Of a stretch of 64,000 nucleotides of DNA, positions 1-64,000 are shown piece by piece; position 1 is the stretch's first letter, and each line of letters begins with the position of its first letter. The notes under the pieces are model-generated. The model ran no database searches. It saw only the letters and a list, made by a program, of their open reading frames with translations, and had not been told where the DNA came from. The stretch lies in contig JBGPFC010000018.1 of the NCBI GenBank assembly GCA_041483195.1, positions 1 through 64,000 on the forward strand. Direction: 5' to 3'. The position numbers and the translations under genes are program-made. This DNA is from Candidatus Eiseniibacteriota bacterium (GTDB lineage: Bacteria; Eisenbacteria; RBG-16-71-46).

Positions 1-73
1 CGGGAAGCCACTCCTCGATGGAGGGCGGCAACAGCAACTGCTGATCGGGCTGGTACGGGCGGAAGGTCTTCAT
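1..73 (-). CDS. IS1182-family transposase, N-terminal part (truncated by window edge)
   Basis: Translates MKTFRPYQPDQQLLLPPSIEEWLP, the characteristic N-terminus of IS1182 transposases; absent from ORF track. Confidence 0.8.
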   Translation of the reverse strand, partial: MKTFRPYQPDQQLLLPPSIEEWLP

Positions 74-136
74 GTCCGCATCTTCCACACCGTCACCAGT
101 CCACGCCAGAACTTTGACGAATACTCGGACAGGCTC
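1..136 (-). mobile_element. Left end of an IS1182-family insertion sequence (runs off window edge)
   Basis: On the - strand, CTAG (137-140) is followed by GAGCCTGTCCGAGTATTCG (candidate terminal IR) and then a transposase start at 73. Confidence 0.75.
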
Positions 137-895
137 CTAGGCCGCGAACGCCTTCGGCACCACGATCCCGGTCTTCCACTGCTCCCAGGTCCGCCACGCG
201 TCGGACGACATCGTGCCCTTCAGCACGTGGCCCGAGACGTCGATCGTGACCTTGACGGCGTTTCCGATCATGACCTTGCCGCGGTTCTCGGCGTTCACCG
301 ATTCGCGCGTTCCGAAGAACACGTCGTGACCCGCGACCTCGACGAAGAGCGCCTCGCTCCCCGAGAGCTTCGCCTTCCAGTTCTGGCGGTGCACGCCCTC
401 GACCGCGATCTCGATGACGTCCTGCGATTCCTTGGTCTTCGCCTTGCGCACCGAGTCGACGAGCGCGTCCAGCTGGTTGAGCTCGGCATCCGATGGCTGC
501 TGGTCGAACGCGCTCGCGAAGCGGCGATAGCTCGCGATCCGGCGGCCGCCCCACACCAGCTGGAGGACGCCCAGCATGACCCAGTGGGATCCGCTCGAGC
601 CACCCTGGGTCAGCGCGAGCACGGTGAAGACGAGGTTGTAGACGCCGACCATCAGGAGCGTGACGCCGTCCGCGATGACTCCCACCGGCCGCGGCGCCGC
701 GATGTTCCACACTCCGGTGCCGAGCAGCACCAGGCCGAGGGTGGCGAGGATCCATTCCGTGGGGGGCATCAGTCCCATCACGAGCGCGACGGCTCCGAAT
801 ACGATGCTCCAGATCCCCGCGCTCTTGAGGCTCTTTCGAATCGTGCGGTAGTCGGCGATCTTCTGCATCGGGTGCGACGGTCCGGGGAGAGGCAT
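137..895 (-). CDS. Hypothetical membrane protein (about 4 TM helices plus soluble C-terminus)
   Basis: 252 aa ORF, AAAGGAGG SD upstream, hydrophobic N-terminal half. Confidence 0.8.
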   Translation of the reverse strand: MPLPGPSHPMQKIADYRTIRKSLKSAGIWSIVFGAVALVMGLMPPTEWILATLGLVLLGTGVWNIAAPRPVGVIADGVTLLMVGVYNLVFTVLALTQGGSSGSHWVMLGVLQLVWGGRRIASYRRFASAFDQQPSDAELNQLDALVDSVRKAKTKESQDVIEIAVEGVHRQNWKAKLSGSEALFVEVAGHDVFFGTRESVNAENRGKVMIGNAVKVTIDVSGHVLKGTMSSDAWRTWEQWKTGIVVPKAFAA

Positions 896-942
896 GGCGG
901 CCTCCTTTCGTTCCCCGGGTTTTCGGCAGCGCCCGCCCGGAT

Positions 943-1110
943 CTACACCCCCCGCGCGAGCCTCCTCGCGAGCGCCGTGAGCGCCAGCTTGGGCGCCTCC
1001 GGATCGACGAATCGCACGCGCTCAGGCCGCGCGATGGGTGATGATGTGGCGGACGCGTCGCGCGGTGCGCGTGTGTCGACCCGCACCCCGAGCCGCCGCA
1101 ACTCATCTCG
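943..1110 (-). pseudogene. Diverged, internally deleted remnant of the mutY 3' end
   Basis: Encodes ELRRLGV...RRVRHIITH / PIARPERVRFVD...LTALARRLARGV* versus MutY ELRRLGV...RRVRHTITH...PIARSQRMRFVN...LTALGRKLAKQK*. Confidence 0.85.
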
Positions 1111-1292
1111 ACTCGACCCCCAACAGGGAGCACGCTTCCTCTTCGCGCCGCCGAGGGCTCGCCCCGCGGCCCTGTGAGCCCAAGCCGCCTCAGGACCTCG
1201 CCCGCAGCAGCACCAGGGCACGCGCGCGGTCTTTCCTCGTTCCTTTCAGCACGCCGCGGGACCCCCCGCACCCGGCGGCCCGGAAGTGTCCG

Positions 1293-2914
1293 ATGAGATC
1301 GAGTCGCTGGTTCGCCCTCCTGCTCCTGCTCGGCCTTGGTGCCGCAGCGCCAGCTCGCGCGCAGGAGGATTTCAACTCGGTCGACGTCGCGGTGAACGTC
1401 CTGAAGGGCGCGACCGCGACCGACGATACGATCAAGGCAGTGCTCGCGGCCGCCAACGAGATCCTCAAGCAGGCGAAGGTCGAGCTGCAGCTCAAGAAGA
1501 CCAACCGGAATGTCTCGGACGGTGGAAACGACGACGGCGAGGTGACCGAGGACGAGCGCAAGCAGCCGGTCGCAGCCGGCGCCAAGGAACTCGACACGGT
1601 GTGCGGCAAGGGCAAGGGTTACAAGCTCACGATCGCGCTCGACGCGGATGTGGCGGACCAATCCAACGTCGGGCGCACCGGGCACGGGTTCGGGGTCACG
1701 ATCGCCGAGCTTCTCACCAACAACGGGGAGTCCGGCTACAACGTGGCGCACGAGTTCTGCCGCGCCTTCACCCTGGGCGCCAATCACAAGGTGAACGGGA
1801 CCACCAACGCAGACGGCACCGGACACGTTAACGACATCACGAACCTCATGGATCCGGCCATCGGCGACGGAACGACGCTCACCGCCGACCAGATCGCCGA
1901 GATCCGAAAGCGTGCGACCCGCCGCGGCACCGTGAAGCAGAAGGCGGGAAACGACGGCGCGGCACAGAAGAAGGGGCAGAAGGCCGGCGAGGACGTCGAC
2001 AAGAAATCGGGGGAGGGCGGCGAGCCCGCGGGCATCCTGCCGAAAAGCGACTTCCGGCGGTCGGGACTGTTCCTCGACGGGGGCGATGCGCTGGCTTCCG
2101 GCCACATCCAGATGCAGGGGCGGTTCGACAGCCTGGTGCCGACCCAGTGCCTTTGCACGATGTTCATCGATGCCGACGCCAACCCCGGCGCAGGCCAGCA
2201 CGAGATCGTGGACGGCCTGCCGATCGGCGCCGAGTACCTGGTGCAGATCACCGCGAGCGGGAACGGCGTTGACCCGATCCAGCTCTCGGGGTTTCTCGGG
2301 AACACGCTCACGCTGCAGCAGTTCCCGCTCGCCTCGCTAGAGCTCGAAACCGTCCTCGACATCGCGGACAAGGCACCGGGCGGGTGCCTTCCCTGCGCGA
2401 CGCCGACGCTCGATCAGATCGACTTCGAGGTCCACGCGGCGCAGCTCGGGCCGGTGCTCACGCCACTCCAGGTCGGCGTGCGATTCACGGATCAGATCGC
2501 GTTGACGGTGGACGAGATGCAGTTCCAGTTCCGCGAATGGCCTCGGGGCTGCCGCTGCTCACGCTCGACGACTACGGCGTCGCGCCGCTCGCGATCGTCC
2601 AGGCGACGGGAGACGGCTTCGCGCCATCGAGCCACGTCGTGATCACCGCCGACGACGCGCAGGTCGCCTCCGCGATCACCGATCCGTCCGGCCACTTCAC
2701 AGCCAACCTGCTGGCCCCGGGCGTGGGCGGCACGTTCTACTGGGTGAACGCGCAGGACGCGGGCGGAGGCGGCGATTTTAGCGTGCTGCACGTGACCGGC
2801 GTGGCTCCCCTCGTGCCCGCCGCTTCCGCGTGGGGGCTCGCGGCGCTCGGGGCATTGCTGGTGGCCGCGACCGCGCTCACGCTCCGGAGGCGGCGCGCGG
2901 TGCCGCCCGCCTGA
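1293..2914 (+). CDS. Secreted/surface protein with degenerate zincin-like motif and C-terminal IPTL-CTERM-like anchor; apparent frameshift at ~2545-2548
   Basis: Signal peptide MRSSRWFALLLLLGLGAAAPARA. Frame switches at a GGGG run. Second frame ends VPAASAWGLAALGALLVAATALTLRRRR. Confidence 0.7.
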
Positions 2915-2942
2915 CGCGGGGGACGCGCGCAGAGTCCCCTGG

Positions 2943-2987
2943 TTCTGCTTCGCCAGCTTTCGCCCGAGCGCCGTGAGTGGAACGCGC
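2943..2987 (-). repeat. Direct-repeat copy of the mutY 3' end (43/45 identical to 6252-6296)
   Basis: ttctgcttcgccagctttc(gc/ta)ccgagcgccgtgagtggaacgcgc. Confidence 0.95.
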
Positions 2988-3000
2988 GGCCGCCGCGCGA

Positions 3001-6000
3001 TCAACGCACGATCGCGACCTTCTTGGCGCGTGATTCGCCGGCCTGCCTGAGACGCAGGAAGAACACCCCTGGCGAAATGTCCCGAATGCTGCCGAGTCCC
3101 ATCTGGTGAGGGCCGGCTCCGAGTCCGCCAACGCTTCGCGATCGAACGATGCGCCCGCTCGCGTCAATCAACTCGAGCGTGGATGGACCGGCGCTTGCGA
3201 GCGTGAATTGCACGCTCACCTCACCCGCCGCCGGGTTGGGACTTGCCCCGGCGAGTGCCAACACAAACGCGATCGGCACCTCGACCGAGGCCCTGCCGGT
3301 CCAGTCGCTGTCGCCGTCGGTGGCCAGCCTGATTCGATACTCGTAGCGCCGACCCGGAGTGACTTGCCGGTCCTCGAACACGATCCGCCCGCTCCCGTCC
3401 GCGGCGGCCACGGCGATGGATCGCCAGTCCTCCCTCGCCGCCCGCCGGTGAATGTCGAACTCGCGCCCCGCCGCATCCGGCGCATACCAGGCGAGCCGCA
3501 CGCGATCGGGCGCTGCGTCGGCGCTCACAAGCGAGAGCTGTGCGGGAACCGGAATGTCGGCCGACAATCGCTGGGCGAAAACGTCCTGCGTCCCGTTCCG
3601 ATCGTCAGTCCACATCAGGATGGCGCCGCCGATCCCATCGGCGATCATTCTCACGTAGTCGTGCGTGCTCGCGACGGTGCAAAACGGATTTCCGTTGGCA
3701 GTCCAACCATCCGCGAGCGTGCCCGCGGCCGTGAGCCGCACTGCGTAGAGGTCGTTGACACCGAACCGATAGTCCACCCAGCCGAAGTACGCGCCGCCAT
3801 CCGGGCCTCGCGTGGTGCTCGGCGTGTACCATGGCCCTGCGGGGCTCACGACGGTTCCGGTCACGCTCCAGCCGGGGGCGGCGACCCCTCCCACTCCCAG
3901 GCGCAGACCGAGCAAGCCTCTGTCAGTGGCGGCGCCGCCCGCGAGCACACCGCCCTGGCCGTCGGGCGCGATGTTCCAGGGGGAGAATGTAGTCGGCAAC
4001 AGAATGGACCAGCCGGGTGCACCGGACGCATAGATCCGACTGAGGTCCCAGGATCCGGTGCGGCCCATTTCGTAGAGGAGCCCTGCTGCACCGTCAGACG
4101 CCACCGTCGGAGGAGCGGCCGCGTCAACCCCGGCGGTGATATCCATGACCGATGTGGACGCGGATCCGAAAACGCGAACGAGCTCGGCGTAGTACCTTTC
4201 GGGCGGACAGCCGTGCTGAGAACAGGTGGGCGTGTAGGTTCGAAAAGCAACATAGCCTCCACCCGCGCCGTCGGAGACGATACCTGGACTCGAACTCAGG
4301 GAATACGGCCTCTCGACCGGCAGCCCGGCCGCGGGCCACCCCGTGGGCACGGTGCCCGCACCGGTGATGCGGTAGGCATAGACCGCGACCGGAAGGTTGT
4401 CGCGCCAGTCCGCGGCGGCCAAGATCGCGCCGCCCAGACCGTCTGCGTCCATCGAGAGGGAAGTTTGAGAGCTAGCCGCGCAAACGCGAACACCCTCGGG
4501 CTGCCAGCCCGGTGCGATCGCTCCGCCCGCGAGCAGGCGCTGGGCGTAGATCGCCAAATATCCGTCGCGAGTGTCATGCCACGCAATGATGGCACCCCCG
4601 ACACCGTCCGACACGATGGACGGCGAGCCCTGGTCGGGAGCAGACGTGCAAACCGGCGCCCCACCCGGCGTCCAGCCTGGAACCACCTGACCCGAGACAT
4701 TGAGTCGCACGGCATAGACCCTGTTTCCACTCGATGACCGCCCATCCCGCCATGTGAGGATCGCACCACCCAATCCGTCGGCGATCCCGGTGAGATCCCG
4801 TTGTTGTCCGGTGCCCACCGACACCGGAAGTCCCTGCGCCGTCCAGCGCCCAACCAGCGGAGCGAACGCCACTACCGGGCCGCCGGTACCACAACTGTCC
4901 AGGTACGCCGTGAAATTGTCGGCACCGTAGTTGGCTGCGATGAGATCAGGATGCCCGTCTCCGTTCACATCTCCTGCTTCGAGCGAATAGGGCTGGGTGT
5001 CCGCGATGTAGCTCTGCGGGCCGGAAAAGCCGCCGTCCCCGACCCCGCCAGTCCCAGTGCCGACCAAGAGTGCCAGACGGTTACTCGCGGCGACGGCGAG
5101 CACGCAATCGAGAATTCCGTCTCGTGTGTAGTCGCTGACTGCCATCCCCTGGGTCGCGCCCCCCGCGGAGTAGTAGTTGGGTGGTGAAAAGGTCCCGTCA
5201 CCGTGCCCCGCGCTCCCGTGACCGATCAATACCCGCATTCCATTCGCGTTCGTGACCGCCAGGTCCAGAATCGCATCGCCGTTGAAATCTCGAGCTTCGA
5301 CATTCCAAATCGTGTTGCCGATCGAAATGACGGTTGGCGGGCCGAATCCTCCATCGCCCACGCCCCCCGATCCTGTGCCCGCCACGATGTCGATCTGACT
5401 CGGGCCGTACAACACCACCGCGAGATCGGCGATGCCGTCCCCGTTGAAGTCGCCGGCCGTTGCGGTCGCCGGATACGACGTGCTGTTCCCGAGCACATAG
5501 GTCGTGGGCACGGCAAAGAGACCTAGACCGTTCCCGGTCCCGATCTGGCCGAGCAGAACCGAGATCGTCCCGGCGGTGAGGTTCAGAGCGACGAGATCGA
5601 GCCGGCCATCCGCGTTGAGGTCGCGCGCGACGAGAAACGTCGGATCCGGGCCCGCGGCGTAAGCCACCGGAACAAGAAAGTTCGCAGCCGGCCCGGTTCC
5701 CTGTCCGCGCAACAAGTACACCGATCCGGTGAGGTAGTCCCCGCTGATCAGGTCGGCGTTGCCGTCGCGATCGAAGTCCCCGGCCACGATGTGAAAGGGA
5801 TCACCGGGAACTGAGATAGACGCGCCCACGCCAAAGTGCCCGTCGCCACTCCCCCAGTGGACGGTGACAGTTCCAGCCTGGCCGGTCTTCGGAGGGTAAT
5901 TGCTGTTTGCCACTGCAACGTCCGGCCGACCGTCGCCATTCAAGTCGGCGATCGCAATTCCGTGCGGGTGGCTTCCGGCAACCTGAGGAGGAAAAGGGAG

Positions 6001-6111
6001 GAGGACCGACGCCGGATCGCATGGCGCGTCGGCGGTGGCAGTCCGGACGACGGCGATCAACCCCAGGATCAGCAGGCGGTACGGGCAAACGCGCGCGCAC
6101 TGCACGGCCAT
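3001..6111 (-). CDS. Secreted FG-GAP/VCBS-repeat protein with DGxGG-repeat propeller and FlgD/T9SS-type C-terminal domain
   Basis: Signal peptide; repeated D(L/F)NGDGxxD motifs; 8 DGxGG repeats; C-terminal PNP...IDASGRIVR...GVFFLRL. Confidence 0.85.
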   Translation of the reverse strand: MAVQCARVCPYRLLILGLIAVVRTATADAPCDPASVLLPFPPQVAGSHPHGIAIADLNGDGRPDVAVANSNYPPKTGQAGTVTVHWGSGDGHFGVGASISVPGDPFHIVAGDFDRDGNADLISGDYLTGSVYLLRGQGTGPAANFLVPVAYAAGPDPTFLVARDLNADGRLDLVALNLTAGTISVLLGQIGTGNGLGLFAVPTTYVLGNSTSYPATATAGDFNGDGIADLAVVLYGPSQIDIVAGTGSGGVGDGGFGPPTVISIGNTIWNVEARDFNGDAILDLAVTNANGMRVLIGHGSAGHGDGTFSPPNYYSAGGATQGMAVSDYTRDGILDCVLAVAASNRLALLVGTGTGGVGDGGFSGPQSYIADTQPYSLEAGDVNGDGHPDLIAANYGADNFTAYLDSCGTGGPVVAFAPLVGRWTAQGLPVSVGTGQQRDLTGIADGLGGAILTWRDGRSSSGNRVYAVRLNVSGQVVPGWTPGGAPVCTSAPDQGSPSIVSDGVGGAIIAWHDTRDGYLAIYAQRLLAGGAIAPGWQPEGVRVCAASSQTSLSMDADGLGGAILAAADWRDNLPVAVYAYRITGAGTVPTGWPAAGLPVERPYSLSSSPGIVSDGAGGGYVAFRTYTPTCSQHGCPPERYYAELVRVFGSASTSVMDITAGVDAAAPPTVASDGAAGLLYEMGRTGSWDLSRIYASGAPGWSILLPTTFSPWNIAPDGQGGVLAGGAATDRGLLGLRLGVGGVAAPGWSVTGTVVSPAGPWYTPSTTRGPDGGAYFGWVDYRFGVNDLYAVRLTAAGTLADGWTANGNPFCTVASTHDYVRMIADGIGGAILMWTDDRNGTQDVFAQRLSADIPVPAQLSLVSADAAPDRVRLAWYAPDAAGREFDIHRRAAREDWRSIAVAAADGSGRIVFEDRQVTPGRRYEYRIRLATDGDSDWTGRASVEVPIAFVLALAGASPNPAAGEVSVQFTLASAGPSTLELIDASGRIVRSRSVGGLGAGPHQMGLGSIRDISPGVFFLRLRQAGESRAKKVAIVR

Positions 6112-6247
6112 GGCGGCTCCCTTCGAAACGGCTTCGGCGACGCATCGAGCTTACGCCGGCGGAAGCCAATTACAAACGAGGAAAGTGGGAGACCGGCTCC
6201 ACCGGAAGCGCATCGGCCGCCGCGCTGAGGGACCCGCCCCAACGTCA

Positions 6248-7321
6248 CTACTTCTGCTTCGCCAGCTTTCTACCGAGCGCCGTGAGTGGAACGCGCCGCG
6301 CGCACGCATTCACGAACCGCATCCGCTGAGACCGCGCGATGGGCGCGACCAGCGCCCCGTGCCACACCTCGACCTCGATCGCGCGATGCGTGATGGTGTG
6401 GCGCACCCGCCGTGTCGTTCGCTCGATCCGCGCGAGCACACCGAGTCGCCGCAGCTCTGCCCGCAACGCCGGCGCGGCGTCTTCACCGTGCGCAAGCTCC
6501 ACCCCCGGCGGCTCCCACAGTCCATCGAGCAGCGCGCCCTCGCGGCGCGTGACCAGCAATCGGCCGTCGCGCAGGATCACCGCCACCGCGCGGCGCAGCG
6601 TCTCGGTCGCGCGGCGCGCCGCGACCGGCGGAAATTCCGCGACGCGCCCCCGCGCGCGCGCCCGGCACCACCTCGCCACCGGGCACTCGCCGCAGCGCGG
6701 CGCGCGCGGCACGCACACCGTCGCGCCCAATTCCATCAGCGCCTGGTTCCAGTCCCCCGGCTCCTTCGCCGGAACCAGCTCGGTCGCGATCGCCCACAGG
6801 GCCCGCGCGCCGCGCGGGTCGCGGATCGCGGCCGGCAGCGCGTAGAGGCGCGACAGCACGCGCGCGACGTTGCCATCAAGCACGGGCAGCGGCCGGTCGA
6901 AACAAATGGAGAGCACGGCGCCCACGGTGTAGCGGCCGACGCCCGGCAACGCGCGGAAGCTCTCGGGATCGCTCGGCACGCGGCCGCCGTGCTCGCGCAC
7001 CACGAGCCGCGCGGCGGCGTGCAGATGGCGGGCGCGGCGGTAGTAACCGAGCCCTGACCAGGCGGCGAGCACCGAATCGGGGCGCGCGCGCGCGAGCGCG
7101 TCGAGGCGCGGGAAGCGATCGAGGAAGGCCTTATAATAAGGTAGCGCCGTGGCGACCTGCGTCTGCTGGAGCATCACCTCCGAGACCCAGATGCGATACG
7201 GGTCACGGGTCGAACGCCATGGCATGGGCCGCCCGTGCCGCCGATACCATGTGCGCAGGGCGCGATGAAGCGCCGCGGGTGGAACCGCGAGGCCGGCATT
7301 TTCGAGGAGTGTCCGCGACAT
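6248..7321 (-). CDS. mutY: A/G-specific adenine glycosylase MutY
   Basis: DPYRIWVSEVMLQQTQV, WSGLGYYRRAR, LPGVGRYT HhH, VLDGNVARV, Cx6Cx2Cx5C Fe-S motif, NUDIX-like C-terminus; exact start uncertain. Confidence 0.95.
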   Translation of the reverse strand: MSRTLLENAGLAVPPAALHRALRTWYRRHGRPMPWRSTRDPYRIWVSEVMLQQTQVATALPYYKAFLDRFPRLDALARARPDSVLAAWSGLGYYRRARHLHAAARLVVREHGGRVPSDPESFRALPGVGRYTVGAVLSICFDRPLPVLDGNVARVLSRLYALPAAIRDPRGARALWAIATELVPAKEPGDWNQALMELGATVCVPRAPRCGECPVARWCRARARGRVAEFPPVAARRATETLRRAVAVILRDGRLLVTRREGALLDGLWEPPGVELAHGEDAAPALRAELRRLGVLARIERTTRRVRHTITHRAIEVEVWHGALVAPIARSQRMRFVNACARRVPLTALGRKLAKQK

Positions 7322-8159
7322 GTCTGCTCCCGATCGCATACGTGACGACTTCGTGCGGAGCGTGAATCGCCCGGAATCCGCCATCGAGCTGGCGCGGGTG
7401 GCGCTGCTGGTGGCGGCCGAGTCGGACCTCAACGTGGACATCGACGGCACGATGCGCCAGCTCGAGACCTGGGCCGACGAGTTCCGCGCCCGCATCGAGC
7501 CCGACTGGAACAACCTCCAGAAGCTCGCGCGGCTGCGCACCTACGTGTTCGAAGAGCTGGGCTTTCGCGGCGATCGCCGAGATTACTACAGCCCGAGCAA
7601 TTCTCTGCTGCACGAGGTGATCAAGCGCCGCCGCGGCGTGCCGCTGACCCTCGCGATCGTGTTCATGGAGCTGGGCTGGCGCGCCGGGATTCCGTTCGAG
7701 GGGGTGGGATTCCCCGGGCACTTCCTGGTGCGCCTCCCGGGCGAGCCTCGCGACCTGCTGCTCGATCCCTACAAGCGCGGGATGTCGGTGCACGAGGAGG
7801 ACTGCCGCCAGATGCTGCTCGAGGCGACCGGCGGCCGCATGAGCTACGACCAGCGTCTCACCGTCTCGGTCGGCAAGCGCGACATGGTCGTGCGCCTGCT
7901 CCACAACCTGAAGGGCTCCTACCTGCGCGCGGGCGAGGACGCGCTCGCGCTGACGGCGGTCGAGCGCCTGCTCCTGCTCTCACCGGGCGATCCCGACGAG
8001 ATCCGCGACCGCGGCCTGCTGCTGTTCCGGCTGCGGCGCTACCGCGCGGCGCTCGATTCGCTGCGGGCCTACCTCGCCACCATGCCGCTCGCGCACGATC
8101 GCGAGACGATCGAGAGCCACATCGCAGCGCTGCGCGAGATGATCTCGAGCATGAACTGA
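7320..8159 (+). CDS. SirB1/YchA-family transglutaminase-like protein with TPR
   Basis: GFRGDRRDYYSPSNSLLHEVIKRRRGVPLTL, GVGFPGHFLV, C-terminal EIRDRGL TPR; GAGGAG SD. Confidence 0.85.
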   Translation: MSAPDRIRDDFVRSVNRPESAIELARVALLVAAESDLNVDIDGTMRQLETWADEFRARIEPDWNNLQKLARLRTYVFEELGFRGDRRDYYSPSNSLLHEVIKRRRGVPLTLAIVFMELGWRAGIPFEGVGFPGHFLVRLPGEPRDLLLDPYKRGMSVHEEDCRQMLLEATGGRMSYDQRLTVSVGKRDMVVRLLHNLKGSYLRAGEDALALTAVERLLLLSPGDPDEIRDRGLLLFRLRRYRAALDSLRAYLATMPLAHDRETIESHIAALREMISSMN

Positions 8160-8210
8160 GGGGCGGCGCGCGGCGCGATCTCGAGCGCGCGCGTCAGGCG
8201 CTCGCGGACC

Positions 8211-8414
8211 TCAGCGCTTCGGGGTGAACGCCGCGGACGATGCGTCCTTGAGGTTCGGCGTCTTCTGCTGCGAGCCGGTCCACGCGCAGGCCATCACCAC
8301 GCCGCAGCGCGGGCACTCCATGTGCGCGCTCCGCCCTTCCTCGGCGGTCGGCATCCAGCGATCCATCTTGGTCTGGCACCCCGGCGTGTAGCACAGATAG
8401 ACGCACAGTGGCAT
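8211..8414 (-). CDS. Small zinc-ribbon protein
   Basis: 67 aa with CYTPGC and CPRC motifs. Confidence 0.65.
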   Translation of the reverse strand: MPLCVYLCYTPGCQTKMDRWMPTAEEGRSAHMECPRCGVVMACAWTGSQQKTPNLKDASSAAFTPKR

Positions 8415-8446
8415 CGCGACTCCGTCGTTGAATGATTCCTTCTGCC

Positions 8447-9637
8447 TCAGCGCGGCGCGAGCACCGCGGATGTGTTGTCGAACGTCAGCGCGTGCAGCGT
8501 GAGCCCCGGCGCATCGGGTGAAAGCTTGAGCACGTGCTCCCCGGATCCGCGCGCCAGGATGTAGAGGCGGGGCTCGGTCACCTCCACGTACGACGCGCCG
8601 CGCGCATCGCGCATCGCGTCGTCGCCGAGCGCGTCGGCGGGCAGCCAGGCTTCATCGCGCAGGATCCAGAGTCGCGCCGCGCCAGAGCGCGGCGGGCTCG
8701 CGACCACGCCGACCCGCTCCAGCGCGGAGCGGCCGTCAGCATAGCGGATCGCGAGAAAATTCGCCGCCCCGCCACGGGCCGCCGCCAGCCCGTCGGCGAG
8801 CAGCGTCCAGCTCCCCACCGGATAGGGCGTGAGCGGCTCGCCCTCCTGATCGAAGCGGAACGGAGCCACGAAGGTCTGCGGCGCGCCCGGCTTCACGTTC
8901 GCGAGCGGCCCGCGCAGGTCGGGCCTCGCGCCCAGCGCGACGCTGACGCAGGCCATCGCGGGCTCATCGGGCGCGCGAGCGCGCTCGGGCTCGGCCGGGA
9001 ATCCCAGACCGGGACGCCAGCGGCGCAGCTCGCGCCGGATCGCGGTCTCGCCCGCGCTCAGATCGAATGGCTCGACCAGCCCGCCGCGGAACACGATCGA
9101 GCCCCGCGCATCCGCGACGGCGAAGCGCGGCGCGTCGCGATCCGATGGCGCAGCGGACGGAGAGTCGGCGGGATCCGGGGGGAGATCGATCCTGCGCTGC
9201 GGGTCGATGGCGATCGGAAATTCGAGGCGGAGCCGCCGCGCGAAGCGCGCGGGCACGGCCGAATCCGCCGCGAACGCGTACTGCGGATGGTGAACGCCGA
9301 CCACGCGCACGCCGTAGCGTGCGTACGCCTCGTGCCACGCCTCGAGCCCGCGCAGGACCATCGCGCTCCGCGGATCGGTATCGGTGAAGATCGCGAGCAC
9401 CACCGGGTGTAGGGCGAGCGAGTCTTCGCCGGCCGCGCGGCCGCCGAGCCACCCGGCGGCGCCCGCGAGCGATGGAAGCCGCGCGGCTCCACCACGGCCC
9501 ACGACCCGCATGACCGGGGAGTTCGGCCCGAGCCGTTCGATCAGCCGCGGCACGATCTCCGAAAGGGGCGGCGCCAGGGCCGCGACCACCAGCCCGATCA
9601 CCAGCGCGAGGACGAGGTGATGCCGTTGCGGACGCAC
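8447..9637 (-). CDS. DipZ-like thioredoxin-fold protein lacking CxxC
   Basis: VVGVHHPQYAF...FPIAID resembles the DipZ/TlpA redoxin domain; C-terminal PRLYIL...HVLKL...HALTF resembles the DipZ C-domain; GTG start inferred. Confidence 0.6.
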   Translation of the reverse strand: MRPQRHHLVLALVIGLVVAALAPPLSEIVPRLIERLGPNSPVMRVVGRGGAARLPSLAGAAGWLGGRAAGEDSLALHPVVLAIFTDTDPRSAMVLRGLEAWHEAYARYGVRVVGVHHPQYAFAADSAVPARFARRLRLEFPIAIDPQRRIDLPPDPADSPSAAPSDRDAPRFAVADARGSIVFRGGLVEPFDLSAGETAIRRELRRWRPGLGFPAEPERARAPDEPAMACVSVALGARPDLRGPLANVKPGAPQTFVAPFRFDQEGEPLTPYPVGSWTLLADGLAAARGGAANFLAIRYADGRSALERVGVVASPPRSGAARLWILRDEAWLPADALGDDAMRDARGASYVEVTEPRLYILARGSGEHVLKLSPDAPGLTLHALTFDNTSAVLAPR

Positions 9638-9844
9638 GGCCGGGAAGTATAGCGCCCCGCGCGGATTTGCCCCGCAACCCGGCGCGTGACGGCCGCGCAC
9701 CGGCGCCCGCCCGACCGGCGCGCGACGCTGTGCTAGACTGCGCGCGCAAACGCGCGAGCGATCGCGCCTCACCGCGATCCGCGCCGCGAGTTCGAACCTT
9801 CTCGATGCCGCCGCCTACCGCGCGCGGCAGGGAGCACGACTCAC

Positions 9845-10978
9845 ATGATGAAACGCCTCTCCTGCCTCATCGCGATCGCCGCGCTCGCGGCACTCGCCGG
9901 ATGCTCGGCGCCCAAGACCAAAGCCCCGGCGACCGGAGCCGCGGCGGCCGGCGCTTTCAAGATCGGCGTCATGACCGGCACCGTCTCGCAGGGCGAAGAA
10001 GATTTCCGGGCGGGGGAGCAGGTCGAGGCGAAGTACCCGGGCCGCGTGAAGCACGTCACCTATCCCGACAACTTCTCGACGGAGCTCGAGACCGTGATCG
10101 CGCAGCTCACCGGGCTCGCCGCCGATCCCGCCGTGAAGGTGATCGTAGTCGGGCAGGCGATCCCGGGATCTGTGACCGCCGCCCGCAAGATCCGCGAGCA
10201 GCGTCCCGACATCCTGATCGGCTTCGTCGGGCCGCACGAAGACCCGGACGTCGTGAACGAGGCGTGCGACCTCGCGATCCAGCCCGACCAGTACGCGCGC
10301 GGCGTCACCATCATCGCGACCGCGCAGGAGATGGGCGCGAAGAACTTCGTGCACTACTCGTTCCCGCGCCACATGTCGCAGATGCTGCTCGCGCAGCGGC
10401 GCGACATCATGAAGAAGGAATGCGACAAGCGCGGCATGCACTTCTACTTCGTGACGGCGCCCGATCCCACCGGCGAGGGCGGGCTGCCGGCCGCGCAGCA
10501 GTTCATCCTCGAGGACATTCCCCGCCAGCTCAAGAAGCTCGGCCCCGCGACCGCGTTCTACAGCACCAACGACGGCATGCAGGAGCCGATGATCAAGGCG
10601 ATTCTCCAGGCGAAGGCGGGCTACTTCGTCGAGCAGGACGTGCCCGCGCCCACCCAGGGTTACCCCGCCGCGCTCGGCATCTCGATCCCGCCCGACAAGG
10701 CCGGCGACATGGCGTGGATCAACGGCGAGAACAAGCGGCTGATCGCCGAGAAGGGCATGACCGGACACTTCGGCACGTGGACCCAGCCGGTGGACATGGT
10801 CTCGATCCGCGCGTTCACCAACCTGCTGGTGGACGCGGTCGACAAGAAGGCCGACTACCGCGACTCGCTCACGGTGCAGCGCTACCTCGAGGCCGAGGCC
10901 GGCGGGCCGGTGAAGCTGCGCAAGTACGATGCGAAGGGCAACCAGTGGCTGGTGGTGCTGGACCACGTGACGTACTAG
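9845..10978 (+). CDS. DUF3798-family ABC transporter substrate-binding lipoprotein
   Basis: Lipobox LAGC; MTGTVSQGEEDFRA, TYPDNF, FVHYSFPRHMS, TNDGMQEP motifs. Confidence 0.85.
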   Translation: MMKRLSCLIAIAALAALAGCSAPKTKAPATGAAAAGAFKIGVMTGTVSQGEEDFRAGEQVEAKYPGRVKHVTYPDNFSTELETVIAQLTGLAADPAVKVIVVGQAIPGSVTAARKIREQRPDILIGFVGPHEDPDVVNEACDLAIQPDQYARGVTIIATAQEMGAKNFVHYSFPRHMSQMLLAQRRDIMKKECDKRGMHFYFVTAPDPTGEGGLPAAQQFILEDIPRQLKKLGPATAFYSTNDGMQEPMIKAILQAKAGYFVEQDVPAPTQGYPAALGISIPPDKAGDMAWINGENKRLIAEKGMTGHFGTWTQPVDMVSIRAFTNLLVDAVDKKADYRDSLTVQRYLEAEAGGPVKLRKYDAKGNQWLVVLDHVTY

Positions 10979-11009
10979 TCACGATCCACGAAGGTCGCGA
11001 GGCCGCAAC

Positions 11010-11942
11010 ATGAACGTCGCATACGTCGCTCCGCTCCGTCTCGCCTGGGCGCGCATGACGCGCATGCTGTTCCTCCCGTTTCAGATCGAGAACTGGCTGG
11101 TGCTGGGCTTCGCGGCGTTCCTCTCCCAGTACCTCGCGGGCTCGCAAGGCGGCCAGTACAGCTGGAAGGGCAGGTCCGACAACATTCCGCACAGCGTCAT
11201 CCACAGCGTGCGGAGCTTCGTGCTGAATCCCTTCTGGTCGGCGCTGCTGATCTGGATCGCGATCTTCGGGCTCGTGATCGCGGTAGTCCTGATCTGGATC
11301 AACGCGCGCGGCAGGTTCATCTTCCTGCACAACGTCGCCCACGAGCGCCCCGGGATCGTCGAGCCGTGGCAACGCTACGCGCGGCTCGGCAACTCGCTCT
11401 TCCTCTGGAGCCTGCTCTACGCGTTCGTCACGCTGGCGATCGTCGTCGCGCTCGCGCTGCCGTTCATCGGGGCGCTGATCACGGCCTTCCAGAGCGAGGA
11501 ATTCCGCTGGCCGGCGGTGGGCCTGATGCTCGCGTGGGCGCCGGTCGCGGCCGCGGTCGGAATCGTGGTCGCCTACTTCTACATGATGCTCAATCACTTC
11601 GTGGTCCCGATCATGTTCCGTCACGACCTCACGACCGCCGCGGCGTGGGGGCGCTTCATCCCGCTGTTCCGCGCCCACCCCGGGAATTTCCTGCTCTACG
11701 GCCTGTTCATGCTCGGCCTCACGATCGTGGTGGGCTTCGCGTGCGCGACGCTCGGCTTCGCGACCTGCTGCATCGGCTTCGTGCTGCTCGCGCTTCCCTA
11801 CATCGGCTCGGTCATCACGCTGCCGGTCGAGGTGACGATGCGCGCGCTGGGGCCGGAGTTCCTCGCGCAGTTCGGCGCGGAGTGGAGCGTGCTCGCGGCG
11901 CCCCCGGCCAAGCCCGCGCCGGTCGAAGGGGCGGGCGCGTGA
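11010..11942 (+). CDS. Hypothetical integral membrane protein
   Basis: 310 aa with several TM segments and a TCCIG motif. Confidence 0.8.
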   Translation: MNVAYVAPLRLAWARMTRMLFLPFQIENWLVLGFAAFLSQYLAGSQGGQYSWKGRSDNIPHSVIHSVRSFVLNPFWSALLIWIAIFGLVIAVVLIWINARGRFIFLHNVAHERPGIVEPWQRYARLGNSLFLWSLLYAFVTLAIVVALALPFIGALITAFQSEEFRWPAVGLMLAWAPVAAAVGIVVAYFYMMLNHFVVPIMFRHDLTTAAAWGRFIPLFRAHPGNFLLYGLFMLGLTIVVGFACATLGFATCCIGFVLLALPYIGSVITLPVEVTMRALGPEFLAQFGAEWSVLAAPPAKPAPVEGAGA

Positions 11943-12400
11943 GCGCGCGGATCGCGGAGGCGCGCGGCGTGACGATGGCGCGCGCCGTCGAGACGGCGCG
12001 ATTCGGTCGCGCGCGCATCGCGCGGCTCGCATGGGCAGCGTGCGGCGCCGCGGCCATGGCCGGGGCGCTCACGTTGCGCGCGTCGGCGGCGGCGGGCGAT
12101 CCGTCGCATCCGCTCTGCCTCCTGCGCACGGTCACCGGTCTCGCGTGTCCGACCTGCGGCCTCACGCGCGCCGCCGCGCTGCTGCTGGCTGGCGAGTGGC
12201 GGGCGTCGCTCGCGATGCACCCGATGGCCGCAGCACTCGCGGTTCAGCTCGCCGCGGGCTGGATGGCGTGGGGCGTGGCGCTCGCGCGACGCTCGCGCGA
12301 GCGGATCGACCGCTGGATTCCGCACGCGATCGCCGTCGAAGCTGCCGCGTTTCTGGCGATCTGGATCCTGCGGCTCGCGACCGGAACGCTGCCGCGCTGA
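11939..12400 (+). CDS. DUF2752-family membrane protein
   Basis: CLLRTVTGLACPTCGLTRA motif; GTGA overlap with upstream gene. Confidence 0.8.
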   Translation: MSARIAEARGVTMARAVETARFGRARIARLAWAACGAAAMAGALTLRASAAAGDPSHPLCLLRTVTGLACPTCGLTRAAALLLAGEWRASLAMHPMAAALAVQLAAGWMAWGVALARRSRERIDRWIPHAIAVEAAAFLAIWILRLATGTLPR

Positions 12401-12435
12401 GGGTCGCGAGTCCGGCCCGCCCGGGGATTCGCCCG

Positions 12436-13923
12436 CTACGGCGCCGCGCGTTTCAGCAGCCTGCGAATTCCCCGCCCCAGCTCTTCGGCGCTCGGCGGAT
12501 CGTAGTTCGAGAGCACGATCAGCGTGTAGCCGCTCTCCGAATCGATCTCGAGCAGGGCGTTGAGCCCGGGCGCGCCCCCCGCGAACCCGAAGCCGCCCTT
12601 CCCCGAAGCTGATGCGGCGGCGCTCGCCGCCGCGCTCGCCGCTCCGCCTGGCGCTTCGCCGGTGAACATCCAGCGCGTCCAGCCCGCGCCGAGCAGGCGG
12701 CCCGCCTGCAGCGCGTTCGCGAATCGCAACAGGTCGCCAGCGGTCGAGTAGCCGCCGCCGGCCGAGCTGCCGCGCGCGGGGCGCGAGAAGATGTTCTCGC
12801 GCCGCGGCCCGACGCGCGGCGGAGCGGAATCCTCGTGGCCCGGCAGCCGGCGCGTGTAGCCCATCGCCACGTTGGGCTCCGGCGCGTCGGACTCGAAGAA
12901 GCCCGTGCTCTCCATGACCGCCGCCTTCCAGACGTGATCGCGCATGTAGTCCGCGTAGTCCTGCCCGGTGACGCGCTCGATGACGGCGCCGAGCGTGACG
13001 TAACCCGCGTTCGAGTAGCGATGGTCGGTGCCGGGCTCGAACTCGAGCGGCTTCTTCGCGAACAGCGGGAAGTAGTCGCGCAGCGTGCGCAGGTTCGACT
13101 TGTTCATCGCGTCGTACTCTGGACCGAAGAAGTCGCCCATCCCCGAGCTCATGTCGAGCAGCTGCGCGATCGTGACCCGGTCCGCGATCTCGGGTGGAAA
13201 GTCGTTCAGGTATTTCCCGACCGGGTCCGAGAGCGACAGCTTCTTCTGCTCCACGAGCTGGCCGATCGCGACCCTGGTGAAGATCTTGTTGATCGAGCCC
13301 AGGTTGAATCGCGTGTCGCCGCGATTGGGCGCGCGGAAGCGCTTCTCGGCGAGCCCGCAGGCGCGGCCCAGGATGGGCCTGCCGTCTCGCGCGAGCAGCA
13401 CCACGCCCGAGAATTGGTCGGCGCGCGCGACGCTGTCCACCGTGGCGTCGACGGCGCGCAGCAGTTCCGCCGGCGTGAGCCTGGGTCCCGCTTCTTCGGC
13501 GCCCGGCGCTTGCGTCTGCTCGATCCGGATGCCGGCCAGCATCCCGGCCCCGCCCGGCTCGCATTCGAAGGTCAGCTCCACCCACTCCCCCGCGCCGTTG
13601 CGCGCGAGCAGGACGATCGAATCGTCCCCCGACGCCTTGACCCGCACCATGCCCAGCGATCGGAGATCCTGCTTCATCTGCTTCCAGCGGTTCGCGCGCT
13701 CCTCGGCCGGCCGCTGCTTCGCGCCCGCTTCCGAGAGGTGGCGGGTGAAGAACTCACGCATCGCGGCGGGATCCTCGGAATTGAAGGCGCTCACGAAGTC
13801 GGCCGCGAGGCGGCCCGCGGGCGTTGATGGGAACACCGAGGACGCGTGGGAGTCGGACGGCGGCGCGGTGCCCGACACCGCGAGCGCGCAGGCGAGCAGG
13901 CAAAGCACGATGGCACGGATCAT
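12436..13923 (-). CDS. Serine hydrolase (beta-lactamase/PBP class C family), secreted
   Basis: SxxK (GSINK), YSN, GGGYSTAGDLLRF; signal peptide. Confidence 0.9.
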   Translation of the reverse strand: MIRAIVLCLLACALAVSGTAPPSDSHASSVFPSTPAGRLAADFVSAFNSEDPAAMREFFTRHLSEAGAKQRPAEERANRWKQMKQDLRSLGMVRVKASGDDSIVLLARNGAGEWVELTFECEPGGAGMLAGIRIEQTQAPGAEEAGPRLTPAELLRAVDATVDSVARADQFSGVVLLARDGRPILGRACGLAEKRFRAPNRGDTRFNLGSINKIFTRVAIGQLVEQKKLSLSDPVGKYLNDFPPEIADRVTIAQLLDMSSGMGDFFGPEYDAMNKSNLRTLRDYFPLFAKKPLEFEPGTDHRYSNAGYVTLGAVIERVTGQDYADYMRDHVWKAAVMESTGFFESDAPEPNVAMGYTRRLPGHEDSAPPRVGPRRENIFSRPARGSSAGGGYSTAGDLLRFANALQAGRLLGAGWTRWMFTGEAPGGAASAAASAAASASGKGGFGFAGGAPGLNALLEIDSESGYTLIVLSNYDPPSAEELGRGIRRLLKRAAP

Positions 13924-14665
13924 TGACTCTCCTTTCGCGCCGCGACCGGCGTGCGCATTGGATACCCGTCACCCGCTCAGGGTTGGGTGAGGAGTCGCGA
14001 GCATCGCGGCAACCGCGGGTGTCCGCCATCGCCACCTCCAATCGCGCGCTCGGTTGAACGGCCCAGTAGGGCCCGGGACGGCGGTAACCAAAGGAGGCAT
14101 CGGGCGAATGCAGGTTTCGGCATGGGACATGCTGATCAGGGCACATGCAGCGCTATAAGCGTGTTTGAAATCTATACCTTGACTTGCTCGTCCATCGGGT
14201 AACTAATCTGCGGCGAAGGCATCACTTTCTCTGATATCAGCACCGATCATTAAATCAGTCGCGGTTTCATGGAACATTCTGTAGCTTGACCCCCGGAAGC
14301 AACCGAGACCATGAGATCGGCCGCCCCGATGATCTCCTGCCCGGCCCGCCCGGCCGCTTGCTCTCCGCGGGCGTCGAAGTCGCACGGCCCTTCCCCGCCT
14401 TTCCCCGTTTCGGCGCGTAGCCCCGTTCCGCACTGGAGCCGGAACCGCATGCGAACTCTCCGCGCGCACGATGCGCGAACTTCGATCGCTCCGGGAAAGG
14501 CAGGCCCCTGATCTCGCAATCCCCGAGTTCGAGACCGATCCGCAGATTGCGCTACGTGGCCTTCGCGGCGTCCGTCAGCCATGGAGAGGCTGCCCTGAAC
14601 CATCGGGGTTCTCGCAGGCAGGCCGAGCGGCACGCGAGACCGCAGCACCCAAACGGAGGCGTATC

Positions 14666-18181
<3,516 letters not shown>

Positions 18182-18195
18182 TCGCATGAGTCAGG

Positions 18196-18232
18196 GGCGG
18201 GGCCGGAGCACGATGCTCCGGCCCCGTCGTTT
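18196..18232 (+). terminator. Intrinsic terminator-like hairpin after the S8 gene
   Basis: ggcggggccggagca-cga-tgctccggccccgtc followed by gttt. Confidence 0.7.
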
Positions 18233-18334
18233 GTGGCGGCCCGCGGGCCACACTTGCACCGGATGGACCTTGCGCGGCAATCTCCGGCACCTCATGCCAA
18301 CCCCACCCCTCCCCTCACCCGCCGCCGTGCGCCC

Positions 18335-19936
18335 GTGACCCAGCCCGTCCTCGAGCTGCGCGAGATCACCAAGGAGTACGACGGCAACCGCGTGCTGAAG
18401 GGCGTGTCGCTGGTGGTGCGCCCCGGCACCATCCACGCGGTGGTCGGCGAGAACGGCGCGGGCAAGTCCACGCTCATGAACGTGCTGTTCGGCATGCCGG
18501 TGATCCGCGAGACCGGCGGGTACGGCGGCCAGGTCGTGCTGGATGGACGCGAGGTGTCGTTCGCGGCGCCGATCGAGGCGATGGCGGCGGGGATCGGCAT
18601 GGTGCACCAGGAGTTCATGCTGATCCCGGGCTTCACCGTGGCGGAGAACATCAAGCTCAACCGTGAGCCCACGATTCCAAATCTGCTTTCGCGCATCGCG
18701 GGCCCCGCGCTCGAGACGCTCGACGTGCCGGCGATGCGTCGCGACGCGCGCGCCGCGCTCGATCGCGTGGGGCTCGCCGTGGACGAGTGGCTGCCGATGG
18801 CGGGGCTGCCGGTCGGGCACATGCAGTTCGTCGAGATCGCGCGCGAGGTGGACAAGAAGAAGGTGCGGCTCCTGATCTTCGACGAGCCCACCGCGGTGCT
18901 CACCGAGAGCGAGGCGACGCAGCTGCTGAGCGTGATGCGCTCGCTCGCGGCGGAGGGCATGGGCCTGCTGTTCATCACGCATCGCCTCGACGAGGTGCTG
19001 GCGGTCGCCGACGAGATCACCGTGCTGCGCGACGGCGAGGTCGCGGCGCGACTCGAGCCCAGGCGCACGACGGTCGGCCAGATCGCGGAGCTGATGGTGG
19101 GCCGCCCCGCGGCGGTGGTGAAGCCGGGCGGCGCCGCGGCCCGCGCCGCCGGGCCTCCCGCGCTCGCGATCACCGATCTCGCGGTGGAGATGCCGGGCGA
19201 GCGCGTGCTCGGCGTGTCGCTCACCGTGGAGAAGGGCGAGGTGCTGGGCATCGCCGGCCTCGCCGGCCAGGGCAAGATCGGCATCGCGAACGGGCTGATG
19301 GGCCTCTACCCGGCGCGCGGCTCGGTGGCCAAGGACGGGAAGCCGCTCGCGCTCAATGATCCGCGCGCCGCGATCCGCGCGGGGCTGGCGTTCGTCTCGG
19401 AGGACCGCCGCGGCGTCGGCATTCTTCCAGACGAGAGCATCGAGCTGAACATCGTGCTCACCGCGCTCGAGGCGCAGAACCGCTTCCTCCGCCCCGGACC
19501 GATCGGGCCGCTGCGCCTGCTCGATCGCGGCGCGGCGCGGCGGCACGCGCTCGAGATGATCCGCGCGCTCGACATCCGCTGCCGGGGCCCAAGGCAGCAG
19601 GTGCGGCGGCTCTCGGGCGGCAACCAGCAGAAGGTGTGCCTCGCGCGCGCGATGACGCTCGACCCCGACACGCTGCTGGTCTCGGAGCCGACGCGCGGCA
19701 TCGACGTCGGCGCGAAGGAGCGGGTGCTCGAGATCCTGCGGGGCCTGAACCGCGAGCGCGGCATGACGCTGGTCGTGACCTCGTCGGAGCTCGCCGAGCT
19801 GCGCGCGATCTGCGACCGCATCGCGATCGTGTACCACGGCCGCATCGAGGCGGTGCTGCCTCCCGACGCGAGCGACGAATCGTTCGGCCTCGCGATGGCC
19901 GGCGAGCTGCACGGCGCGGAGGCGGCGCGTGGCTGA
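18335..19936 (+). CDS. Sugar-type ABC transporter ATP-binding protein (two NBDs)
   Basis: GENGAGKST, DEPT, LSGGNQQK, EPTRGIDVGAK. Confidence 0.95.
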   Translation: MTQPVLELREITKEYDGNRVLKGVSLVVRPGTIHAVVGENGAGKSTLMNVLFGMPVIRETGGYGGQVVLDGREVSFAAPIEAMAAGIGMVHQEFMLIPGFTVAENIKLNREPTIPNLLSRIAGPALETLDVPAMRRDARAALDRVGLAVDEWLPMAGLPVGHMQFVEIAREVDKKKVRLLIFDEPTAVLTESEATQLLSVMRSLAAEGMGLLFITHRLDEVLAVADEITVLRDGEVAARLEPRRTTVGQIAELMVGRPAAVVKPGGAAARAAGPPALAITDLAVEMPGERVLGVSLTVEKGEVLGIAGLAGQGKIGIANGLMGLYPARGSVAKDGKPLALNDPRAAIRAGLAFVSEDRRGVGILPDESIELNIVLTALEAQNRFLRPGPIGPLRLLDRGAARRHALEMIRALDIRCRGPRQQVRRLSGGNQQKVCLARAMTLDPDTLLVSEPTRGIDVGAKERVLEILRGLNRERGMTLVVTSSELAELRAICDRIAIVYHGRIEAVLPPDASDESFGLAMAGELHGAEAARG

Positions 19937-21008
19937 AGCTCCCGCGCGCCCGGACGACGGCGGCGCCGGCGCAGCGGGCGCCGTGCGGGAGTACCTGCGC
20001 GAGATCGGCATCCCGCGGCTCCTGATCGGCGTGTTCCTGGTCGCGTTGTTCGGCGTCGCGTTCGCCACGAAGATGGACATCCCGGGGCTCGCCACCGACT
20101 GCATCTTGCGCATCGCGCGCAACGGAATCCTGGTGCTCGCGCTGTTGCCGGCGATCCAGGGCGGCGTCGGGCTCAACTTCGGCCTGCCGATCGGCATCAT
20201 CTGCGGGCTGATCGGCTGCGTCATCACGCTCGATCTCTCGATCGGCGGATGGCTCGGGCTCGGGCTCTCGGCGCTGATCGGCGCGCTGCTCGCTGCGCCG
20301 GTCGGCATGGCCTACGGCTGGCTGCTCAACCGCACGCGCGGCCAGGAGATGATGGTCGGCACCTACCTCGGATTCGCCGTGGTGTCGGGCATGAGCATCT
20401 TCTGGACGATCGCGCCGTTTCACAACCCGCTGCTGGTGTGGGCGATCGCCGGCAAGGGGCTGCGCACCACGCTCACCATCACCGGCATCTGGGACAAGCT
20501 GCTCGACCAGCTCGGGCAGTTCACGCTCGCCGGCGTCACGGTGCCCACCGGATCGCTCGCGCTGTTCGCGCTCGCCTGCGTGATGGTCGGGCTGTTCTTC
20601 CGCACGCGCGCCGGGCTCACCATCAGCGCCGCGCGCAGCAACCCGCGCTTCGCGCGCGCCGCCGGCATCTCGGACGAGCGCACCCGGGTGCAGGCCACCA
20701 CCTTCTCGACCGTGCTCGCCGCGATCGGCATCGTGGTGTTCTGCCAGTCGTACGGCTTCGTCCAGCTCTACACCGCCCCGCTGCTGATGGCGTTCCCCGC
20801 CGTGGCCTGCCTGCTGATCGGCGGCGCCTCGGTGAGCCGCGCGACGCTCACTCACGTCGTGATCGGAACGGTGCTGTTCCAGTCCATCCTCACGGTGGCG
20901 CTCCCCGTCACCAGCCAGGTGATCGCAGGAGATTTCTCGGAGACCGCGCGGCTCATCATCCAGAACGGCATGATCCTCTACGCGCTCACCCGGCGCGGGG
21001 ACCGCTGA
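19929..21008 (+). CDS. ABC transporter permease
   Basis: Multi-TM; GxGLNFG, GQEM motifs; operonic with the ATPase. Confidence 0.9.
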   Translation: MAEAPARPDDGGAGAAGAVREYLREIGIPRLLIGVFLVALFGVAFATKMDIPGLATDCILRIARNGILVLALLPAIQGGVGLNFGLPIGIICGLIGCVITLDLSIGGWLGLGLSALIGALLAAPVGMAYGWLLNRTRGQEMMVGTYLGFAVVSGMSIFWTIAPFHNPLLVWAIAGKGLRTTLTITGIWDKLLDQLGQFTLAGVTVPTGSLALFALACVMVGLFFRTRAGLTISAARSNPRFARAAGISDERTRVQATTFSTVLAAIGIVVFCQSYGFVQLYTAPLLMAFPAVACLLIGGASVSRATLTHVVIGTVLFQSILTVALPVTSQVIAGDFSETARLIIQNGMILYALTRRGDR

Positions 21009-21010
21009 TC

Positions 21011-22189
21011 GTGAACACGCAGACTCCTCAGCCCTCGGGGCCCGCGCCGCGGGCGGGCGCGCCCGGGCCGGCGCGTGGTCTGGGCACGCCGGGGCCCGCG
21101 CGCGGTCCGGTCGCGCCGCGCCGCACGCTGCGCGGCGCGCTCTCGCACGCTGCGGTGCCGATGCTGTTCGCGCTCATGTGCGTGCTCGGGATCATCGCGG
21201 CCCACATCGGTCCCGGGTTCCTGATCCGCGAGCTGCTCTCGCGTTTCGCGCGCAACGCGGTGCTCGTGACCTCGCTGCTCATCCCGATCCTCGCCGGGCT
21301 CGGCCTCAACTTCGGCATCGTGGTGGGCGCGATGGCCGGACAGGTCGCCGCGATCCTCGTCACCTACTGGAAGATCGGCGGCATCGCGGGCTTCGCGCTC
21401 GCGTGCCTGATCGCGGCGCCGCTCGCCGTGCTGTTCGGGCTCGGCACCGGCGCGCTGTTCAACCGCTCGAAGGGCCGCGAGATGGTGACCGGCCTGATCG
21501 CCGGCTTCTTCGCGAACGGTCTCTACCAGCTGCTGTTCCTGTTCGGGGTCGGGAGCCTGATCCCGTGGCACGACAAGTCGATGCTGCTCCCGCAGGGCTT
21601 CGGGCTGCGGAACACCGTCGACCTGTTCGGCATCCAGTACGCGCTCGACGACCTCATCAAGGTGAGCGTGCCGATCGACGGCTCGCCGGTGCGCGTGCCG
21701 GTCGTGACGTTCGGCTGCATCGCGCTGGTGTGCGGGTTCAACCTGTTCTTCCAGCGCACCCGGCTCGGCCAGGAGCTGCGTGCGATGGGACAGGACCCGC
21801 ACGTCGCATCGACCGCCGGCATCCGCGTGGATCGCAACCGCGTGATCGCGACCGTGCTCTCCACCGTGTTCGCGGCGTGGGGTCAGCTGTTCTTCCTGCA
21901 GAACCTCGGCACGCTCAACACCTACAGCTCGCACGAGCAGGTCGGCATGTTCGCGATCGCGGCGCTGCTGGTCTCGGGCGCCACCGTCTCGCGCGCGACC
22001 GTGGGGCAGGCGCTGCTCGGCACGCTGCTGTTCCACACGCTGTTCGTGGTCTCGCCGCTCGCCGGCAAGGCGCTGCTGGGCGACGCCCAGATCGGCGAGT
22101 ACTTCCGCGTGTTCGTCGCGTACGCGGTGATCACGGTCGCGCTGGTGCTCCACGCATGGCAGAAGGCGCGGAGGGATCGCGCGGGGTGA
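21011..22189 (+). CDS. ABC transporter permease
   Basis: Multi-TM paralog of the preceding permease (GLGLNFG, GREM). Confidence 0.9.
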   Translation: MNTQTPQPSGPAPRAGAPGPARGLGTPGPARGPVAPRRTLRGALSHAAVPMLFALMCVLGIIAAHIGPGFLIRELLSRFARNAVLVTSLLIPILAGLGLNFGIVVGAMAGQVAAILVTYWKIGGIAGFALACLIAAPLAVLFGLGTGALFNRSKGREMVTGLIAGFFANGLYQLLFLFGVGSLIPWHDKSMLLPQGFGLRNTVDLFGIQYALDDLIKVSVPIDGSPVRVPVVTFGCIALVCGFNLFFQRTRLGQELRAMGQDPHVASTAGIRVDRNRVIATVLSTVFAAWGQLFFLQNLGTLNTYSSHEQVGMFAIAALLVSGATVSRATVGQALLGTLLFHTLFVVSPLAGKALLGDAQIGEYFRVFVAYAVITVALVLHAWQKARRDRAG

Positions 22190-22202
22190 GCGGCACGCGC
22201 CG

Positions 22203-24077
22203 CTAGCGGGGGCCTGTCGCCCGAGGGCGCATCGCACGGATTCGCTCGCGCAGCTCGTACGCGCCGCGATCGTCGGGACGGGTCGCGAGCAGGGTGTCGA
22301 GCTGGGCGATGGCCTCGGCGGCCATCCCCCGCGGCGCCCACACCGTGGCCAGCACGAAGCGCGAGTCGAAGTTGTCGCGCCACAGCGCGAGCGCGGTCAG
22401 CGCCTCGTGCTCGGCGCTCAGCGAATCGCCGCCGCTCAGCATGCACACCGCGCGTTTGGCCGAGACCGTCGCGCGAAACACCAGCGCGCCTGGATCTCGC
22501 TGCAGCGAGTCCGCGCGGTCGAGCGCGGCGCCGGCCGCGGCCCAATCGGCGCGGCGCATCGCGTCCGTGGCGTCGAGCAGCGCGCGCATCGCGGGCGGGT
22601 CCACCAGCGCGACCTGCGGCACGTGATCGGGCTGGTACTCGACGATCGCGGCCAGGTCGAGCGCGGGCCGGCGGCTGTACTCCTCGAAGCGCACCCAGCT
22701 GAGCGTGCTGTCGCGATACCACACGCGCAACGCGCGGCCCCCCATGAACGCGTACTCGGTCATGCGCGGCAGGTAGTGCTGGCCGACGCGCGCGCCGGGC
22801 GGTAGCGTTGGGAATCGCGATTGGAGCGCGTGGCGCGTGCCCTCCACCAGACGCTGCACACGCGCGAGCTTCACGAAGTCGAGCAGCGCGCCGCTCTCCT
22901 GCGGCGCGACGGTGACGCGCGCCGGCGCGCCCGGGCTCACGGCGAGCATGCCGAGCCGCGCGACCAGCAGCACCGCCGCGAGCGAGGGATGGGCCGCGGC
23001 CAGCAGCGCCGTCAGCGAGATGCCGAGGCCGATCGCGGCGAAGATCCCGCGATAGCCCGACCAGTCGGGCCAGGTCGCGGCGAGCGGAAGCAATCCGAGG
23101 ATGAACCACGCCCCGCCCCACAGCGTCCATGGCAGCGCGCCGCGCAGCCGCGTGCGCGCGGTGGAACGCATGAAGAACATCACGATCGCGACGCCCACCA
23201 GGCCGAGCAACACACCCCTCGCGGCCGGCTCCAGCCCGGCGTCCCCGGACGGCAGGCTGAACACGGAGTGCCACGTGTTCACGCGCGCCCACCACAGACG
23301 CGCGGGCCACGAGGCCGCGGCGCCCGGCGCCGGTCCTGGCCACGCGAGATGAGCGTGCGCGTGGACGACCGCGTACGCCGCGCCCCACGCCGCGAGCAGC
23401 GCGCCGATCGCGAGCGTCCAGCGCAGCCGCGACGATCGCTCGCGAGGGCCCGGAACCCACGCGAGCAACAGCGCGGCGGGCGCGGCCAGCTCCTTGCAGA
23501 GCAGCGAGGCGAGCAGCGCGGCCAGCGTGCCGCCGAGCCGCGCGGCCGCCGCCTGCTGGATCGCGACCGCCGCGAAGAGCACGGCGCCCAGGTCCTGGAA
23601 GTTGCTGGGCCACGAGATCAGCATTCGCGCCGACTCCATGAGCAACGGGAAGCTCGCGGCCATGGCGGCGACCGGGCCGGGGAGGCTTCCGCGCAGCGCG
23701 CGATGGAGGAACAGCGTCGTGAGCGCGAGCAGCAGCGCGTGGAGCGTCGCGATCAGCGCGGGATGCGCCGTCATGACCGGCGCGAGCGCCGCGAAGTAGA
23801 TCTGGCGCGAGAGCGGCCGCCAGTAAAACGCCGAGCCGTACCCGTCGAACAGCGAGAGCCCGGGCGCGAAGCGGACGCGATACAGGCAATCGAAGTCGTC
23901 CGCGACCGGCTCGCCGAGCGCCGCGCCCCGCGCGTGAAGCAGCAGTGGGAGCACGAGCAGCATCGCGGCCCAGGCCCAGCGATCGCGCCACCACGGGGGC
24001 GCGGCGGGCGCGCCGCCCGGGCGGACGGCGCTCCGTGCGCTGCGGGCCGCTTCGTCGAATTCGGGCCGTCGCGGCAT
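22203..24077 (-). CDS. Polytopic membrane protein, putative GT-C glycosyltransferase with C-terminal TPR (paralog 1)
   Basis: WRDRWAW, GEPVADDFD after the first TM, YWRPL, LLCKE, C-terminal helical repeats. Confidence 0.7.
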   Translation of the reverse strand: MPRRPEFDEAARSARSAVRPGGAPAAPPWWRDRWAWAAMLLVLPLLLHARGAALGEPVADDFDCLYRVRFAPGLSLFDGYGSAFYWRPLSRQIYFAALAPVMTAHPALIATLHALLLALTTLFLHRALRGSLPGPVAAMAASFPLLMESARMLISWPSNFQDLGAVLFAAVAIQQAAAARLGGTLAALLASLLCKELAAPAALLLAWVPGPRERSSRLRWTLAIGALLAAWGAAYAVVHAHAHLAWPGPAPGAAASWPARLWWARVNTWHSVFSLPSGDAGLEPAARGVLLGLVGVAIVMFFMRSTARTRLRGALPWTLWGGAWFILGLLPLAATWPDWSGYRGIFAAIGLGISLTALLAAAHPSLAAVLLVARLGMLAVSPGAPARVTVAPQESGALLDFVKLARVQRLVEGTRHALQSRFPTLPPGARVGQHYLPRMTEYAFMGGRALRVWYRDSTLSWVRFEEYSRRPALDLAAIVEYQPDHVPQVALVDPPAMRALLDATDAMRRADWAAAGAALDRADSLQRDPGALVFRATVSAKRAVCMLSGGDSLSAEHEALTALALWRDNFDSRFVLATVWAPRGMAAEAIAQLDTLLATRPDDRGAYELRERIRAMRPRATGPR

Positions 24078-24087
24078 CGCGCGCACG

Positions 24088-25359
24088 CTAGGCACTCGCG
24101 CGCGGGGCGTCAATCGCGGCGAGCGGATCGCGCAGCGCGCGCAACGGCGAGAGCGCGAGCACGACCAGCGCGATGAACGTGACGCCCGCGCCCGCCAGCA
24201 GCACCGCACGCGGACCCGCGCGCTCGCCGAGCACTCCGCCCGCGAGCGACCCCGCCAGCTTCGCCGCGAGGCACGCGAAGGCGATGCTCGCGCTGACGCG
24301 GCCCAGCAGCCGGTCGGGCGTCACGCGCTGGGTGAGACTCAGGAGCTGAATCTCGAAGATGGTGTGCGCCCCGTCGCCGGCCAGCTGCTGGCCGAGCAGC
24401 AGCGCGAGCGCCGTCCACGTCGCGCCATAGGCGAGCGGCGGCAACAGCCTCCCGATCGCGACCAGCGCGAGGCATGCCAGCAGCGCGTTCCCGATTCCGA
24501 GCCTTCGCCCCGCTCGCGTCGCGAGCACGGCGCCGGCGAACGAGCTCGCGCCCCCGACCGCGAACACCATGCCAAGCACCCCGGTCGCGAAGCCGAGCGT
24601 CCGCGCGAAGAACAGCATGAGCATCGCCGCGATCGCGCCGCTCGCGAGGTCGACCAGCAGCCGGCAGGCCGCGACCGAGCGCAGGAGCGGATCGCCCATC
24701 ACCACCCGCAGGCCCTCGGCGATCTCGATGCGCATCGCGCCGCGGTCCGCGACCGGAGCGGGCGCCGGCTCCGGGGCGCGGATCGCGCCGACGCAGACCG
24801 CGGACACCACGAAGCTCACGGCGTCGATCAGCACGGTGAGCGGGCCGCCCAGCCACTGCACCAGCCAGCCCGCGATGCCGAACGCGCCCGTCTCCGCGAC
24901 CGCGCTGCTCGCGGCGAGCCGGCTGTTGGCGGCCACCACCCGGTCGCGCGAGACCAGCGTGGGCAGGTACGAGACGTACGCGACGTCGAACGTCATCGAG
25001 AGCGCGCCCACCATGAACCCGACCGCGTAGAGCTGCGGCATGCGCAGCGCGCCGAGCAGCGCGGCCGCGGGAATGGTGGCGAGCAGCGCGGCGCGGCCGA
25101 GATCGGCGCCGATCATGATCGGGCGCCGGCGCAGCCGGTCCGCCCACGCGCCGGCGAAGAGTCCGACCAGCAGGCCGGGCGCGAGCTCGGCGGCGATCTG
25201 AAACCCCATCTCCATCGGCCGCGCGCGCAGGAACAGCACCGCCGTGAACGGCAGCGCCGCGCGCGTGACCATCGAGCCGAACACCGAGACCGTCTGGCCG
25301 GCCCAGAGGCGGTTGAAATCGGGATCGCGCCCGAGGTTCGCGCGCGCGGCCGCGCTCAC
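24088..25359 (-). CDS. MFS transporter
   Basis: DFNRLWAGQTVSVFG, GAWADRLRRRPIM motif A, 12-TM pattern; GTGA overlap. Confidence 0.9.
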   Translation of the reverse strand: MSAAARANLGRDPDFNRLWAGQTVSVFGSMVTRAALPFTAVLFLRARPMEMGFQIAAELAPGLLVGLFAGAWADRLRRRPIMIGADLGRAALLATIPAAALLGALRMPQLYAVGFMVGALSMTFDVAYVSYLPTLVSRDRVVAANSRLAASSAVAETGAFGIAGWLVQWLGGPLTVLIDAVSFVVSAVCVGAIRAPEPAPAPVADRGAMRIEIAEGLRVVMGDPLLRSVAACRLLVDLASGAIAAMLMLFFARTLGFATGVLGMVFAVGGASSFAGAVLATRAGRRLGIGNALLACLALVAIGRLLPPLAYGATWTALALLLGQQLAGDGAHTIFEIQLLSLTQRVTPDRLLGRVSASIAFACLAAKLAGSLAGGVLGERAGPRAVLLAGAGVTFIALVVLALSPLRALRDPLAAIDAPRASA

Positions 25360-27236
25360 GGATGCGGGGCGCGCGCCGCGCGCAACCGCGCGAGCATCTG
25401 CCGCGCCGCGGGATGGCCGGGATACTCCGAGATCACCGACTCCATCGCGGCCTCCGCTCCATCGAGATCGCCGCGATCCGCGGCGCGCGCCGCGAGCACG
25501 AGGCGCGCCTCCGGCCCCACCGGCCACAGCTCGAGCGCGCGCAGCGCCTCGCGTTCCCCGCCCGCGTGATCGCCGAGCGCGAATATGCACCACGCGCGCA
25601 CCCCGGCGAGCGCACCGAGGAACATCTTCGCCTCGCGGTTCGACTGGAGCGAATCGGCGCGATCCACCTCGCGCATCGCGGCGGCGAACTCGTTGCGCTC
25701 GAGACGCTCGAACCCGCGCAGCATGCCGCGCGTGGCCTCGACATCGACGACCGCGACCTGCGGCGGGGCCCCGGTCTGGTATTGCACGACCGTGACGAGC
25801 TCGAGATCGGGGCGCCTCGTGAACTCGTCGAAGCTCACCCAGCGCAGCGTGCTGTCCCGGTACCACACCTCGAGCGCCTTCGATCCGCCGAACGCGTACT
25901 GGCTCGCGAGCGGCATGTTCATCTGGCCCACCATCGCGCCCCGCGGCAGGCGCGGGAATCCGGCGCGCAGCGCGGCGCGCGTCTCGCTCATGAGCAGCTG
26001 CAACCGCGCGATCTTGGAGAAATCGGTGAAGGCACCGCGCTCATCCGGCATGCCGGTGATCTCGTGCGGCGCCGCGGGACTCGCCGCGAACGCCGCGAGC
26101 TTGACGACCATCACCAGCGCGAGCAGCGCCGGGTGCGCGGCGCTCAGCAGCCCCACGAGCGCGATCCCGAGACCGATGCTGCCGTACAGCGTGCGCGCCG
26201 GCGCCCACAGCGGGTAGATGGTGGCGAGCGTCCCGCAGGCCGCGCCGAACCACGCCAGCCCCCACAGCGTCCACGGCGCGCCGGCGCGCAGGCGCTGGCG
26301 GGCGCGCGCGCCGAGCCCCACCCCGGCGAGCGCGATCGCGATCAGTCCCGCGACCGCCGCGCCCACCGCGATGTCCCACCGTCCCGGGGCCAGCGCCAGG
26401 CTGAAGATCGCGCGCACGCTGTTCCACGCGGCCCACGCCAGCCGCGCGGGGATCGGCGTCGCGAGCAGCGCAGGGTCCCGCTCGAGCCCGTGCGGCAGCT
26501 CGAGCCCCGCGTGCCGGCGGATCGCGAGGTAGGCCACCGCCCAGAGCGCGACCAGCGCGAGGCTCGCCCCCGCCCAGCGCACGCGCGTCCGCCGGTCGGT
26601 CGGCGCGGCGCGCGGCACCCACGGCAGCATCAGCGCGGTGACCACGTTCACTTCCTTGCACAGCAGCGCCGCCAGCAGCGCCGCCAGCGAGGTCGGCAGG
26701 CGGCGCCGCGCCGCCTCGTGAAGCGCGATCGCCGAGAAGAAGAAAGATCCCAGGTCCACCGAGTGCGTCGGCCACGTGATGATGGTGCGCGTGGAATCGG
26801 CCAGCAGCGGAAACGCGGCGGCCGCAGCGGCCGCGTAGCCCGGCCACGTGCCTCGCAGCATCCGGTAGATCAGCAGCGATCCCACCCCGAGCGCGAGCAC
26901 GTGGATCGCCGCGATCGCGCGGGGATGCGCGAGCATCAGCGGGCCGAACAGGAGGTAGTAGACCTGGTGCGAGAGCGGGCGCCAGAACGCGAGCGATCCG
27001 CCGCCATCGAGCAGCGTGTGCCGGTGCTCGAGCAGCGCGCGATGAAGGAAATCGAAGTCCTCCGCCGCCGGCTCGCCGAGCGGCGCGCCGAGGCTGTGGA
27101 GCACGAGCGGAATCAGCGCGGCGAGCGTGGCCCACGCCCACGGATCGCGCCACGCCGGCGGCGCGGGCGATGGCGGCGGCAGCGCCGCGGGGCGCGCCGG
27201 GGCCTTCGATGGAGCCGCGCGGCGGCGGCGGCTCAG
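25356..27236 (-). CDS. Putative GT-C/TPR membrane protein (paralog 2), probable CTG start
   Basis: WRDPWAW, GEPAAEDFD, FWRPL, LLCKE; conserved N-terminus lies upstream of the first GTG. Confidence 0.7.
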   Translation of the reverse strand: MSRRRRAAPSKAPARPAALPPPSPAPPAWRDPWAWATLAALIPLVLHSLGAPLGEPAAEDFDFLHRALLEHRHTLLDGGGSLAFWRPLSHQVYYLLFGPLMLAHPRAIAAIHVLALGVGSLLIYRMLRGTWPGYAAAAAAAFPLLADSTRTIITWPTHSVDLGSFFFSAIALHEAARRRLPTSLAALLAALLCKEVNVVTALMLPWVPRAAPTDRRTRVRWAGASLALVALWAVAYLAIRRHAGLELPHGLERDPALLATPIPARLAWAAWNSVRAIFSLALAPGRWDIAVGAAVAGLIAIALAGVGLGARARQRLRAGAPWTLWGLAWFGAACGTLATIYPLWAPARTLYGSIGLGIALVGLLSAAHPALLALVMVVKLAAFAASPAAPHEITGMPDERGAFTDFSKIARLQLLMSETRAALRAGFPRLPRGAMVGQMNMPLASQYAFGGSKALEVWYRDSTLRWVSFDEFTRRPDLELVTVVQYQTGAPPQVAVVDVEATRGMLRGFERLERNEFAAAMREVDRADSLQSNREAKMFLGALAGVRAWCIFALGDHAGGEREALRALELWPVGPEARLVLAARAADRGDLDGAEAAMESVISEYPGHPAARQMLARLRAARAPHP

Positions 27237-27422
27237 GGCGTCACCTCGGCCCGGGCCGCGGCCACGGCGAGGTTGATCTGCGCGCCGGTATCAGAACGCA
27301 TGCGATGGGCACCGGGTTGGGGTGGGAATGGCGACCCGAAACGCGCAGCTTATCATCGGCCTCCCGGGCTCGTTAACCCGGCTTGTCTCAAGCCCCCGGG
27401 CGCGCGTAAGATTTCGGGTCCG

Positions 27423-28442
27423 ATGACCTCGCAGAACCCACCTTCGAGCGACTCCGCCGTGTTGATCGACACCCACGGCCGCGTGGTGCGTGACCTCCGC
27501 ATCTCGGTCACCGACCGCTGCAACCTGCGCTGCGTGTACTGCATGCCGGCCGAGGGCATGCCGTGGCTCCCGAAGCAGGACCTGCTCACCTACGAGGAGA
27601 TCACGCGCTTCGCGCGCGTCTGCCTCGCGCTCGGCGTGCGCGGCATCCGCTTGACCGGAGGCGAGCCGACGGTGCGCGCCGACCTGCCGGTGCTGGTGCG
27701 GATGCTGAGCGATCTCGCGCCCGGCCTCGATCTCTCGGTGACCACCAACGGCCTCAAGCTGGTCGCGATGGCCGACGAGCTGCGCGCCGCGGGGTTGAAG
27801 CGCGTCAACGTGAGCCTCGACACGCTCGACCCCGAGCGCTTCCACCGGCTCGCGCGGCGCGACCGGTTCCACGAGGTGATCGCGGGGATCGAGGCGGCGC
27901 GGCGCGTGGGGTTCAGCCCGATCAAGGTGAACGCGGTGCTGATGCGCGGCTTCAACGACGACGAGGCGGTGTCGCTCGCGCGCTGGGCGCGCGATCATGA
28001 TTACGAGCTGCGCTTCATCGAGTGGATGCCGCTCGACTTCTCGCACAACTGGTCGCGCGAGAAGCTGGTGCCGGCCGACGAGATCCTGGCCGCGATCGGC
28101 GAAGAATTCCCCCTCGAGCTCGCGCCCGGCGAGGACCCGAGCGCCCCCGCCACGCTCTACGACTACCGCGACGGGCGCGGGCGGGTGGGCGTGATCGCGT
28201 CGGTGACGCGTCCCTTCTGCGGGCACTGCGACCGGATCCGTCTCACCGCCGACGGCCAGATCCGCACCTGCCTGTTCGCGCTCGAGGAGTACGACTTCCG
28301 CAAGGTAATGCGGGGCGGCGGCAGCGACGAAGACGTCGCGGCGCTGCTGCGCTCGGCGGTGTGGCGGAAGAAGCCAGGGCACCTGATCAACAGCCCCTAC
28401 TTCGTCCAGCCCGAACGCGGAATGAGCGCGATCGGGGGCTGA
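27423..28442 (+). CDS. moaA: GTP 3',8-cyclase MoaA
   Basis: LRISVTDRCNLRCVYC radical-SAM motif, PFCGHCDRIRLTADG, C-terminal MSAIGG. Confidence 0.97.
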   Translation: MTSQNPPSSDSAVLIDTHGRVVRDLRISVTDRCNLRCVYCMPAEGMPWLPKQDLLTYEEITRFARVCLALGVRGIRLTGGEPTVRADLPVLVRMLSDLAPGLDLSVTTNGLKLVAMADELRAAGLKRVNVSLDTLDPERFHRLARRDRFHEVIAGIEAARRVGFSPIKVNAVLMRGFNDDEAVSLARWARDHDYELRFIEWMPLDFSHNWSREKLVPADEILAAIGEEFPLELAPGEDPSAPATLYDYRDGRGRVGVIASVTRPFCGHCDRIRLTADGQIRTCLFALEEYDFRKVMRGGGSDEDVAALLRSAVWRKKPGHLINSPYFVQPERGMSAIGG

Positions 28443-28448
28443 AGCGGG
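28420..28448 (+). repeat. Direct repeat copy 1 (moaA 3' end)
   Basis: gaatgagcgcgatcgggggctgaagcggg; 27/29 match to 30810-30838. Confidence 0.9.
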
Positions 28449-28484
28449 AAGGCGGGCGGCCGCCGGAGCGCGGGAGAGGACGGC

Positions 28485-28592
28485 GTGACGAACCGGGACT
28501 TCGGCGACTTAGAGCTGATCGAGCCGCTCGCCAAGGGCGGTATGGCGTGGGTGTGGAAGGCCCGCGAGCGAGCCCTCGATCGCCGCCTTTAG
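28485..28592 (+). pseudogene. Ser/Thr kinase N-terminal fragment
   Basis: MTNRDFGDLELIEPLAKGGMAWVWKARERALDRRL*: Hanks kinase subdomain I, stopping before the VAxK lysine. Confidence 0.7.
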
Positions 28593-28724
28593 GATCGCGA
28601 TGATCTGCGCTTCCCTGGAGCGCTTCCCGGTGCTCGGCATGCGATCCTCAGTGCCGCCGAGGCTAACGAAGACTCGCTATTCGTTCCGTGTGAGCTTCCG
28701 GGGGCTACGTCGGGCGCTATGACT

Positions 28725-29762
28725 CTATGGATTGAATGTGAGCTGCCTCTTATTGCCGGAGGCGACTGTGACGATCCAATTGGTGCCGTTGCTCAAAGTG
28801 AAGTCGAGCGAGCTGAACGCAACATAGGCGATGTCGGTCCCGGTTGGACTCCAAGCGTAGCTGTTGAGGACGGAAGAGCCGACTAGACGTCGTGGCTGGC
28901 TTCCAATTGAGTCCGCGATCCATAGCTCTAGTGGTTCACCGCCGGTGAGCGGACGCTGTAGAAAGGCGATCTCGCTGCCATCCGGCGCGTATCGTGGCAG
29001 GAAGTACTGAGACGACGCACTATTCAACAGGATTCGCTGAGCACCGGTGTCCAAGCGGTACTCTACAATCTGCGATGAGGTGAGCCGACCTGCCGAATGG
29101 CCGTTCACGACGCCCAAGAGTCGAGGAGAAGAACTGTCCCAGTCTGGATAGTCCAATTGCGAATGCACGAGGTGCGCCCCTCCGCCATTCGCACCGACGA
29201 TCCATGCCCCAATCGGTTGGTCCTGTCTTTGAAAGTAGACTACGGAGTCAGCTGCCGGGTTCCACCGTGGCACGTCGGCTCGCCCGGGCGTCGGGAGAAC
29301 AGCCAAGCCCGCCGAGTCTGGAAGACCGCCGACGAGGGGGAACGTGAAGAGTCGTGGACCGACACTCGTTAGCAGCCAGCAAACCAACTTCGTACCGTCA
29401 CGCGAGATATCTGGAGCGCCCGGGTAGAGTGCCATGTGGCGGTGCAGATCCGTCCCATCGGCGCGGATTACCCACCATCCTCCCAGAGAGTCAATCCAGT
29501 CATAACGGACGTCGCCGGTGGTGGGATCGTAGGAGAGACTTCGCAGCGGAAGATGATCGAATAGCAGATGAGTTCCATCCGGAGACCAGACCGGATCCCC
29601 GTACGGCGATCCGGCGAGATACGACGGCGGGATAATCCCACTCTTGGGACGAGAGGGGTGATGGCTACAGCTCAGGGCCAAGACCATTGTTGTAGCCATG
29701 AGTAGCAGCCGCCCTACGCAAAGACGGATGCTGGCAACCACGTGAGTGAATCGCTCTAGCAT
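28725..29762 (-). CDS. TolB-like (PD40/WD40) beta-propeller lipoprotein
   Basis: LALSC lipobox; WSPDG, YAPDG, WSPTG repeats; start uncertain. Confidence 0.75.
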   Translation of the reverse strand: MLERFTHVVASIRLCVGRLLLMATTMVLALSCSHHPSRPKSGIIPPSYLAGSPYGDPVWSPDGTHLLFDHLPLRSLSYDPTTGDVRYDWIDSLGGWWVIRADGTDLHRHMALYPGAPDISRDGTKLVCWLLTSVGPRLFTFPLVGGLPDSAGLAVLPTPGRADVPRWNPAADSVVYFQRQDQPIGAWIVGANGGGAHLVHSQLDYPDWDSSSPRLLGVVNGHSAGRLTSSQIVEYRLDTGAQRILLNSASSQYFLPRYAPDGSEIAFLQRPLTGGEPLELWIADSIGSQPRRLVGSSVLNSYAWSPTGTDIAYVAFSSLDFTLSNGTNWIVTVASGNKRQLTFNP

Positions 29763-29944
29763 GTGAGTGGCGGGCTCCAGAGCGAACGCCGTCAATTGTT
29801 TTCGATACGTGCTTGCACAACAATCCAGTCGCTCACCGTGCCGGCGACCATGAGACGGCGGCGGGCTGCCCGCACCCTTCTCACCACTTCGCAGGCGCCG
29901 GGCCCTTAGGCATCTGAGCTCAAATGAGGGCAAGTGCTGCTCCC

Positions 29945-30748
29945 CTACTTCCCCGACTTTACGCGCACCTCGACGAGCACCCAGTCCGCGAACGCCTTGC
30001 CTTTGAACTGGGCCGGCCGGTACTGCGCCTCGCCGATCGCGTGCGTCGCGGCTGCCACCGCCTCGCCGCTAACTCCCTTGACTGATGTCCGGAGTCCTGC
30101 GTCGACCACCTTCCCGTTGGCGCCGACGAAGGCCACCATGGGGACCGTTTGAGAGGCACCTTGACAGGTCCCACAGACGACCTCGAGCACGGTCGGGCCG
30201 GCTGCGCGCTGACCTGAGCGCTGGATCTCCGCCTGCGTCACCTCCTCCGGCTGTTCGATCGGAACGAGGAAGCGTTCACCATATCGGTAGCGTTGGCCGC
30301 CCCGCACTGTCTCGAGGCGGGTAAGCCGGCTCGGCTCGACGGCGGCTGATTCTGCTTCAACATGAAAGGGAAGTACGAGGTCGAGCTCATGAACAATGTC
30401 GCCTTCCACAACCGTCAAATATCCCCGGATCTCCAGGTCGCCGGGTCGGTCAGGCGAGAGAGTGACGATCCAGCGTTTGCTCGGACCGATGCCACGGCCG
30501 CGGTGCAGCGTGTCTCCCGCAACCAACTTCAGGCCTGGAGACAATTGGAGACGCGCCGTTCCCTCGCCTCCATACTGCCCGGCCATGCTAAACCGAATCC
30601 TGGCCGCTTTTCCCACCCGCGGCTGGTCAAGCCAGACAGCCCCGAACCCGACGGGCGAACTCCCCTCACGCTCGCTGGCGTAGCCCCACACGGCTGAGGC
30701 GACAAACGTCCCCGCCACCACCACGCACAGCATCAACTGTCGCCGCAT
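29945..30748 (-). CDS. Secreted hypothetical protein with TonB C-terminal-like domain
   Basis: GGAGG SD, signal peptide MRRQLMLCVVVAG, C-terminal VGANGKV...AQYRPAQFKGKAFADWVLVEV. Confidence 0.7.
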   Translation of the reverse strand: MRRQLMLCVVVAGTFVASAVWGYASEREGSSPVGFGAVWLDQPRVGKAARIRFSMAGQYGGEGTARLQLSPGLKLVAGDTLHRGRGIGPSKRWIVTLSPDRPGDLEIRGYLTVVEGDIVHELDLVLPFHVEAESAAVEPSRLTRLETVRGGQRYRYGERFLVPIEQPEEVTQAEIQRSGQRAAGPTVLEVVCGTCQGASQTVPMVAFVGANGKVVDAGLRTSVKGVSGEAVAAATHAIGEAQYRPAQFKGKAFADWVLVEVRVKSGK

Positions 30749-30809
30749 GACTACCTCCATTACTCCAGCCGCGCCAGGGTGGTCGTCAACTGCCGACCAC
30801 CCGCCCGGA

Positions 30810-30838
30810 GAATGAGCGCGATCGGCGGCTGAGGCGGG
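30810..30838 (+). repeat. Direct repeat copy 2 (displaced moaA 3' end)
   Basis: gaatgagcgcgatcggcggctgaggcggg, encodes MSAIGG*. Confidence 0.9.
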
Positions 30839-30852
30839 TGCGCTTCGTCGTA

Positions 30853-32955
30853 CTACCGCACGACGACGATCTTGCTCTCCGCCCGCGACGCCCCGGCGCT
30901 CAGCCGGCACACGTAGATCCCCGCCGCGACGCGCCGGCCCCGCGCGTCCCTCCCGTCCCACTCGACCGCGTGAGTTCCCGCGGGGCGCTCGGCGTCCGCC
31001 AGCAATCGAACTCGCCGCCCCGACACATCGAACACCTCGAGGCGCACGCGCGCGAGCGCGGGCAACGTATACGCGATCGTCGCGCGCGTACGAAGCGGAT
31101 TGGGCCCGATCGACGCGAACCCGAAGCGCGACGCGCGCCCGGCGTCGGCGACGTCCGCTGCATCGGCGACGTGAATCCGCGCGATCGCGTAGTCGCATCC
31201 GCCGCTCTCGGTCGTCACCAGGAATCGCACGTTCACCGATCGCCCCAGCATCGAGTCGGGCGGCGTCCACGACAGCGTGTGGCTCGGGGCGTCGAAGCTC
31301 ATCCCGGGCTCGAGGAGGTACGCATGCCACGTGAGCGGATCGTCTTCGGGGTCCGAGCCCTCCACCGTGATCTCGAACGGCGCCCCGGCCGCGCGGACCA
31401 GACTCACGAACGGCAACGCGTGATCGATCGCCTGCCCCGCCACGCGCGTGATCCGCGGCGGCACGCTCATGTTGCGCCGCGCTGCGAAGAGCTGCGTGGT
31501 GCGCAGCGCGAGCCGCGTGCCGTCGGGCGAGAGCCGCGGCGTGAGGATGGGATCGTTGGCGGAATCCGCCTGGTCCGGGTAGTGGAGCACGGGGATCGCG
31601 CTCGGAAGCGTGAGCCCGGACGCCGAGGCGTCCAACACGTGCGTGTGCGAGCCGGTCGTGTCGCCGACGCCGAGCAGCAGCGCCTCGCCGTCGGGCGAGT
31701 ACGCCGGCGTGCTCGCGATCAGTCCCCCGCCCGGCAGCAGCACCGGGATCGCTGCGCCGCCGGATGACGCCACCCGGTACACGCCGTGCTTTCCGTTGCG
31801 CACGACGTCGTACACGATCCACGCGCCGTCGGGCGACCACTGTGGATAGAAATCGTCTCCGGTCGGCTCGTTGGTGAGCTGCACCCCGCGCGTCGTGTCG
31901 CCGTCCGCCGGCGTCTTCCACAGGTGATAGTGCTCGCCCTCCGCGGAATGGCGCGTGAACGCGATCCACTCGCCGTCCGGAGAAAACGCGGGCGTGAGGT
32001 CGCCGCGCTCCGCGACGGTTGCGTCGTTGTGGCGCGTGACCAGCCGGAGCGTGGTGTCCCCGGCGAGCCCGGGAACCCCCTTCGCCCAGATGGTGTTGTC
32101 GGCGCGGCCGAACGCGATCTCGGTGCCGAGCGGCGACCACGTCGGGTCGTAGTCGTGCACGCCGCTGTCGGGAAACGTGAACTGCATCAGGTCGTCGCCG
32201 TCGCGCGGGTCCGAGTGGGCGATGTACACCGAGCAGTCCCCGTGGGGCGCGGTATGAATGGTGAAGGCGAGTCGCCGGCCGTCTGGCGACCACGACACCG
32301 TGCTCGCGCCGATCACCCCCGAAAGCTCGGCGTCTTCCTCCGCGACGTCGCAGCTGTCGCACAGGTTGGTGCGGCGGACCAGCGTGCCGAACAGCGCGTG
32401 GCGATGCGCGTGGCCGAGGTGGGGCGCGACCAGCGCCGAATCCCCGGCGCCGATCGATCCCGAATCGTCGAGATCGCACGGGGCCTCCGAGGCGGTGGCG
32501 CGGCCATCGGCGTCGGCGTCGGTGGTGCGCACGCTGGCGGTGGCGGCGCCCACGGGGGTGCCCGAGACGCTCACCGAGAACTCGATCGTCCCGCACCCGG
32601 AGAAGCTCGGGAGGGTGATGCGCGCCCGCCCATCCGCGTCGGTGCTGTCGTCCGCGAAAATCTTCGGGCCCTGGTCGTTCACGCGCAGGTTCGAGGTGGC
32701 GGCGCCGAGCTCCACCCAGATCGACTCGGGCGGCACGCCGGCCGCGGGGAGACTCGTGTCGCGCAGATACGCGACCACGATCCGGAGCCGCGAGGGATGC
32801 GCCGTCGAGACGCTGTCGCCGCCCGGGCAGCCGACGACCGAATCACGGAACGACCACGCGACGTTGCCGGCATCGAGCGTGCGCGCGCCGGCGGACGCTG
32901 GAGCGAGCGCCCCGCTGGCGCACGCAAGCAGCAGGAACGACGCGCACCGGCTCAT
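30853..32955 (-). CDS. Secreted TolB-like propeller plus Ig-like protein with FlgD/T9SS-type C-terminal domain
   Basis: ATGA overlap with upstream gene; WSPDG/FSPDG repeats; GPNP...FDVSGRRVR...WDGRD...GIYVCRL. Confidence 0.85.
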   Translation of the reverse strand: MSRCASFLLLACASGALAPASAGARTLDAGNVAWSFRDSVVGCPGGDSVSTAHPSRLRIVVAYLRDTSLPAAGVPPESIWVELGAATSNLRVNDQGPKIFADDSTDADGRARITLPSFSGCGTIEFSVSVSGTPVGAATASVRTTDADADGRATASEAPCDLDDSGSIGAGDSALVAPHLGHAHRHALFGTLVRRTNLCDSCDVAEEDAELSGVIGASTVSWSPDGRRLAFTIHTAPHGDCSVYIAHSDPRDGDDLMQFTFPDSGVHDYDPTWSPLGTEIAFGRADNTIWAKGVPGLAGDTTLRLVTRHNDATVAERGDLTPAFSPDGEWIAFTRHSAEGEHYHLWKTPADGDTTRGVQLTNEPTGDDFYPQWSPDGAWIVYDVVRNGKHGVYRVASSGGAAIPVLLPGGGLIASTPAYSPDGEALLLGVGDTTGSHTHVLDASASGLTLPSAIPVLHYPDQADSANDPILTPRLSPDGTRLALRTTQLFAARRNMSVPPRITRVAGQAIDHALPFVSLVRAAGAPFEITVEGSDPEDDPLTWHAYLLEPGMSFDAPSHTLSWTPPDSMLGRSVNVRFLVTTESGGCDYAIARIHVADAADVADAGRASRFGFASIGPNPLRTRATIAYTLPALARVRLEVFDVSGRRVRLLADAERPAGTHAVEWDGRDARGRRVAAGIYVCRLSAGASRAESKIVVVR

Positions 32956-34937
32956 GGCCCGCTCGGCGGCCCGCCCGGTGGAGGCCTCGGCAAGCTCTGC
33001 AGCCGGTCGAGTATGACGCGCGCGACGCGATTGGTGGGCTCGAGCGCCACCAGCGTCTCGAGCGCCGCCATCGCCCGCGGAAAATCGCCGCGGCTCGCCC
33101 AGCTCGCGGCAAGCAGCATCCGCGCCTCGGGGTTGGCGTGCCACAGCGTCATCGCGCGGCTCGCCTCGCGCTCCCCGGCCACCGGGTCGCCCAGCCGGTA
33201 GAGGCACACCGCGCGAATGCCGGCGATCTTCCCGAGGAAGGCGCGCGCGTCGCGATCGGTCTGGAGCGAGTCCGCGCGCTCGATCGCGGCGCGCGCCGCG
33301 AGCACGTCGTGGTCGCGGTTGATGGCGTCCTGCGCGCGCAGCAGCTCCCGCATCGCGTCGATGTCGATGAGGGCGATCTGTGGGCTCGAGAACTCCTCGT
33401 ACTGCACGATGGTCGTGAGTGGAAGCTCCCGCGCGCGCGCGAAATCCTCGTAGCGCACCCAGCGCATCGTGGTGTCCCGGTACCACACGTGGAGCGCGCG
33501 CGAGCCTTCGAACGCGTACTCGGCCGCCATCGGCATGTTCTGCTGGCCGATCATCGCCCCGCGCGGCAGGTTCGGGTACTCGCGGAGCAGCGTCTGGCGC
33601 GTCTCGCGCATCAGGCGCTGGAGGCGCGTCACCTTGGGGAAATCGGCGAACGCTCCGCGCTCGGGCGGGGTCGAGGTGATGCCGGGGGGCGCCGGCGGGC
33701 TCGCCACGAGCGCCGCGAGCCGCACGCCGAGCAGCAGCGGCGCGAGCGCGGGCAGCGCGGCGTCGAGCGCCGCCGCGAGCGCCACGCCCAGGCCCACGCT
33801 CCCGAACAGCGTGCGCGCCGGCGCCCAGATCGGAAAGATCGGAACCAGCACGCCGCACGAGAGGGCGAACCACGCGAGCCCCCACCACGTCCATCCCGCG
33901 CGGTGCGCGAAGCAGGCGCGAGCGCGCGGCGATCGCGCGAGCCTCGCGCCCGCGACCAGGACGATCGCCGCCGCGCCGCCCAGGATCCACAGGTCCCAAC
34001 GCCCCGCCATGAGCTCGAGGCTGAACACGGCGAGCACGCTGTTCCATGTCGCCCACTTCAGCCGCGCGACCAGCGATGTGTGGAGCATCGCGGGATCGGT
34101 CTCGAGATGGTGCGGCAGCGCGAGCCCCGCGTGGCGGCGGACGAGGAGGTACGCGATGCCCCACACGGCGACCACGATCGCGCTCCCCAGGATCCAGCGC
34201 GCGCGGGGCCGACGCGCCTCGCCCGTCGCCTGCGGCACCCACGGCAGCATGAGCGCGGTGACCATCGCCACCTCCTTGAACAGCAACGCCGCGAGCAGCG
34301 AGCCGAGCGCGGTGCCCATGCGGCGGCGCGAGGCCTCGTGCAGCGCGAGCGCCGAGAACAGGAACGGCCCGATCTCGACCATCTCCGCCGGCCACGTGAT
34401 GAGCGTGCGCGCGGACTCCGCGATCAGGGGGAAGCTGGCCGCGATCGCCGCGAGGTGTCCCGGCCAGCTGGGCCGCAGCATGCGGTAGATCAGCAGCGAT
34501 CCGGCGCCGAGCAGCGCGGTGTGGAGCGCCGCGATCGCACCCGGGTGCGCGAGCACGAGGCGTCCCACCAGGCTGAAGTAGCCCTGGTGCGCGAACGGGC
34601 GCCAGAACGCGAGCGAGCCGCCGCCGTCGAACACTCCGTGCCTGCCCTCGAGCAGCGCGTGATGGAGGAAATCGAAATCGTCGGCCACCGCTTCGCCGAG
34701 CGGCGCGCCGAGGCTGCGCAACACCAGCGGGACGAGCGCCGCCAGCGTGAGCCACGCCCACGGATCGCGCCAGGTCGGCGGCGGCGGGGATGGCGGCGCG
34801 GGCGGCGCGAACGGTGCGCGCGAGGGCGCGCGGGACGGCGCGGAGGCGCCCCGCCCCGACTTGTCGCGCGAACCGGACGGTCCCCGCGCGGGCTGGCCGC
34901 GCGGCGTGCGTGGGGCGGCGTTGCGTCGCTGCTTCAG
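32952..34937 (-). CDS. Putative GT-C/TPR membrane protein (paralog 3), probable CTG start
   Basis: WRDPWAW, GEAVADDFD, FWRPF, LLFKE; C-terminal TPR. Confidence 0.7.
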   Translation of the reverse strand: MKQRRNAAPRTPRGQPARGPSGSRDKSGRGASAPSRAPSRAPFAPPAPPSPPPPTWRDPWAWLTLAALVPLVLRSLGAPLGEAVADDFDFLHHALLEGRHGVFDGGGSLAFWRPFAHQGYFSLVGRLVLAHPGAIAALHTALLGAGSLLIYRMLRPSWPGHLAAIAASFPLIAESARTLITWPAEMVEIGPFLFSALALHEASRRRMGTALGSLLAALLFKEVAMVTALMLPWVPQATGEARRPRARWILGSAIVVAVWGIAYLLVRRHAGLALPHHLETDPAMLHTSLVARLKWATWNSVLAVFSLELMAGRWDLWILGGAAAIVLVAGARLARSPRARACFAHRAGWTWWGLAWFALSCGVLVPIFPIWAPARTLFGSVGLGVALAAALDAALPALAPLLLGVRLAALVASPPAPPGITSTPPERGAFADFPKVTRLQRLMRETRQTLLREYPNLPRGAMIGQQNMPMAAEYAFEGSRALHVWYRDTTMRWVRYEDFARARELPLTTIVQYEEFSSPQIALIDIDAMRELLRAQDAINRDHDVLAARAAIERADSLQTDRDARAFLGKIAGIRAVCLYRLGDPVAGEREASRAMTLWHANPEARMLLAASWASRGDFPRAMAALETLVALEPTNRVARVILDRLQSLPRPPPGGPPSGP

Positions 34938-34967
34938 CGGAGCACCTCGCGGGTTGCGGTCGCGGCG

Positions 34968-36296
34968 CTAGTTCCCGTACAGCGTGTGGCCCGGCGGCGG
35001 CGTCATTCCGTGAAGGCGTGGCTCGTAGTGTTCGCCCGCCCTGACCACGCGCGTGATCGGCGAGGACCAGCTGTTCTCGAACGAGCGGCGGGCCTCGAGC
35101 GCGATCGCCCGATTCTCCATGGTGAGCGCGACGTTGCGCACCGAGTGGAAGTAGCTCGGCTCCCAGTTGTCGGTGCCGACCCACGTCCAGAGCGAGTCCA
35201 CCACCATGTACTTGCAGTGCTCGACTCGCGCGAACGGAATGTAGCCCTGGGTCCACTCGGGGATGCTCGACATGCGGGTCTCGACGTTGGGCAACGTGGA
35301 GAGCGCCTGCACGTCGCCGATCCGGGCGTTGTCGGCCTCCCAGTCGGAGACCAGCAGCTTCACGCTCACCCCGCGCCCCGCCGCGCGGCGCAGCGCGAGG
35401 TCGATCGTGTCGTCGCGGCGTTCGCGCTGCCCGATCGCGTACGAGTAGATCTGGATTGCGATCTCGCGGCGCGCCGAGTCGAGCAGGCGAACGATCGCGT
35501 CGCGATCCCAGCGCGTGGTGTCGGGAATGAACGGCCGCGGCGTGACGCTCGGCCAGAGCCGCACCGTGTCGCCCTTCGACTGGATCAGCGTGAGCGGCCA
35601 GGCGGCGCCGGCCTGTCGCGGCCACGACGCGAGCAGCCCCGCGCCGGTCGAGTCGCGGCCCGCGATCTGCTCTCCCGCCACCTGCCAGTCCAGCTCGAAG
35701 ACGTCTGCGTAGAACGCGGCCAGCCGCGGGTCGCGCACGCGCACCCCCAGCTCGTGAATGTGCTTGAACGAGCGCCAGTCGAAGTTCTGGCTGCCGAGGT
35801 AGACCTGCTCGCCGTCGGCCATGAAGAACTTCGCGTGCTGGATGCCGCCCGCGATCTTTCTCACGTCGATCGTGCGCACGCTGACCCCGGGTACCGTGCC
35901 CAGCGAATCCCCCGGTTGCGGGTAGGTCTTGTGCATGCTCGCATCGAGCAGCAGCCGCACCTTGACGCCGCGCTTCGCCGCAGCGCCGATCGCGGCCAGC
36001 AGATCGTCGGTGGGCTCCCCGGGCCAGGCGGAGCAGTACATTTCCTCGAAGTCGAGCGTGTGCTGCGCGCCGCGAATCATCTCGAGCCACACCTCGTGCG
36101 CGACCGGAATCGCGGGGTTGCCGAGCGTGGTCTCGACCGGCCGCGTCTCGGCCAGCGTGACCGGCCGCGCGGCGGGCGCGGGCGCGGCCGGCGGCGCGGC
36201 GGCGGCCGCGCGAGCGGCCGGAACCAGCGTGAGCGCCATCGCGAGTGCGGCGCAGAGCGCGGCGCGCGGGCGGGACGGGTGCGGGAGCGTGTTCAT
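34968..36296 (-). CDS. Phospholipase D superfamily protein (PLD3-like), secreted
   Basis: Two HKD motifs (HAKFFMAD, HCKYMVVD), GSQNFDWRS. Confidence 0.9.
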   Translation of the reverse strand: MNTLPHPSRPRAALCAALAMALTLVPAARAAAAAPPAAPAPAARPVTLAETRPVETTLGNPAIPVAHEVWLEMIRGAQHTLDFEEMYCSAWPGEPTDDLLAAIGAAAKRGVKVRLLLDASMHKTYPQPGDSLGTVPGVSVRTIDVRKIAGGIQHAKFFMADGEQVYLGSQNFDWRSFKHIHELGVRVRDPRLAAFYADVFELDWQVAGEQIAGRDSTGAGLLASWPRQAGAAWPLTLIQSKGDTVRLWPSVTPRPFIPDTTRWDRDAIVRLLDSARREIAIQIYSYAIGQRERRDDTIDLALRRAAGRGVSVKLLVSDWEADNARIGDVQALSTLPNVETRMSSIPEWTQGYIPFARVEHCKYMVVDSLWTWVGTDNWEPSYFHSVRNVALTMENRAIALEARRSFENSWSSPITRVVRAGEHYEPRLHGMTPPPGHTLYGN

Positions 36297-36306
36297 GGAC
36301 CGGCTC

Positions 36307-37296
36307 CTATCGTGGGTGGGCGCGAAGCGCGGGCTTCTCGCCCAGAAACATCACTTCCTCTTCGAGCGTGACGCCGAACTTCACGCGCACCCGCTCCTTC
36401 ATGATCGCCGCCAGCTCGAGCACCTCGCGCGCGGTCGCGTGGCCGGCGTTCACGATGATGTTGGCGTGCTTCGCGAACACCATCGCGTCGCCGACGCGCA
36501 GCCCCCGGCAATCGCATTCGTCGAGCAGCTGGCCGGCCGCGACCCGCCGGGTACCGGGCGAGAGCCTGGCGCCCGGCATCTGCCAGTCGGGCGGCAGATT
36601 CTTGAAGTACGAGCCGGCGGTCGGCTCGATCCGCCACTGCGGATGCTTGACGCGCCGCACCTCGAGCTTCTCGTCGATCACCTTCTGGATCGCGGCGTGC
36701 TCGCCCCTGCGGAGCTGGAGCAGGCATGAGAGTAGCACGCGCGGTTCGCGCTTGAGGCGCGAGTCCCGGTAGGTGAACTCGTACCACGCGGCGGGTCGGG
36801 TCTCGACCGTCGCGCCGTCGAGCGTCGCGTGCGTGCACTCGATGGTGTACGAGCCGATGTCCTCGCCGTAGCAGCCGGCGTTGCCGTAGAGCGCGCCGCC
36901 CACCGAGCCCGGGATGCCGGCCGCGAACTCGAGCCCCGACAGGTCCCGGTCGCGACACTGGTAGATGAGCTCGAGAAAGTCGACGCCGCCCTCGACGTGC
37001 GCCGCGGTGCGGTCGAACTGGATCGTCTCGCAGGCGTTGCGCACCACGAGGCCGCGAAAGCCGGCGTCCGAGACCAGCAGATTGCTGCCGCCCCCCAGCA
37101 GGAACACGGGCAGCGCGATCTCGTGCGCGACGCGCAGCGCGGCGACCAGCTGGTCCGGCGTCGGAGCCGCGTAGAAGAAATCAGCCGGCCCGCCGATGCG
37201 AAAGGTGGTGTGATGGCGCAGCGGCTCCTGGGTGAGGAGCCCCTCGCCCAGCGACTGGCGCAGGCGATCTTCGATCGAGCGGACGGGTGCGGGCAT
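36307..37296 (-). CDS. murB: UDP-N-acetylenolpyruvoylglucosamine reductase
   Basis: TTFRIGGPA, LGGGSNLL, GIPGSVGGA, AGSYFKN, KHANIIVN. Confidence 0.95.
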   Translation of the reverse strand: MPAPVRSIEDRLRQSLGEGLLTQEPLRHHTTFRIGGPADFFYAAPTPDQLVAALRVAHEIALPVFLLGGGSNLLVSDAGFRGLVVRNACETIQFDRTAAHVEGGVDFLELIYQCRDRDLSGLEFAAGIPGSVGGALYGNAGCYGEDIGSYTIECTHATLDGATVETRPAAWYEFTYRDSRLKREPRVLLSCLLQLRRGEHAAIQKVIDEKLEVRRVKHPQWRIEPTAGSYFKNLPPDWQMPGARLSPGTRRVAAGQLLDECDCRGLRVGDAMVFAKHANIIVNAGHATAREVLELAAIMKERVRVKFGVTLEEEVMFLGEKPALRAHPR

Positions 37297-37450
37297 GGGA
37301 ATGGAGCACGTTCGCCGATCCGCGGGGCGACGGTCAAGCCGGGGAAAACGCTCGGCCGCGGGACGAGGGCGGGTGGCACCCTCGTCGCGGCGCGCGCTAT
37401 AGTCTGCGTGGTTCATGGTCCCTCCCGCCGTCCCAGTGGAGACCCTCGTG

Positions 37451-37672
37451 ATGAGCAAGCTGGAGATCACGTACTGCGTGCAGTGAAACTATCTTCCGCG
37501 GGCCACCAGTTTGGCGGCCGAGTTGAAGCAAGAGCGCGGCATCGACGCGAAGCTCATCAAGGGATCGGGTGGCCAGTTCGAGATCGTCCTCGACGGCCAG
37601 CTGATCTTCTCGAAGAAGGCGCTCGGGCGCTTCCCGGAGCCGAACGAGATCCTCGACAAGATTCCCGCGTGA
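37451..37672 (+). CDS. Rdx-family (SelW/SelT-like) selenoprotein, CxxU
   Basis: MSKLEITYCVQ[TGA=U]NYLPRATSLAAELK...GSGGQFEI...FSKKALGRFPE; in-frame TGA at 37484-37486. Confidence 0.9.
37487..37520 (+). promoter_or_regulatory. Candidate bacterial SECIS hairpin
   Basis: GCC-A-CCA-GTT-TGG-C-GGC stem-loop just downstream of the UGA, with a GU-starting apical loop. Confidence 0.55.
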
Positions 37673-37743
37673 CACGTCGCGGCTGAGCCCGCTCCCCCGC
37701 CGATCGCCCGCCGCCCGTGCCGGGTTTTCACGGAGGGCGGAGC

Positions 37744-38382
37744 ATGATCTTCGAGAGCCGGGATCAGGCGGCGCATCTCATCGCCGCCCGGCTGCGCGCT
37801 CATGCCACGCAGCATCCGCTGGTGCTCGGAATCCCGCGCGGCGCGGTGCCGATGGCGCGCATCATCGCGTGCGAGCTGGGCGGCGAATTCGACGTCGTGC
37901 TGGTTCACAAGCTGCGCGCGCCCCATCGGCCCGAGCTGGCGATCGGCGCCGTGGATGAAAGCGGGAACGCCGAGCTCGAGCCGCACGCACGCGCGCTGGG
38001 CGCTGACGATCGCTACCTCGAGACCGAGCGCGCGCTCCAGCTCGACACCCTGCGGGCGCGGCGCGCGGCCTACACGCCGGGGCGGGCCGCGATCGATCCG
38101 CGCGGACGAACCGTGATCGTGGTGGACGACGGCGTCGCGACCGGGGCCACCATGGCCGCCGCGTTGCGCGCGGTGCGCGCGCTCGGGCCCGCGAGGCTGA
38201 TCGCGGCGGCCGCCGTGGCGTCCCCGGAGGCGGTCGAGCGGCTCGCGCGAGTCGCCGACGAGGTCTGCTGCCTCGAGACGCCGGAGGATTTCGAAGCCGT
38301 GAGCACGTGGTTCGAGGACTTCCCGCAGATCTCGGACGCCGAGGTGGTCGAGCTGCTGGGCGGAGGCCGGCCGGGCGCGTGA
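37744..38382 (+). CDS. Phosphoribosyltransferase family protein
   Basis: LGIPRGAVP, VIVVDDGVATGATM PRPP motif. Confidence 0.9.
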   Translation: MIFESRDQAAHLIAARLRAHATQHPLVLGIPRGAVPMARIIACELGGEFDVVLVHKLRAPHRPELAIGAVDESGNAELEPHARALGADDRYLETERALQLDTLRARRAAYTPGRAAIDPRGRTVIVVDDGVATGATMAAALRAVRALGPARLIAAAAVASPEAVERLARVADEVCCLETPEDFEAVSTWFEDFPQISDAEVVELLGGGRPGA

Positions 38383-38390
38383 GCGCGGTG

Positions 38391-39278
38391 CTACGCGGCG
38401 CCGCCCGCGCGCGCGCGGCCCGCCGCGATCTCGAGTCCCCGGTAGAACCTCGCGCACTCCGCCTCGCGGCCGCGCACGATGCGCTTCCCGCGCAGCGGGC
38501 CGAGCCGCGCCGTGATCACCGTGCACTGGCGCTCCCCGCCCGCGCCGTCGGAGTAGAGCACCACCCAGTCGCGGGTCGCGTTCATCTCGTGGGCGCGCGC
38601 GGTGTTCGAGAACAGCGCGGTGTAGTGCCGCTCGCGACGCGTGGTGTGGAGCACCGGCAGCCATGCCTCGTGGGCGGGGTTGAAGCGCCGCGGGGCGATG
38701 CGCCGGAGCGTGCCCTCCGCCCCGCGCTCGCGGTACTCGCGGTCCACGTCGAGCAGCTCGGCCACGCCCGGCTCGCCTACGGGCCCGGCCGGCACCGGCC
38801 CTCGCACCCGTGCGAGGCGGGTCGCGAGCGAGTCGATGATCCCGGCGAGCCGCTTGGGGCCGAGCCCGAGACGCTTCGCGAGGCGGCCGTCGTTCGCAGC
38901 GGCCTCCAGCTCTTCGAGGGTGTCGATGTGCAGCTCGCGGTGCAGGCGCTCCGCGCTCTTGCGCCCGATGCCGGGCACGGTGGCGAGCAGCAGCTCGGGC
39001 TCGCTCTCGCCCCGCAGGCGATCCAGCATGGGCAGGCGCCCGGTCTCGATCACGGTGCGGATGAAGCGGGCGATGCTCTCGCCGACTCCGGGCAGCTCGC
39101 GCAGGCCCTGCTCGCCCTGCGCTTCGAGGATCGCACTCGCCGGGCGGTCGAGCGCGCGCAGGGTCGCGGCAGCGTGACGGTAGGCCTGGACGCGATAGGG
39201 GTTGGCGCCCTGTTCGTGGAGCAGGGCGGCGGCCTCCTCGAGGCGGCGGGCGATTCGTACGTTCACGATCTCGGACAT
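38391..39278 (-). CDS. Helix-hairpin-helix DNA-binding protein (PolX N-terminal-like)
   Basis: NPYRVQAYRHAA, LPGVGESIA, VPGIGRKSA, IDTLEELE; no PolX palm or PHP domain. Confidence 0.8.
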   Translation of the reverse strand: MSEIVNVRIARRLEEAAALLHEQGANPYRVQAYRHAAATLRALDRPASAILEAQGEQGLRELPGVGESIARFIRTVIETGRLPMLDRLRGESEPELLLATVPGIGRKSAERLHRELHIDTLEELEAAANDGRLAKRLGLGPKRLAGIIDSLATRLARVRGPVPAGPVGEPGVAELLDVDREYRERGAEGTLRRIAPRRFNPAHEAWLPVLHTTRRERHYTALFSNTARAHEMNATRDWVVLYSDGAGGERQCTVITARLGPLRGKRIVRGREAECARFYRGLEIAAGRARAGGAA

Positions 39279-39335
39279 GACGGGTATTGAGATGAGGGTG
39301 GCCCGCCCCGAGTTTCGCGCGCGTTCGTCGCGCCG

Positions 39336-39701
39336 CTACCCTCCCCCGGCGCCCTTCTCGAGCGAAACTCGAAATCGCCGCGCCTCGAGCTTCTCGAACA
39401 CGATCGTGTCGCCTACCTCGAGCCCGCGCTCGCGGCACCACCTCATCATGCCCGGCAGCTTCGGCGAGCGCGCGCGGAAGATCCACGAGCCGTACTGGAT
39501 GTCGGTCTCGAACGCGAAGCCGAGGTCGGTCTCGATGGCGAGGGGCTTCACCTCGTAGGGTCGCGGGGCATCCCCCGGTCCGCGCGGCCCGATCGCGTCG
39601 GTGGGGAAGAACTCGAGGATGTCCCACAGCGGCACGTTGCGCTCTGTGAACGTCCAGAGATCTTCCTTCGTGCGGATCGGGATGCGGCGGGTGTCGGGCA
39701 T
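39336..39701 (-). CDS. Hypothetical protein, possible B3/pseudobarrel-like DNA-binding fold
   Basis: 121 aa; FFPTDAIG...WCRERGLEVGDTIVFEK. Confidence 0.6.
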   Translation of the reverse strand: MPDTRRIPIRTKEDLWTFTERNVPLWDILEFFPTDAIGPRGPGDAPRPYEVKPLAIETDLGFAFETDIQYGSWIFRARSPKLPGMMRWCRERGLEVGDTIVFEKLEARRFRVSLEKGAGGG

Positions 39702-39742
39702 CGACGGCGTTCGTGGGTTGCGGACGGCGGCGGATCGCGCCG

Positions 39743-40357
39743 CTATGCCCCGCCGGCGGGCGGCGGGACCCTGGGCCGCGCGTGGTGCAGCACGTCGCGC
39801 ACGATCGAGTAGCCGTCGCCGCCGAGGCGGCCCACCGGCCGGAGCTTCGCGATGTCGACCGCGCCCTCGGTGAGCACCTCGTCGGCGGCGTGCGCGCGCA
39901 CGATCTCGCCGACGACGAAGAAGGTGTCGCCCAGCTCGATCACGCGTTCGAGCCGGCATTCCATGCTCACCGGCGACTCGCCGACCCGCGGCGATCGAAC
40001 CAGGTCGGAGGCGACCGGCGTGAGCCCGGTGAGCGCGAACTCGTCGACCTCCTCCGGCCAGTCGCCGGAGGTGCGCACCATGCGCTCGAGCAGCGGCTCG
40101 CTCACGACGTTCACAACGAAGTCGCCGACCTCCTGGATGTTGCGGAGCGTGTCCTTGGGCTCGCCGCGCCGGCGGTTGATCGAGACGCCGAGCAGCGGCG
40201 GCCGGCTGGTGATGGCGTTGAAGAACGAGAAGGGAGCGACGTTGAAGACGCCCGTCCGGCTCACGGTCGAGATGAACGCGATCGGCCGCGGCACGACCGT
40301 GCCGATCATGAAGCGATACATGGCGCCCGGCGGGAGCGCCTGGGGATCGAGGATCAT
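39743..40357 (-). CDS. Flavin reductase family protein
   Basis: VVPRPIAFIST, NVAPFSFF, KDTLRNI, PVGRLGG. Confidence 0.9.
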   Translation of the reverse strand: MILDPQALPPGAMYRFMIGTVVPRPIAFISTVSRTGVFNVAPFSFFNAITSRPPLLGVSINRRRGEPKDTLRNIQEVGDFVVNVVSEPLLERMVRTSGDWPEEVDEFALTGLTPVASDLVRSPRVGESPVSMECRLERVIELGDTFFVVGEIVRAHAADEVLTEGAVDIAKLRPVGRLGGDGYSIVRDVLHHARPRVPPPAGGA

Positions 40358-40359
40358 GG

Positions 40360-43011
<2,652 letters not shown>

Positions 43012-43138
43012 GAGATCACGCGATGCGCGGGGCGAATCGGATGCAAGGATGCGGTGGGCACGCGGAATCCTCCAGGACTGGCGTTCGCGACGGCGGGCGG
43101 CTCGGGGGAACTCCGCACGCTATCACATGTGCGAGCCC

Positions 43139-43603
43139 TCATTCGATCCAGCGCTTGCCACAATCCTCGCAGATCCAGCGGCCATGCAGCAGCGGCAGCG
43201 GAATGAGCTTCTCGATCAGCGCGATCACGAACCCCTCGGGCTCCGAGCCGCGAAAGTAGACCAGCTGTCCCCCGCACTCGGGACATGCGGGTGGTGCGCC
43301 CTCCGCCTGCGGGTCGGGGGCCGGCGGCTCCGAGTCGGGCGCGAGCGCGGGGAACGCCGAAGGCAGCTCGCGCAGCAGCGCCAGCGCCGCGGGCAGGTCG
43401 TGCTCCCAGACCTGCACCTTGACGCCGCCCATCGCGCCCGTGATGAACCACATCATCCCCACCAGGTGCTGGTCGGCGACCACCGGCTCGATCCCGGCCT
43501 GCTGCAGCATGGTGCTCAGCAGGTGCGCGTTGTGGGCGGCCAGCGAGTGCGCGATCGTGACGAGCCGCTCGCCCGGGCGCGGCTCCGAGTGCTTGTCGCT
43601 CAT
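43139..43603 (-). CDS. DUF2007-like protein with C-terminal zinc ribbon
   Basis: AHLLSTMLQQAGIE...GGVKVQV; CPEC...CEDC; ATGA overlap. Confidence 0.8.
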   Translation of the reverse strand: MSDKHSEPRPGERLVTIAHSLAAHNAHLLSTMLQQAGIEPVVADQHLVGMMWFITGAMGGVKVQVWEHDLPAALALLRELPSAFPALAPDSEPPAPDPQAEGAPPACPECGGQLVYFRGSEPEGFVIALIEKLIPLPLLHGRWICEDCGKRWIE

Positions 43604-45471
43604 GGCGCGCCCGGCTCGCGCACCGCGGCGAGCCTTCCGCGCTCGAGCGTCAGCACCGGGCAGTAGAGCCCGAGCGGCTCGCGCCGCCACCACGCGCCGC
43701 TCGCGCGCCGCGCCCTCGCGTCGGTGAAGTGGTAGTCGTACACGACGGCCCGCACGAAGCGCGGCGGCGATTGCGGGAACGGATTGCGCTCGAGCAGCGC
43801 GAGCACCGGCGGCGAGCCCTGGAGCAGCCGCTCGCAGAAGCGCAGGAACCACGTCTCGCGCCGGAAGTCGCCGATCGCCGCGAACCACATCTGCCAGTCG
43901 AGGCGCGGCATGTGCGGCGCGACGAAGCGCGGCCGCCGCGCGAGGTCGCCGATCTTGAACGCGAACCGGTAGGGCGTCCACGTCACGCCGTCGGCGCTGC
44001 CTTCGACCTCGATCTCCGGGCGGCGCGTGGTCATCACCGCGAACAGCCCGTAGGAGTCCGCGATGCGCAGCGGCGCGACCAGCTCGTGCAGCGTCCGCAC
44101 CGGGCCGAGCCACGCGGCGGGCAACTGAAGCACCCGAAACAGCGGAACGAGCGTGAGCGCGAACATCGCGACCGCCGCGCCGCGCACCAGCCAGCGCGGC
44201 ACGCGGCGCGCGCCGGCGTCGCGCGGATCGCGAGCCGCCGCCGCGCCGCCCCAGTGGGACGGCCACATCACGTCGTCCACCAGCAGCACGCACAGGGCGA
44301 TCGAGATCAGATTGAAGAAGCCGTAGTTCCCGGTGACGAGGATCAACACCTGCAGCATCACCATCGCGGCGGCGGCCATGAAGCGCAGTCGCCGCGGCGC
44401 GAAGATGAAGAACGGTGCCAGCCCCTCGACCGCGAACATCACAGCCGCCGACATGCGCTGAAACGCGGCGGGGAGATGATGCGCGTACCACGCCGTCCAT
44501 GGCGGGAGCGGCTGCGTCTCGTAGTGAAAGGTGAGCGCGGTGAGATGCCGCCAGGCTGGATCTCCGCTTCCGAGCTTCACAGCGGCCGATGAGAACATGA
44601 GCCGGAACACCAGCCAGCGCAGCAGCCACAGCGCGGCGCGCGATGGGGCGGGCGCGCGGTGCGGATGCGACGTCCACCGCCAGGGCGCGATGAAGATCGC
44701 GAGAAAACCCGCCTCGAGCAGCAGGCTGTCCCACTGGAACCACATGAAGTCCTGCCCGACGCTCGCGATCGAGAGGTAGAGCAGCCACGCCCCCGCCGCG
44801 CAGGCCGCCGGCGCGATCCCGGCGATCAGCAGCGCGGCGAGCGCGGTGCCTGCCGCGCACAACGCGATCAGCGCGCCGTCGCTCGCGCCGAGCCAGCTCA
44901 CGGTGGGCACCAGCCACATGCCGGCCGCGCCGTAGTGGGTGCGCACCGCTTCGAGGAGTTCCCGCGCGGGGAGGATGCCGCGCGCGCCGACCAGCCCCAC
45001 GATCTGCGTCCACATCGAGACGAAAGCGCAGGCGTACACCACGCCGAGCAGCCGCATGAAGATCCAGGCGGTGAGCGCCTCCCCGGGCGGCACGACGTGA
45101 TTGCCCCACAGCGCGAGCGTGACCCACGAGAGCGTGCCGCGATTGCGCGCGACCCGCGAATAGCACCAGCGGCTCGCCGCGCCGAAGCCCGGCATGCGTT
45201 GGTAGAGCGCGAGCGGCCAGCCGCGGCCCGGCACGCACGCGAGCGCGCGGAACATCGCCTCCGCCCCTTCCGACCAGCGTCCGTCGGTCTCGATCAGCTG
45301 CGCGGCCGCGCGGAACTTCTCGAGCGGGACCTCGGGGAATCGCGCAGCCACCTCCTGATACGGCGCGTACTCCACGCGGTCGCCGGTCGCCCGCCGCAGG
45401 CGCGCCATCCACGCGCGGCAGAAGCCGCATTCGCCATCCCATATGAAGAGGGGCTTCGCGGGAGTCTCCAT
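43600..45471 (-). CDS. Lipase maturation factor family protein with N-terminal DCC1-like thiol-disulfide domain
   Basis: WDGECGFC; FQWDSLLLEAGF, HYETQPLP, YGLFAVMT, PRLDWQMWFAA. Confidence 0.9.
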   Translation of the reverse strand: METPAKPLFIWDGECGFCRAWMARLRRATGDRVEYAPYQEVAARFPEVPLEKFRAAAQLIETDGRWSEGAEAMFRALACVPGRGWPLALYQRMPGFGAASRWCYSRVARNRGTLSWVTLALWGNHVVPPGEALTAWIFMRLLGVVYACAFVSMWTQIVGLVGARGILPARELLEAVRTHYGAAGMWLVPTVSWLGASDGALIALCAAGTALAALLIAGIAPAACAAGAWLLYLSIASVGQDFMWFQWDSLLLEAGFLAIFIAPWRWTSHPHRAPAPSRAALWLLRWLVFRLMFSSAAVKLGSGDPAWRHLTALTFHYETQPLPPWTAWYAHHLPAAFQRMSAAVMFAVEGLAPFFIFAPRRLRFMAAAAMVMLQVLILVTGNYGFFNLISIALCVLLVDDVMWPSHWGGAAAARDPRDAGARRVPRWLVRGAAVAMFALTLVPLFRVLQLPAAWLGPVRTLHELVAPLRIADSYGLFAVMTTRRPEIEVEGSADGVTWTPYRFAFKIGDLARRPRFVAPHMPRLDWQMWFAAIGDFRRETWFLRFCERLLQGSPPVLALLERNPFPQSPPRFVRAVVYDYHFTDARARRASGAWWRREPLGLYCPVLTLERGRLAAVREPGAP

Positions 45472-45579
45472 CGCCGGAGTGTAGCCGGATCCGCCGGGAT
45501 GCGCGCGCGGACGCGCTCGGGTAATCTCGCCCGCGACTCTCGCGGACCCCACGCCACGCGCGTACCGGAGGAAGCCGTC

Positions 45580-48500
45580 ATGCATTCACGAAGGCACCTG
45601 CTCTCGCTGATGGTTGCCATGACTCCATTGCTCATGTGCGCGGGTCCCGCGCACGCCGCGGCGCGCGCCGCGGGCGAACACGCCGCGCCCGCGCACCGGC
45701 CCGCCGCCACGGCGCACGAACATGCCGCCGCCCCCCACGCGCGCGGCGCGCTCGATCCGACCGATCCGCTGCTGCTGCGCGGCCTCGAGTGGCGCAGCAT
45801 CGGCCCGTACCGTGGCGGGCGCGTCACGGCGGTCACGGGGGTCGATGGCAATCGCGGGACCTATTATTTCGGCGGCACCGGCGGCGGCATCTGGAAATCG
45901 GTGGACGGCGGTTCGAGCTGGAAGAACGTCGCCGACGGTCAGATCGGCACCGGATCGGTGGGCGCGATCACGGCGGCGGCATCCGATCCCAACGTGGTCT
46001 ACGCCGGGATGGGCGAGGCCTGCATTCGCGGCAACGTGTCGCACGGCGACGGCGTCTATCGCTCGACCGACGCGGGCAGGACCTGGAAGCACGTGGGCCT
46101 CGGCGATTCGCGGCAGATCGGAGCCATCGTGGTGCACCCGCACGATCCCGATCTGGTGTACGTCGCGGCGCTCGGCCACACCTTCGGGCCCAATCACGAG
46201 CGCGGCGTGTTTCGCTCGCGCGACGGCGGGGCGACCTGGAAGAACGTGCTGTTCGTGAACGACAGCACCGGCGCGGTGGACATCGTGATGGCGCCGGGCA
46301 ACCCGCGCATTCTCTACGCCACCTTCTGGCAGGTGGAGCGCACGCCGTGGAGCCTGCTGAGCGGCGGCCGTGGCAGCGCGCTCTACAAGTCGGTGGACGG
46401 CGGCGACTCGTGGACGAGGATCACCGGCCCGGGGCTCCCGGCCGGCATCTGGGGCCGGGTCGGCGTGACGGTCTCCGCAGCGAACCCCGATCGGGTGTGG
46501 GCGATCGTCGAGGCCGATCAGGGCGGCGTGTTTCGATCGGACGACGCGGGGCGCACCTGGGCGAAGACGAACGACGAGCGCACCCTGCGCCAGCGCGCGT
46601 GGTACTACACGCACATCTACGCAGACCCGAAGAGCGCCGACGTGGTGTACGTGCTCAACGTGCAGTTCTTCCGCTCGAAGGACGGCGGCAAGAGCTTCGA
46701 GCGCATCGGCGTTCCGCACGGCGACAACCACGACCTGTGGATCGATCCCGACGATCCGCGCCGCATGATCGAGAGCAACGACGGCGGCGTGTTCGTGTCG
46801 CTCGATGGCGGCGCGTCGTGGACCGACAACGACAACCAGGCGACCGCCCAGTTCTATCACGTGATCGCGGACGACCAGTTCCCATACCACCTCTACGGCG
46901 CGCAGCAGGACAACTCGACGGTCGAGATCGCGAGCCGCACGCGGGACGCGGGGATCGGCACCCGTGACTGGCACGACGTGGGCGGATGCGAGAGCGGATT
47001 CATCGCGCCCAAGCCCGGCAACCCGGACATCGCGTACGCCGGATGCTACGACGGCTACATTGGCCGCCACGACAACCGCACCGGCGAGGAGCGCGACGTT
47101 TCGGTGTACCCCGACAACCCGATGGGGTACGGCGCGGAGGGCATGAAGTATCGCTTCCAGTGGACGTTCCCGATCGTCGCCTCGCGACACGACCCGAACA
47201 CGCTCTACGCCGGCGGCAACATCCTGTTCCGCTCGACCAACGAGGGACAGAGCTGGGAGGCGATCAGCCCCGACCTCACGCGCAACGATCCGAGCAAGCT
47301 CGGGCCATCGGGCGGACCGATCACCAAGGACAACACCAGCGTCGAGTACTACTGCACCATCTTCGCGATGGCCGAGTCGCGGCTCGAGAAGGACGTGCTG
47401 TGGACCGGCTCCGACGACGGGCTGGTGCACGTCACGCGCGACGGCGGAAAGCACTGGGCGAACGTGACGCCGAAGGATCTGCCCGCCTGGAGCATGATCA
47501 GCCAGATCGACGCTTCGCCGCACCACGCCGGAACGGCTTACGTCGCGGCCAATCGCTACAAGCTCGACGACTATCGCCCGTACGCCTACGTCACGAACGA
47601 CTACGGCAAGTCGTGGCGCCGGATCACGAACGGGCTCCCCGAGAACGCGTTCGTGCGCGTGGTGCGCGAGGATCCGGTGCGCGAAGACCTGCTGTTCTGC
47701 GGCACCGAGACCGGCGCCTATTACTCGCTCGACGGCGGCGGCCGCTGGTGGCCGCTGCGTCTCAACGCGCCGGGCGCGGGAGACGCCATTCGCACCGCCG
47801 CAACGCGCGCGGTCGCGCTCGCGCGTCCCGACGACGCGGCGAAGACGGCGGCCGAGGAGCCGCGCGGGCTGCTGCCCGTGGTGCCGGTGACCGATCTCAT
47901 CGTGAAGGACAACGACATCGCGGTCTCGACCCAGGGCCGCTCGTTCTGGATCCTCGACGACATCGCGCCGCTGCGCCAGCTCGGGCCCGCGGTCGCCGCC
48001 GACGATGCGCACCTGTTCGCGCCCTCCCCCGCCTACCTGTTCGGCGGACCGCCGGGTGGCCCCGGGCAGAATCCTCCGAGCGGCGCTTTCGTGTACTACA
48101 CGCTGAAGCGCGAGCCGAAGGAGAAGGAAGAGATCACGCTCGAGTTCCTCGATGCGTCCGGCAAGCTGATCCGCAAAATCTCGAGCAAGGCGGACGAGAA
48201 CGCGGGCGGCCCGGGGGCTGGCGCGCCCGGCGGCGAGGGCGGAGACGAAGGCCCCCGCGTGCCGCCGCCGCCCAGGGCTCCGGCGCGCGCCGGCCTCAAC
48301 CGATTCGCCTGGAATCTGCGCGAGCCCGACGCGACCCGCTTCAAGGGTCTCATCATGTGGGGCGGCGGCGTGACCGGCCCCGAGGTCGTGCCCGGCCACT
48401 ATCAGGTGCGGATCACGGCGTTCGGAACGACGCAGACCCAGGGCTTCGACGTGCGCAAGGACCCGCGCGTCGCGGCGACCGCCGCCGACTACCAGAAGAA

Positions 48501-48960
48501 GCACGACTTCCTCGCGCAGATTCGCGACCGGCTCACCGACGCGCACGACGCGATCGTTCGCATTCGCGACGTGCGCGATCAGGCGAAGTCGGCCGCCGAG
48601 CGGGCCGGGGCGAGCGACCCCGACTCGAGCATCGCGCGCGCGGCGCGCAAGCTATCGGAGAAGCTGACCGCGGTCGAGGAGGCGCTCTACCAGACCAAGA
48701 ACAAGAGCGGCCAGGACCCGCTCAACTATCCGATCCGGCTCAACAACAAGCTCGCCGCGCTCGCGGGCACCGTGGACGGCGTGAACGCCCCGCCCACCGA
48801 TCAGGCGTACGAGGTGTATCGCGACCTGAACGGGCGGACCGAGGCCGAGCTGAGCCAGCTGAAGGAGATCCTCGCGACCGATCTGGTCGCGTTCAACCAG
48901 CTGGTGCGCGACAAGCAGGTGCCGGCGGTGGTGGTGAAGGAGAAGAAGGCGGCGAAGTAG
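45580..48960 (+). CDS. Secreted BNR/Asp-box (VPS10/sialidase-like) glycosyl hydrolase
   Basis: WRSIGPYRGGRV, many S.DGG.TW Asp-boxes, HGDNH; GGAGG SD. Confidence 0.9.
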   Translation: MHSRRHLLSLMVAMTPLLMCAGPAHAAARAAGEHAAPAHRPAATAHEHAAAPHARGALDPTDPLLLRGLEWRSIGPYRGGRVTAVTGVDGNRGTYYFGGTGGGIWKSVDGGSSWKNVADGQIGTGSVGAITAAASDPNVVYAGMGEACIRGNVSHGDGVYRSTDAGRTWKHVGLGDSRQIGAIVVHPHDPDLVYVAALGHTFGPNHERGVFRSRDGGATWKNVLFVNDSTGAVDIVMAPGNPRILYATFWQVERTPWSLLSGGRGSALYKSVDGGDSWTRITGPGLPAGIWGRVGVTVSAANPDRVWAIVEADQGGVFRSDDAGRTWAKTNDERTLRQRAWYYTHIYADPKSADVVYVLNVQFFRSKDGGKSFERIGVPHGDNHDLWIDPDDPRRMIESNDGGVFVSLDGGASWTDNDNQATAQFYHVIADDQFPYHLYGAQQDNSTVEIASRTRDAGIGTRDWHDVGGCESGFIAPKPGNPDIAYAGCYDGYIGRHDNRTGEERDVSVYPDNPMGYGAEGMKYRFQWTFPIVASRHDPNTLYAGGNILFRSTNEGQSWEAISPDLTRNDPSKLGPSGGPITKDNTSVEYYCTIFAMAESRLEKDVLWTGSDDGLVHVTRDGGKHWANVTPKDLPAWSMISQIDASPHHAGTAYVAANRYKLDDYRPYAYVTNDYGKSWRRITNGLPENAFVRVVREDPVREDLLFCGTETGAYYSLDGGGRWWPLRLNAPGAGDAIRTAATRAVALARPDDAAKTAAEEPRGLLPVVPVTDLIVKDNDIAVSTQGRSFWILDDIAPLRQLGPAVAADDAHLFAPSPAYLFGGPPGGPGQNPPSGAFVYYTLKREPKEKEEITLEFLDASGKLIRKISSKADENAGGPGAGAPGGEGGDEGPRVPPPPRAPARAGLNRFAWNLREPDATRFKGLIMWGGGVTGPEVVPGHYQVRITAFGTTQTQGFDVRKDPRVAATAADYQKKHDFLAQIRDRLTDAHDAIVRIRDVRDQAKSAAERAGASDPDSSIARAARKLSEKLTAVEEALYQTKNKSGQDPLNYPIRLNNKLAALAGTVDGVNAPPTDQAYEVYRDLNGRTEAELSQLKEILATDLVAFNQLVRDKQVPAVVVKEKKAAK

Positions 48961-48966
48961 GCGCGC

Positions 48967-49803
48967 CTACAGCATCGCGCGGTCGAGCAGGAAGTCGAGC
49001 ACCATGCGGTTGACCAGGTAGGTGCGCTCGAAGATCACGCTGTGGGTCGCGCCCGGCACGATGCGCATGTGCGCGCCGGGAATCGCGCGGGAGAGCGCCT
49101 CGGTGTGCGCGAGCCGCACGATGTCGTGCTCACCCGCGACGATCAGGGTGCGCGCGCGGATCGAGCCCAGCTCCTCGGGCGTGAAGCGAGGCTGCGTGCG
49201 CCACATCGCGAGGATCTTGCTCATCGCCGTCTCGTAGTGCGCGGGATCGGGCGCGACGCTCTGGTACGCGGACTCGGTGGCCGAGCCGAAGCTCGACGCG
49301 TTCGCGCCGTTCATCCACTCCTCGAAATCGTCCGTGTAGCCGTCTGGCGCGAAGTTGGCCCCGAACGTCACGAGGTGCTTCACGCGCTCCGGGTGGTGGA
49401 TCGCGAGGTCCAGCCCGACGTCGCCCCCGTCGCTCCAGCCCACGACGTCGGCGCGGACGACGTGGAGGTTGCTCATCAGCGCGAACAGGTCCTCGGCCAT
49501 GGCGTGATAGCTGAGCGGGCCGGGCCCGTCGGTGGTGCGGCCCTGCGCGCGTGCGTCGGGCACGATCACGTGGAAGTATTTCGAGAACACCGGCACCTGG
49601 TGGGCGAACTGGGTTCCGTCGCCCCCGCCGCCGTGGAGGAGGAACAGCGCCTGGCCGTGCCCGCTCGACTCGTAGTACATGCGGATGCCGTTCACGCGCG
49701 CGTAGTGGGCGCGCGCGCTGAAACCGGAGCACGCGAGGGTGAGCGCCGCCGCCGCGGCCACCGCGACCGCGAGCGCACCGGCACGGGCGCGAACAGCGAT
49801 CAG
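48967..49803 (-). CDS. Alpha/beta hydrolase (lipoprotein), probable CTG start
   Basis: LHGG, GWSDGG nucleophile elbow, GEHD, PGATH; LTLAC lipobox. Confidence 0.85.
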   Translation of the reverse strand: MIAVRARAGALAVAVAAAAALTLACSGFSARAHYARVNGIRMYYESSGHGQALFLLHGGGGDGTQFAHQVPVFSKYFHVIVPDARAQGRTTDGPGPLSYHAMAEDLFALMSNLHVVRADVVGWSDGGDVGLDLAIHHPERVKHLVTFGANFAPDGYTDDFEEWMNGANASSFGSATESAYQSVAPDPAHYETAMSKILAMWRTQPRFTPEELGSIRARTLIVAGEHDIVRLAHTEALSRAIPGAHMRIVPGATHSVIFERTYLVNRMVLDFLLDRAML

Positions 49804-51050
49804 CTGCGCTCCTCCCAGATGCGGGCGAGGTGAACGACCGTCTCGACCGCCTTCTCCATGTCCTGGACCGAGACCCATTCGAGCCGCGAATGGAAGTTGT
49901 GCCCGCCCGCGAAGATGTTCGGGGTGGGCAGGCCCATCTCGGAGAGCCGCGAGCCGTCGGTGCCGCCTCGCACCTTGGTGTCGGTCGGGGTGAGCCCGGC
50001 GCGGCGGATCGCCTCGCGCGCGTACTCGACAACTTGCGGGACGCGGTCGAGCACCTCCTTGAGATTGCGGTAGGAGTTCTCGACCTCGAACGACGCCGTG
50101 GCGCCCGGCCAGGCCGCGACCGTCTCGCGAGCGAGCGTCTCGAGGAACGATTCCTTCTCGCGCAGCTTCGCCGTGTCGAAATCGCGGATCAGGAACCGCA
50201 CGCGGGTGCGGTCCACCGACGCGTCGACCACGTAGGGATGGAAGAATCCCTCCTTGCCGGCGGTGGTCTCCGGCGAGAGCTTGTCCTTGGGCAGTCGCTG
50301 GATGAAGTCCGCCGCGATCTTGATCGAGTTGATCATCATCCCCTTCGCGTAGCCCGGATGGCTGTTGAATCCCTGGAAGGTGACGGTCCAGGCGTCGGCC
50401 GAGAAGGTCTCGACGTCCACGTGGGCGCACGCCTCGCCGTCGAGCGTGTACGCGAACGCCGCGCCGAACTTCGCGAGGTCGAAGTGGAGCACGCCGGTGC
50501 CGACCTCTTCGTCGGGCGTGAAGCCGATGCGGATCGGGCCGTGCGCGATCTCGGGATGCTGCATCAGGTACTCGGCCGCCGCCATGATCTCGGCCACCCC
50601 GGCCTTGTCGTCGGCCCCGAGCAGCGTGCCGCCCGATGCGGTGATGAGGTCGTGGCCCACGTATTCGCGCAGCGCGGGAATCTCGGACGGGCGCAGCACG
50701 GCGGTGCGATCGTCGGGGAGCGCGATCTCACCGCCGCGATAGTCGCGGTGCACGATCGGCTTCACGTCCGTGCCGCTCGATTCGGGCGAGGTGTCCACGT
50801 GGGCGACCAGCCCGATCACCGGCACCTTCTTCTTGGTCGTCGCCGGGATGGTCGCCATCACGTAGCCGTGCTCGTCGCGCGTCGCGTCGGCGAGCCCCAG
50901 CTCGCGCAGCTCCTCCGCCAGCCGGTCGAGCAGCACCAGCTGCTTGAGCGTGCTCGGATAGGTCTCGGAGTTCTCGCTCGATTGCGTGTCGCAGGTGACG
51001 TAGTAGAGGAAGCGTTCGACGACGCTGGTCTTCATGGCGGTCTCGGGCAT
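49800..51050 (-). CDS. pepT: Peptidase T (tripeptide aminopeptidase, M20)
   Basis: AHVDTS, LGADDKAG, FTPDEEVG, HPGYAKG, RGGTDG, NFHS. Confidence 0.95.
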   Translation of the reverse strand: MPETAMKTSVVERFLYYVTCDTQSSENSETYPSTLKQLVLLDRLAEELRELGLADATRDEHGYVMATIPATTKKKVPVIGLVAHVDTSPESSGTDVKPIVHRDYRGGEIALPDDRTAVLRPSEIPALREYVGHDLITASGGTLLGADDKAGVAEIMAAAEYLMQHPEIAHGPIRIGFTPDEEVGTGVLHFDLAKFGAAFAYTLDGEACAHVDVETFSADAWTVTFQGFNSHPGYAKGMMINSIKIAADFIQRLPKDKLSPETTAGKEGFFHPYVVDASVDRTRVRFLIRDFDTAKLREKESFLETLARETVAAWPGATASFEVENSYRNLKEVLDRVPQVVEYAREAIRRAGLTPTDTKVRGGTDGSRLSEMGLPTPNIFAGGHNFHSRLEWVSVQDMEKAVETVVHLARIWEERS

Positions 51051-51315
51051 GGCGGGCTCCGGCGGATGGTGTCGGGTAGGTGCGGGCGCGAACAGGAGAC
51101 GCTAGCGCGGCGCGGGGGCGGGTGTAAAGGCGGGGGTACGCGCGTTCCGGTCCGCCCGATGGCGCGCCACCCGCGGACGAGATCGAGATCGGCGGGGCCG
51201 CACATCAGGATTGACGGGCGGGGGAATAAGGGGCAAAGGTGATGACGAGTTCCAGTCCGCGGACGCCGAAACGATTCGTGCCGCGAAGATCCGGGCACCC
51301 GAGTGAGGAGCCGAG

Positions 51316-51600
51316 ATGCACATCCTTCGTATCGAACACCCCGTTCCCAATTTCGACGGCTGGAAGAAGGCCTTCGACAGCGATCCCGTCGGGCGGGAGA
51401 AGTCGGGCGTGCGCCGCTACCGGGTCCTGCGACCGATCGACGACCCGAACTACGTCATGATCGATCTCGAGTTCGACACCCTTCGTGAGGCCGAGGCCTT
51501 GCTGGCCGCGATGCGGGTCGTGTGGGGCCGAGTCGAGGGCAAGGTCATGACGAGCCCGAAGGTCCGCATCGTCGAGGCGGCGGAAACCAGAGAGTACTGA
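51316..51600 (+). CDS. Small hypothetical protein (dimeric alpha/beta barrel-like)
   Basis: GAGGAG SD; LRIEHPVPNFDGWKKAFDSDP...DPNYVMIDLEFD. Confidence 0.8.
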   Translation: MHILRIEHPVPNFDGWKKAFDSDPVGREKSGVRRYRVLRPIDDPNYVMIDLEFDTLREAEALLAAMRVVWGRVEGKVMTSPKVRIVEAAETREY

Positions 51601-51616
51601 GCGCGAGGAGGATCAC

Positions 51617-52147
51617 GTGAGCCCATCCGCCAAGTCCGCATCCGCGGAATCGCCCGCCAGGCAGCTCGCGGGCTTCATCGACAAGTACGACCCGGCGGTC
51701 GCCAGGCTCGCGCGCTCCACTCGCGCCGCGCTTCGCAAGCGACTGCCGAACGCGATCGAGCTGGTCTACGACAACTACCAGTTCCTGGCCCTCGGCTTCT
51801 CCACGACGGAGCGCGCGTCGGATTGCATCGTCTCGCTGGCCGTCTCGCCGAAGGGCGTCGCGCTCTCGTTCTACTTCGGGGCGACTTTGCCGGACCCCCA
51901 CAAGATCTTGCTGGGCGGCGGGAATCAAAATCGGTTCGTTCGTCTCGAATCGGCCGCGACGCTGGCCAGGCCAGCGGTTGAGGCATTGCTCAAGGCGGCG
52001 ATTGCCCAGGGCAAGACGCCGCTGCCGGCCACGGCGCGAGGCTACACGATCATCAAGTCGGTCTCGGCCAAACAGCGCCCGCGTCGCGCGTCCGAGGCCC
52101 GGAATGAGGTCCGGTCGCAGCGCACGCGCTCCGCGGGCCGAGGATGA
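51617..52147 (+). CDS. DUF1801/YdhG-like protein
   Basis: AIELVYDNY...F.FGATLPDPHKILLGGG; GAGGAGG SD. Confidence 0.75.
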   Translation: MSPSAKSASAESPARQLAGFIDKYDPAVARLARSTRAALRKRLPNAIELVYDNYQFLALGFSTTERASDCIVSLAVSPKGVALSFYFGATLPDPHKILLGGGNQNRFVRLESAATLARPAVEALLKAAIAQGKTPLPATARGYTIIKSVSAKQRPRRASEARNEVRSQRTRSAGRG

Positions 52148-52207
52148 CACGATGTCTCTGAAGATCGGCTTGCTAGGGCGGTCTCAGCTCGACGGCGTGA
52201 ATGTGGA

Positions 52208-52423
52208 GTGAACATGCGACAGACAATCGGAACAGGGCGTCTCATGGGGAGCCAGGTCGGCCTGGCAACGCTGCTCCTGGTAGGCGTGCTGGCGATCGCC
52301 TACGGCTATCTCCACCCGAACAAGATTGCGTTCTACGCCGGGTTGTTCCTGACGCTGGGCGGTGTCATCACGGGAGTGGTCCGCATCGTGGCGGGTGGCG
52401 GGGGTGGAAAGCCCGGCGCCTGA
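52208..52423 (+). CDS. Small 2-TM hypothetical protein
   Basis: 71 aa, two hydrophobic helices. Confidence 0.6.
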   Translation: MNMRQTIGTGRLMGSQVGLATLLLVGVLAIAYGYLHPNKIAFYAGLFLTLGGVITGVVRIVAGGGGGKPGA

Positions 52424-52478
52424 GCGGGCCGGCGTTCGACTGCTGAGACGCGATAGGCGGAGGAGGCAAGGGGAACCC

Positions 52479-53015
52479 ATGGCGGATCACACGCTCGCTC
52501 TGGTGCGCGCGCTGGCGTGCGCCGTCATTTACGCCGTGCTCTTCATCGGCTTCGTGCTCGTCTTCCTGCCCGGCGAGCTTCTCCAGTGGGCCGGCGTCAC
52601 CCGGCCCTCGATCGGCGGCCCGCCTCAGGTCGTCGGCGCCGCGCTCGTGGGCCTCGGCGGCGCTCTCGTGGTGTGGTGCGTCGGAACGTTTGCCTTTGTC
52701 GGACGCGGCACGCCGGCGCCTTTCGACCCGCCGCGGCGACTCGTGGTCAGAGGACCCTATCGGTTCGTGCGCAACCCCATGTATTGGGGCGCGGGACTCG
52801 CGCTCTTCGGCGCGGCGCTCGTCTATCGGTCGGTCGTGCTCGCTGGGTACGCCCTGCTCTTCTTCGGCGCGGCTCATGTGTTCGTGCGCTGGTACGAGGA
52901 GCCGACCCTTCGGCAATTGTTCGGCTCGGAGTACGAGGAGTACTGCCGGCGGACACGACGCTGGTGGCCCGTTCGGCCGGTGCGTCGCGAGGACGAGCGC
53001 CCCTCCCATCTGTGA
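52479..53015 (+). CDS. Isoprenylcysteine carboxyl methyltransferase/PEMT family membrane protein
   Basis: GRGTPAPFDPP, GPYRFVRNPMY, EEPTL...YEEY. Confidence 0.9.
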   Translation: MADHTLALVRALACAVIYAVLFIGFVLVFLPGELLQWAGVTRPSIGGPPQVVGAALVGLGGALVVWCVGTFAFVGRGTPAPFDPPRRLVVRGPYRFVRNPMYWGAGLALFGAALVYRSVVLAGYALLFFGAAHVFVRWYEEPTLRQLFGSEYEEYCRRTRRWWPVRPVRREDERPSHL

Positions 53016-53140
53016 AATCTACTCAAAGAATCGGGCGCGCCGCGCCGCCGCGCGATCACATCCGGTATGGTTTCGGGAGACGCACGCGACGGCCACGGTC
53101 GCCCGGGCGCGAGCGCGACGCGAACCGAGGAGGAGCACCG

Positions 53141-53668
53141 ATGCGTTGTCTGTCGAGACGGAGTGTGGTGATCGCGGTTGCGGCCATGATGGGATTGGCG
53201 GCCTGCTGCGCGGCTCAGTCGAACAGCGAGCCTAGAACTCGTTCGGTGGACAGCAAGCCCAACGTCATGCCGGTCAAGCGCGCCTCGCCTGAACCGGTCG
53301 CGCCGCCCTCACCCGGCGCGGGGAATCCGGCCCGCGAACAGATCAAGGTACTCGACGATCAGATCCGCGCGCTGCGCCAGGAGTTCAAGACCCAGGCCGA
53401 TCCGCTCGAGGCTCAGCTCAAGGCGTTGCGCGACAAGCTCGACTCCGATCTGAAACCACTCGAGGCCCAGCGTCACGATCTGATCGAGCAGGGCGAGTCT
53501 CCAAATCTGCGAACGCTCGATGAGGAAGAGACCAGCCAGCTCGCCGCGCTCGCCGACAAGGAGAAGGCGGAGATCGCGAAGATCCACGAGAGCTACGCCG
53601 AGCAGAGGAACGCGCTGAAGCAAGGCTTCGAGCAGCGGCGTCGCGAGCTGCGGGGCGGGAAGAAGTAA
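53141..53668 (+). CDS. Secreted coiled-coil hypothetical protein
   Basis: GAGGAGGAG SD; signal peptide; heptad-rich helical C-terminus. Confidence 0.75.
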   Translation: MRCLSRRSVVIAVAAMMGLAACCAAQSNSEPRTRSVDSKPNVMPVKRASPEPVAPPSPGAGNPAREQIKVLDDQIRALRQEFKTQADPLEAQLKALRDKLDSDLKPLEAQRHDLIEQGESPNLRTLDEEETSQLAALADKEKAEIAKIHESYAEQRNALKQGFEQRRRELRGGKK

Positions 53669-53957
53669 GGCGGGCTGCGGGCGCAAGTCCCTGGTGCGCC
53701 CGCTCTCATCGCTTTCGGATCGGTCCCGAGAGGCCTCCGCTCGCCATCCGAAGCGTGCCGGCGGTCGGCGCACCGCTGGCGAGATCGCAGGACGCGCGGC
53801 TCACATACGGCCGGAGCGCGCGCGGTCCTCGGCGAGAAATTTCGGAGATCGGAGGGCGGGCTGGCGGCGCGGCCGAACTTGTTCGGCGGCTCAGGGGTAT
53901 GAGCCGGCAGGGTCGCCGCCAGGCCGCCCCGCGCAGTCCCCTTGCTGAGAGGCGCCG

Positions 53958-55958
53958 ATGAGGAGTCGTTGGGTCTCACACCTCGTGCCCGGCCTCCTGA
54001 TGTGCGTCGCCGCGGGTGCGGGCGCGGCGCCGCCGCCCGATACGGCTTGGACGGCGGGCGGCATTCCGGTTTGCACGGCAGGTTCGACGCAGAGTGCGCC
54101 GGTCATGATTGCCGACGGCAGCGGCGGCGCCATCGTCGCGTGGGAAGACAACCGATTCGGTCTGTCCACGATCTTCACGCAGCGGCTGACGGGCGCGGGC
54201 ATCGTGGCGGCGGGCTGGCCCGACAGCGGATTGGCGGCGGCCACGACGGCTGGGTATGACCCGTCGATTGCCGCAGACGGCGCGGGCGGGGCTCTCCTGA
54301 TCTGGCGGGATGGAGAGCACGTCGTGTTCAAGCATCTCGGCTCGGACGGCCCGGTGTTTTCGAGCGCGGAGCTTTCGGCGCCAACGAGGATGACCGGCGC
54401 GGCCGGCGGGCTCGCCGCGAATAAGATCGATCTCAGGTTCACGCCGGTCGCGATATCGGATGGGGGTGGCGGAGCGTTCGTCGCCTGGCAGTACACCAAC
54501 TTCTTCCGTGGATACATCGAGATCCAGCGTGTGACCTCGGGAGGCTTCGCGGCGCCCGGGTGGCCGCAACCGAGGACAATCGGCTGGACATATTACGATG
54601 TGGTGCAGCCGCTGCTCAGTCCCGATGGCACGGGAGGCGTGCTTCTCTCCTGGCTGGATGACGCGGCGCACATGCGCATAGTGCGCATGACGGGTTCGGG
54701 GACCTTCGCGACCGGATGGGACACCCTCGGAGTCGTGATCTCGCCGTCTCCCAACACGCAAGACTCGCCGGGGATGGTGTCGGATGGCGCCGGGGGTGCG
54801 CTGCTCTTCTGGTCCGAAGCCCGCGGTGGGGGCGGTGCGCAGCTCTTCGCTCAGCACATCACCGGGGGCGGTGCGATCGCCGCGGGCTGGCCGGTGGCTG
54901 GACTTCTCGTGTGCGGACAGAACACCGCGGCGGGTCAGGTTAGAAATGGCGAGTGGCTGGCGACCTACACGTCAGTCGCTTCAGATGGTGCGGGCGGGGC
55001 CTTCGTCACATGGAGCGACCAGCGCGCCGACACGGGAGATGTCTACGCGCAGCACGTCCGGTCCGGTGGGTCCATCGCTCCGGGCTGGGCCGCCGACGGC
55101 GTGGCCGTGTGCACCGCAGCAGGGCTTCAGGGGCATCCGGATCTCGAAGCCGACGGTGAGGGAATCATCGTCGTGTGGGAGGACCAGCGCGCGGGTGGCG
55201 CACCCGACCTCTACGCGCAGCGCATCACGACGGCCGGGCTGGCGGATGCGCTGTGGCCGAAGAATGGAACCGCCGTGTGCTCCGAGCCGCACGACCAGCT
55301 TGTTCCGAGGATAGCTTCGGATGGTGCGCTCGGGGCCATCGTGGCCTGGGAGGACGATCGCGGGCCTGCGCCCCGGGTCTACGCAGGTCGAATCTTCGGC
55401 GACGGCCTGGTGGCCGTGGAGATGTCGCTGATCAGCGCCGAGGTCGGTGACGGGCTTGCGCGGCTCACGTGGTACGTCAACGCTCCGACCGGAACACCGG
55501 TGACGGTGGAGCGTCGAGCCGATGATCGGGAATGGGTGACGCTGGCGCGTGAGGCCGTGGACGCGAGCGGGCGGGTGATGTTCGAGGACAGGACCATCGT
55601 CGCAGGTGAGCGCTACGGTTACCGGATCGCCGCTCCCGACGCCGAGGGGCTCCGCTATTCGGCGGAGACGCTGCTCGAGATCCCATTGAACCCAACGCTC
55701 GACCTGTCGCGGATTATGCCCAATCCATCAGCGGGCGACGTCTCCATTCAGTTCACTCTGCCCGACGCCCGGCCTGCCCAACTCGAGATCATGGATGTCG
55801 TCGGCCGATTGTTGGAGAGACACGACGTCGCCTCGCTCGGGCCTGGACGGCACGTGCTGTCACGGAATGGCGAACGTGCCTTGCCCGCCGGCACTTATTT
55901 CGTACGACTTCGTCACGGATCGTCCACGCGGGTTCGTCGGTTCGCGATCGTGCGGTGA
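53958..55958 (+). CDS. Secreted DGxGG-repeat propeller protein with FlgD/T9SS-type C-terminal domain
   Basis: Signal peptide; 8 (S/A)DGxGGAxxxW repeats; PNPS...DVVGR...GTYFVRL. Confidence 0.85.
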   Translation: MRSRWVSHLVPGLLMCVAAGAGAAPPPDTAWTAGGIPVCTAGSTQSAPVMIADGSGGAIVAWEDNRFGLSTIFTQRLTGAGIVAAGWPDSGLAAATTAGYDPSIAADGAGGALLIWRDGEHVVFKHLGSDGPVFSSAELSAPTRMTGAAGGLAANKIDLRFTPVAISDGGGGAFVAWQYTNFFRGYIEIQRVTSGGFAAPGWPQPRTIGWTYYDVVQPLLSPDGTGGVLLSWLDDAAHMRIVRMTGSGTFATGWDTLGVVISPSPNTQDSPGMVSDGAGGALLFWSEARGGGGAQLFAQHITGGGAIAAGWPVAGLLVCGQNTAAGQVRNGEWLATYTSVASDGAGGAFVTWSDQRADTGDVYAQHVRSGGSIAPGWAADGVAVCTAAGLQGHPDLEADGEGIIVVWEDQRAGGAPDLYAQRITTAGLADALWPKNGTAVCSEPHDQLVPRIASDGALGAIVAWEDDRGPAPRVYAGRIFGDGLVAVEMSLISAEVGDGLARLTWYVNAPTGTPVTVERRADDREWVTLAREAVDASGRVMFEDRTIVAGERYGYRIAAPDAEGLRYSAETLLEIPLNPTLDLSRIMPNPSAGDVSIQFTLPDARPAQLEIMDVVGRLLERHDVASLGPGRHVLSRNGERALPAGTYFVRLRHGSSTRVRRFAIVR

Positions 55959-56067
55959 ACTGGGATGATCGTCGGTGACGGCGTGCTTCGTGTCGCGACC
56001 AGGCCGCGGACGGGCCACGGAATGAGCCATCGGCCCGTCGGGGCGCGCCCGAAAACTTGAGGACCCA

Positions 56068-56889
56068 ATGCTGACGAAGACTCCATTTCGACTGGTGGGC
56101 GGCGATCAGCCGCTGATCGTCGTTGCGGCGCGGTTCAACGGATCGGAGCCCATCGACTGCGCGCTCGACACCGGAGCGAGTCACGCCGTGCTGCTTCCAG
56201 AAATCGGTCACCGCCTCGGCCTCGAGATCGAAGGGACGCGACAGGCCCACGGCGCGGCGGGCTCGATGCGCGTGGAGATGGCAAAGGCCGAATCGATTGC
56301 TCTGGGCGATGCCGTGGTTCACGGCGTCTCGGTGCTCATGAGCGATGACTTGCGACGCATCGGCGAGGCGATCGGACACCCGCTCGGCGGATGCATCGGG
56401 TTCAGCTTCCTCGAGCGCTTCCGCGTGAGCGTGGACTACGCGGGACTGACGCTGACGCTTTCCACGCCGGACGAGGCCGGCGATACCGGGCCCGCCCGCG
56501 TGGAACTTCCCTTCACGCTCGCCCATCCCTCGAAGCCGCTCGTCCTTCTGCCCGTGAAGGTCGACGGCCATGAGTTTCGATTCGCCCTCGATACCGGCGC
56601 GAGCACGACCGTCGTCTCGCCCGAGCTCGCCCGGCGATGCGAGCTGGCGTCGACCGCGATGCCGAGCATGACCGGAGGGGGCGGCACCGTGGCCGCGAGC
56701 TCGGCGCTGATCCAGTCGCTCCAGATCGGAGGCGTGCGCATCTCACGCGTGCGCGTGGCCGTCGCGGAGTTTCTCGAGATGCTCAGCCGGGCGACGGGCG
56801 TCGGCATCGACGGGATTCTGGGAACCAACGTGCTGCGGCGGTTTACGCTGACGATCGACTATCCGGGGAAGATCGTTCGGCTCGCGTAG
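56068..56889 (+). CDS. Clan AA (retropepsin-like) aspartic protease, two domains
   Basis: Two ALDTGAS motifs, GCIG/GILG, DY motifs. Confidence 0.9.
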   Translation: MLTKTPFRLVGGDQPLIVVAARFNGSEPIDCALDTGASHAVLLPEIGHRLGLEIEGTRQAHGAAGSMRVEMAKAESIALGDAVVHGVSVLMSDDLRRIGEAIGHPLGGCIGFSFLERFRVSVDYAGLTLTLSTPDEAGDTGPARVELPFTLAHPSKPLVLLPVKVDGHEFRFALDTGASTTVVSPELARRCELASTAMPSMTGGGGTVAASSALIQSLQIGGVRISRVRVAVAEFLEMLSRATGVGIDGILGTNVLRRFTLTIDYPGKIVRLA

Positions 56890-56951
56890 GCGATCGCGCC
56901 CCGCCGGCAGCGACGTCGTCGCCCCGCGTCGGGGTCGCCGCGATGCACGGA

Positions 56952-57590
56952 TCAGCGATACAGCGCCTTGATCGCTCCCCAGGTGGTCGTCACCGTCGGC
57001 GTCAGGATCGGCACCGAGCTCACGCGCGCCGCGCTCGGGAACGAGATCGCGAATTCGCTGGGCCCGCCGAGCGTGACGTTCGCGAAGATGGTGAACTGGG
57101 CGACGTCGCCGCCCATGGTCATCGTCACGTCGAAGGAGACGGGGCCCGCGTAGGTGTTGGTCCCGGTCCTCGAGATCATGAACGCGACCACCTGCTCGGG
57201 CTGGGTGTTCCGCAGCGTCTCTCCGGCATGGAGCAGGCTCGTCAGCACCACATTCGGTGCCAGCACGCTGCCAACCGCCTCGTTCGGATGAATGGGAGCG
57301 ACCGGGGGGCCGGGATTGTTGATGAGCACGTAGAGGCTCATCTCGGGGCGAGATGAGATCGCGCTGAACGTCGTGCCGAAGAACTCGGCGGCGCCGATGT
57401 CGGTCGCGCCCTTGTTGACGACGAGCCCGAACCCATAGGCGGTCAGCATGATTCCGCACCCGTTCGGGCAGAGCGTGGTGTCGACGTGGTCCGTATAGAT
57501 GAGGTCGAAGGTGGCGGATCGCGTGGGCGACGCGAGGGTGCAGGCGCAGAGCAGGACCATCAGTGCCGGAATCAGAATGCGACGAATCAT
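56952..57590 (-). CDS. Secreted hypothetical protein ending in TTTWGAIKALYR
   Basis: GAGGAG SD, signal peptide, distinctive C-terminal motif. Confidence 0.8.
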   Translation of the reverse strand: MIRRILIPALMVLLCACTLASPTRSATFDLIYTDHVDTTLCPNGCGIMLTAYGFGLVVNKGATDIGAAEFFGTTFSAISSRPEMSLYVLINNPGPPVAPIHPNEAVGSVLAPNVVLTSLLHAGETLRNTQPEQVVAFMISRTGTNTYAGPVSFDVTMTMGGDVAQFTIFANVTLGGPSEFAISFPSAARVSSVPILTPTVTTTWGAIKALYR

Positions 57591-57719
57591 GTGATGCTCC
57601 TCACGCCCCGGTCGGGCATGTGACGCAACCCGGAATCGCTCCCCCGCGTGCGCACGGCGGGCGGCGACTCGCGTGAGCAAGTTTGCACCCGCCGCGGGGC
57701 CCGGGCCAAGGGCATTTCA

Positions 57720-59711
57720 TCACTCCCGCACGAACTCCACCCCGCGCTCCGCCTCCCCACCCGACACCAGATCCTTGACGTGCACGCTCACGCGGTAGCG
57801 CCCGGCGGGCAGTAACGCCGTCGCCACGCGCAGGAACTGCCGCCGCATCGCTCCGACCTGCGTCTCCTCGCGCGAGGCCCAGGTGCCGACCGGCGGGCGC
57901 CGCTCGGCGGCGGCTCGCGCCTTCGCGCTCGATTCGTCGGCGAGCCGCCGCACGTCGTAGGTGTACTGGAAGCGCGCCATGCCATCCGCGCCGGTCGCGA
58001 GGCGGTAGATCTCGAAGTACGCGACCAGCGGCGCGCGCCCGGCGACGCGCGAATCCATATTCGCCTCGATGCGCACCGCGCCCTGCGCCGCGTACTGCGA
58101 TGGGTCGCCGCAGCACAACACCAGATCGCTGAGCGCGAGCGCGGAGGGCGGCGCCGGCATCGCGACCTGGCGTCGGAACACGCCGCGATGCCGGTGCGCG
58201 TCGCGCACCGAGAACGTCACGTCGAAGCGCCCCGCCGGAAGGTCGGCGTCGAACTCGGCGAGGCGGCTCTCGCCGGGATCGCACGCCGACACCGCGAGCG
58301 ACTGCTCGCCGCGCGTCACCTCGTGGCCCGCGGTGTCGATCACCACCCAGCGCGCCGAAAGCGTGTCGCCGGGCCCGCCCGGCGCGCGCACCTGCGCGAG
58401 CAGTCGCGGCCCGCGCGCGCCCTCGAAGCGCGACACCACGCCGCGCACCTCGAGCCGCTGCGCGCGCGGCGGCAGCGTTGGGAACACCGAAGCCCCACCG
58501 CCGATCGAGAGCAGGTCACCGCGCGCGGCGAGCACGCGCGGATCGGGAATCGTGCCCGGGATGAACTCGCGCGTCACGGGCTGCGTGTACACGCCGGTGA
58601 GCGATCGATCGTGGAGCAGGATCCGCATGCCCAGCTCCGGGTACTCCCACACCTCCGCGTCCAGCGGGTACCCCGCGAAGCTGTCCTGCCGCCCGGTGCG
58701 CAGCACGTTGGGCTTGAAGATGAGCGACACCCCGGGCGGATTGCGCAGCACGCGGCGGGGCGGCCCGTAGCGCATGTACGTCTCCGCGCGCGCGTCGAGC
58801 CCGGGATGGAGCGGATCGAAGAACACGAAGTACGCGTGCGCGATCCGCGACCAGCACTCGAGCTGCACCTCGTTGGCGGCGGTCGTGGGGTCGGGATCGA
58901 GCGGCGCGAACAGCGCGAGGCCCGCGGCGGTCGCGGTGGGCTCCTCGGCCGCCGCGCTCTCGGGCGGCGCGGCATGCGCGGCGCCGTCGAGTTGGGCGGG
59001 ATCATCAGCGCTGTCGCCGTCGCGCGGCCGCGGCGCGTTGAGAATGCGCGTGGGGTCGTCGAACAGCGCGCGCAGGTCGGGCGCGAGGCGTGGAATCGCG
59101 GCGCGGAACAGGCTGTCGGCGAGCTCGATCTCGCCGAGCCGGAACGCGAGGTAGGCCACGGCGAGCGGCGCCTCCGCGCGGCGCGGCCGCCCGGCGAGCG
59201 CGTTGGCCGCGGCGTTCGCGGCGCCGGGGAGCTCGCCGTGCTCGTAGCGCAGCGGCACGAGCCGCAGCCAGCCCTCGCTCCCGTAGGGGCGCAGGTGGGT
59301 CACGGTGTCGAGCTGTTCGATCGCGTGAGCGAGCGCGAGCGTGTCGAGCGTGCGCAGCCATTCGCGCTTCCACGCCATCGCGAGTCGCGTTCGCGTCTCC
59401 GGCTCCTCGGGCGCGAGGCGGATCGCATGCTCGAAGCTCTCGCGCGCGAGCCGCTCGTGATTGCCGACCTCCTGGAGCCGGCCGAGCACCATCCAGTGCC
59501 CGGGATCGGCGGGCTCGAGGCGGATCGCCTCCTCGATGTTGCGCATCGCGCGCTCGCGGTCCTCGACCGAGGTCTCGGCGCCATCGAGCGCCGCGCGCGC
59601 CCAGCGATCGAGCATGCTCGCGCGCGGCGGCGGGGCGTCGGCCGTCGAGGGCGTCAGGGCGAGGATCGTGGTGAGAACGAATGGAACAAGGATCGCGAGT
59701 GCGCGGCGCAC
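57720..59711 (-). CDS. TPR plus GWxTD-like domain protein, secreted
   Basis: TPR region, then DPDPTTAANE...RIAHA...YMRYGPP...EVWEYP; GTG start inferred. Confidence 0.75.
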   Translation of the reverse strand: MRRALAILVPFVLTTILALTPSTADAPPPRASMLDRWARAALDGAETSVEDRERAMRNIEEAIRLEPADPGHWMVLGRLQEVGNHERLARESFEHAIRLAPEEPETRTRLAMAWKREWLRTLDTLALAHAIEQLDTVTHLRPYGSEGWLRLVPLRYEHGELPGAANAAANALAGRPRRAEAPLAVAYLAFRLGEIELADSLFRAAIPRLAPDLRALFDDPTRILNAPRPRDGDSADDPAQLDGAAHAAPPESAAAEEPTATAAGLALFAPLDPDPTTAANEVQLECWSRIAHAYFVFFDPLHPGLDARAETYMRYGPPRRVLRNPPGVSLIFKPNVLRTGRQDSFAGYPLDAEVWEYPELGMRILLHDRSLTGVYTQPVTREFIPGTIPDPRVLAARGDLLSIGGGASVFPTLPPRAQRLEVRGVVSRFEGARGPRLLAQVRAPGGPGDTLSARWVVIDTAGHEVTRGEQSLAVSACDPGESRLAEFDADLPAGRFDVTFSVRDAHRHRGVFRRQVAMPAPPSALALSDLVLCCGDPSQYAAQGAVRIEANMDSRVAGRAPLVAYFEIYRLATGADGMARFQYTYDVRRLADESSAKARAAAERRPPVGTWASREETQVGAMRRQFLRVATALLPAGRYRVSVHVKDLVSGGEAERGVEFVRE

Positions 59712-60035
59712 GCGGAGTTCTCTCGTGGTGGGTCGCCCGGCCGGGCGTGCTGCGACGCGCAGAATAGCAGAGCTCGGGTTGGCCCGACCGCGGTTGGGAT
59801 CACAAGGACAGCAGGACAGGGCCGAGCGAATTCTCGAAGCGGCACAACGTATTCCAGCGGAAAATGGGGATACATGGCAGTGGCAGGTAAGGATCTGCGC
59901 ATAGGATCGAGCAAGACATGCGCCATAAGTTGCATTGATCCGCCATAGAGTTATTTGGGAGTCTGATGGGAGTGAATCGTGAGCGAGTTCGTCGATCACC
60001 CACCCTCTGCTCGCATTTTCTGGGAGGAGTTCACC

Positions 60036-60911
60036 GTGAGAAAGATGCTGATCACCCTACTTCTCGTGGCTTGTCACGCTGGGATCTCCGCGGCCGGGGT
60101 TGGGCCCAGCAAGCTGCCAACGGATGACCCTCCGCCTCTCCTCGCAAACCCAGGCGGCGGTTTTGTCCTCCCCTCGATCACGTCAACTTGGAACGGCGGC
60201 CCAACAAGCCTTGCCTACAACAACGGTACGTCGTCCGAGACACTGGTAAGTCAGGCGCTGTCCATCGCCGGAGTTCAGCAGGTGATGAGTGCGCTAGCCG
60301 CGCGCGGATACATACGCCGCGCCGATGCGGATACGGGATTCACGGGTACGGGCCGCTCCACGGTCATCCTCGCGTTTGAGAAACCGGGCGTCCCGCCGGC
60401 CGAGCAGCAGCCGTTCGTTTATGTCTCCTCGTTCGCGATTTACCGGCAAGACTGGGGCGGGTACATTCCGGTGACGATGGTCATGGGGGGCTCGGCCTCA
60501 GACTCCGCGGGCTACCCCGTCTACAGGTCTGATCCGACCATGCCGCCAGTCGGGCTCGTGTCCATCGTGAACACGGCTTTCACGGATGGCGTCGCCGGAG
60601 TAGAGAACGAGGGCGAGGTGTACGCGTTTGCCTACTCCATCCAACCGTGGATGTACGATCCCGGCTCTCCCGTGGGAATTACCTTCGTTCATAACGAGCC
60701 TCGTTCCGATGTCGATGAGGCTATTTGGTGGGCCGGATACGGTGACGCCGTCACTAAGGGCGCTCTCGTGGGAGGAATCAGTGGTGGTATCTGGGGGGCA
60801 GCACGTGGCGGAGCCCCAGGCATACTTCCGGGCGCACTTTGGGGGGCTTTCTCCGGGGCGAGTACGGCGGCCATGATGTATCAGCTCCGCAACCCGTATC
60901 CCGAGAGGTGA
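60036..60911 (+). CDS. Secreted protein with C-terminal glycine-zipper hydrophobic domain (candidate toxin)
   Basis: GGAGGAG SD, signal peptide, C-terminal GALVGGISGGIWGAARGGAPGILPGALWGAFSGA. Confidence 0.7.
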   Translation: MRKMLITLLLVACHAGISAAGVGPSKLPTDDPPPLLANPGGGFVLPSITSTWNGGPTSLAYNNGTSSETLVSQALSIAGVQQVMSALAARGYIRRADADTGFTGTGRSTVILAFEKPGVPPAEQQPFVYVSSFAIYRQDWGGYIPVTMVMGGSASDSAGYPVYRSDPTMPPVGLVSIVNTAFTDGVAGVENEGEVYAFAYSIQPWMYDPGSPVGITFVHNEPRSDVDEAIWWAGYGDAVTKGALVGGISGGIWGAARGGAPGILPGALWGAFSGASTAAMMYQLRNPYPER

Positions 60912-60915
60912 GATC

Positions 60916-61146
60916 TTGCGCTCCGTGGTGATGTGCATTGTGATATCGGCGGTCGCCGCAATTGGCTGGTGGTGGATCTCGCAGAGTCCGGTAGTTGCCG
61001 GGATTTCATTCGGGGTCGGCGTTTGGTCGTCGGTGACAACACCAAGGGAAGAGAGAACCGCGGTGATTCTCGTTGCCTCACCGGTGGTGCCGGGATTCAT
61101 TGCGGCGATTCTCGAGTCACTGCTGTGGAAGGGTGGACCGCACTAG
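60916..61146 (+). CDS. Small hydrophobic membrane protein (candidate immunity protein)
   Basis: 76 aa with 2-3 TM helices; GAGGTG SD overlaps the upstream stop. Confidence 0.6.
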   Translation: MRSVVMCIVISAVAAIGWWWISQSPVVAGISFGVGVWSSVTTPREERTAVILVASPVVPGFIAAILESLLWKGGPH

Positions 61147-64000
61147 AGCGATGGCGCGCCCCGCTCCCGCGCGAACCACGGCGCGATCTCCCGCCGCGAC
61201 GCCCGGCGGCTTCGGCACGTTGGTGGTCGCGTGGCTCCGCTCGATCTGCAGGACCTTGCAGTCGGGGTCCACCACGAGCCGCTCCGGCACGAAGTCGCAG
61301 TGAATGGTGATCTCGCGGCTCTGCTTGGGCCCGAGCTCCACCATCGTGCGAGCATCATGGTAGGCCTCGCCCTTCTCGCCCTGCTTCGGGAACCGCTCGC
61401 CGCGCACCGCCGCGACTTCGACCGGCATGAGGCCGGTGCCGGCGTTGCGCACCTTCGCGCGCACCTCCCACCCGTCGCCCGCGACCGCGAGCGTCGCGTC
61501 GCGCAGCCGGTACTCCGGCACCAGCACGCTGTCGAACCACTGCTTCACGAACGCGTCGAACGCGACCGGATCGGGCGCGTGTCGCCGCAGCGTGCCGAGC
61601 ATCTCGACCACGACCGGGTGGTCGGCGCTGTCGCCCCAGGCGTGGACGAACTCCTTGAGTCCCGCCAGCATCGCGTCGCGACCCATCACCTGCATGAGCA
61701 TCCACATCGACCATCCGCCCTTGTCGTAGAACACGGTCTCGTCGCCCATGCGCGAACCATCCACGCGCGTGAGCGGCCGCTCGGCGTCGGCCCGGCGGCG
61801 ATGCGTGTAGCGCTTCTCGATCTCGCGGCAGAACGCCATGCGCTGCTCCTCGCCCTTCACCTGCTCGGTGAGCAGGATGGTCGAGAAATGCGCCATGCCT
61901 TCCGAGAGGAAGTTGTTGCCCGGGCCGCGCGCGGGGGTGAGCAGGTTGCCCCACCACTGGTGCGCGGCCTCGTGCGCGGTCACCCAGAACGCGGCGTTGG
62001 CCTTGGGCTCGCTCTTCGTGAGAAACCCGATCCCCTCGGAGAAGCTGATGTTCATGGACGGCCCCTGCGCGTATCCCGCGAGGGCGGGGAACTCGCTCAG
62101 CCGCAGCTCGCGCCACGGGTAGGGCGCGAACCATTCCGAGTAGTAGCGCCGCGCGCCGGCGAGCGCCTCGAGCATCTCGTCAACGTTGTAGGTGTGCGCC
62201 GCGTGGTAGTAGATCGAGACCCCGTCGCCGTGCTTCTCGGCCCAGTGTCCGGCCACCAGGTTGTAGATGCGGACCGGCTGATCGGTCTGCCATTGCGTGA
62301 TGCGGCGGCCAGCCACGACGCTGTCGCTCACCATGTTGCCGGTGGCGTTGTACTGAAGACCCGCGGGGCCGGTGACGCGCATGCGGCAATCGAAGCGCTG
62401 ATCAGCGAGCGGGATGAACGGGGGCGTGATGCCGGCGTAGTAGTCGGCGGGCGGGTCGCGCGGCTCCGCGCGGTTCTTGTCGTCCACGCCGATCTCGTCG
62501 ATGTAGCCCAGCTGCGGCGCGAAGCCCGACGCCGAGAACCCGGTGAGCACCACGGCGGAGGGCAGAATGAACTCCATCGCGCCGCCGCCGTTGCGCGTGA
62601 TCCCCTTCGGGCAGATGCCCTCGTAGCGGAAGCCGAGGCTCGCGCGTTCGCCGGGCGCGAGCGGGTGCTGCGGCGTGAACACGTAGAGCTTCGCGCGGTC
62701 GTCGGGCTTGACCGGCTCCCCGTTCCACGTCCACGCCACGTTCTTCCAGTAGATCCCGCCCGTCACGGGAAAGCGGTCGAGCGGCTTGCCGGTGCGGTTC
62801 ACCAGGTCGTAGCGCCCGCGCATGGTGAACGCGCTGTGCTCCGTGTCGAGATCGACGTCCAGATCGACCGCGCTCACGCCCGGCAGCGGCGCCTCGTTCC
62901 AGGTGGCCGCGTTCTTCTTCCAGTAGTCGGTGTTGAGCTTCTTCGCGGCCGCGCCCTCGCGGCCTTCGTGCACCTGGAGGTAGAGCGCGACACCCGCGGC
63001 AATCGGCAGCACCGCGACCGCGAGCGGAATCACCGACGCGCGCAGCAGCGCGCCCGGCCGCAGGCGATGCACGGTGCGGGTGGCGTCGGCCTCGCGGCGC
63101 GCGAATAGGCGCACGGTGATCACGATGAAGAGCGCGGTGAGACCGAGCGCCATGAGGCGATTCAGCACCAGTGCGCCGCGGTCGAGCTCGAGCCGGCTCA
63201 TATCGCTCCAGCGCACCGCGCTCCACAGATCCCAGTTGCCGACCCAGTTCATCTTGCCGCGCAGCTGGAGGAACCCGCTCGCGATCATCGCGCCGAGCCC
63301 CAGCGCGTAGGTCACGTAGCGGCTGCCGGTGATCGCGTACACCGCGCTCACGAACGACGTCCACAGCAGGAAGGTCGGCACCAGCAACAGGCCCCACAGC
63401 AGCGCGAACGGCACGGGATCGAAGCCCACCTTGCCCTGCACCCCGAGCACGATCAGGTCGCCGAGCAGCGTGACGATCAGCACCACCACGCCGACCAGCG
63501 AGTTCGCGAGCGCCTTGCCGAACAGCAGGGATGCGGTGCGCAGCGGCGTCGCGTAGTGGATCGATGCGAGGCCGGTGCTGCGCTCGCGCTGCAGGGACTC
63601 CACCGTGTAGAACAACAGCAGCATGCACACCAGCAGCGTGAGCGTGTTCATCGCCGCCGCGGCGAGCAGCCCCGGCGTCTGGAGCAGCACGGTATCGAAC
63701 GCGCCGACCTGCACGGTCCCGCCCAGCGTCTGGATGAGGATCATCGGCACGAACAGGTAGAGCCCGGGATGGCTGCGCAGCTCCATCAGCTCGACGCGCG
63801 CGATCTCGAAAGCGCCGCGCAGGAAGCCGGACGCGCCGCCGCGCATCTCGAGCGCGGCGAGCGCCGCGGGCTGCACGGCATCGAGCGACCCGGCATCCGC
63901 CGCCGGCGCGGCCGCCGCGCGCCGCGCCGGCTTCGCGCCCCGCGCCCCGCGCACGCTCGCCGCGAAGCGCGCCTGGGTCCACGCCATCGCGCCGAGCCCT
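61117..64000 (-). CDS. ABC-2 permease / M1 aminopeptidase fusion (5' truncated by window)
   Basis: TM permease region, then HEAAHQWWG...LSEGMA and YDKG of M1 peptidases. Confidence 0.9.
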   Translation of the reverse strand, partial: GLGAMAWTQARFAASVRGARGAKPARRAAAAPAADAGSLDAVQPAALAALEMRGGASGFLRGAFEIARVELMELRSHPGLYLFVPMILIQTLGGTVQVGAFDTVLLQTPGLLAAAAMNTLTLLVCMLLLFYTVESLQRERSTGLASIHYATPLRTASLLFGKALANSLVGVVVLIVTLLGDLIVLGVQGKVGFDPVPFALLWGLLLVPTFLLWTSFVSAVYAITGSRYVTYALGLGAMIASGFLQLRGKMNWVGNWDLWSAVRWSDMSRLELDRGALVLNRLMALGLTALFIVITVRLFARREADATRTVHRLRPGALLRASVIPLAVAVLPIAAGVALYLQVHEGREGAAAKKLNTDYWKKNAATWNEAPLPGVSAVDLDVDLDTEHSAFTMRGRYDLVNRTGKPLDRFPVTGGIYWKNVAWTWNGEPVKPDDRAKLYVFTPQHPLAPGERASLGFRYEGICPKGITRNGGGAMEFILPSAVVLTGFSASGFAPQLGYIDEIGVDDKNRAEPRDPPADYYAGITPPFIPLADQRFDCRMRVTGPAGLQYNATGNMVSDSVVAGRRITQWQTDQPVRIYNLVAGHWAEKHGDGVSIYYHAAHTYNVDEMLEALAGARRYYSEWFAPYPWRELRLSEFPALAGYAQGPSMNISFSEGIGFLTKSEPKANAAFWVTAHEAAHQWWGNLLTPARGPGNNFLSEGMAHFSTILLTEQVKGEEQRMAFCREIEKRYTHRRRADAERPLTRVDGSRMGDETVFYDKGGWSMWMLMQVMGRDAMLAGLKEFVHAWGDSADHPVVVEMLGTLRRHAPDPVAFDAFVKQWFDSVLVPEYRLRDATLAVAGDGWEVRAKVRNAGTGLMPVEVAAVRGERFPKQGEKGEAYHDARTMVELGPKQSREITIHCDFVPERLVVDPDCKVLQIERSHATTNVPKPPGVAAGDRAVVRAGAGRAIALVRSTLPQQ

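What the first reader, a model, noticed from the sequence alone, without database searches (positions are those of the whole stretch)
943..30838. Integrase-free islets that integrate at, and duplicate, the 3' ends of housekeeping genes and carry secreted-protein cargo
Seen: three junctions share one geometry, core gene 3' end / 1.8-3.3 kb cargo / displaced copy of that 3' end (two stacked at mutY, one at moaA). All intact cargo genes encode exported proteins (FG-GAP/FlgD, IPTL-CTERM, TolB-like lipoprotein, TonB-C-like). No recombinase, relaxase or transposase lies inside the islets. Established: genomic islands integrating into gene 3' ends leave attL/attR repeats. Inference: these are minimal islets mobilised in trans, eroded islands, or products of homology-facilitated capture that builds cassette-like arrays of surface proteins. 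This may be an undescribed diversification route in this lineage.
Basis: partly seen in the sequence, partly recalled or inferred. Interest (0 to 1): 0.85.

Follow-up and report, generated by a model that had tools for sequence, protein, structure and literature searches.

The report
Integrase-less islets at duplicated gene ends
Small pieces of foreign DNA sit just behind the housekeeping genes mutY and moaA, each followed by a left-over copy of the gene's tail, which is the usual scar of an integrated mobile element that has since lost its own integration gene.

Summary
The mutY 3' end occurs three times (6229-6312, 2920-3003, and a decayed remnant at 943-1141). The moaA 3' end occurs twice (28420-28448 and 30810-30838, 27 of 29 nt). 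Each pair brackets 1.8-3.3 kb of DNA.

Four related genomes, two of them in the same genus, have mutY directly followed by the downstream gene, which is an empty site. A third genome of the genus carries a different single-gene insert there. Copy 3 lies in the native position, so the tail of the present mutY was imported.

A scan of the whole genome finds the same geometry at about three more genes. In a sister species the same gene end is displaced, with different cargo. No recombinase lies in any islet or beside mutY or moaA in relatives. The islets share no sequence with one another.

Best reading (about 0.45): these are eroded integrative elements of the cis-mobilizable (CIME) type, stacked at mutY. 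The genome holds many integrase fragments, and one similar islet keeps an integrase remnant. The main rival (about 0.35) is integrase-free, homology-dependent insertion. The two mutY crossovers lie at different positions, which favours the rival.

Secreted cargo is not a general rule. Integrase-less, repeat-flanked tandem islands are already in print. Interest is moderate.

The parts
1..141 (-). End of a multi-copy insertion sequence. It abuts the stop codon of geneA and is not part of the islets.
   Evidence: Copies 99-100% identical lie at 8 other places in the genome, 7 of them at a contig end and one 68 nt from a contig start (C60), including the far end of this contig. Its last 24 nt recur at 8 more places, at or within about 120 nt of a contig end. 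The N-terminal reading frame looks like an IS5/IS1182-type transposase; that label is recalled, not tested.
137..895 (-). geneA, the native downstream neighbour of mutY. It has no Pfam family.
   Evidence: It follows mutY directly in G001, G002, G005 and G012. Pfam and NCBIfam give no match.
943..1141 (-). Copy 3: the displaced native 3' end of mutY, now decayed by a frameshift and a deletion of about 60 nt.
   Evidence: tblastn matches at 952-1110 and 1028-1141. It lies 47 nt upstream of the geneA start, in the same context as the mutY stop in G001 and G002.
1293..2914 (+). Cargo of islet 1: a secreted protein with a weak IPTL-CTERM-like tail. The gene is frameshifted near 2540-2560.
   Evidence: NCBIfam TIGR04174 scores 17.6 bits, below its cut-off. 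The G001 homologue, 52% identical at protein level, is a single ORF. A contig of run X5 covering 1851-2784 is identical.
2920..3003 (-). Copy 2: the tail of the mutY end that islet 1 had supplied, displaced by islet 2.
   Evidence: 77% over 84 nt against 6229-6312, with a 45-nt core at 96%. It has no stop codon.
3001..6111 (-). Cargo of islet 2: an FG-GAP repeat protein with a T9SS-type sorting tail.
   Evidence: Pfam FG-GAP_3 at 2.4e-44. NCBIfam Por_Secre_tail at 26.6 bits. The best homologue is a 47% paralogue on G000:C14, and no orthologue was found in 101 genomes of the order.
6229..6312 (-). Copy 1: the functional, imported 3' end of mutY plus 19 nt beyond the stop codon.
   Evidence: Identity to the closest relative, G003, falls from about 80% to 59% over the last 132 nt.
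6248..7324 (-). mutY, the adenine DNA glycosylase gene.
   Evidence: Pfam HhH-GPD, NUDIX_4, HHH and EndIII_4Fe-2S.
27423..28442 (+). moaA.
   Evidence: Pfam Radical_SAM and Mob_synth_C. Relatives are 67-88% identical at protein level.
28420..28448 (+). moaA 3' end, proximal copy of the repeat.
28464..28590 (+). Fragment of about 40 codons from the N-terminus of a Ser/Thr protein kinase gene; debris.
   Evidence: 71 nt are 76% identical to the 5' end of G000:C22:47811-50312, which carries Pkinase at 174 bits. The fragment alone has no Pfam match.
28581..28711 (-). Fragment of the left end of an IS3-family insertion sequence.
   Evidence: 85% identical over 132 nt to two copies of a 1.25-kb element in G022. 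That element encodes HTH_Tnp_1 and rve proteins.
28725..29762 (-). Cargo: a lipoprotein with PD40/TolB-like repeats. Its base composition is atypical.
   Evidence: NCBIfam TolB propeller, partial match at 2.2e-11. A lipobox-like LALSC motif was read from the translation. GC is about 0.60 against 0.70 for the genome. My codon-usage gene caller did not call it.
29945..30748 (-). Cargo: a 267-aa protein with a signal peptide and no known family.
   Evidence: No Pfam or NCBIfam match. Homologues occur in 12 of 101 other genomes of the order and in 0 of 3 of the same genus.
30810..30838 (+). Distal copy of the moaA 3' end. It reads MSAIGG-stop.
   Evidence: 27 of 29 nt.
30853..32955 (-). Convergent flanking gene: a PD40 protein with a FlgD_ig/T9SS tail. 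It marks the far border of the moaA islet.
   Evidence: Pfam PD40 and FlgD_ig; gene call.

Best explanation
The islets are what remains of integrative elements that entered by site-specific recombination inside the last 30-230 nt of a gene.

Each element carried a substitute gene end. After integration the gene stays intact, and its original tail is left as a fragment on the far side of the insert. The recombinase and any transfer genes were later lost by deletion. What remains is 1-6 kb of cargo between the two attachment-site scars. This matches the definition of a cis-mobilizable element (CIME).

At mutY two such events are stacked. The first displaced the native tail (copy 3, next to geneA). 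The second entered the tail supplied by the first and displaced part of it (copy 2).

Shown here: the insertions, the displaced native end, the imported functional end, and the absence of a recombinase. Inferred: that a recombinase made the joints and was later lost.
For: 1. Empty sites. mutY is followed directly by geneA in G001, G002, G005 and G012.
2. Copy 3 keeps the native context, 47 nt upstream of the geneA start, as in G001 and G002.
3. At the HI0933-like gene (G000:C1:50135-51445) the displaced copies in G000 and in sister species G001 encode QWAW. That is the residue pattern of the intact gene in G003, G005 and G006. The functional genes of G000 and G001 read QWSW. So the native end was displaced and a foreign end was installed.
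4. Most repeats stop at or just past the stop codon: exactly at it for the HI0933-like and ACP genes, 6 nt past for moaA, 19 nt past for mutY and 33 nt past for C1:122880. This is expected if similarity is kept only where it must encode the protein.
5. The cargo looks foreign. Islet GC is 0.625-0.69 (0.706 for the ACP islet) against 0.70 for the genome. No copy of any islet lies elsewhere in the genome. Cargo homologues are patchy in relatives.
6. The genome is full of decaying tyrosine recombinase genes: 14 PF00589 matches, most of them C-terminal fragments. A comparable islet at G000:C39, 1.33 kb between 82-nt repeats at 88%, keeps a 116-aa integrase remnant beside an outer-membrane-like gene.
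7. Precedent in print. The restored target and its displaced fragment mark island ends (PMC4383910, abstract in a search listing). CIME definition and accretion (PMC5704250, passages). Fifteen ssrA islands without integration modules in Dehalococcoides (PMC3146451, passages). The icd gene and its icdC fragment around prophage e14 (PMC13626634, passages).
Against: - None of the islets at the 5 gene ends (6 islets, two of them at mutY) holds any recombinase remnant or other hallmark gene of an integrative element.
- No PF00589 match at E 1e-12 or better lies within 100 kb of mutY or moaA on the same contig in 40 relatives. 150 matches were listed and 23 were not.
- The two mutY events displaced fragments of different length, at least 190 nt and about 60-84 nt. 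The crossovers were therefore at different positions, which one attachment core does not explain.
- G003 has an insert at the same place with no repeat and a small loss of the mutY end.
- Islets of different sites share no arm sequence.
- The G001 islet at the HI0933-like gene carries ordinary-looking genes: ABC-F, YaeQ and MarR.
- Repeats of 82-245 nt at gene 5' ends also occur. The 245-nt, 98% pair around a single methyltransferase gene on C20 is long for an attachment site.
Confidence: 0.45

Rival explanations
1. Integrase-free, homology-dependent capture. A foreign fragment from a relative carries the conserved end of the same gene plus that relative's own downstream DNA. It recombines with the chromosome through that short homology, either as a circle by a single Campbell-type crossover or as a linear piece with one homologous and one illegitimate joint. 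Only insertions that leave a whole gene survive, so the survivors show a duplicated gene end.
For: - The crossovers in mutY lie at different positions.
- Repeat lengths range from 29 to 245 nt and occur at 3' and 5' gene ends.
- On C20 a 908-nt insert holding one gene sits between 245-nt repeats at 98%. G001, G002, G005 and G006 have the uninterrupted site.
- G003 has a repeat-less insertion with a small deletion at the same mutY position, as expected from a one-sided illegitimate joint.
- There is no recombinase in cis here or at these genes in relatives.
- Islets share no arms.
- The last 20 nt of moaA are nearly invariant across 20 relatives, so they give a ready homology patch.
Against: - The model needs a circular intermediate or an unusual joint topology, and I have no direct evidence for either.
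- 29-60 nt at 83-93% identity is poor substrate for RecA (general knowledge, not tested here).
- It does not explain the integrase remnant in the C39 islet or the many integrase fragments.
- No donor arrangement was found. Neither the FG-GAP gene nor the 402-aa gene has a close relative in the collections searched.
Confidence: 0.35
2. Intact minimal elements moved in trans by a recombinase encoded elsewhere in the genome, in the way integron cassettes or Xer-dependent elements are moved.
For: - The genome has a few intact tyrosine recombinases away from the islets: C5:105-881, C4:134404-135408 and two Xer-like genes on C5.
- The repeats are retained at both islet ends.
Against: - The repeats at mutY, moaA, the HI0933-like gene, the ACP gene and C1:122880 share no motif, and the islets share no arm.
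- A single recombinase would need one recognisable site.
- No contig in four other runs joins across an islet. Contigs drop rare variants, so this point is weak.
Confidence: 0.1
3. Local duplication without foreign DNA: a tandem duplication or a template switch copied the gene end, and the copies later diverged.
For: The C20 pair is 98% identical over 245 nt. That is compatible with a recent true duplication of the target.
Against: - The inserts have no second copy in the genome.
- Their composition is atypical.
- At mutY and the HI0933-like gene the displaced copy is the native-type one and the functional copy is the divergent one.
- For four of the five 3'-end repeats the boundary falls at or within 19 nt of the stop codon. 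A blind duplication would not give that.
Confidence: 0.05

Closest known systems
Cis-mobilizable elements (CIMEs) and tandem accretion at the 3' end of a housekeeping gene. The ICESt1/ICESt3 family at fda in Streptococcus thermophilus is cited in PMC5704250; the fda target itself is recalled from memory.
   Same: - Cargo lies between attL-like and attR-like repeats of a gene's 3' end.
- There are no integration or transfer genes.
- Elements are stacked in tandem.
- The target gene is kept intact.
   Different: - No related intact element with an integrase was found here for any site.
- The two stacked events in mutY used different crossover positions.
- The islets are 0.9-6.4 kb, often a single gene.
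- The host is an uncultured lineage, Candidatus Eisenbacteria according to earlier scan notes that I did not test.
Dehalococcoides ssrA genomic islands (PMC3146451, passages read)
   Same: - Arrays of islands lie downstream of a single-copy housekeeping gene.
- Each is bounded by a short direct repeat of its 3' end.
- 15 islands lack an integration module, and the authors discuss them as possible CIMEs.
   Different: - There the target is an RNA gene, and the repeat is one fixed 20-bp sequence.
- 16 sister islands carry a serine recombinase module.
- Here the targets are protein-coding genes, the repeats differ from site to site, and no module-bearing sister was found.
Prophage e14 in the icd gene of Escherichia coli, with the icdC fragment (PMC13626634, passages read)
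   Same: - The element supplies a substitute C-terminal coding end for a metabolic gene.
- The native end is left as a pseudogene fragment on the far side. mutY copy 3 is a fragment of this kind, about 190 nt long.
   Different: - e14 is a 15-kb prophage with its own integrase and still excises.
- These islets have no recombinase and no phage genes.
Displaced 'orphan' ends in Rhs and CdiA toxin loci (recalled, not searched)
   Same: A newly acquired 3' gene end pushes the former end downstream together with a stub of conserved sequence, which builds an array.
   Different: - There the variable end is the functional payload, a toxin tip with its immunity gene.
- Here the gene ends are housekeeping sequence, and the payload is unrelated genes between the copies.

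Membership tests
Cis-mobilizable element (CIME) or decayed integrative element | [quoted passage not shown] | tested here: met
   mutY: 84 nt at 77% with a 45-nt core at 96%, plus the remnant of about 190 nt. moaA: 27 of 29 nt.
Cis-mobilizable element (CIME) or decayed integrative element | Lacks integration and transfer genes | tested here: met
   No PF00589 or PF00239 match on the window's contig. Pfam and NCBIfam on all cargo ORFs gave no recombinase, relaxase or transposase. Only a 132-nt IS3 fragment is present.
Cis-mobilizable element (CIME) or decayed integrative element | Is an insertion relative to related genomes, shown by an empty site | tested here: met
   mutY site: empty in G001, G002, G005 and G012, and a different insert in G003. 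moaA site: the downstream region varies in all 20 relatives examined, and no clean empty site could be defined.
Cis-mobilizable element (CIME) or decayed integrative element | Derives from an element that had a site-specific recombinase; related intact elements use the same attachment site | tested here: not met
   No recombinase near mutY or moaA in 40 relatives. No close relative of the cargo in the order, in metagenome contigs or in genome contigs. Indirect support only: an integrase remnant in a comparable islet on C39.
Cis-mobilizable element (CIME) or decayed integrative element | Stacked elements share one attachment core | tested here: inconclusive
   All three mutY copies share an identical 13-nt stretch. 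However, the displaced fragments differ in length, at least 190 nt against about 60-84 nt, which points to different crossover positions.
Cis-mobilizable element (CIME) or decayed integrative element | Can be excised or mobilised through its attachment sites | not testable with these tools
   Only assembled contigs of public runs were available. They show no joint across an islet, and contigs cannot show rare circles.
Diversity-generating retroelement (variable region at a gene's 3' end with a template repeat downstream) | A reverse transcriptase nearby, and differences between the copies confined to adenines of the template | tested here: not met
   No reverse transcriptase among the cargo ORFs. 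The mismatches between copies involve all four bases.
Transposon or insertion-sequence target-site duplication | Short identical duplication flanking an element with terminal repeats and a transposase | tested here: not met
   The repeats are 29-190 nt and were never identical: the native-type and imported-type ends differ. There is no transposase and no terminal inverted repeat shared between islets.

The most novel reading that the evidence does not exclude
In this lineage new genes are installed behind conserved genes without any dedicated recombinase. Fragments from relatives carry the conserved last tens of bases of a housekeeping gene and use that patch as their only address. They insert by host recombination, push the old gene end downstream, and build cassette-like stacks. 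The conserved gene ends thus act as natural landing pads for single-gene cargo.
Probability: 0.25. Interest if true: 0.7.

Novelty: new member of a known kind. Interest (0 to 1): 0.4.

Why it matters
Gene-transfer hotspots without recognisable mobile-element genes are common in bacterial genomes, and how DNA gets into them is often unclear.

This locus gives a dated, ordered record of three separate insertions within one genus, all in the last 20-230 nt of mutY. There are empty sites for comparison. The same scar appears at several other genes and in a sister species.

If the islets are eroded integrative elements, the locus shows how fast such elements lose their recombinase in an uncultured soil and sediment phylum. 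It also shows that displaced gene ends can be used to map old islands at protein-coding genes, as Islander does for tRNA genes.

If the integrase-free route is real, conserved gene ends would be general landing pads for single genes. That would be a new view of how accessory surface proteins turn over.

Tried and rejected
- Rfam, at gathering threshold on 1-33000 and at E-value threshold on 28400-30900, and ARAGORN on the whole window found nothing. No tRNA or known RNA serves as a target or element part.
- A motif scan for the MutY C-terminal helix in 20 mutY loci of 19 relatives found no second copy. One pattern match in G009, 680 nt past the stop, has unrelated flanking residues and is judged chance. 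The same pattern matches 11 other places in G000.
- Searches for donors or intact sister elements found no close relative and no link to mutY or moaA. The queries were the 268-aa cargo in 101 other genomes of the order (flanks), the FG-GAP cargo in the same genomes and in metagenome contigs, and the 402-aa cargo in genome contigs.
- tblastx between the islets at the HI0933-like gene in G000, G001 and G003 was too noisy in this GC-rich DNA to use.
- I looked for a positive control, an intact integrase with a displaced target fragment, around integrases of G001, G003 and G006. The G001 and G003 integrases sit beside tRNA-Thr and tRNA-Phe, but no flanking repeat of a gene end turned up in the stretches fetched.
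- Laying contigs of four other runs gave no joint that skips an islet and none that links mutY to geneA. The listed joints have sides of 20-38 nt and lie inside 5208-8616, so they are probably other organisms. Contigs cannot show rare forms, so this says nothing about excision. Only 1-9000 was laid, and the moaA junctions were not checked this way.
- I tried to decide which moaA copy is native from the codons upstream of the core. The distal copy matches the QPAR-type and QPER-type ends about equally, 16 and 15 of 21 nt by my count. No conclusion follows.
- The DsbD site on C39 was compared with five relatives. The region is variable in all of them and no clean empty site could be defined.
- The 42-aa kinase-like fragment alone has no Pfam match. 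Its identity rests on the match to the kinase gene on C22.

Full report
**What is there**

The window is the first 64 kb of a 79-kb contig from a 4.17-Mb, 70% GC genome in 93 contigs. Earlier notes of this scan call it Candidatus Eisenbacteria; I did not test that.

mutY lies at 6248-7324 on the minus strand and moaA at 27423-28442 on the plus strand. Both have full sets of Pfam domains.

Behind mutY, reading along its strand, the order is:
- the functional 3' end (copy 1, 6229-6312);
- an FG-GAP protein gene with a T9SS-type tail (6111-3001);
- a second copy of the mutY end (2920-3003);
- a convergent, frameshifted gene for a secreted protein with a weak IPTL-CTERM-like tail (1293-2914);
- a third copy (943-1141);
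- 47 nt later, the start of a gene with no known family, here called geneA (895-137).

Copies 1 and 2 agree at 77% over 84 nt, with a 45-nt core at 96%. It is about 190 nt of mutY C-terminal coding sequence with a frameshift and a deletion of about 60 nt, 42% identical over 69 residues.

Behind moaA, 29 nt that include the stop codon recur 2390 nt downstream at 27 of 29. The copy is still in frame as MSAIGG-stop, and it lies 14 nt from the stop of a convergent gene.

Between the two moaA copies lie:
- a fragment of about 40 codons from the start of a Ser/Thr kinase gene;
- 132 nt from the left end of an IS3-family element, which is intact in two copies in G022;
- a gene for a PD40/TolB-like lipoprotein and a gene for a 267-aa protein with a signal peptide.

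The GC content of this stretch is 0.625.

**More than chance, and not an assembly artefact**

I seeded on 14-mers and extended without gaps. The genome has 911 direct-repeat pairs of 24 nt or more spaced 0.2-15 kb apart, and 631 of them lie inside one gene. Three genomes simulated with a fifth-order Markov model gave 29, 35 and 31 such pairs. They gave 5, 5 and 6 pairs of 29 nt or more, and 0, 0 and 1 of 40 nt or more.

Using gene calls from a codon-usage model I built (3313 genes), I counted 8 pairs in which one copy covers a stop codon and the other is a non-coding copy downstream of that gene. The mirrored geometry gave 1.

Of the 8 pairs:
- five look real: mutY, moaA, an HI0933-like flavoprotein gene (C1:50135-51445; 60 nt, 83%, 2.5 kb apart), C1:122880-123986 (54 nt, 87%, 6.4 kb apart) and an acyl-carrier-like gene on C40 (48 nt, 92%, 0.95 kb apart);
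- one is a run of tandem paralogues (C2);
- one is really a 5'-end duplication (C20);
- one 24-nt pair is probably chance.

mutY copy 3 is too diverged for the seed and was missed by the scan.

Contigs assembled from four other sediment runs cover 361-1304, 918-1145, 2733-3056, 2791-3353, 6109-7183 and 6226-7128 with no differences. The junctions are therefore not peculiar to this assembly.

**They are insertions, and the native end is the displaced one**

In 40 relatives searched with the DNA, followed by protein-level mapping of 20 fetched mutY loci from 19 genomes, geneA lies downstream of mutY in five.
- In G001 and G002 (same genus) and in G005 and G012, geneA follows mutY directly.
- In G003 (same genus) 3.3 kb intervene. 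This stretch is filled by one 1068-aa gene with a FlgD_ig tail that converges on mutY and overlaps its end by 50 nt. There is no repeat, and the last codons of mutY are replaced.

The alignment shows that copy 3 is followed by the same short spacer, ribosome-binding site and geneA start as the mutY stop codon in G001 and G002. Copy 3 is therefore the original mutY end, left in place. The present end was brought in.

Consistent with that, identity of mutY to its closest relative G003 is about 80% along the gene. It falls to 72% between 222 and 132 nt from the stop, and to 59% in the last 132 nt, where G003 is no longer the best match. This region is variable in all relatives, so the point is modest.

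The implied order is:
1. A first insert displaced at least 190 nt of native mutY.
2. A second insert entered the substitute end and displaced its last 60-84 nt.

For moaA the downstream region differs in all 20 relatives examined, and none carries the cargo. No clean empty site could be shown there. The last 20 nt of moaA are almost invariant across the family.

**The pattern recurs, also in a sister species**

At the HI0933-like gene, G001 also has a displaced copy of the gene end, 5.3 kb downstream (43 nt, 86%). The displaced fragments of G000 and G001 match each other at 84% over 91 nt. Both displaced copies read QWAW, as does the intact gene in G003, G005 and G006. The working genes of G000 and G001 read QWSW.

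The cargo differs completely between the two species. G000 has a 520-aa protein of no family. G001 has an ABC-F ATPase, YaeQ and a MarR regulator.

Other islets carry an ice-binding-like protein with a sigma-54 regulator and a hybrid kinase, or a 239-aa protein of no family. Secreted cargo is therefore not a rule, and T9SS-type tails are common here anyway, with 97 FlgD_ig matches.

Duplications also occur at 5' gene ends. The clearest is a 908-nt insert with one methyltransferase gene between 245-nt repeats at 98% on C20. G001, G002, G005 and G006 have the uninterrupted site.

**Recombinases**

- No tyrosine or serine recombinase lies on the window's contig or inside any islet.
- In 40 relatives, none of the 150 listed PF00589 matches at E 1e-12 or better lies within 100 kb of mutY or moaA on the same contig; 23 matches were not listed.
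- Islets of different sites share nothing beyond their own gene-end repeats.
- None has a second copy in the genome.

On the other hand, the genome holds 14 PF00589 matches, and most are C-terminal fragments or truncated genes. An islet on C39 is 1.33 kb long between 82-nt repeats at 88%. It keeps a 116-aa integrase remnant next to an outer-membrane-like gene. C14 holds three integrase-end fragments within 8 kb, among IS3 and IS110 transposase genes.

**Mechanism**

The scar is textbook for integrative elements. The element restores the gene it splits, and the restored gene and the displaced fragment mark its ends (PMC4383910, abstract as listed). Prophage e14 does this to icd and leaves the icdC fragment (PMC13626634, passages).

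Elements that keep both attachment scars but have lost integration and transfer genes are called cis-mobilizable elements. [quoted passage not shown] Fifteen such integrase-less islands stand in tandem behind ssrA in Dehalococcoides (PMC3146451, passages).

I take this as the most likely history here, at about 0.45.

It does not fit everything:
- the two mutY crossovers differ;
- G003 shows an insertion without a repeat at the same spot;
- no intact sister element was found;
- the inserts are often a single gene;
- one pair of repeats is 245 nt long.

These points fit a route in which host recombination uses the conserved gene end as its only homology, and selection keeps only insertions that leave a whole gene. 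I put that at about 0.35. It would need a circular intermediate or an unusual joint, and I have no evidence for either.

Mobilisation in trans by one recombinase is unlikely, because the sites share no motif. Blind local duplication is unlikely for three reasons. The cargo is unique and atypical in composition. The displaced copy is the native type. Most repeats end at or just past the stop codon: exactly at it for the HI0933-like and ACP genes, and 6, 19 and 33 nt past it for moaA, mutY and C1:122880.

**Verdict**

The finding is real, recurrent and well supported by comparison. It is most likely a new example of a known kind in a little-studied phylum. A minority reading, integrase-free landing at conserved gene ends, would be more interesting and can be tested with raw reads and more genomes.

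Noticed in passing
window 1-141 (also 79002-79139 of the same contig): A multi-copy insertion sequence ends here, overlapping the stop codon of geneA. Near-identical 138-141-nt copies lie at 8 other places, 7 at a contig end and one 68 nt from a contig start (C60), so this element is what broke the assembly. Its reading frame starts like an IS5/IS1182-type transposase; that label is recalled.
   Followed up: partly
window 22203-24209 and 25356-27104: Two paralogous membrane/TPR genes lie 3144 nt apart, about 67-78% identical in patches, with an MFS transporter gene between them. Further paralogues lie on C11, C30 and C53, and beside moaA in G003.
   Followed up: no
G000:C20:57456-58853 (locus L053): One methyltransferase gene (908-nt insert) lies between 245-nt direct repeats at 98%. 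The repeats span the start of a DUF885 gene and its upstream region. Four relatives have the uninterrupted site.
   Followed up: partly
G000:C39:17207-18618 (locus L087): A 1.33-kb islet between 82-nt repeats at 88% lies behind dsbD. It holds a 116-aa integrase C-terminal remnant and an outer-membrane-like gene. The region is variable in five relatives.
   Followed up: partly
G000:C14:5880-13660 (locus L088): Three fragments of the same integrase 3' end lie within 8 kb, interleaved with IS3 and IS110 transposase genes. This is a graveyard of stacked elements.
   Followed up: no
G003:C9, locus L011 6604-9810: A 1068-aa gene with a FlgD_ig tail converges on mutY and overlaps its last 50 nt. The G003 MutY therefore ends in residues read from the antisense of the neighbour's sorting tail.
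   Followed up: partly
G001:C77 and G003:C28 (loci L093, L095): A tyrosine integrase gene sits beside tRNA-Thr(CGT) and tRNA-Phe at the same place in two species of the genus, with tRNA-SeC a few kb away. It may be an old fixed island.
   Followed up: no
window 1293-2914: The tail of this cargo protein is weakly IPTL-CTERM-like (17.6 bits, below cut-off). I did not test this.
   Followed up: no
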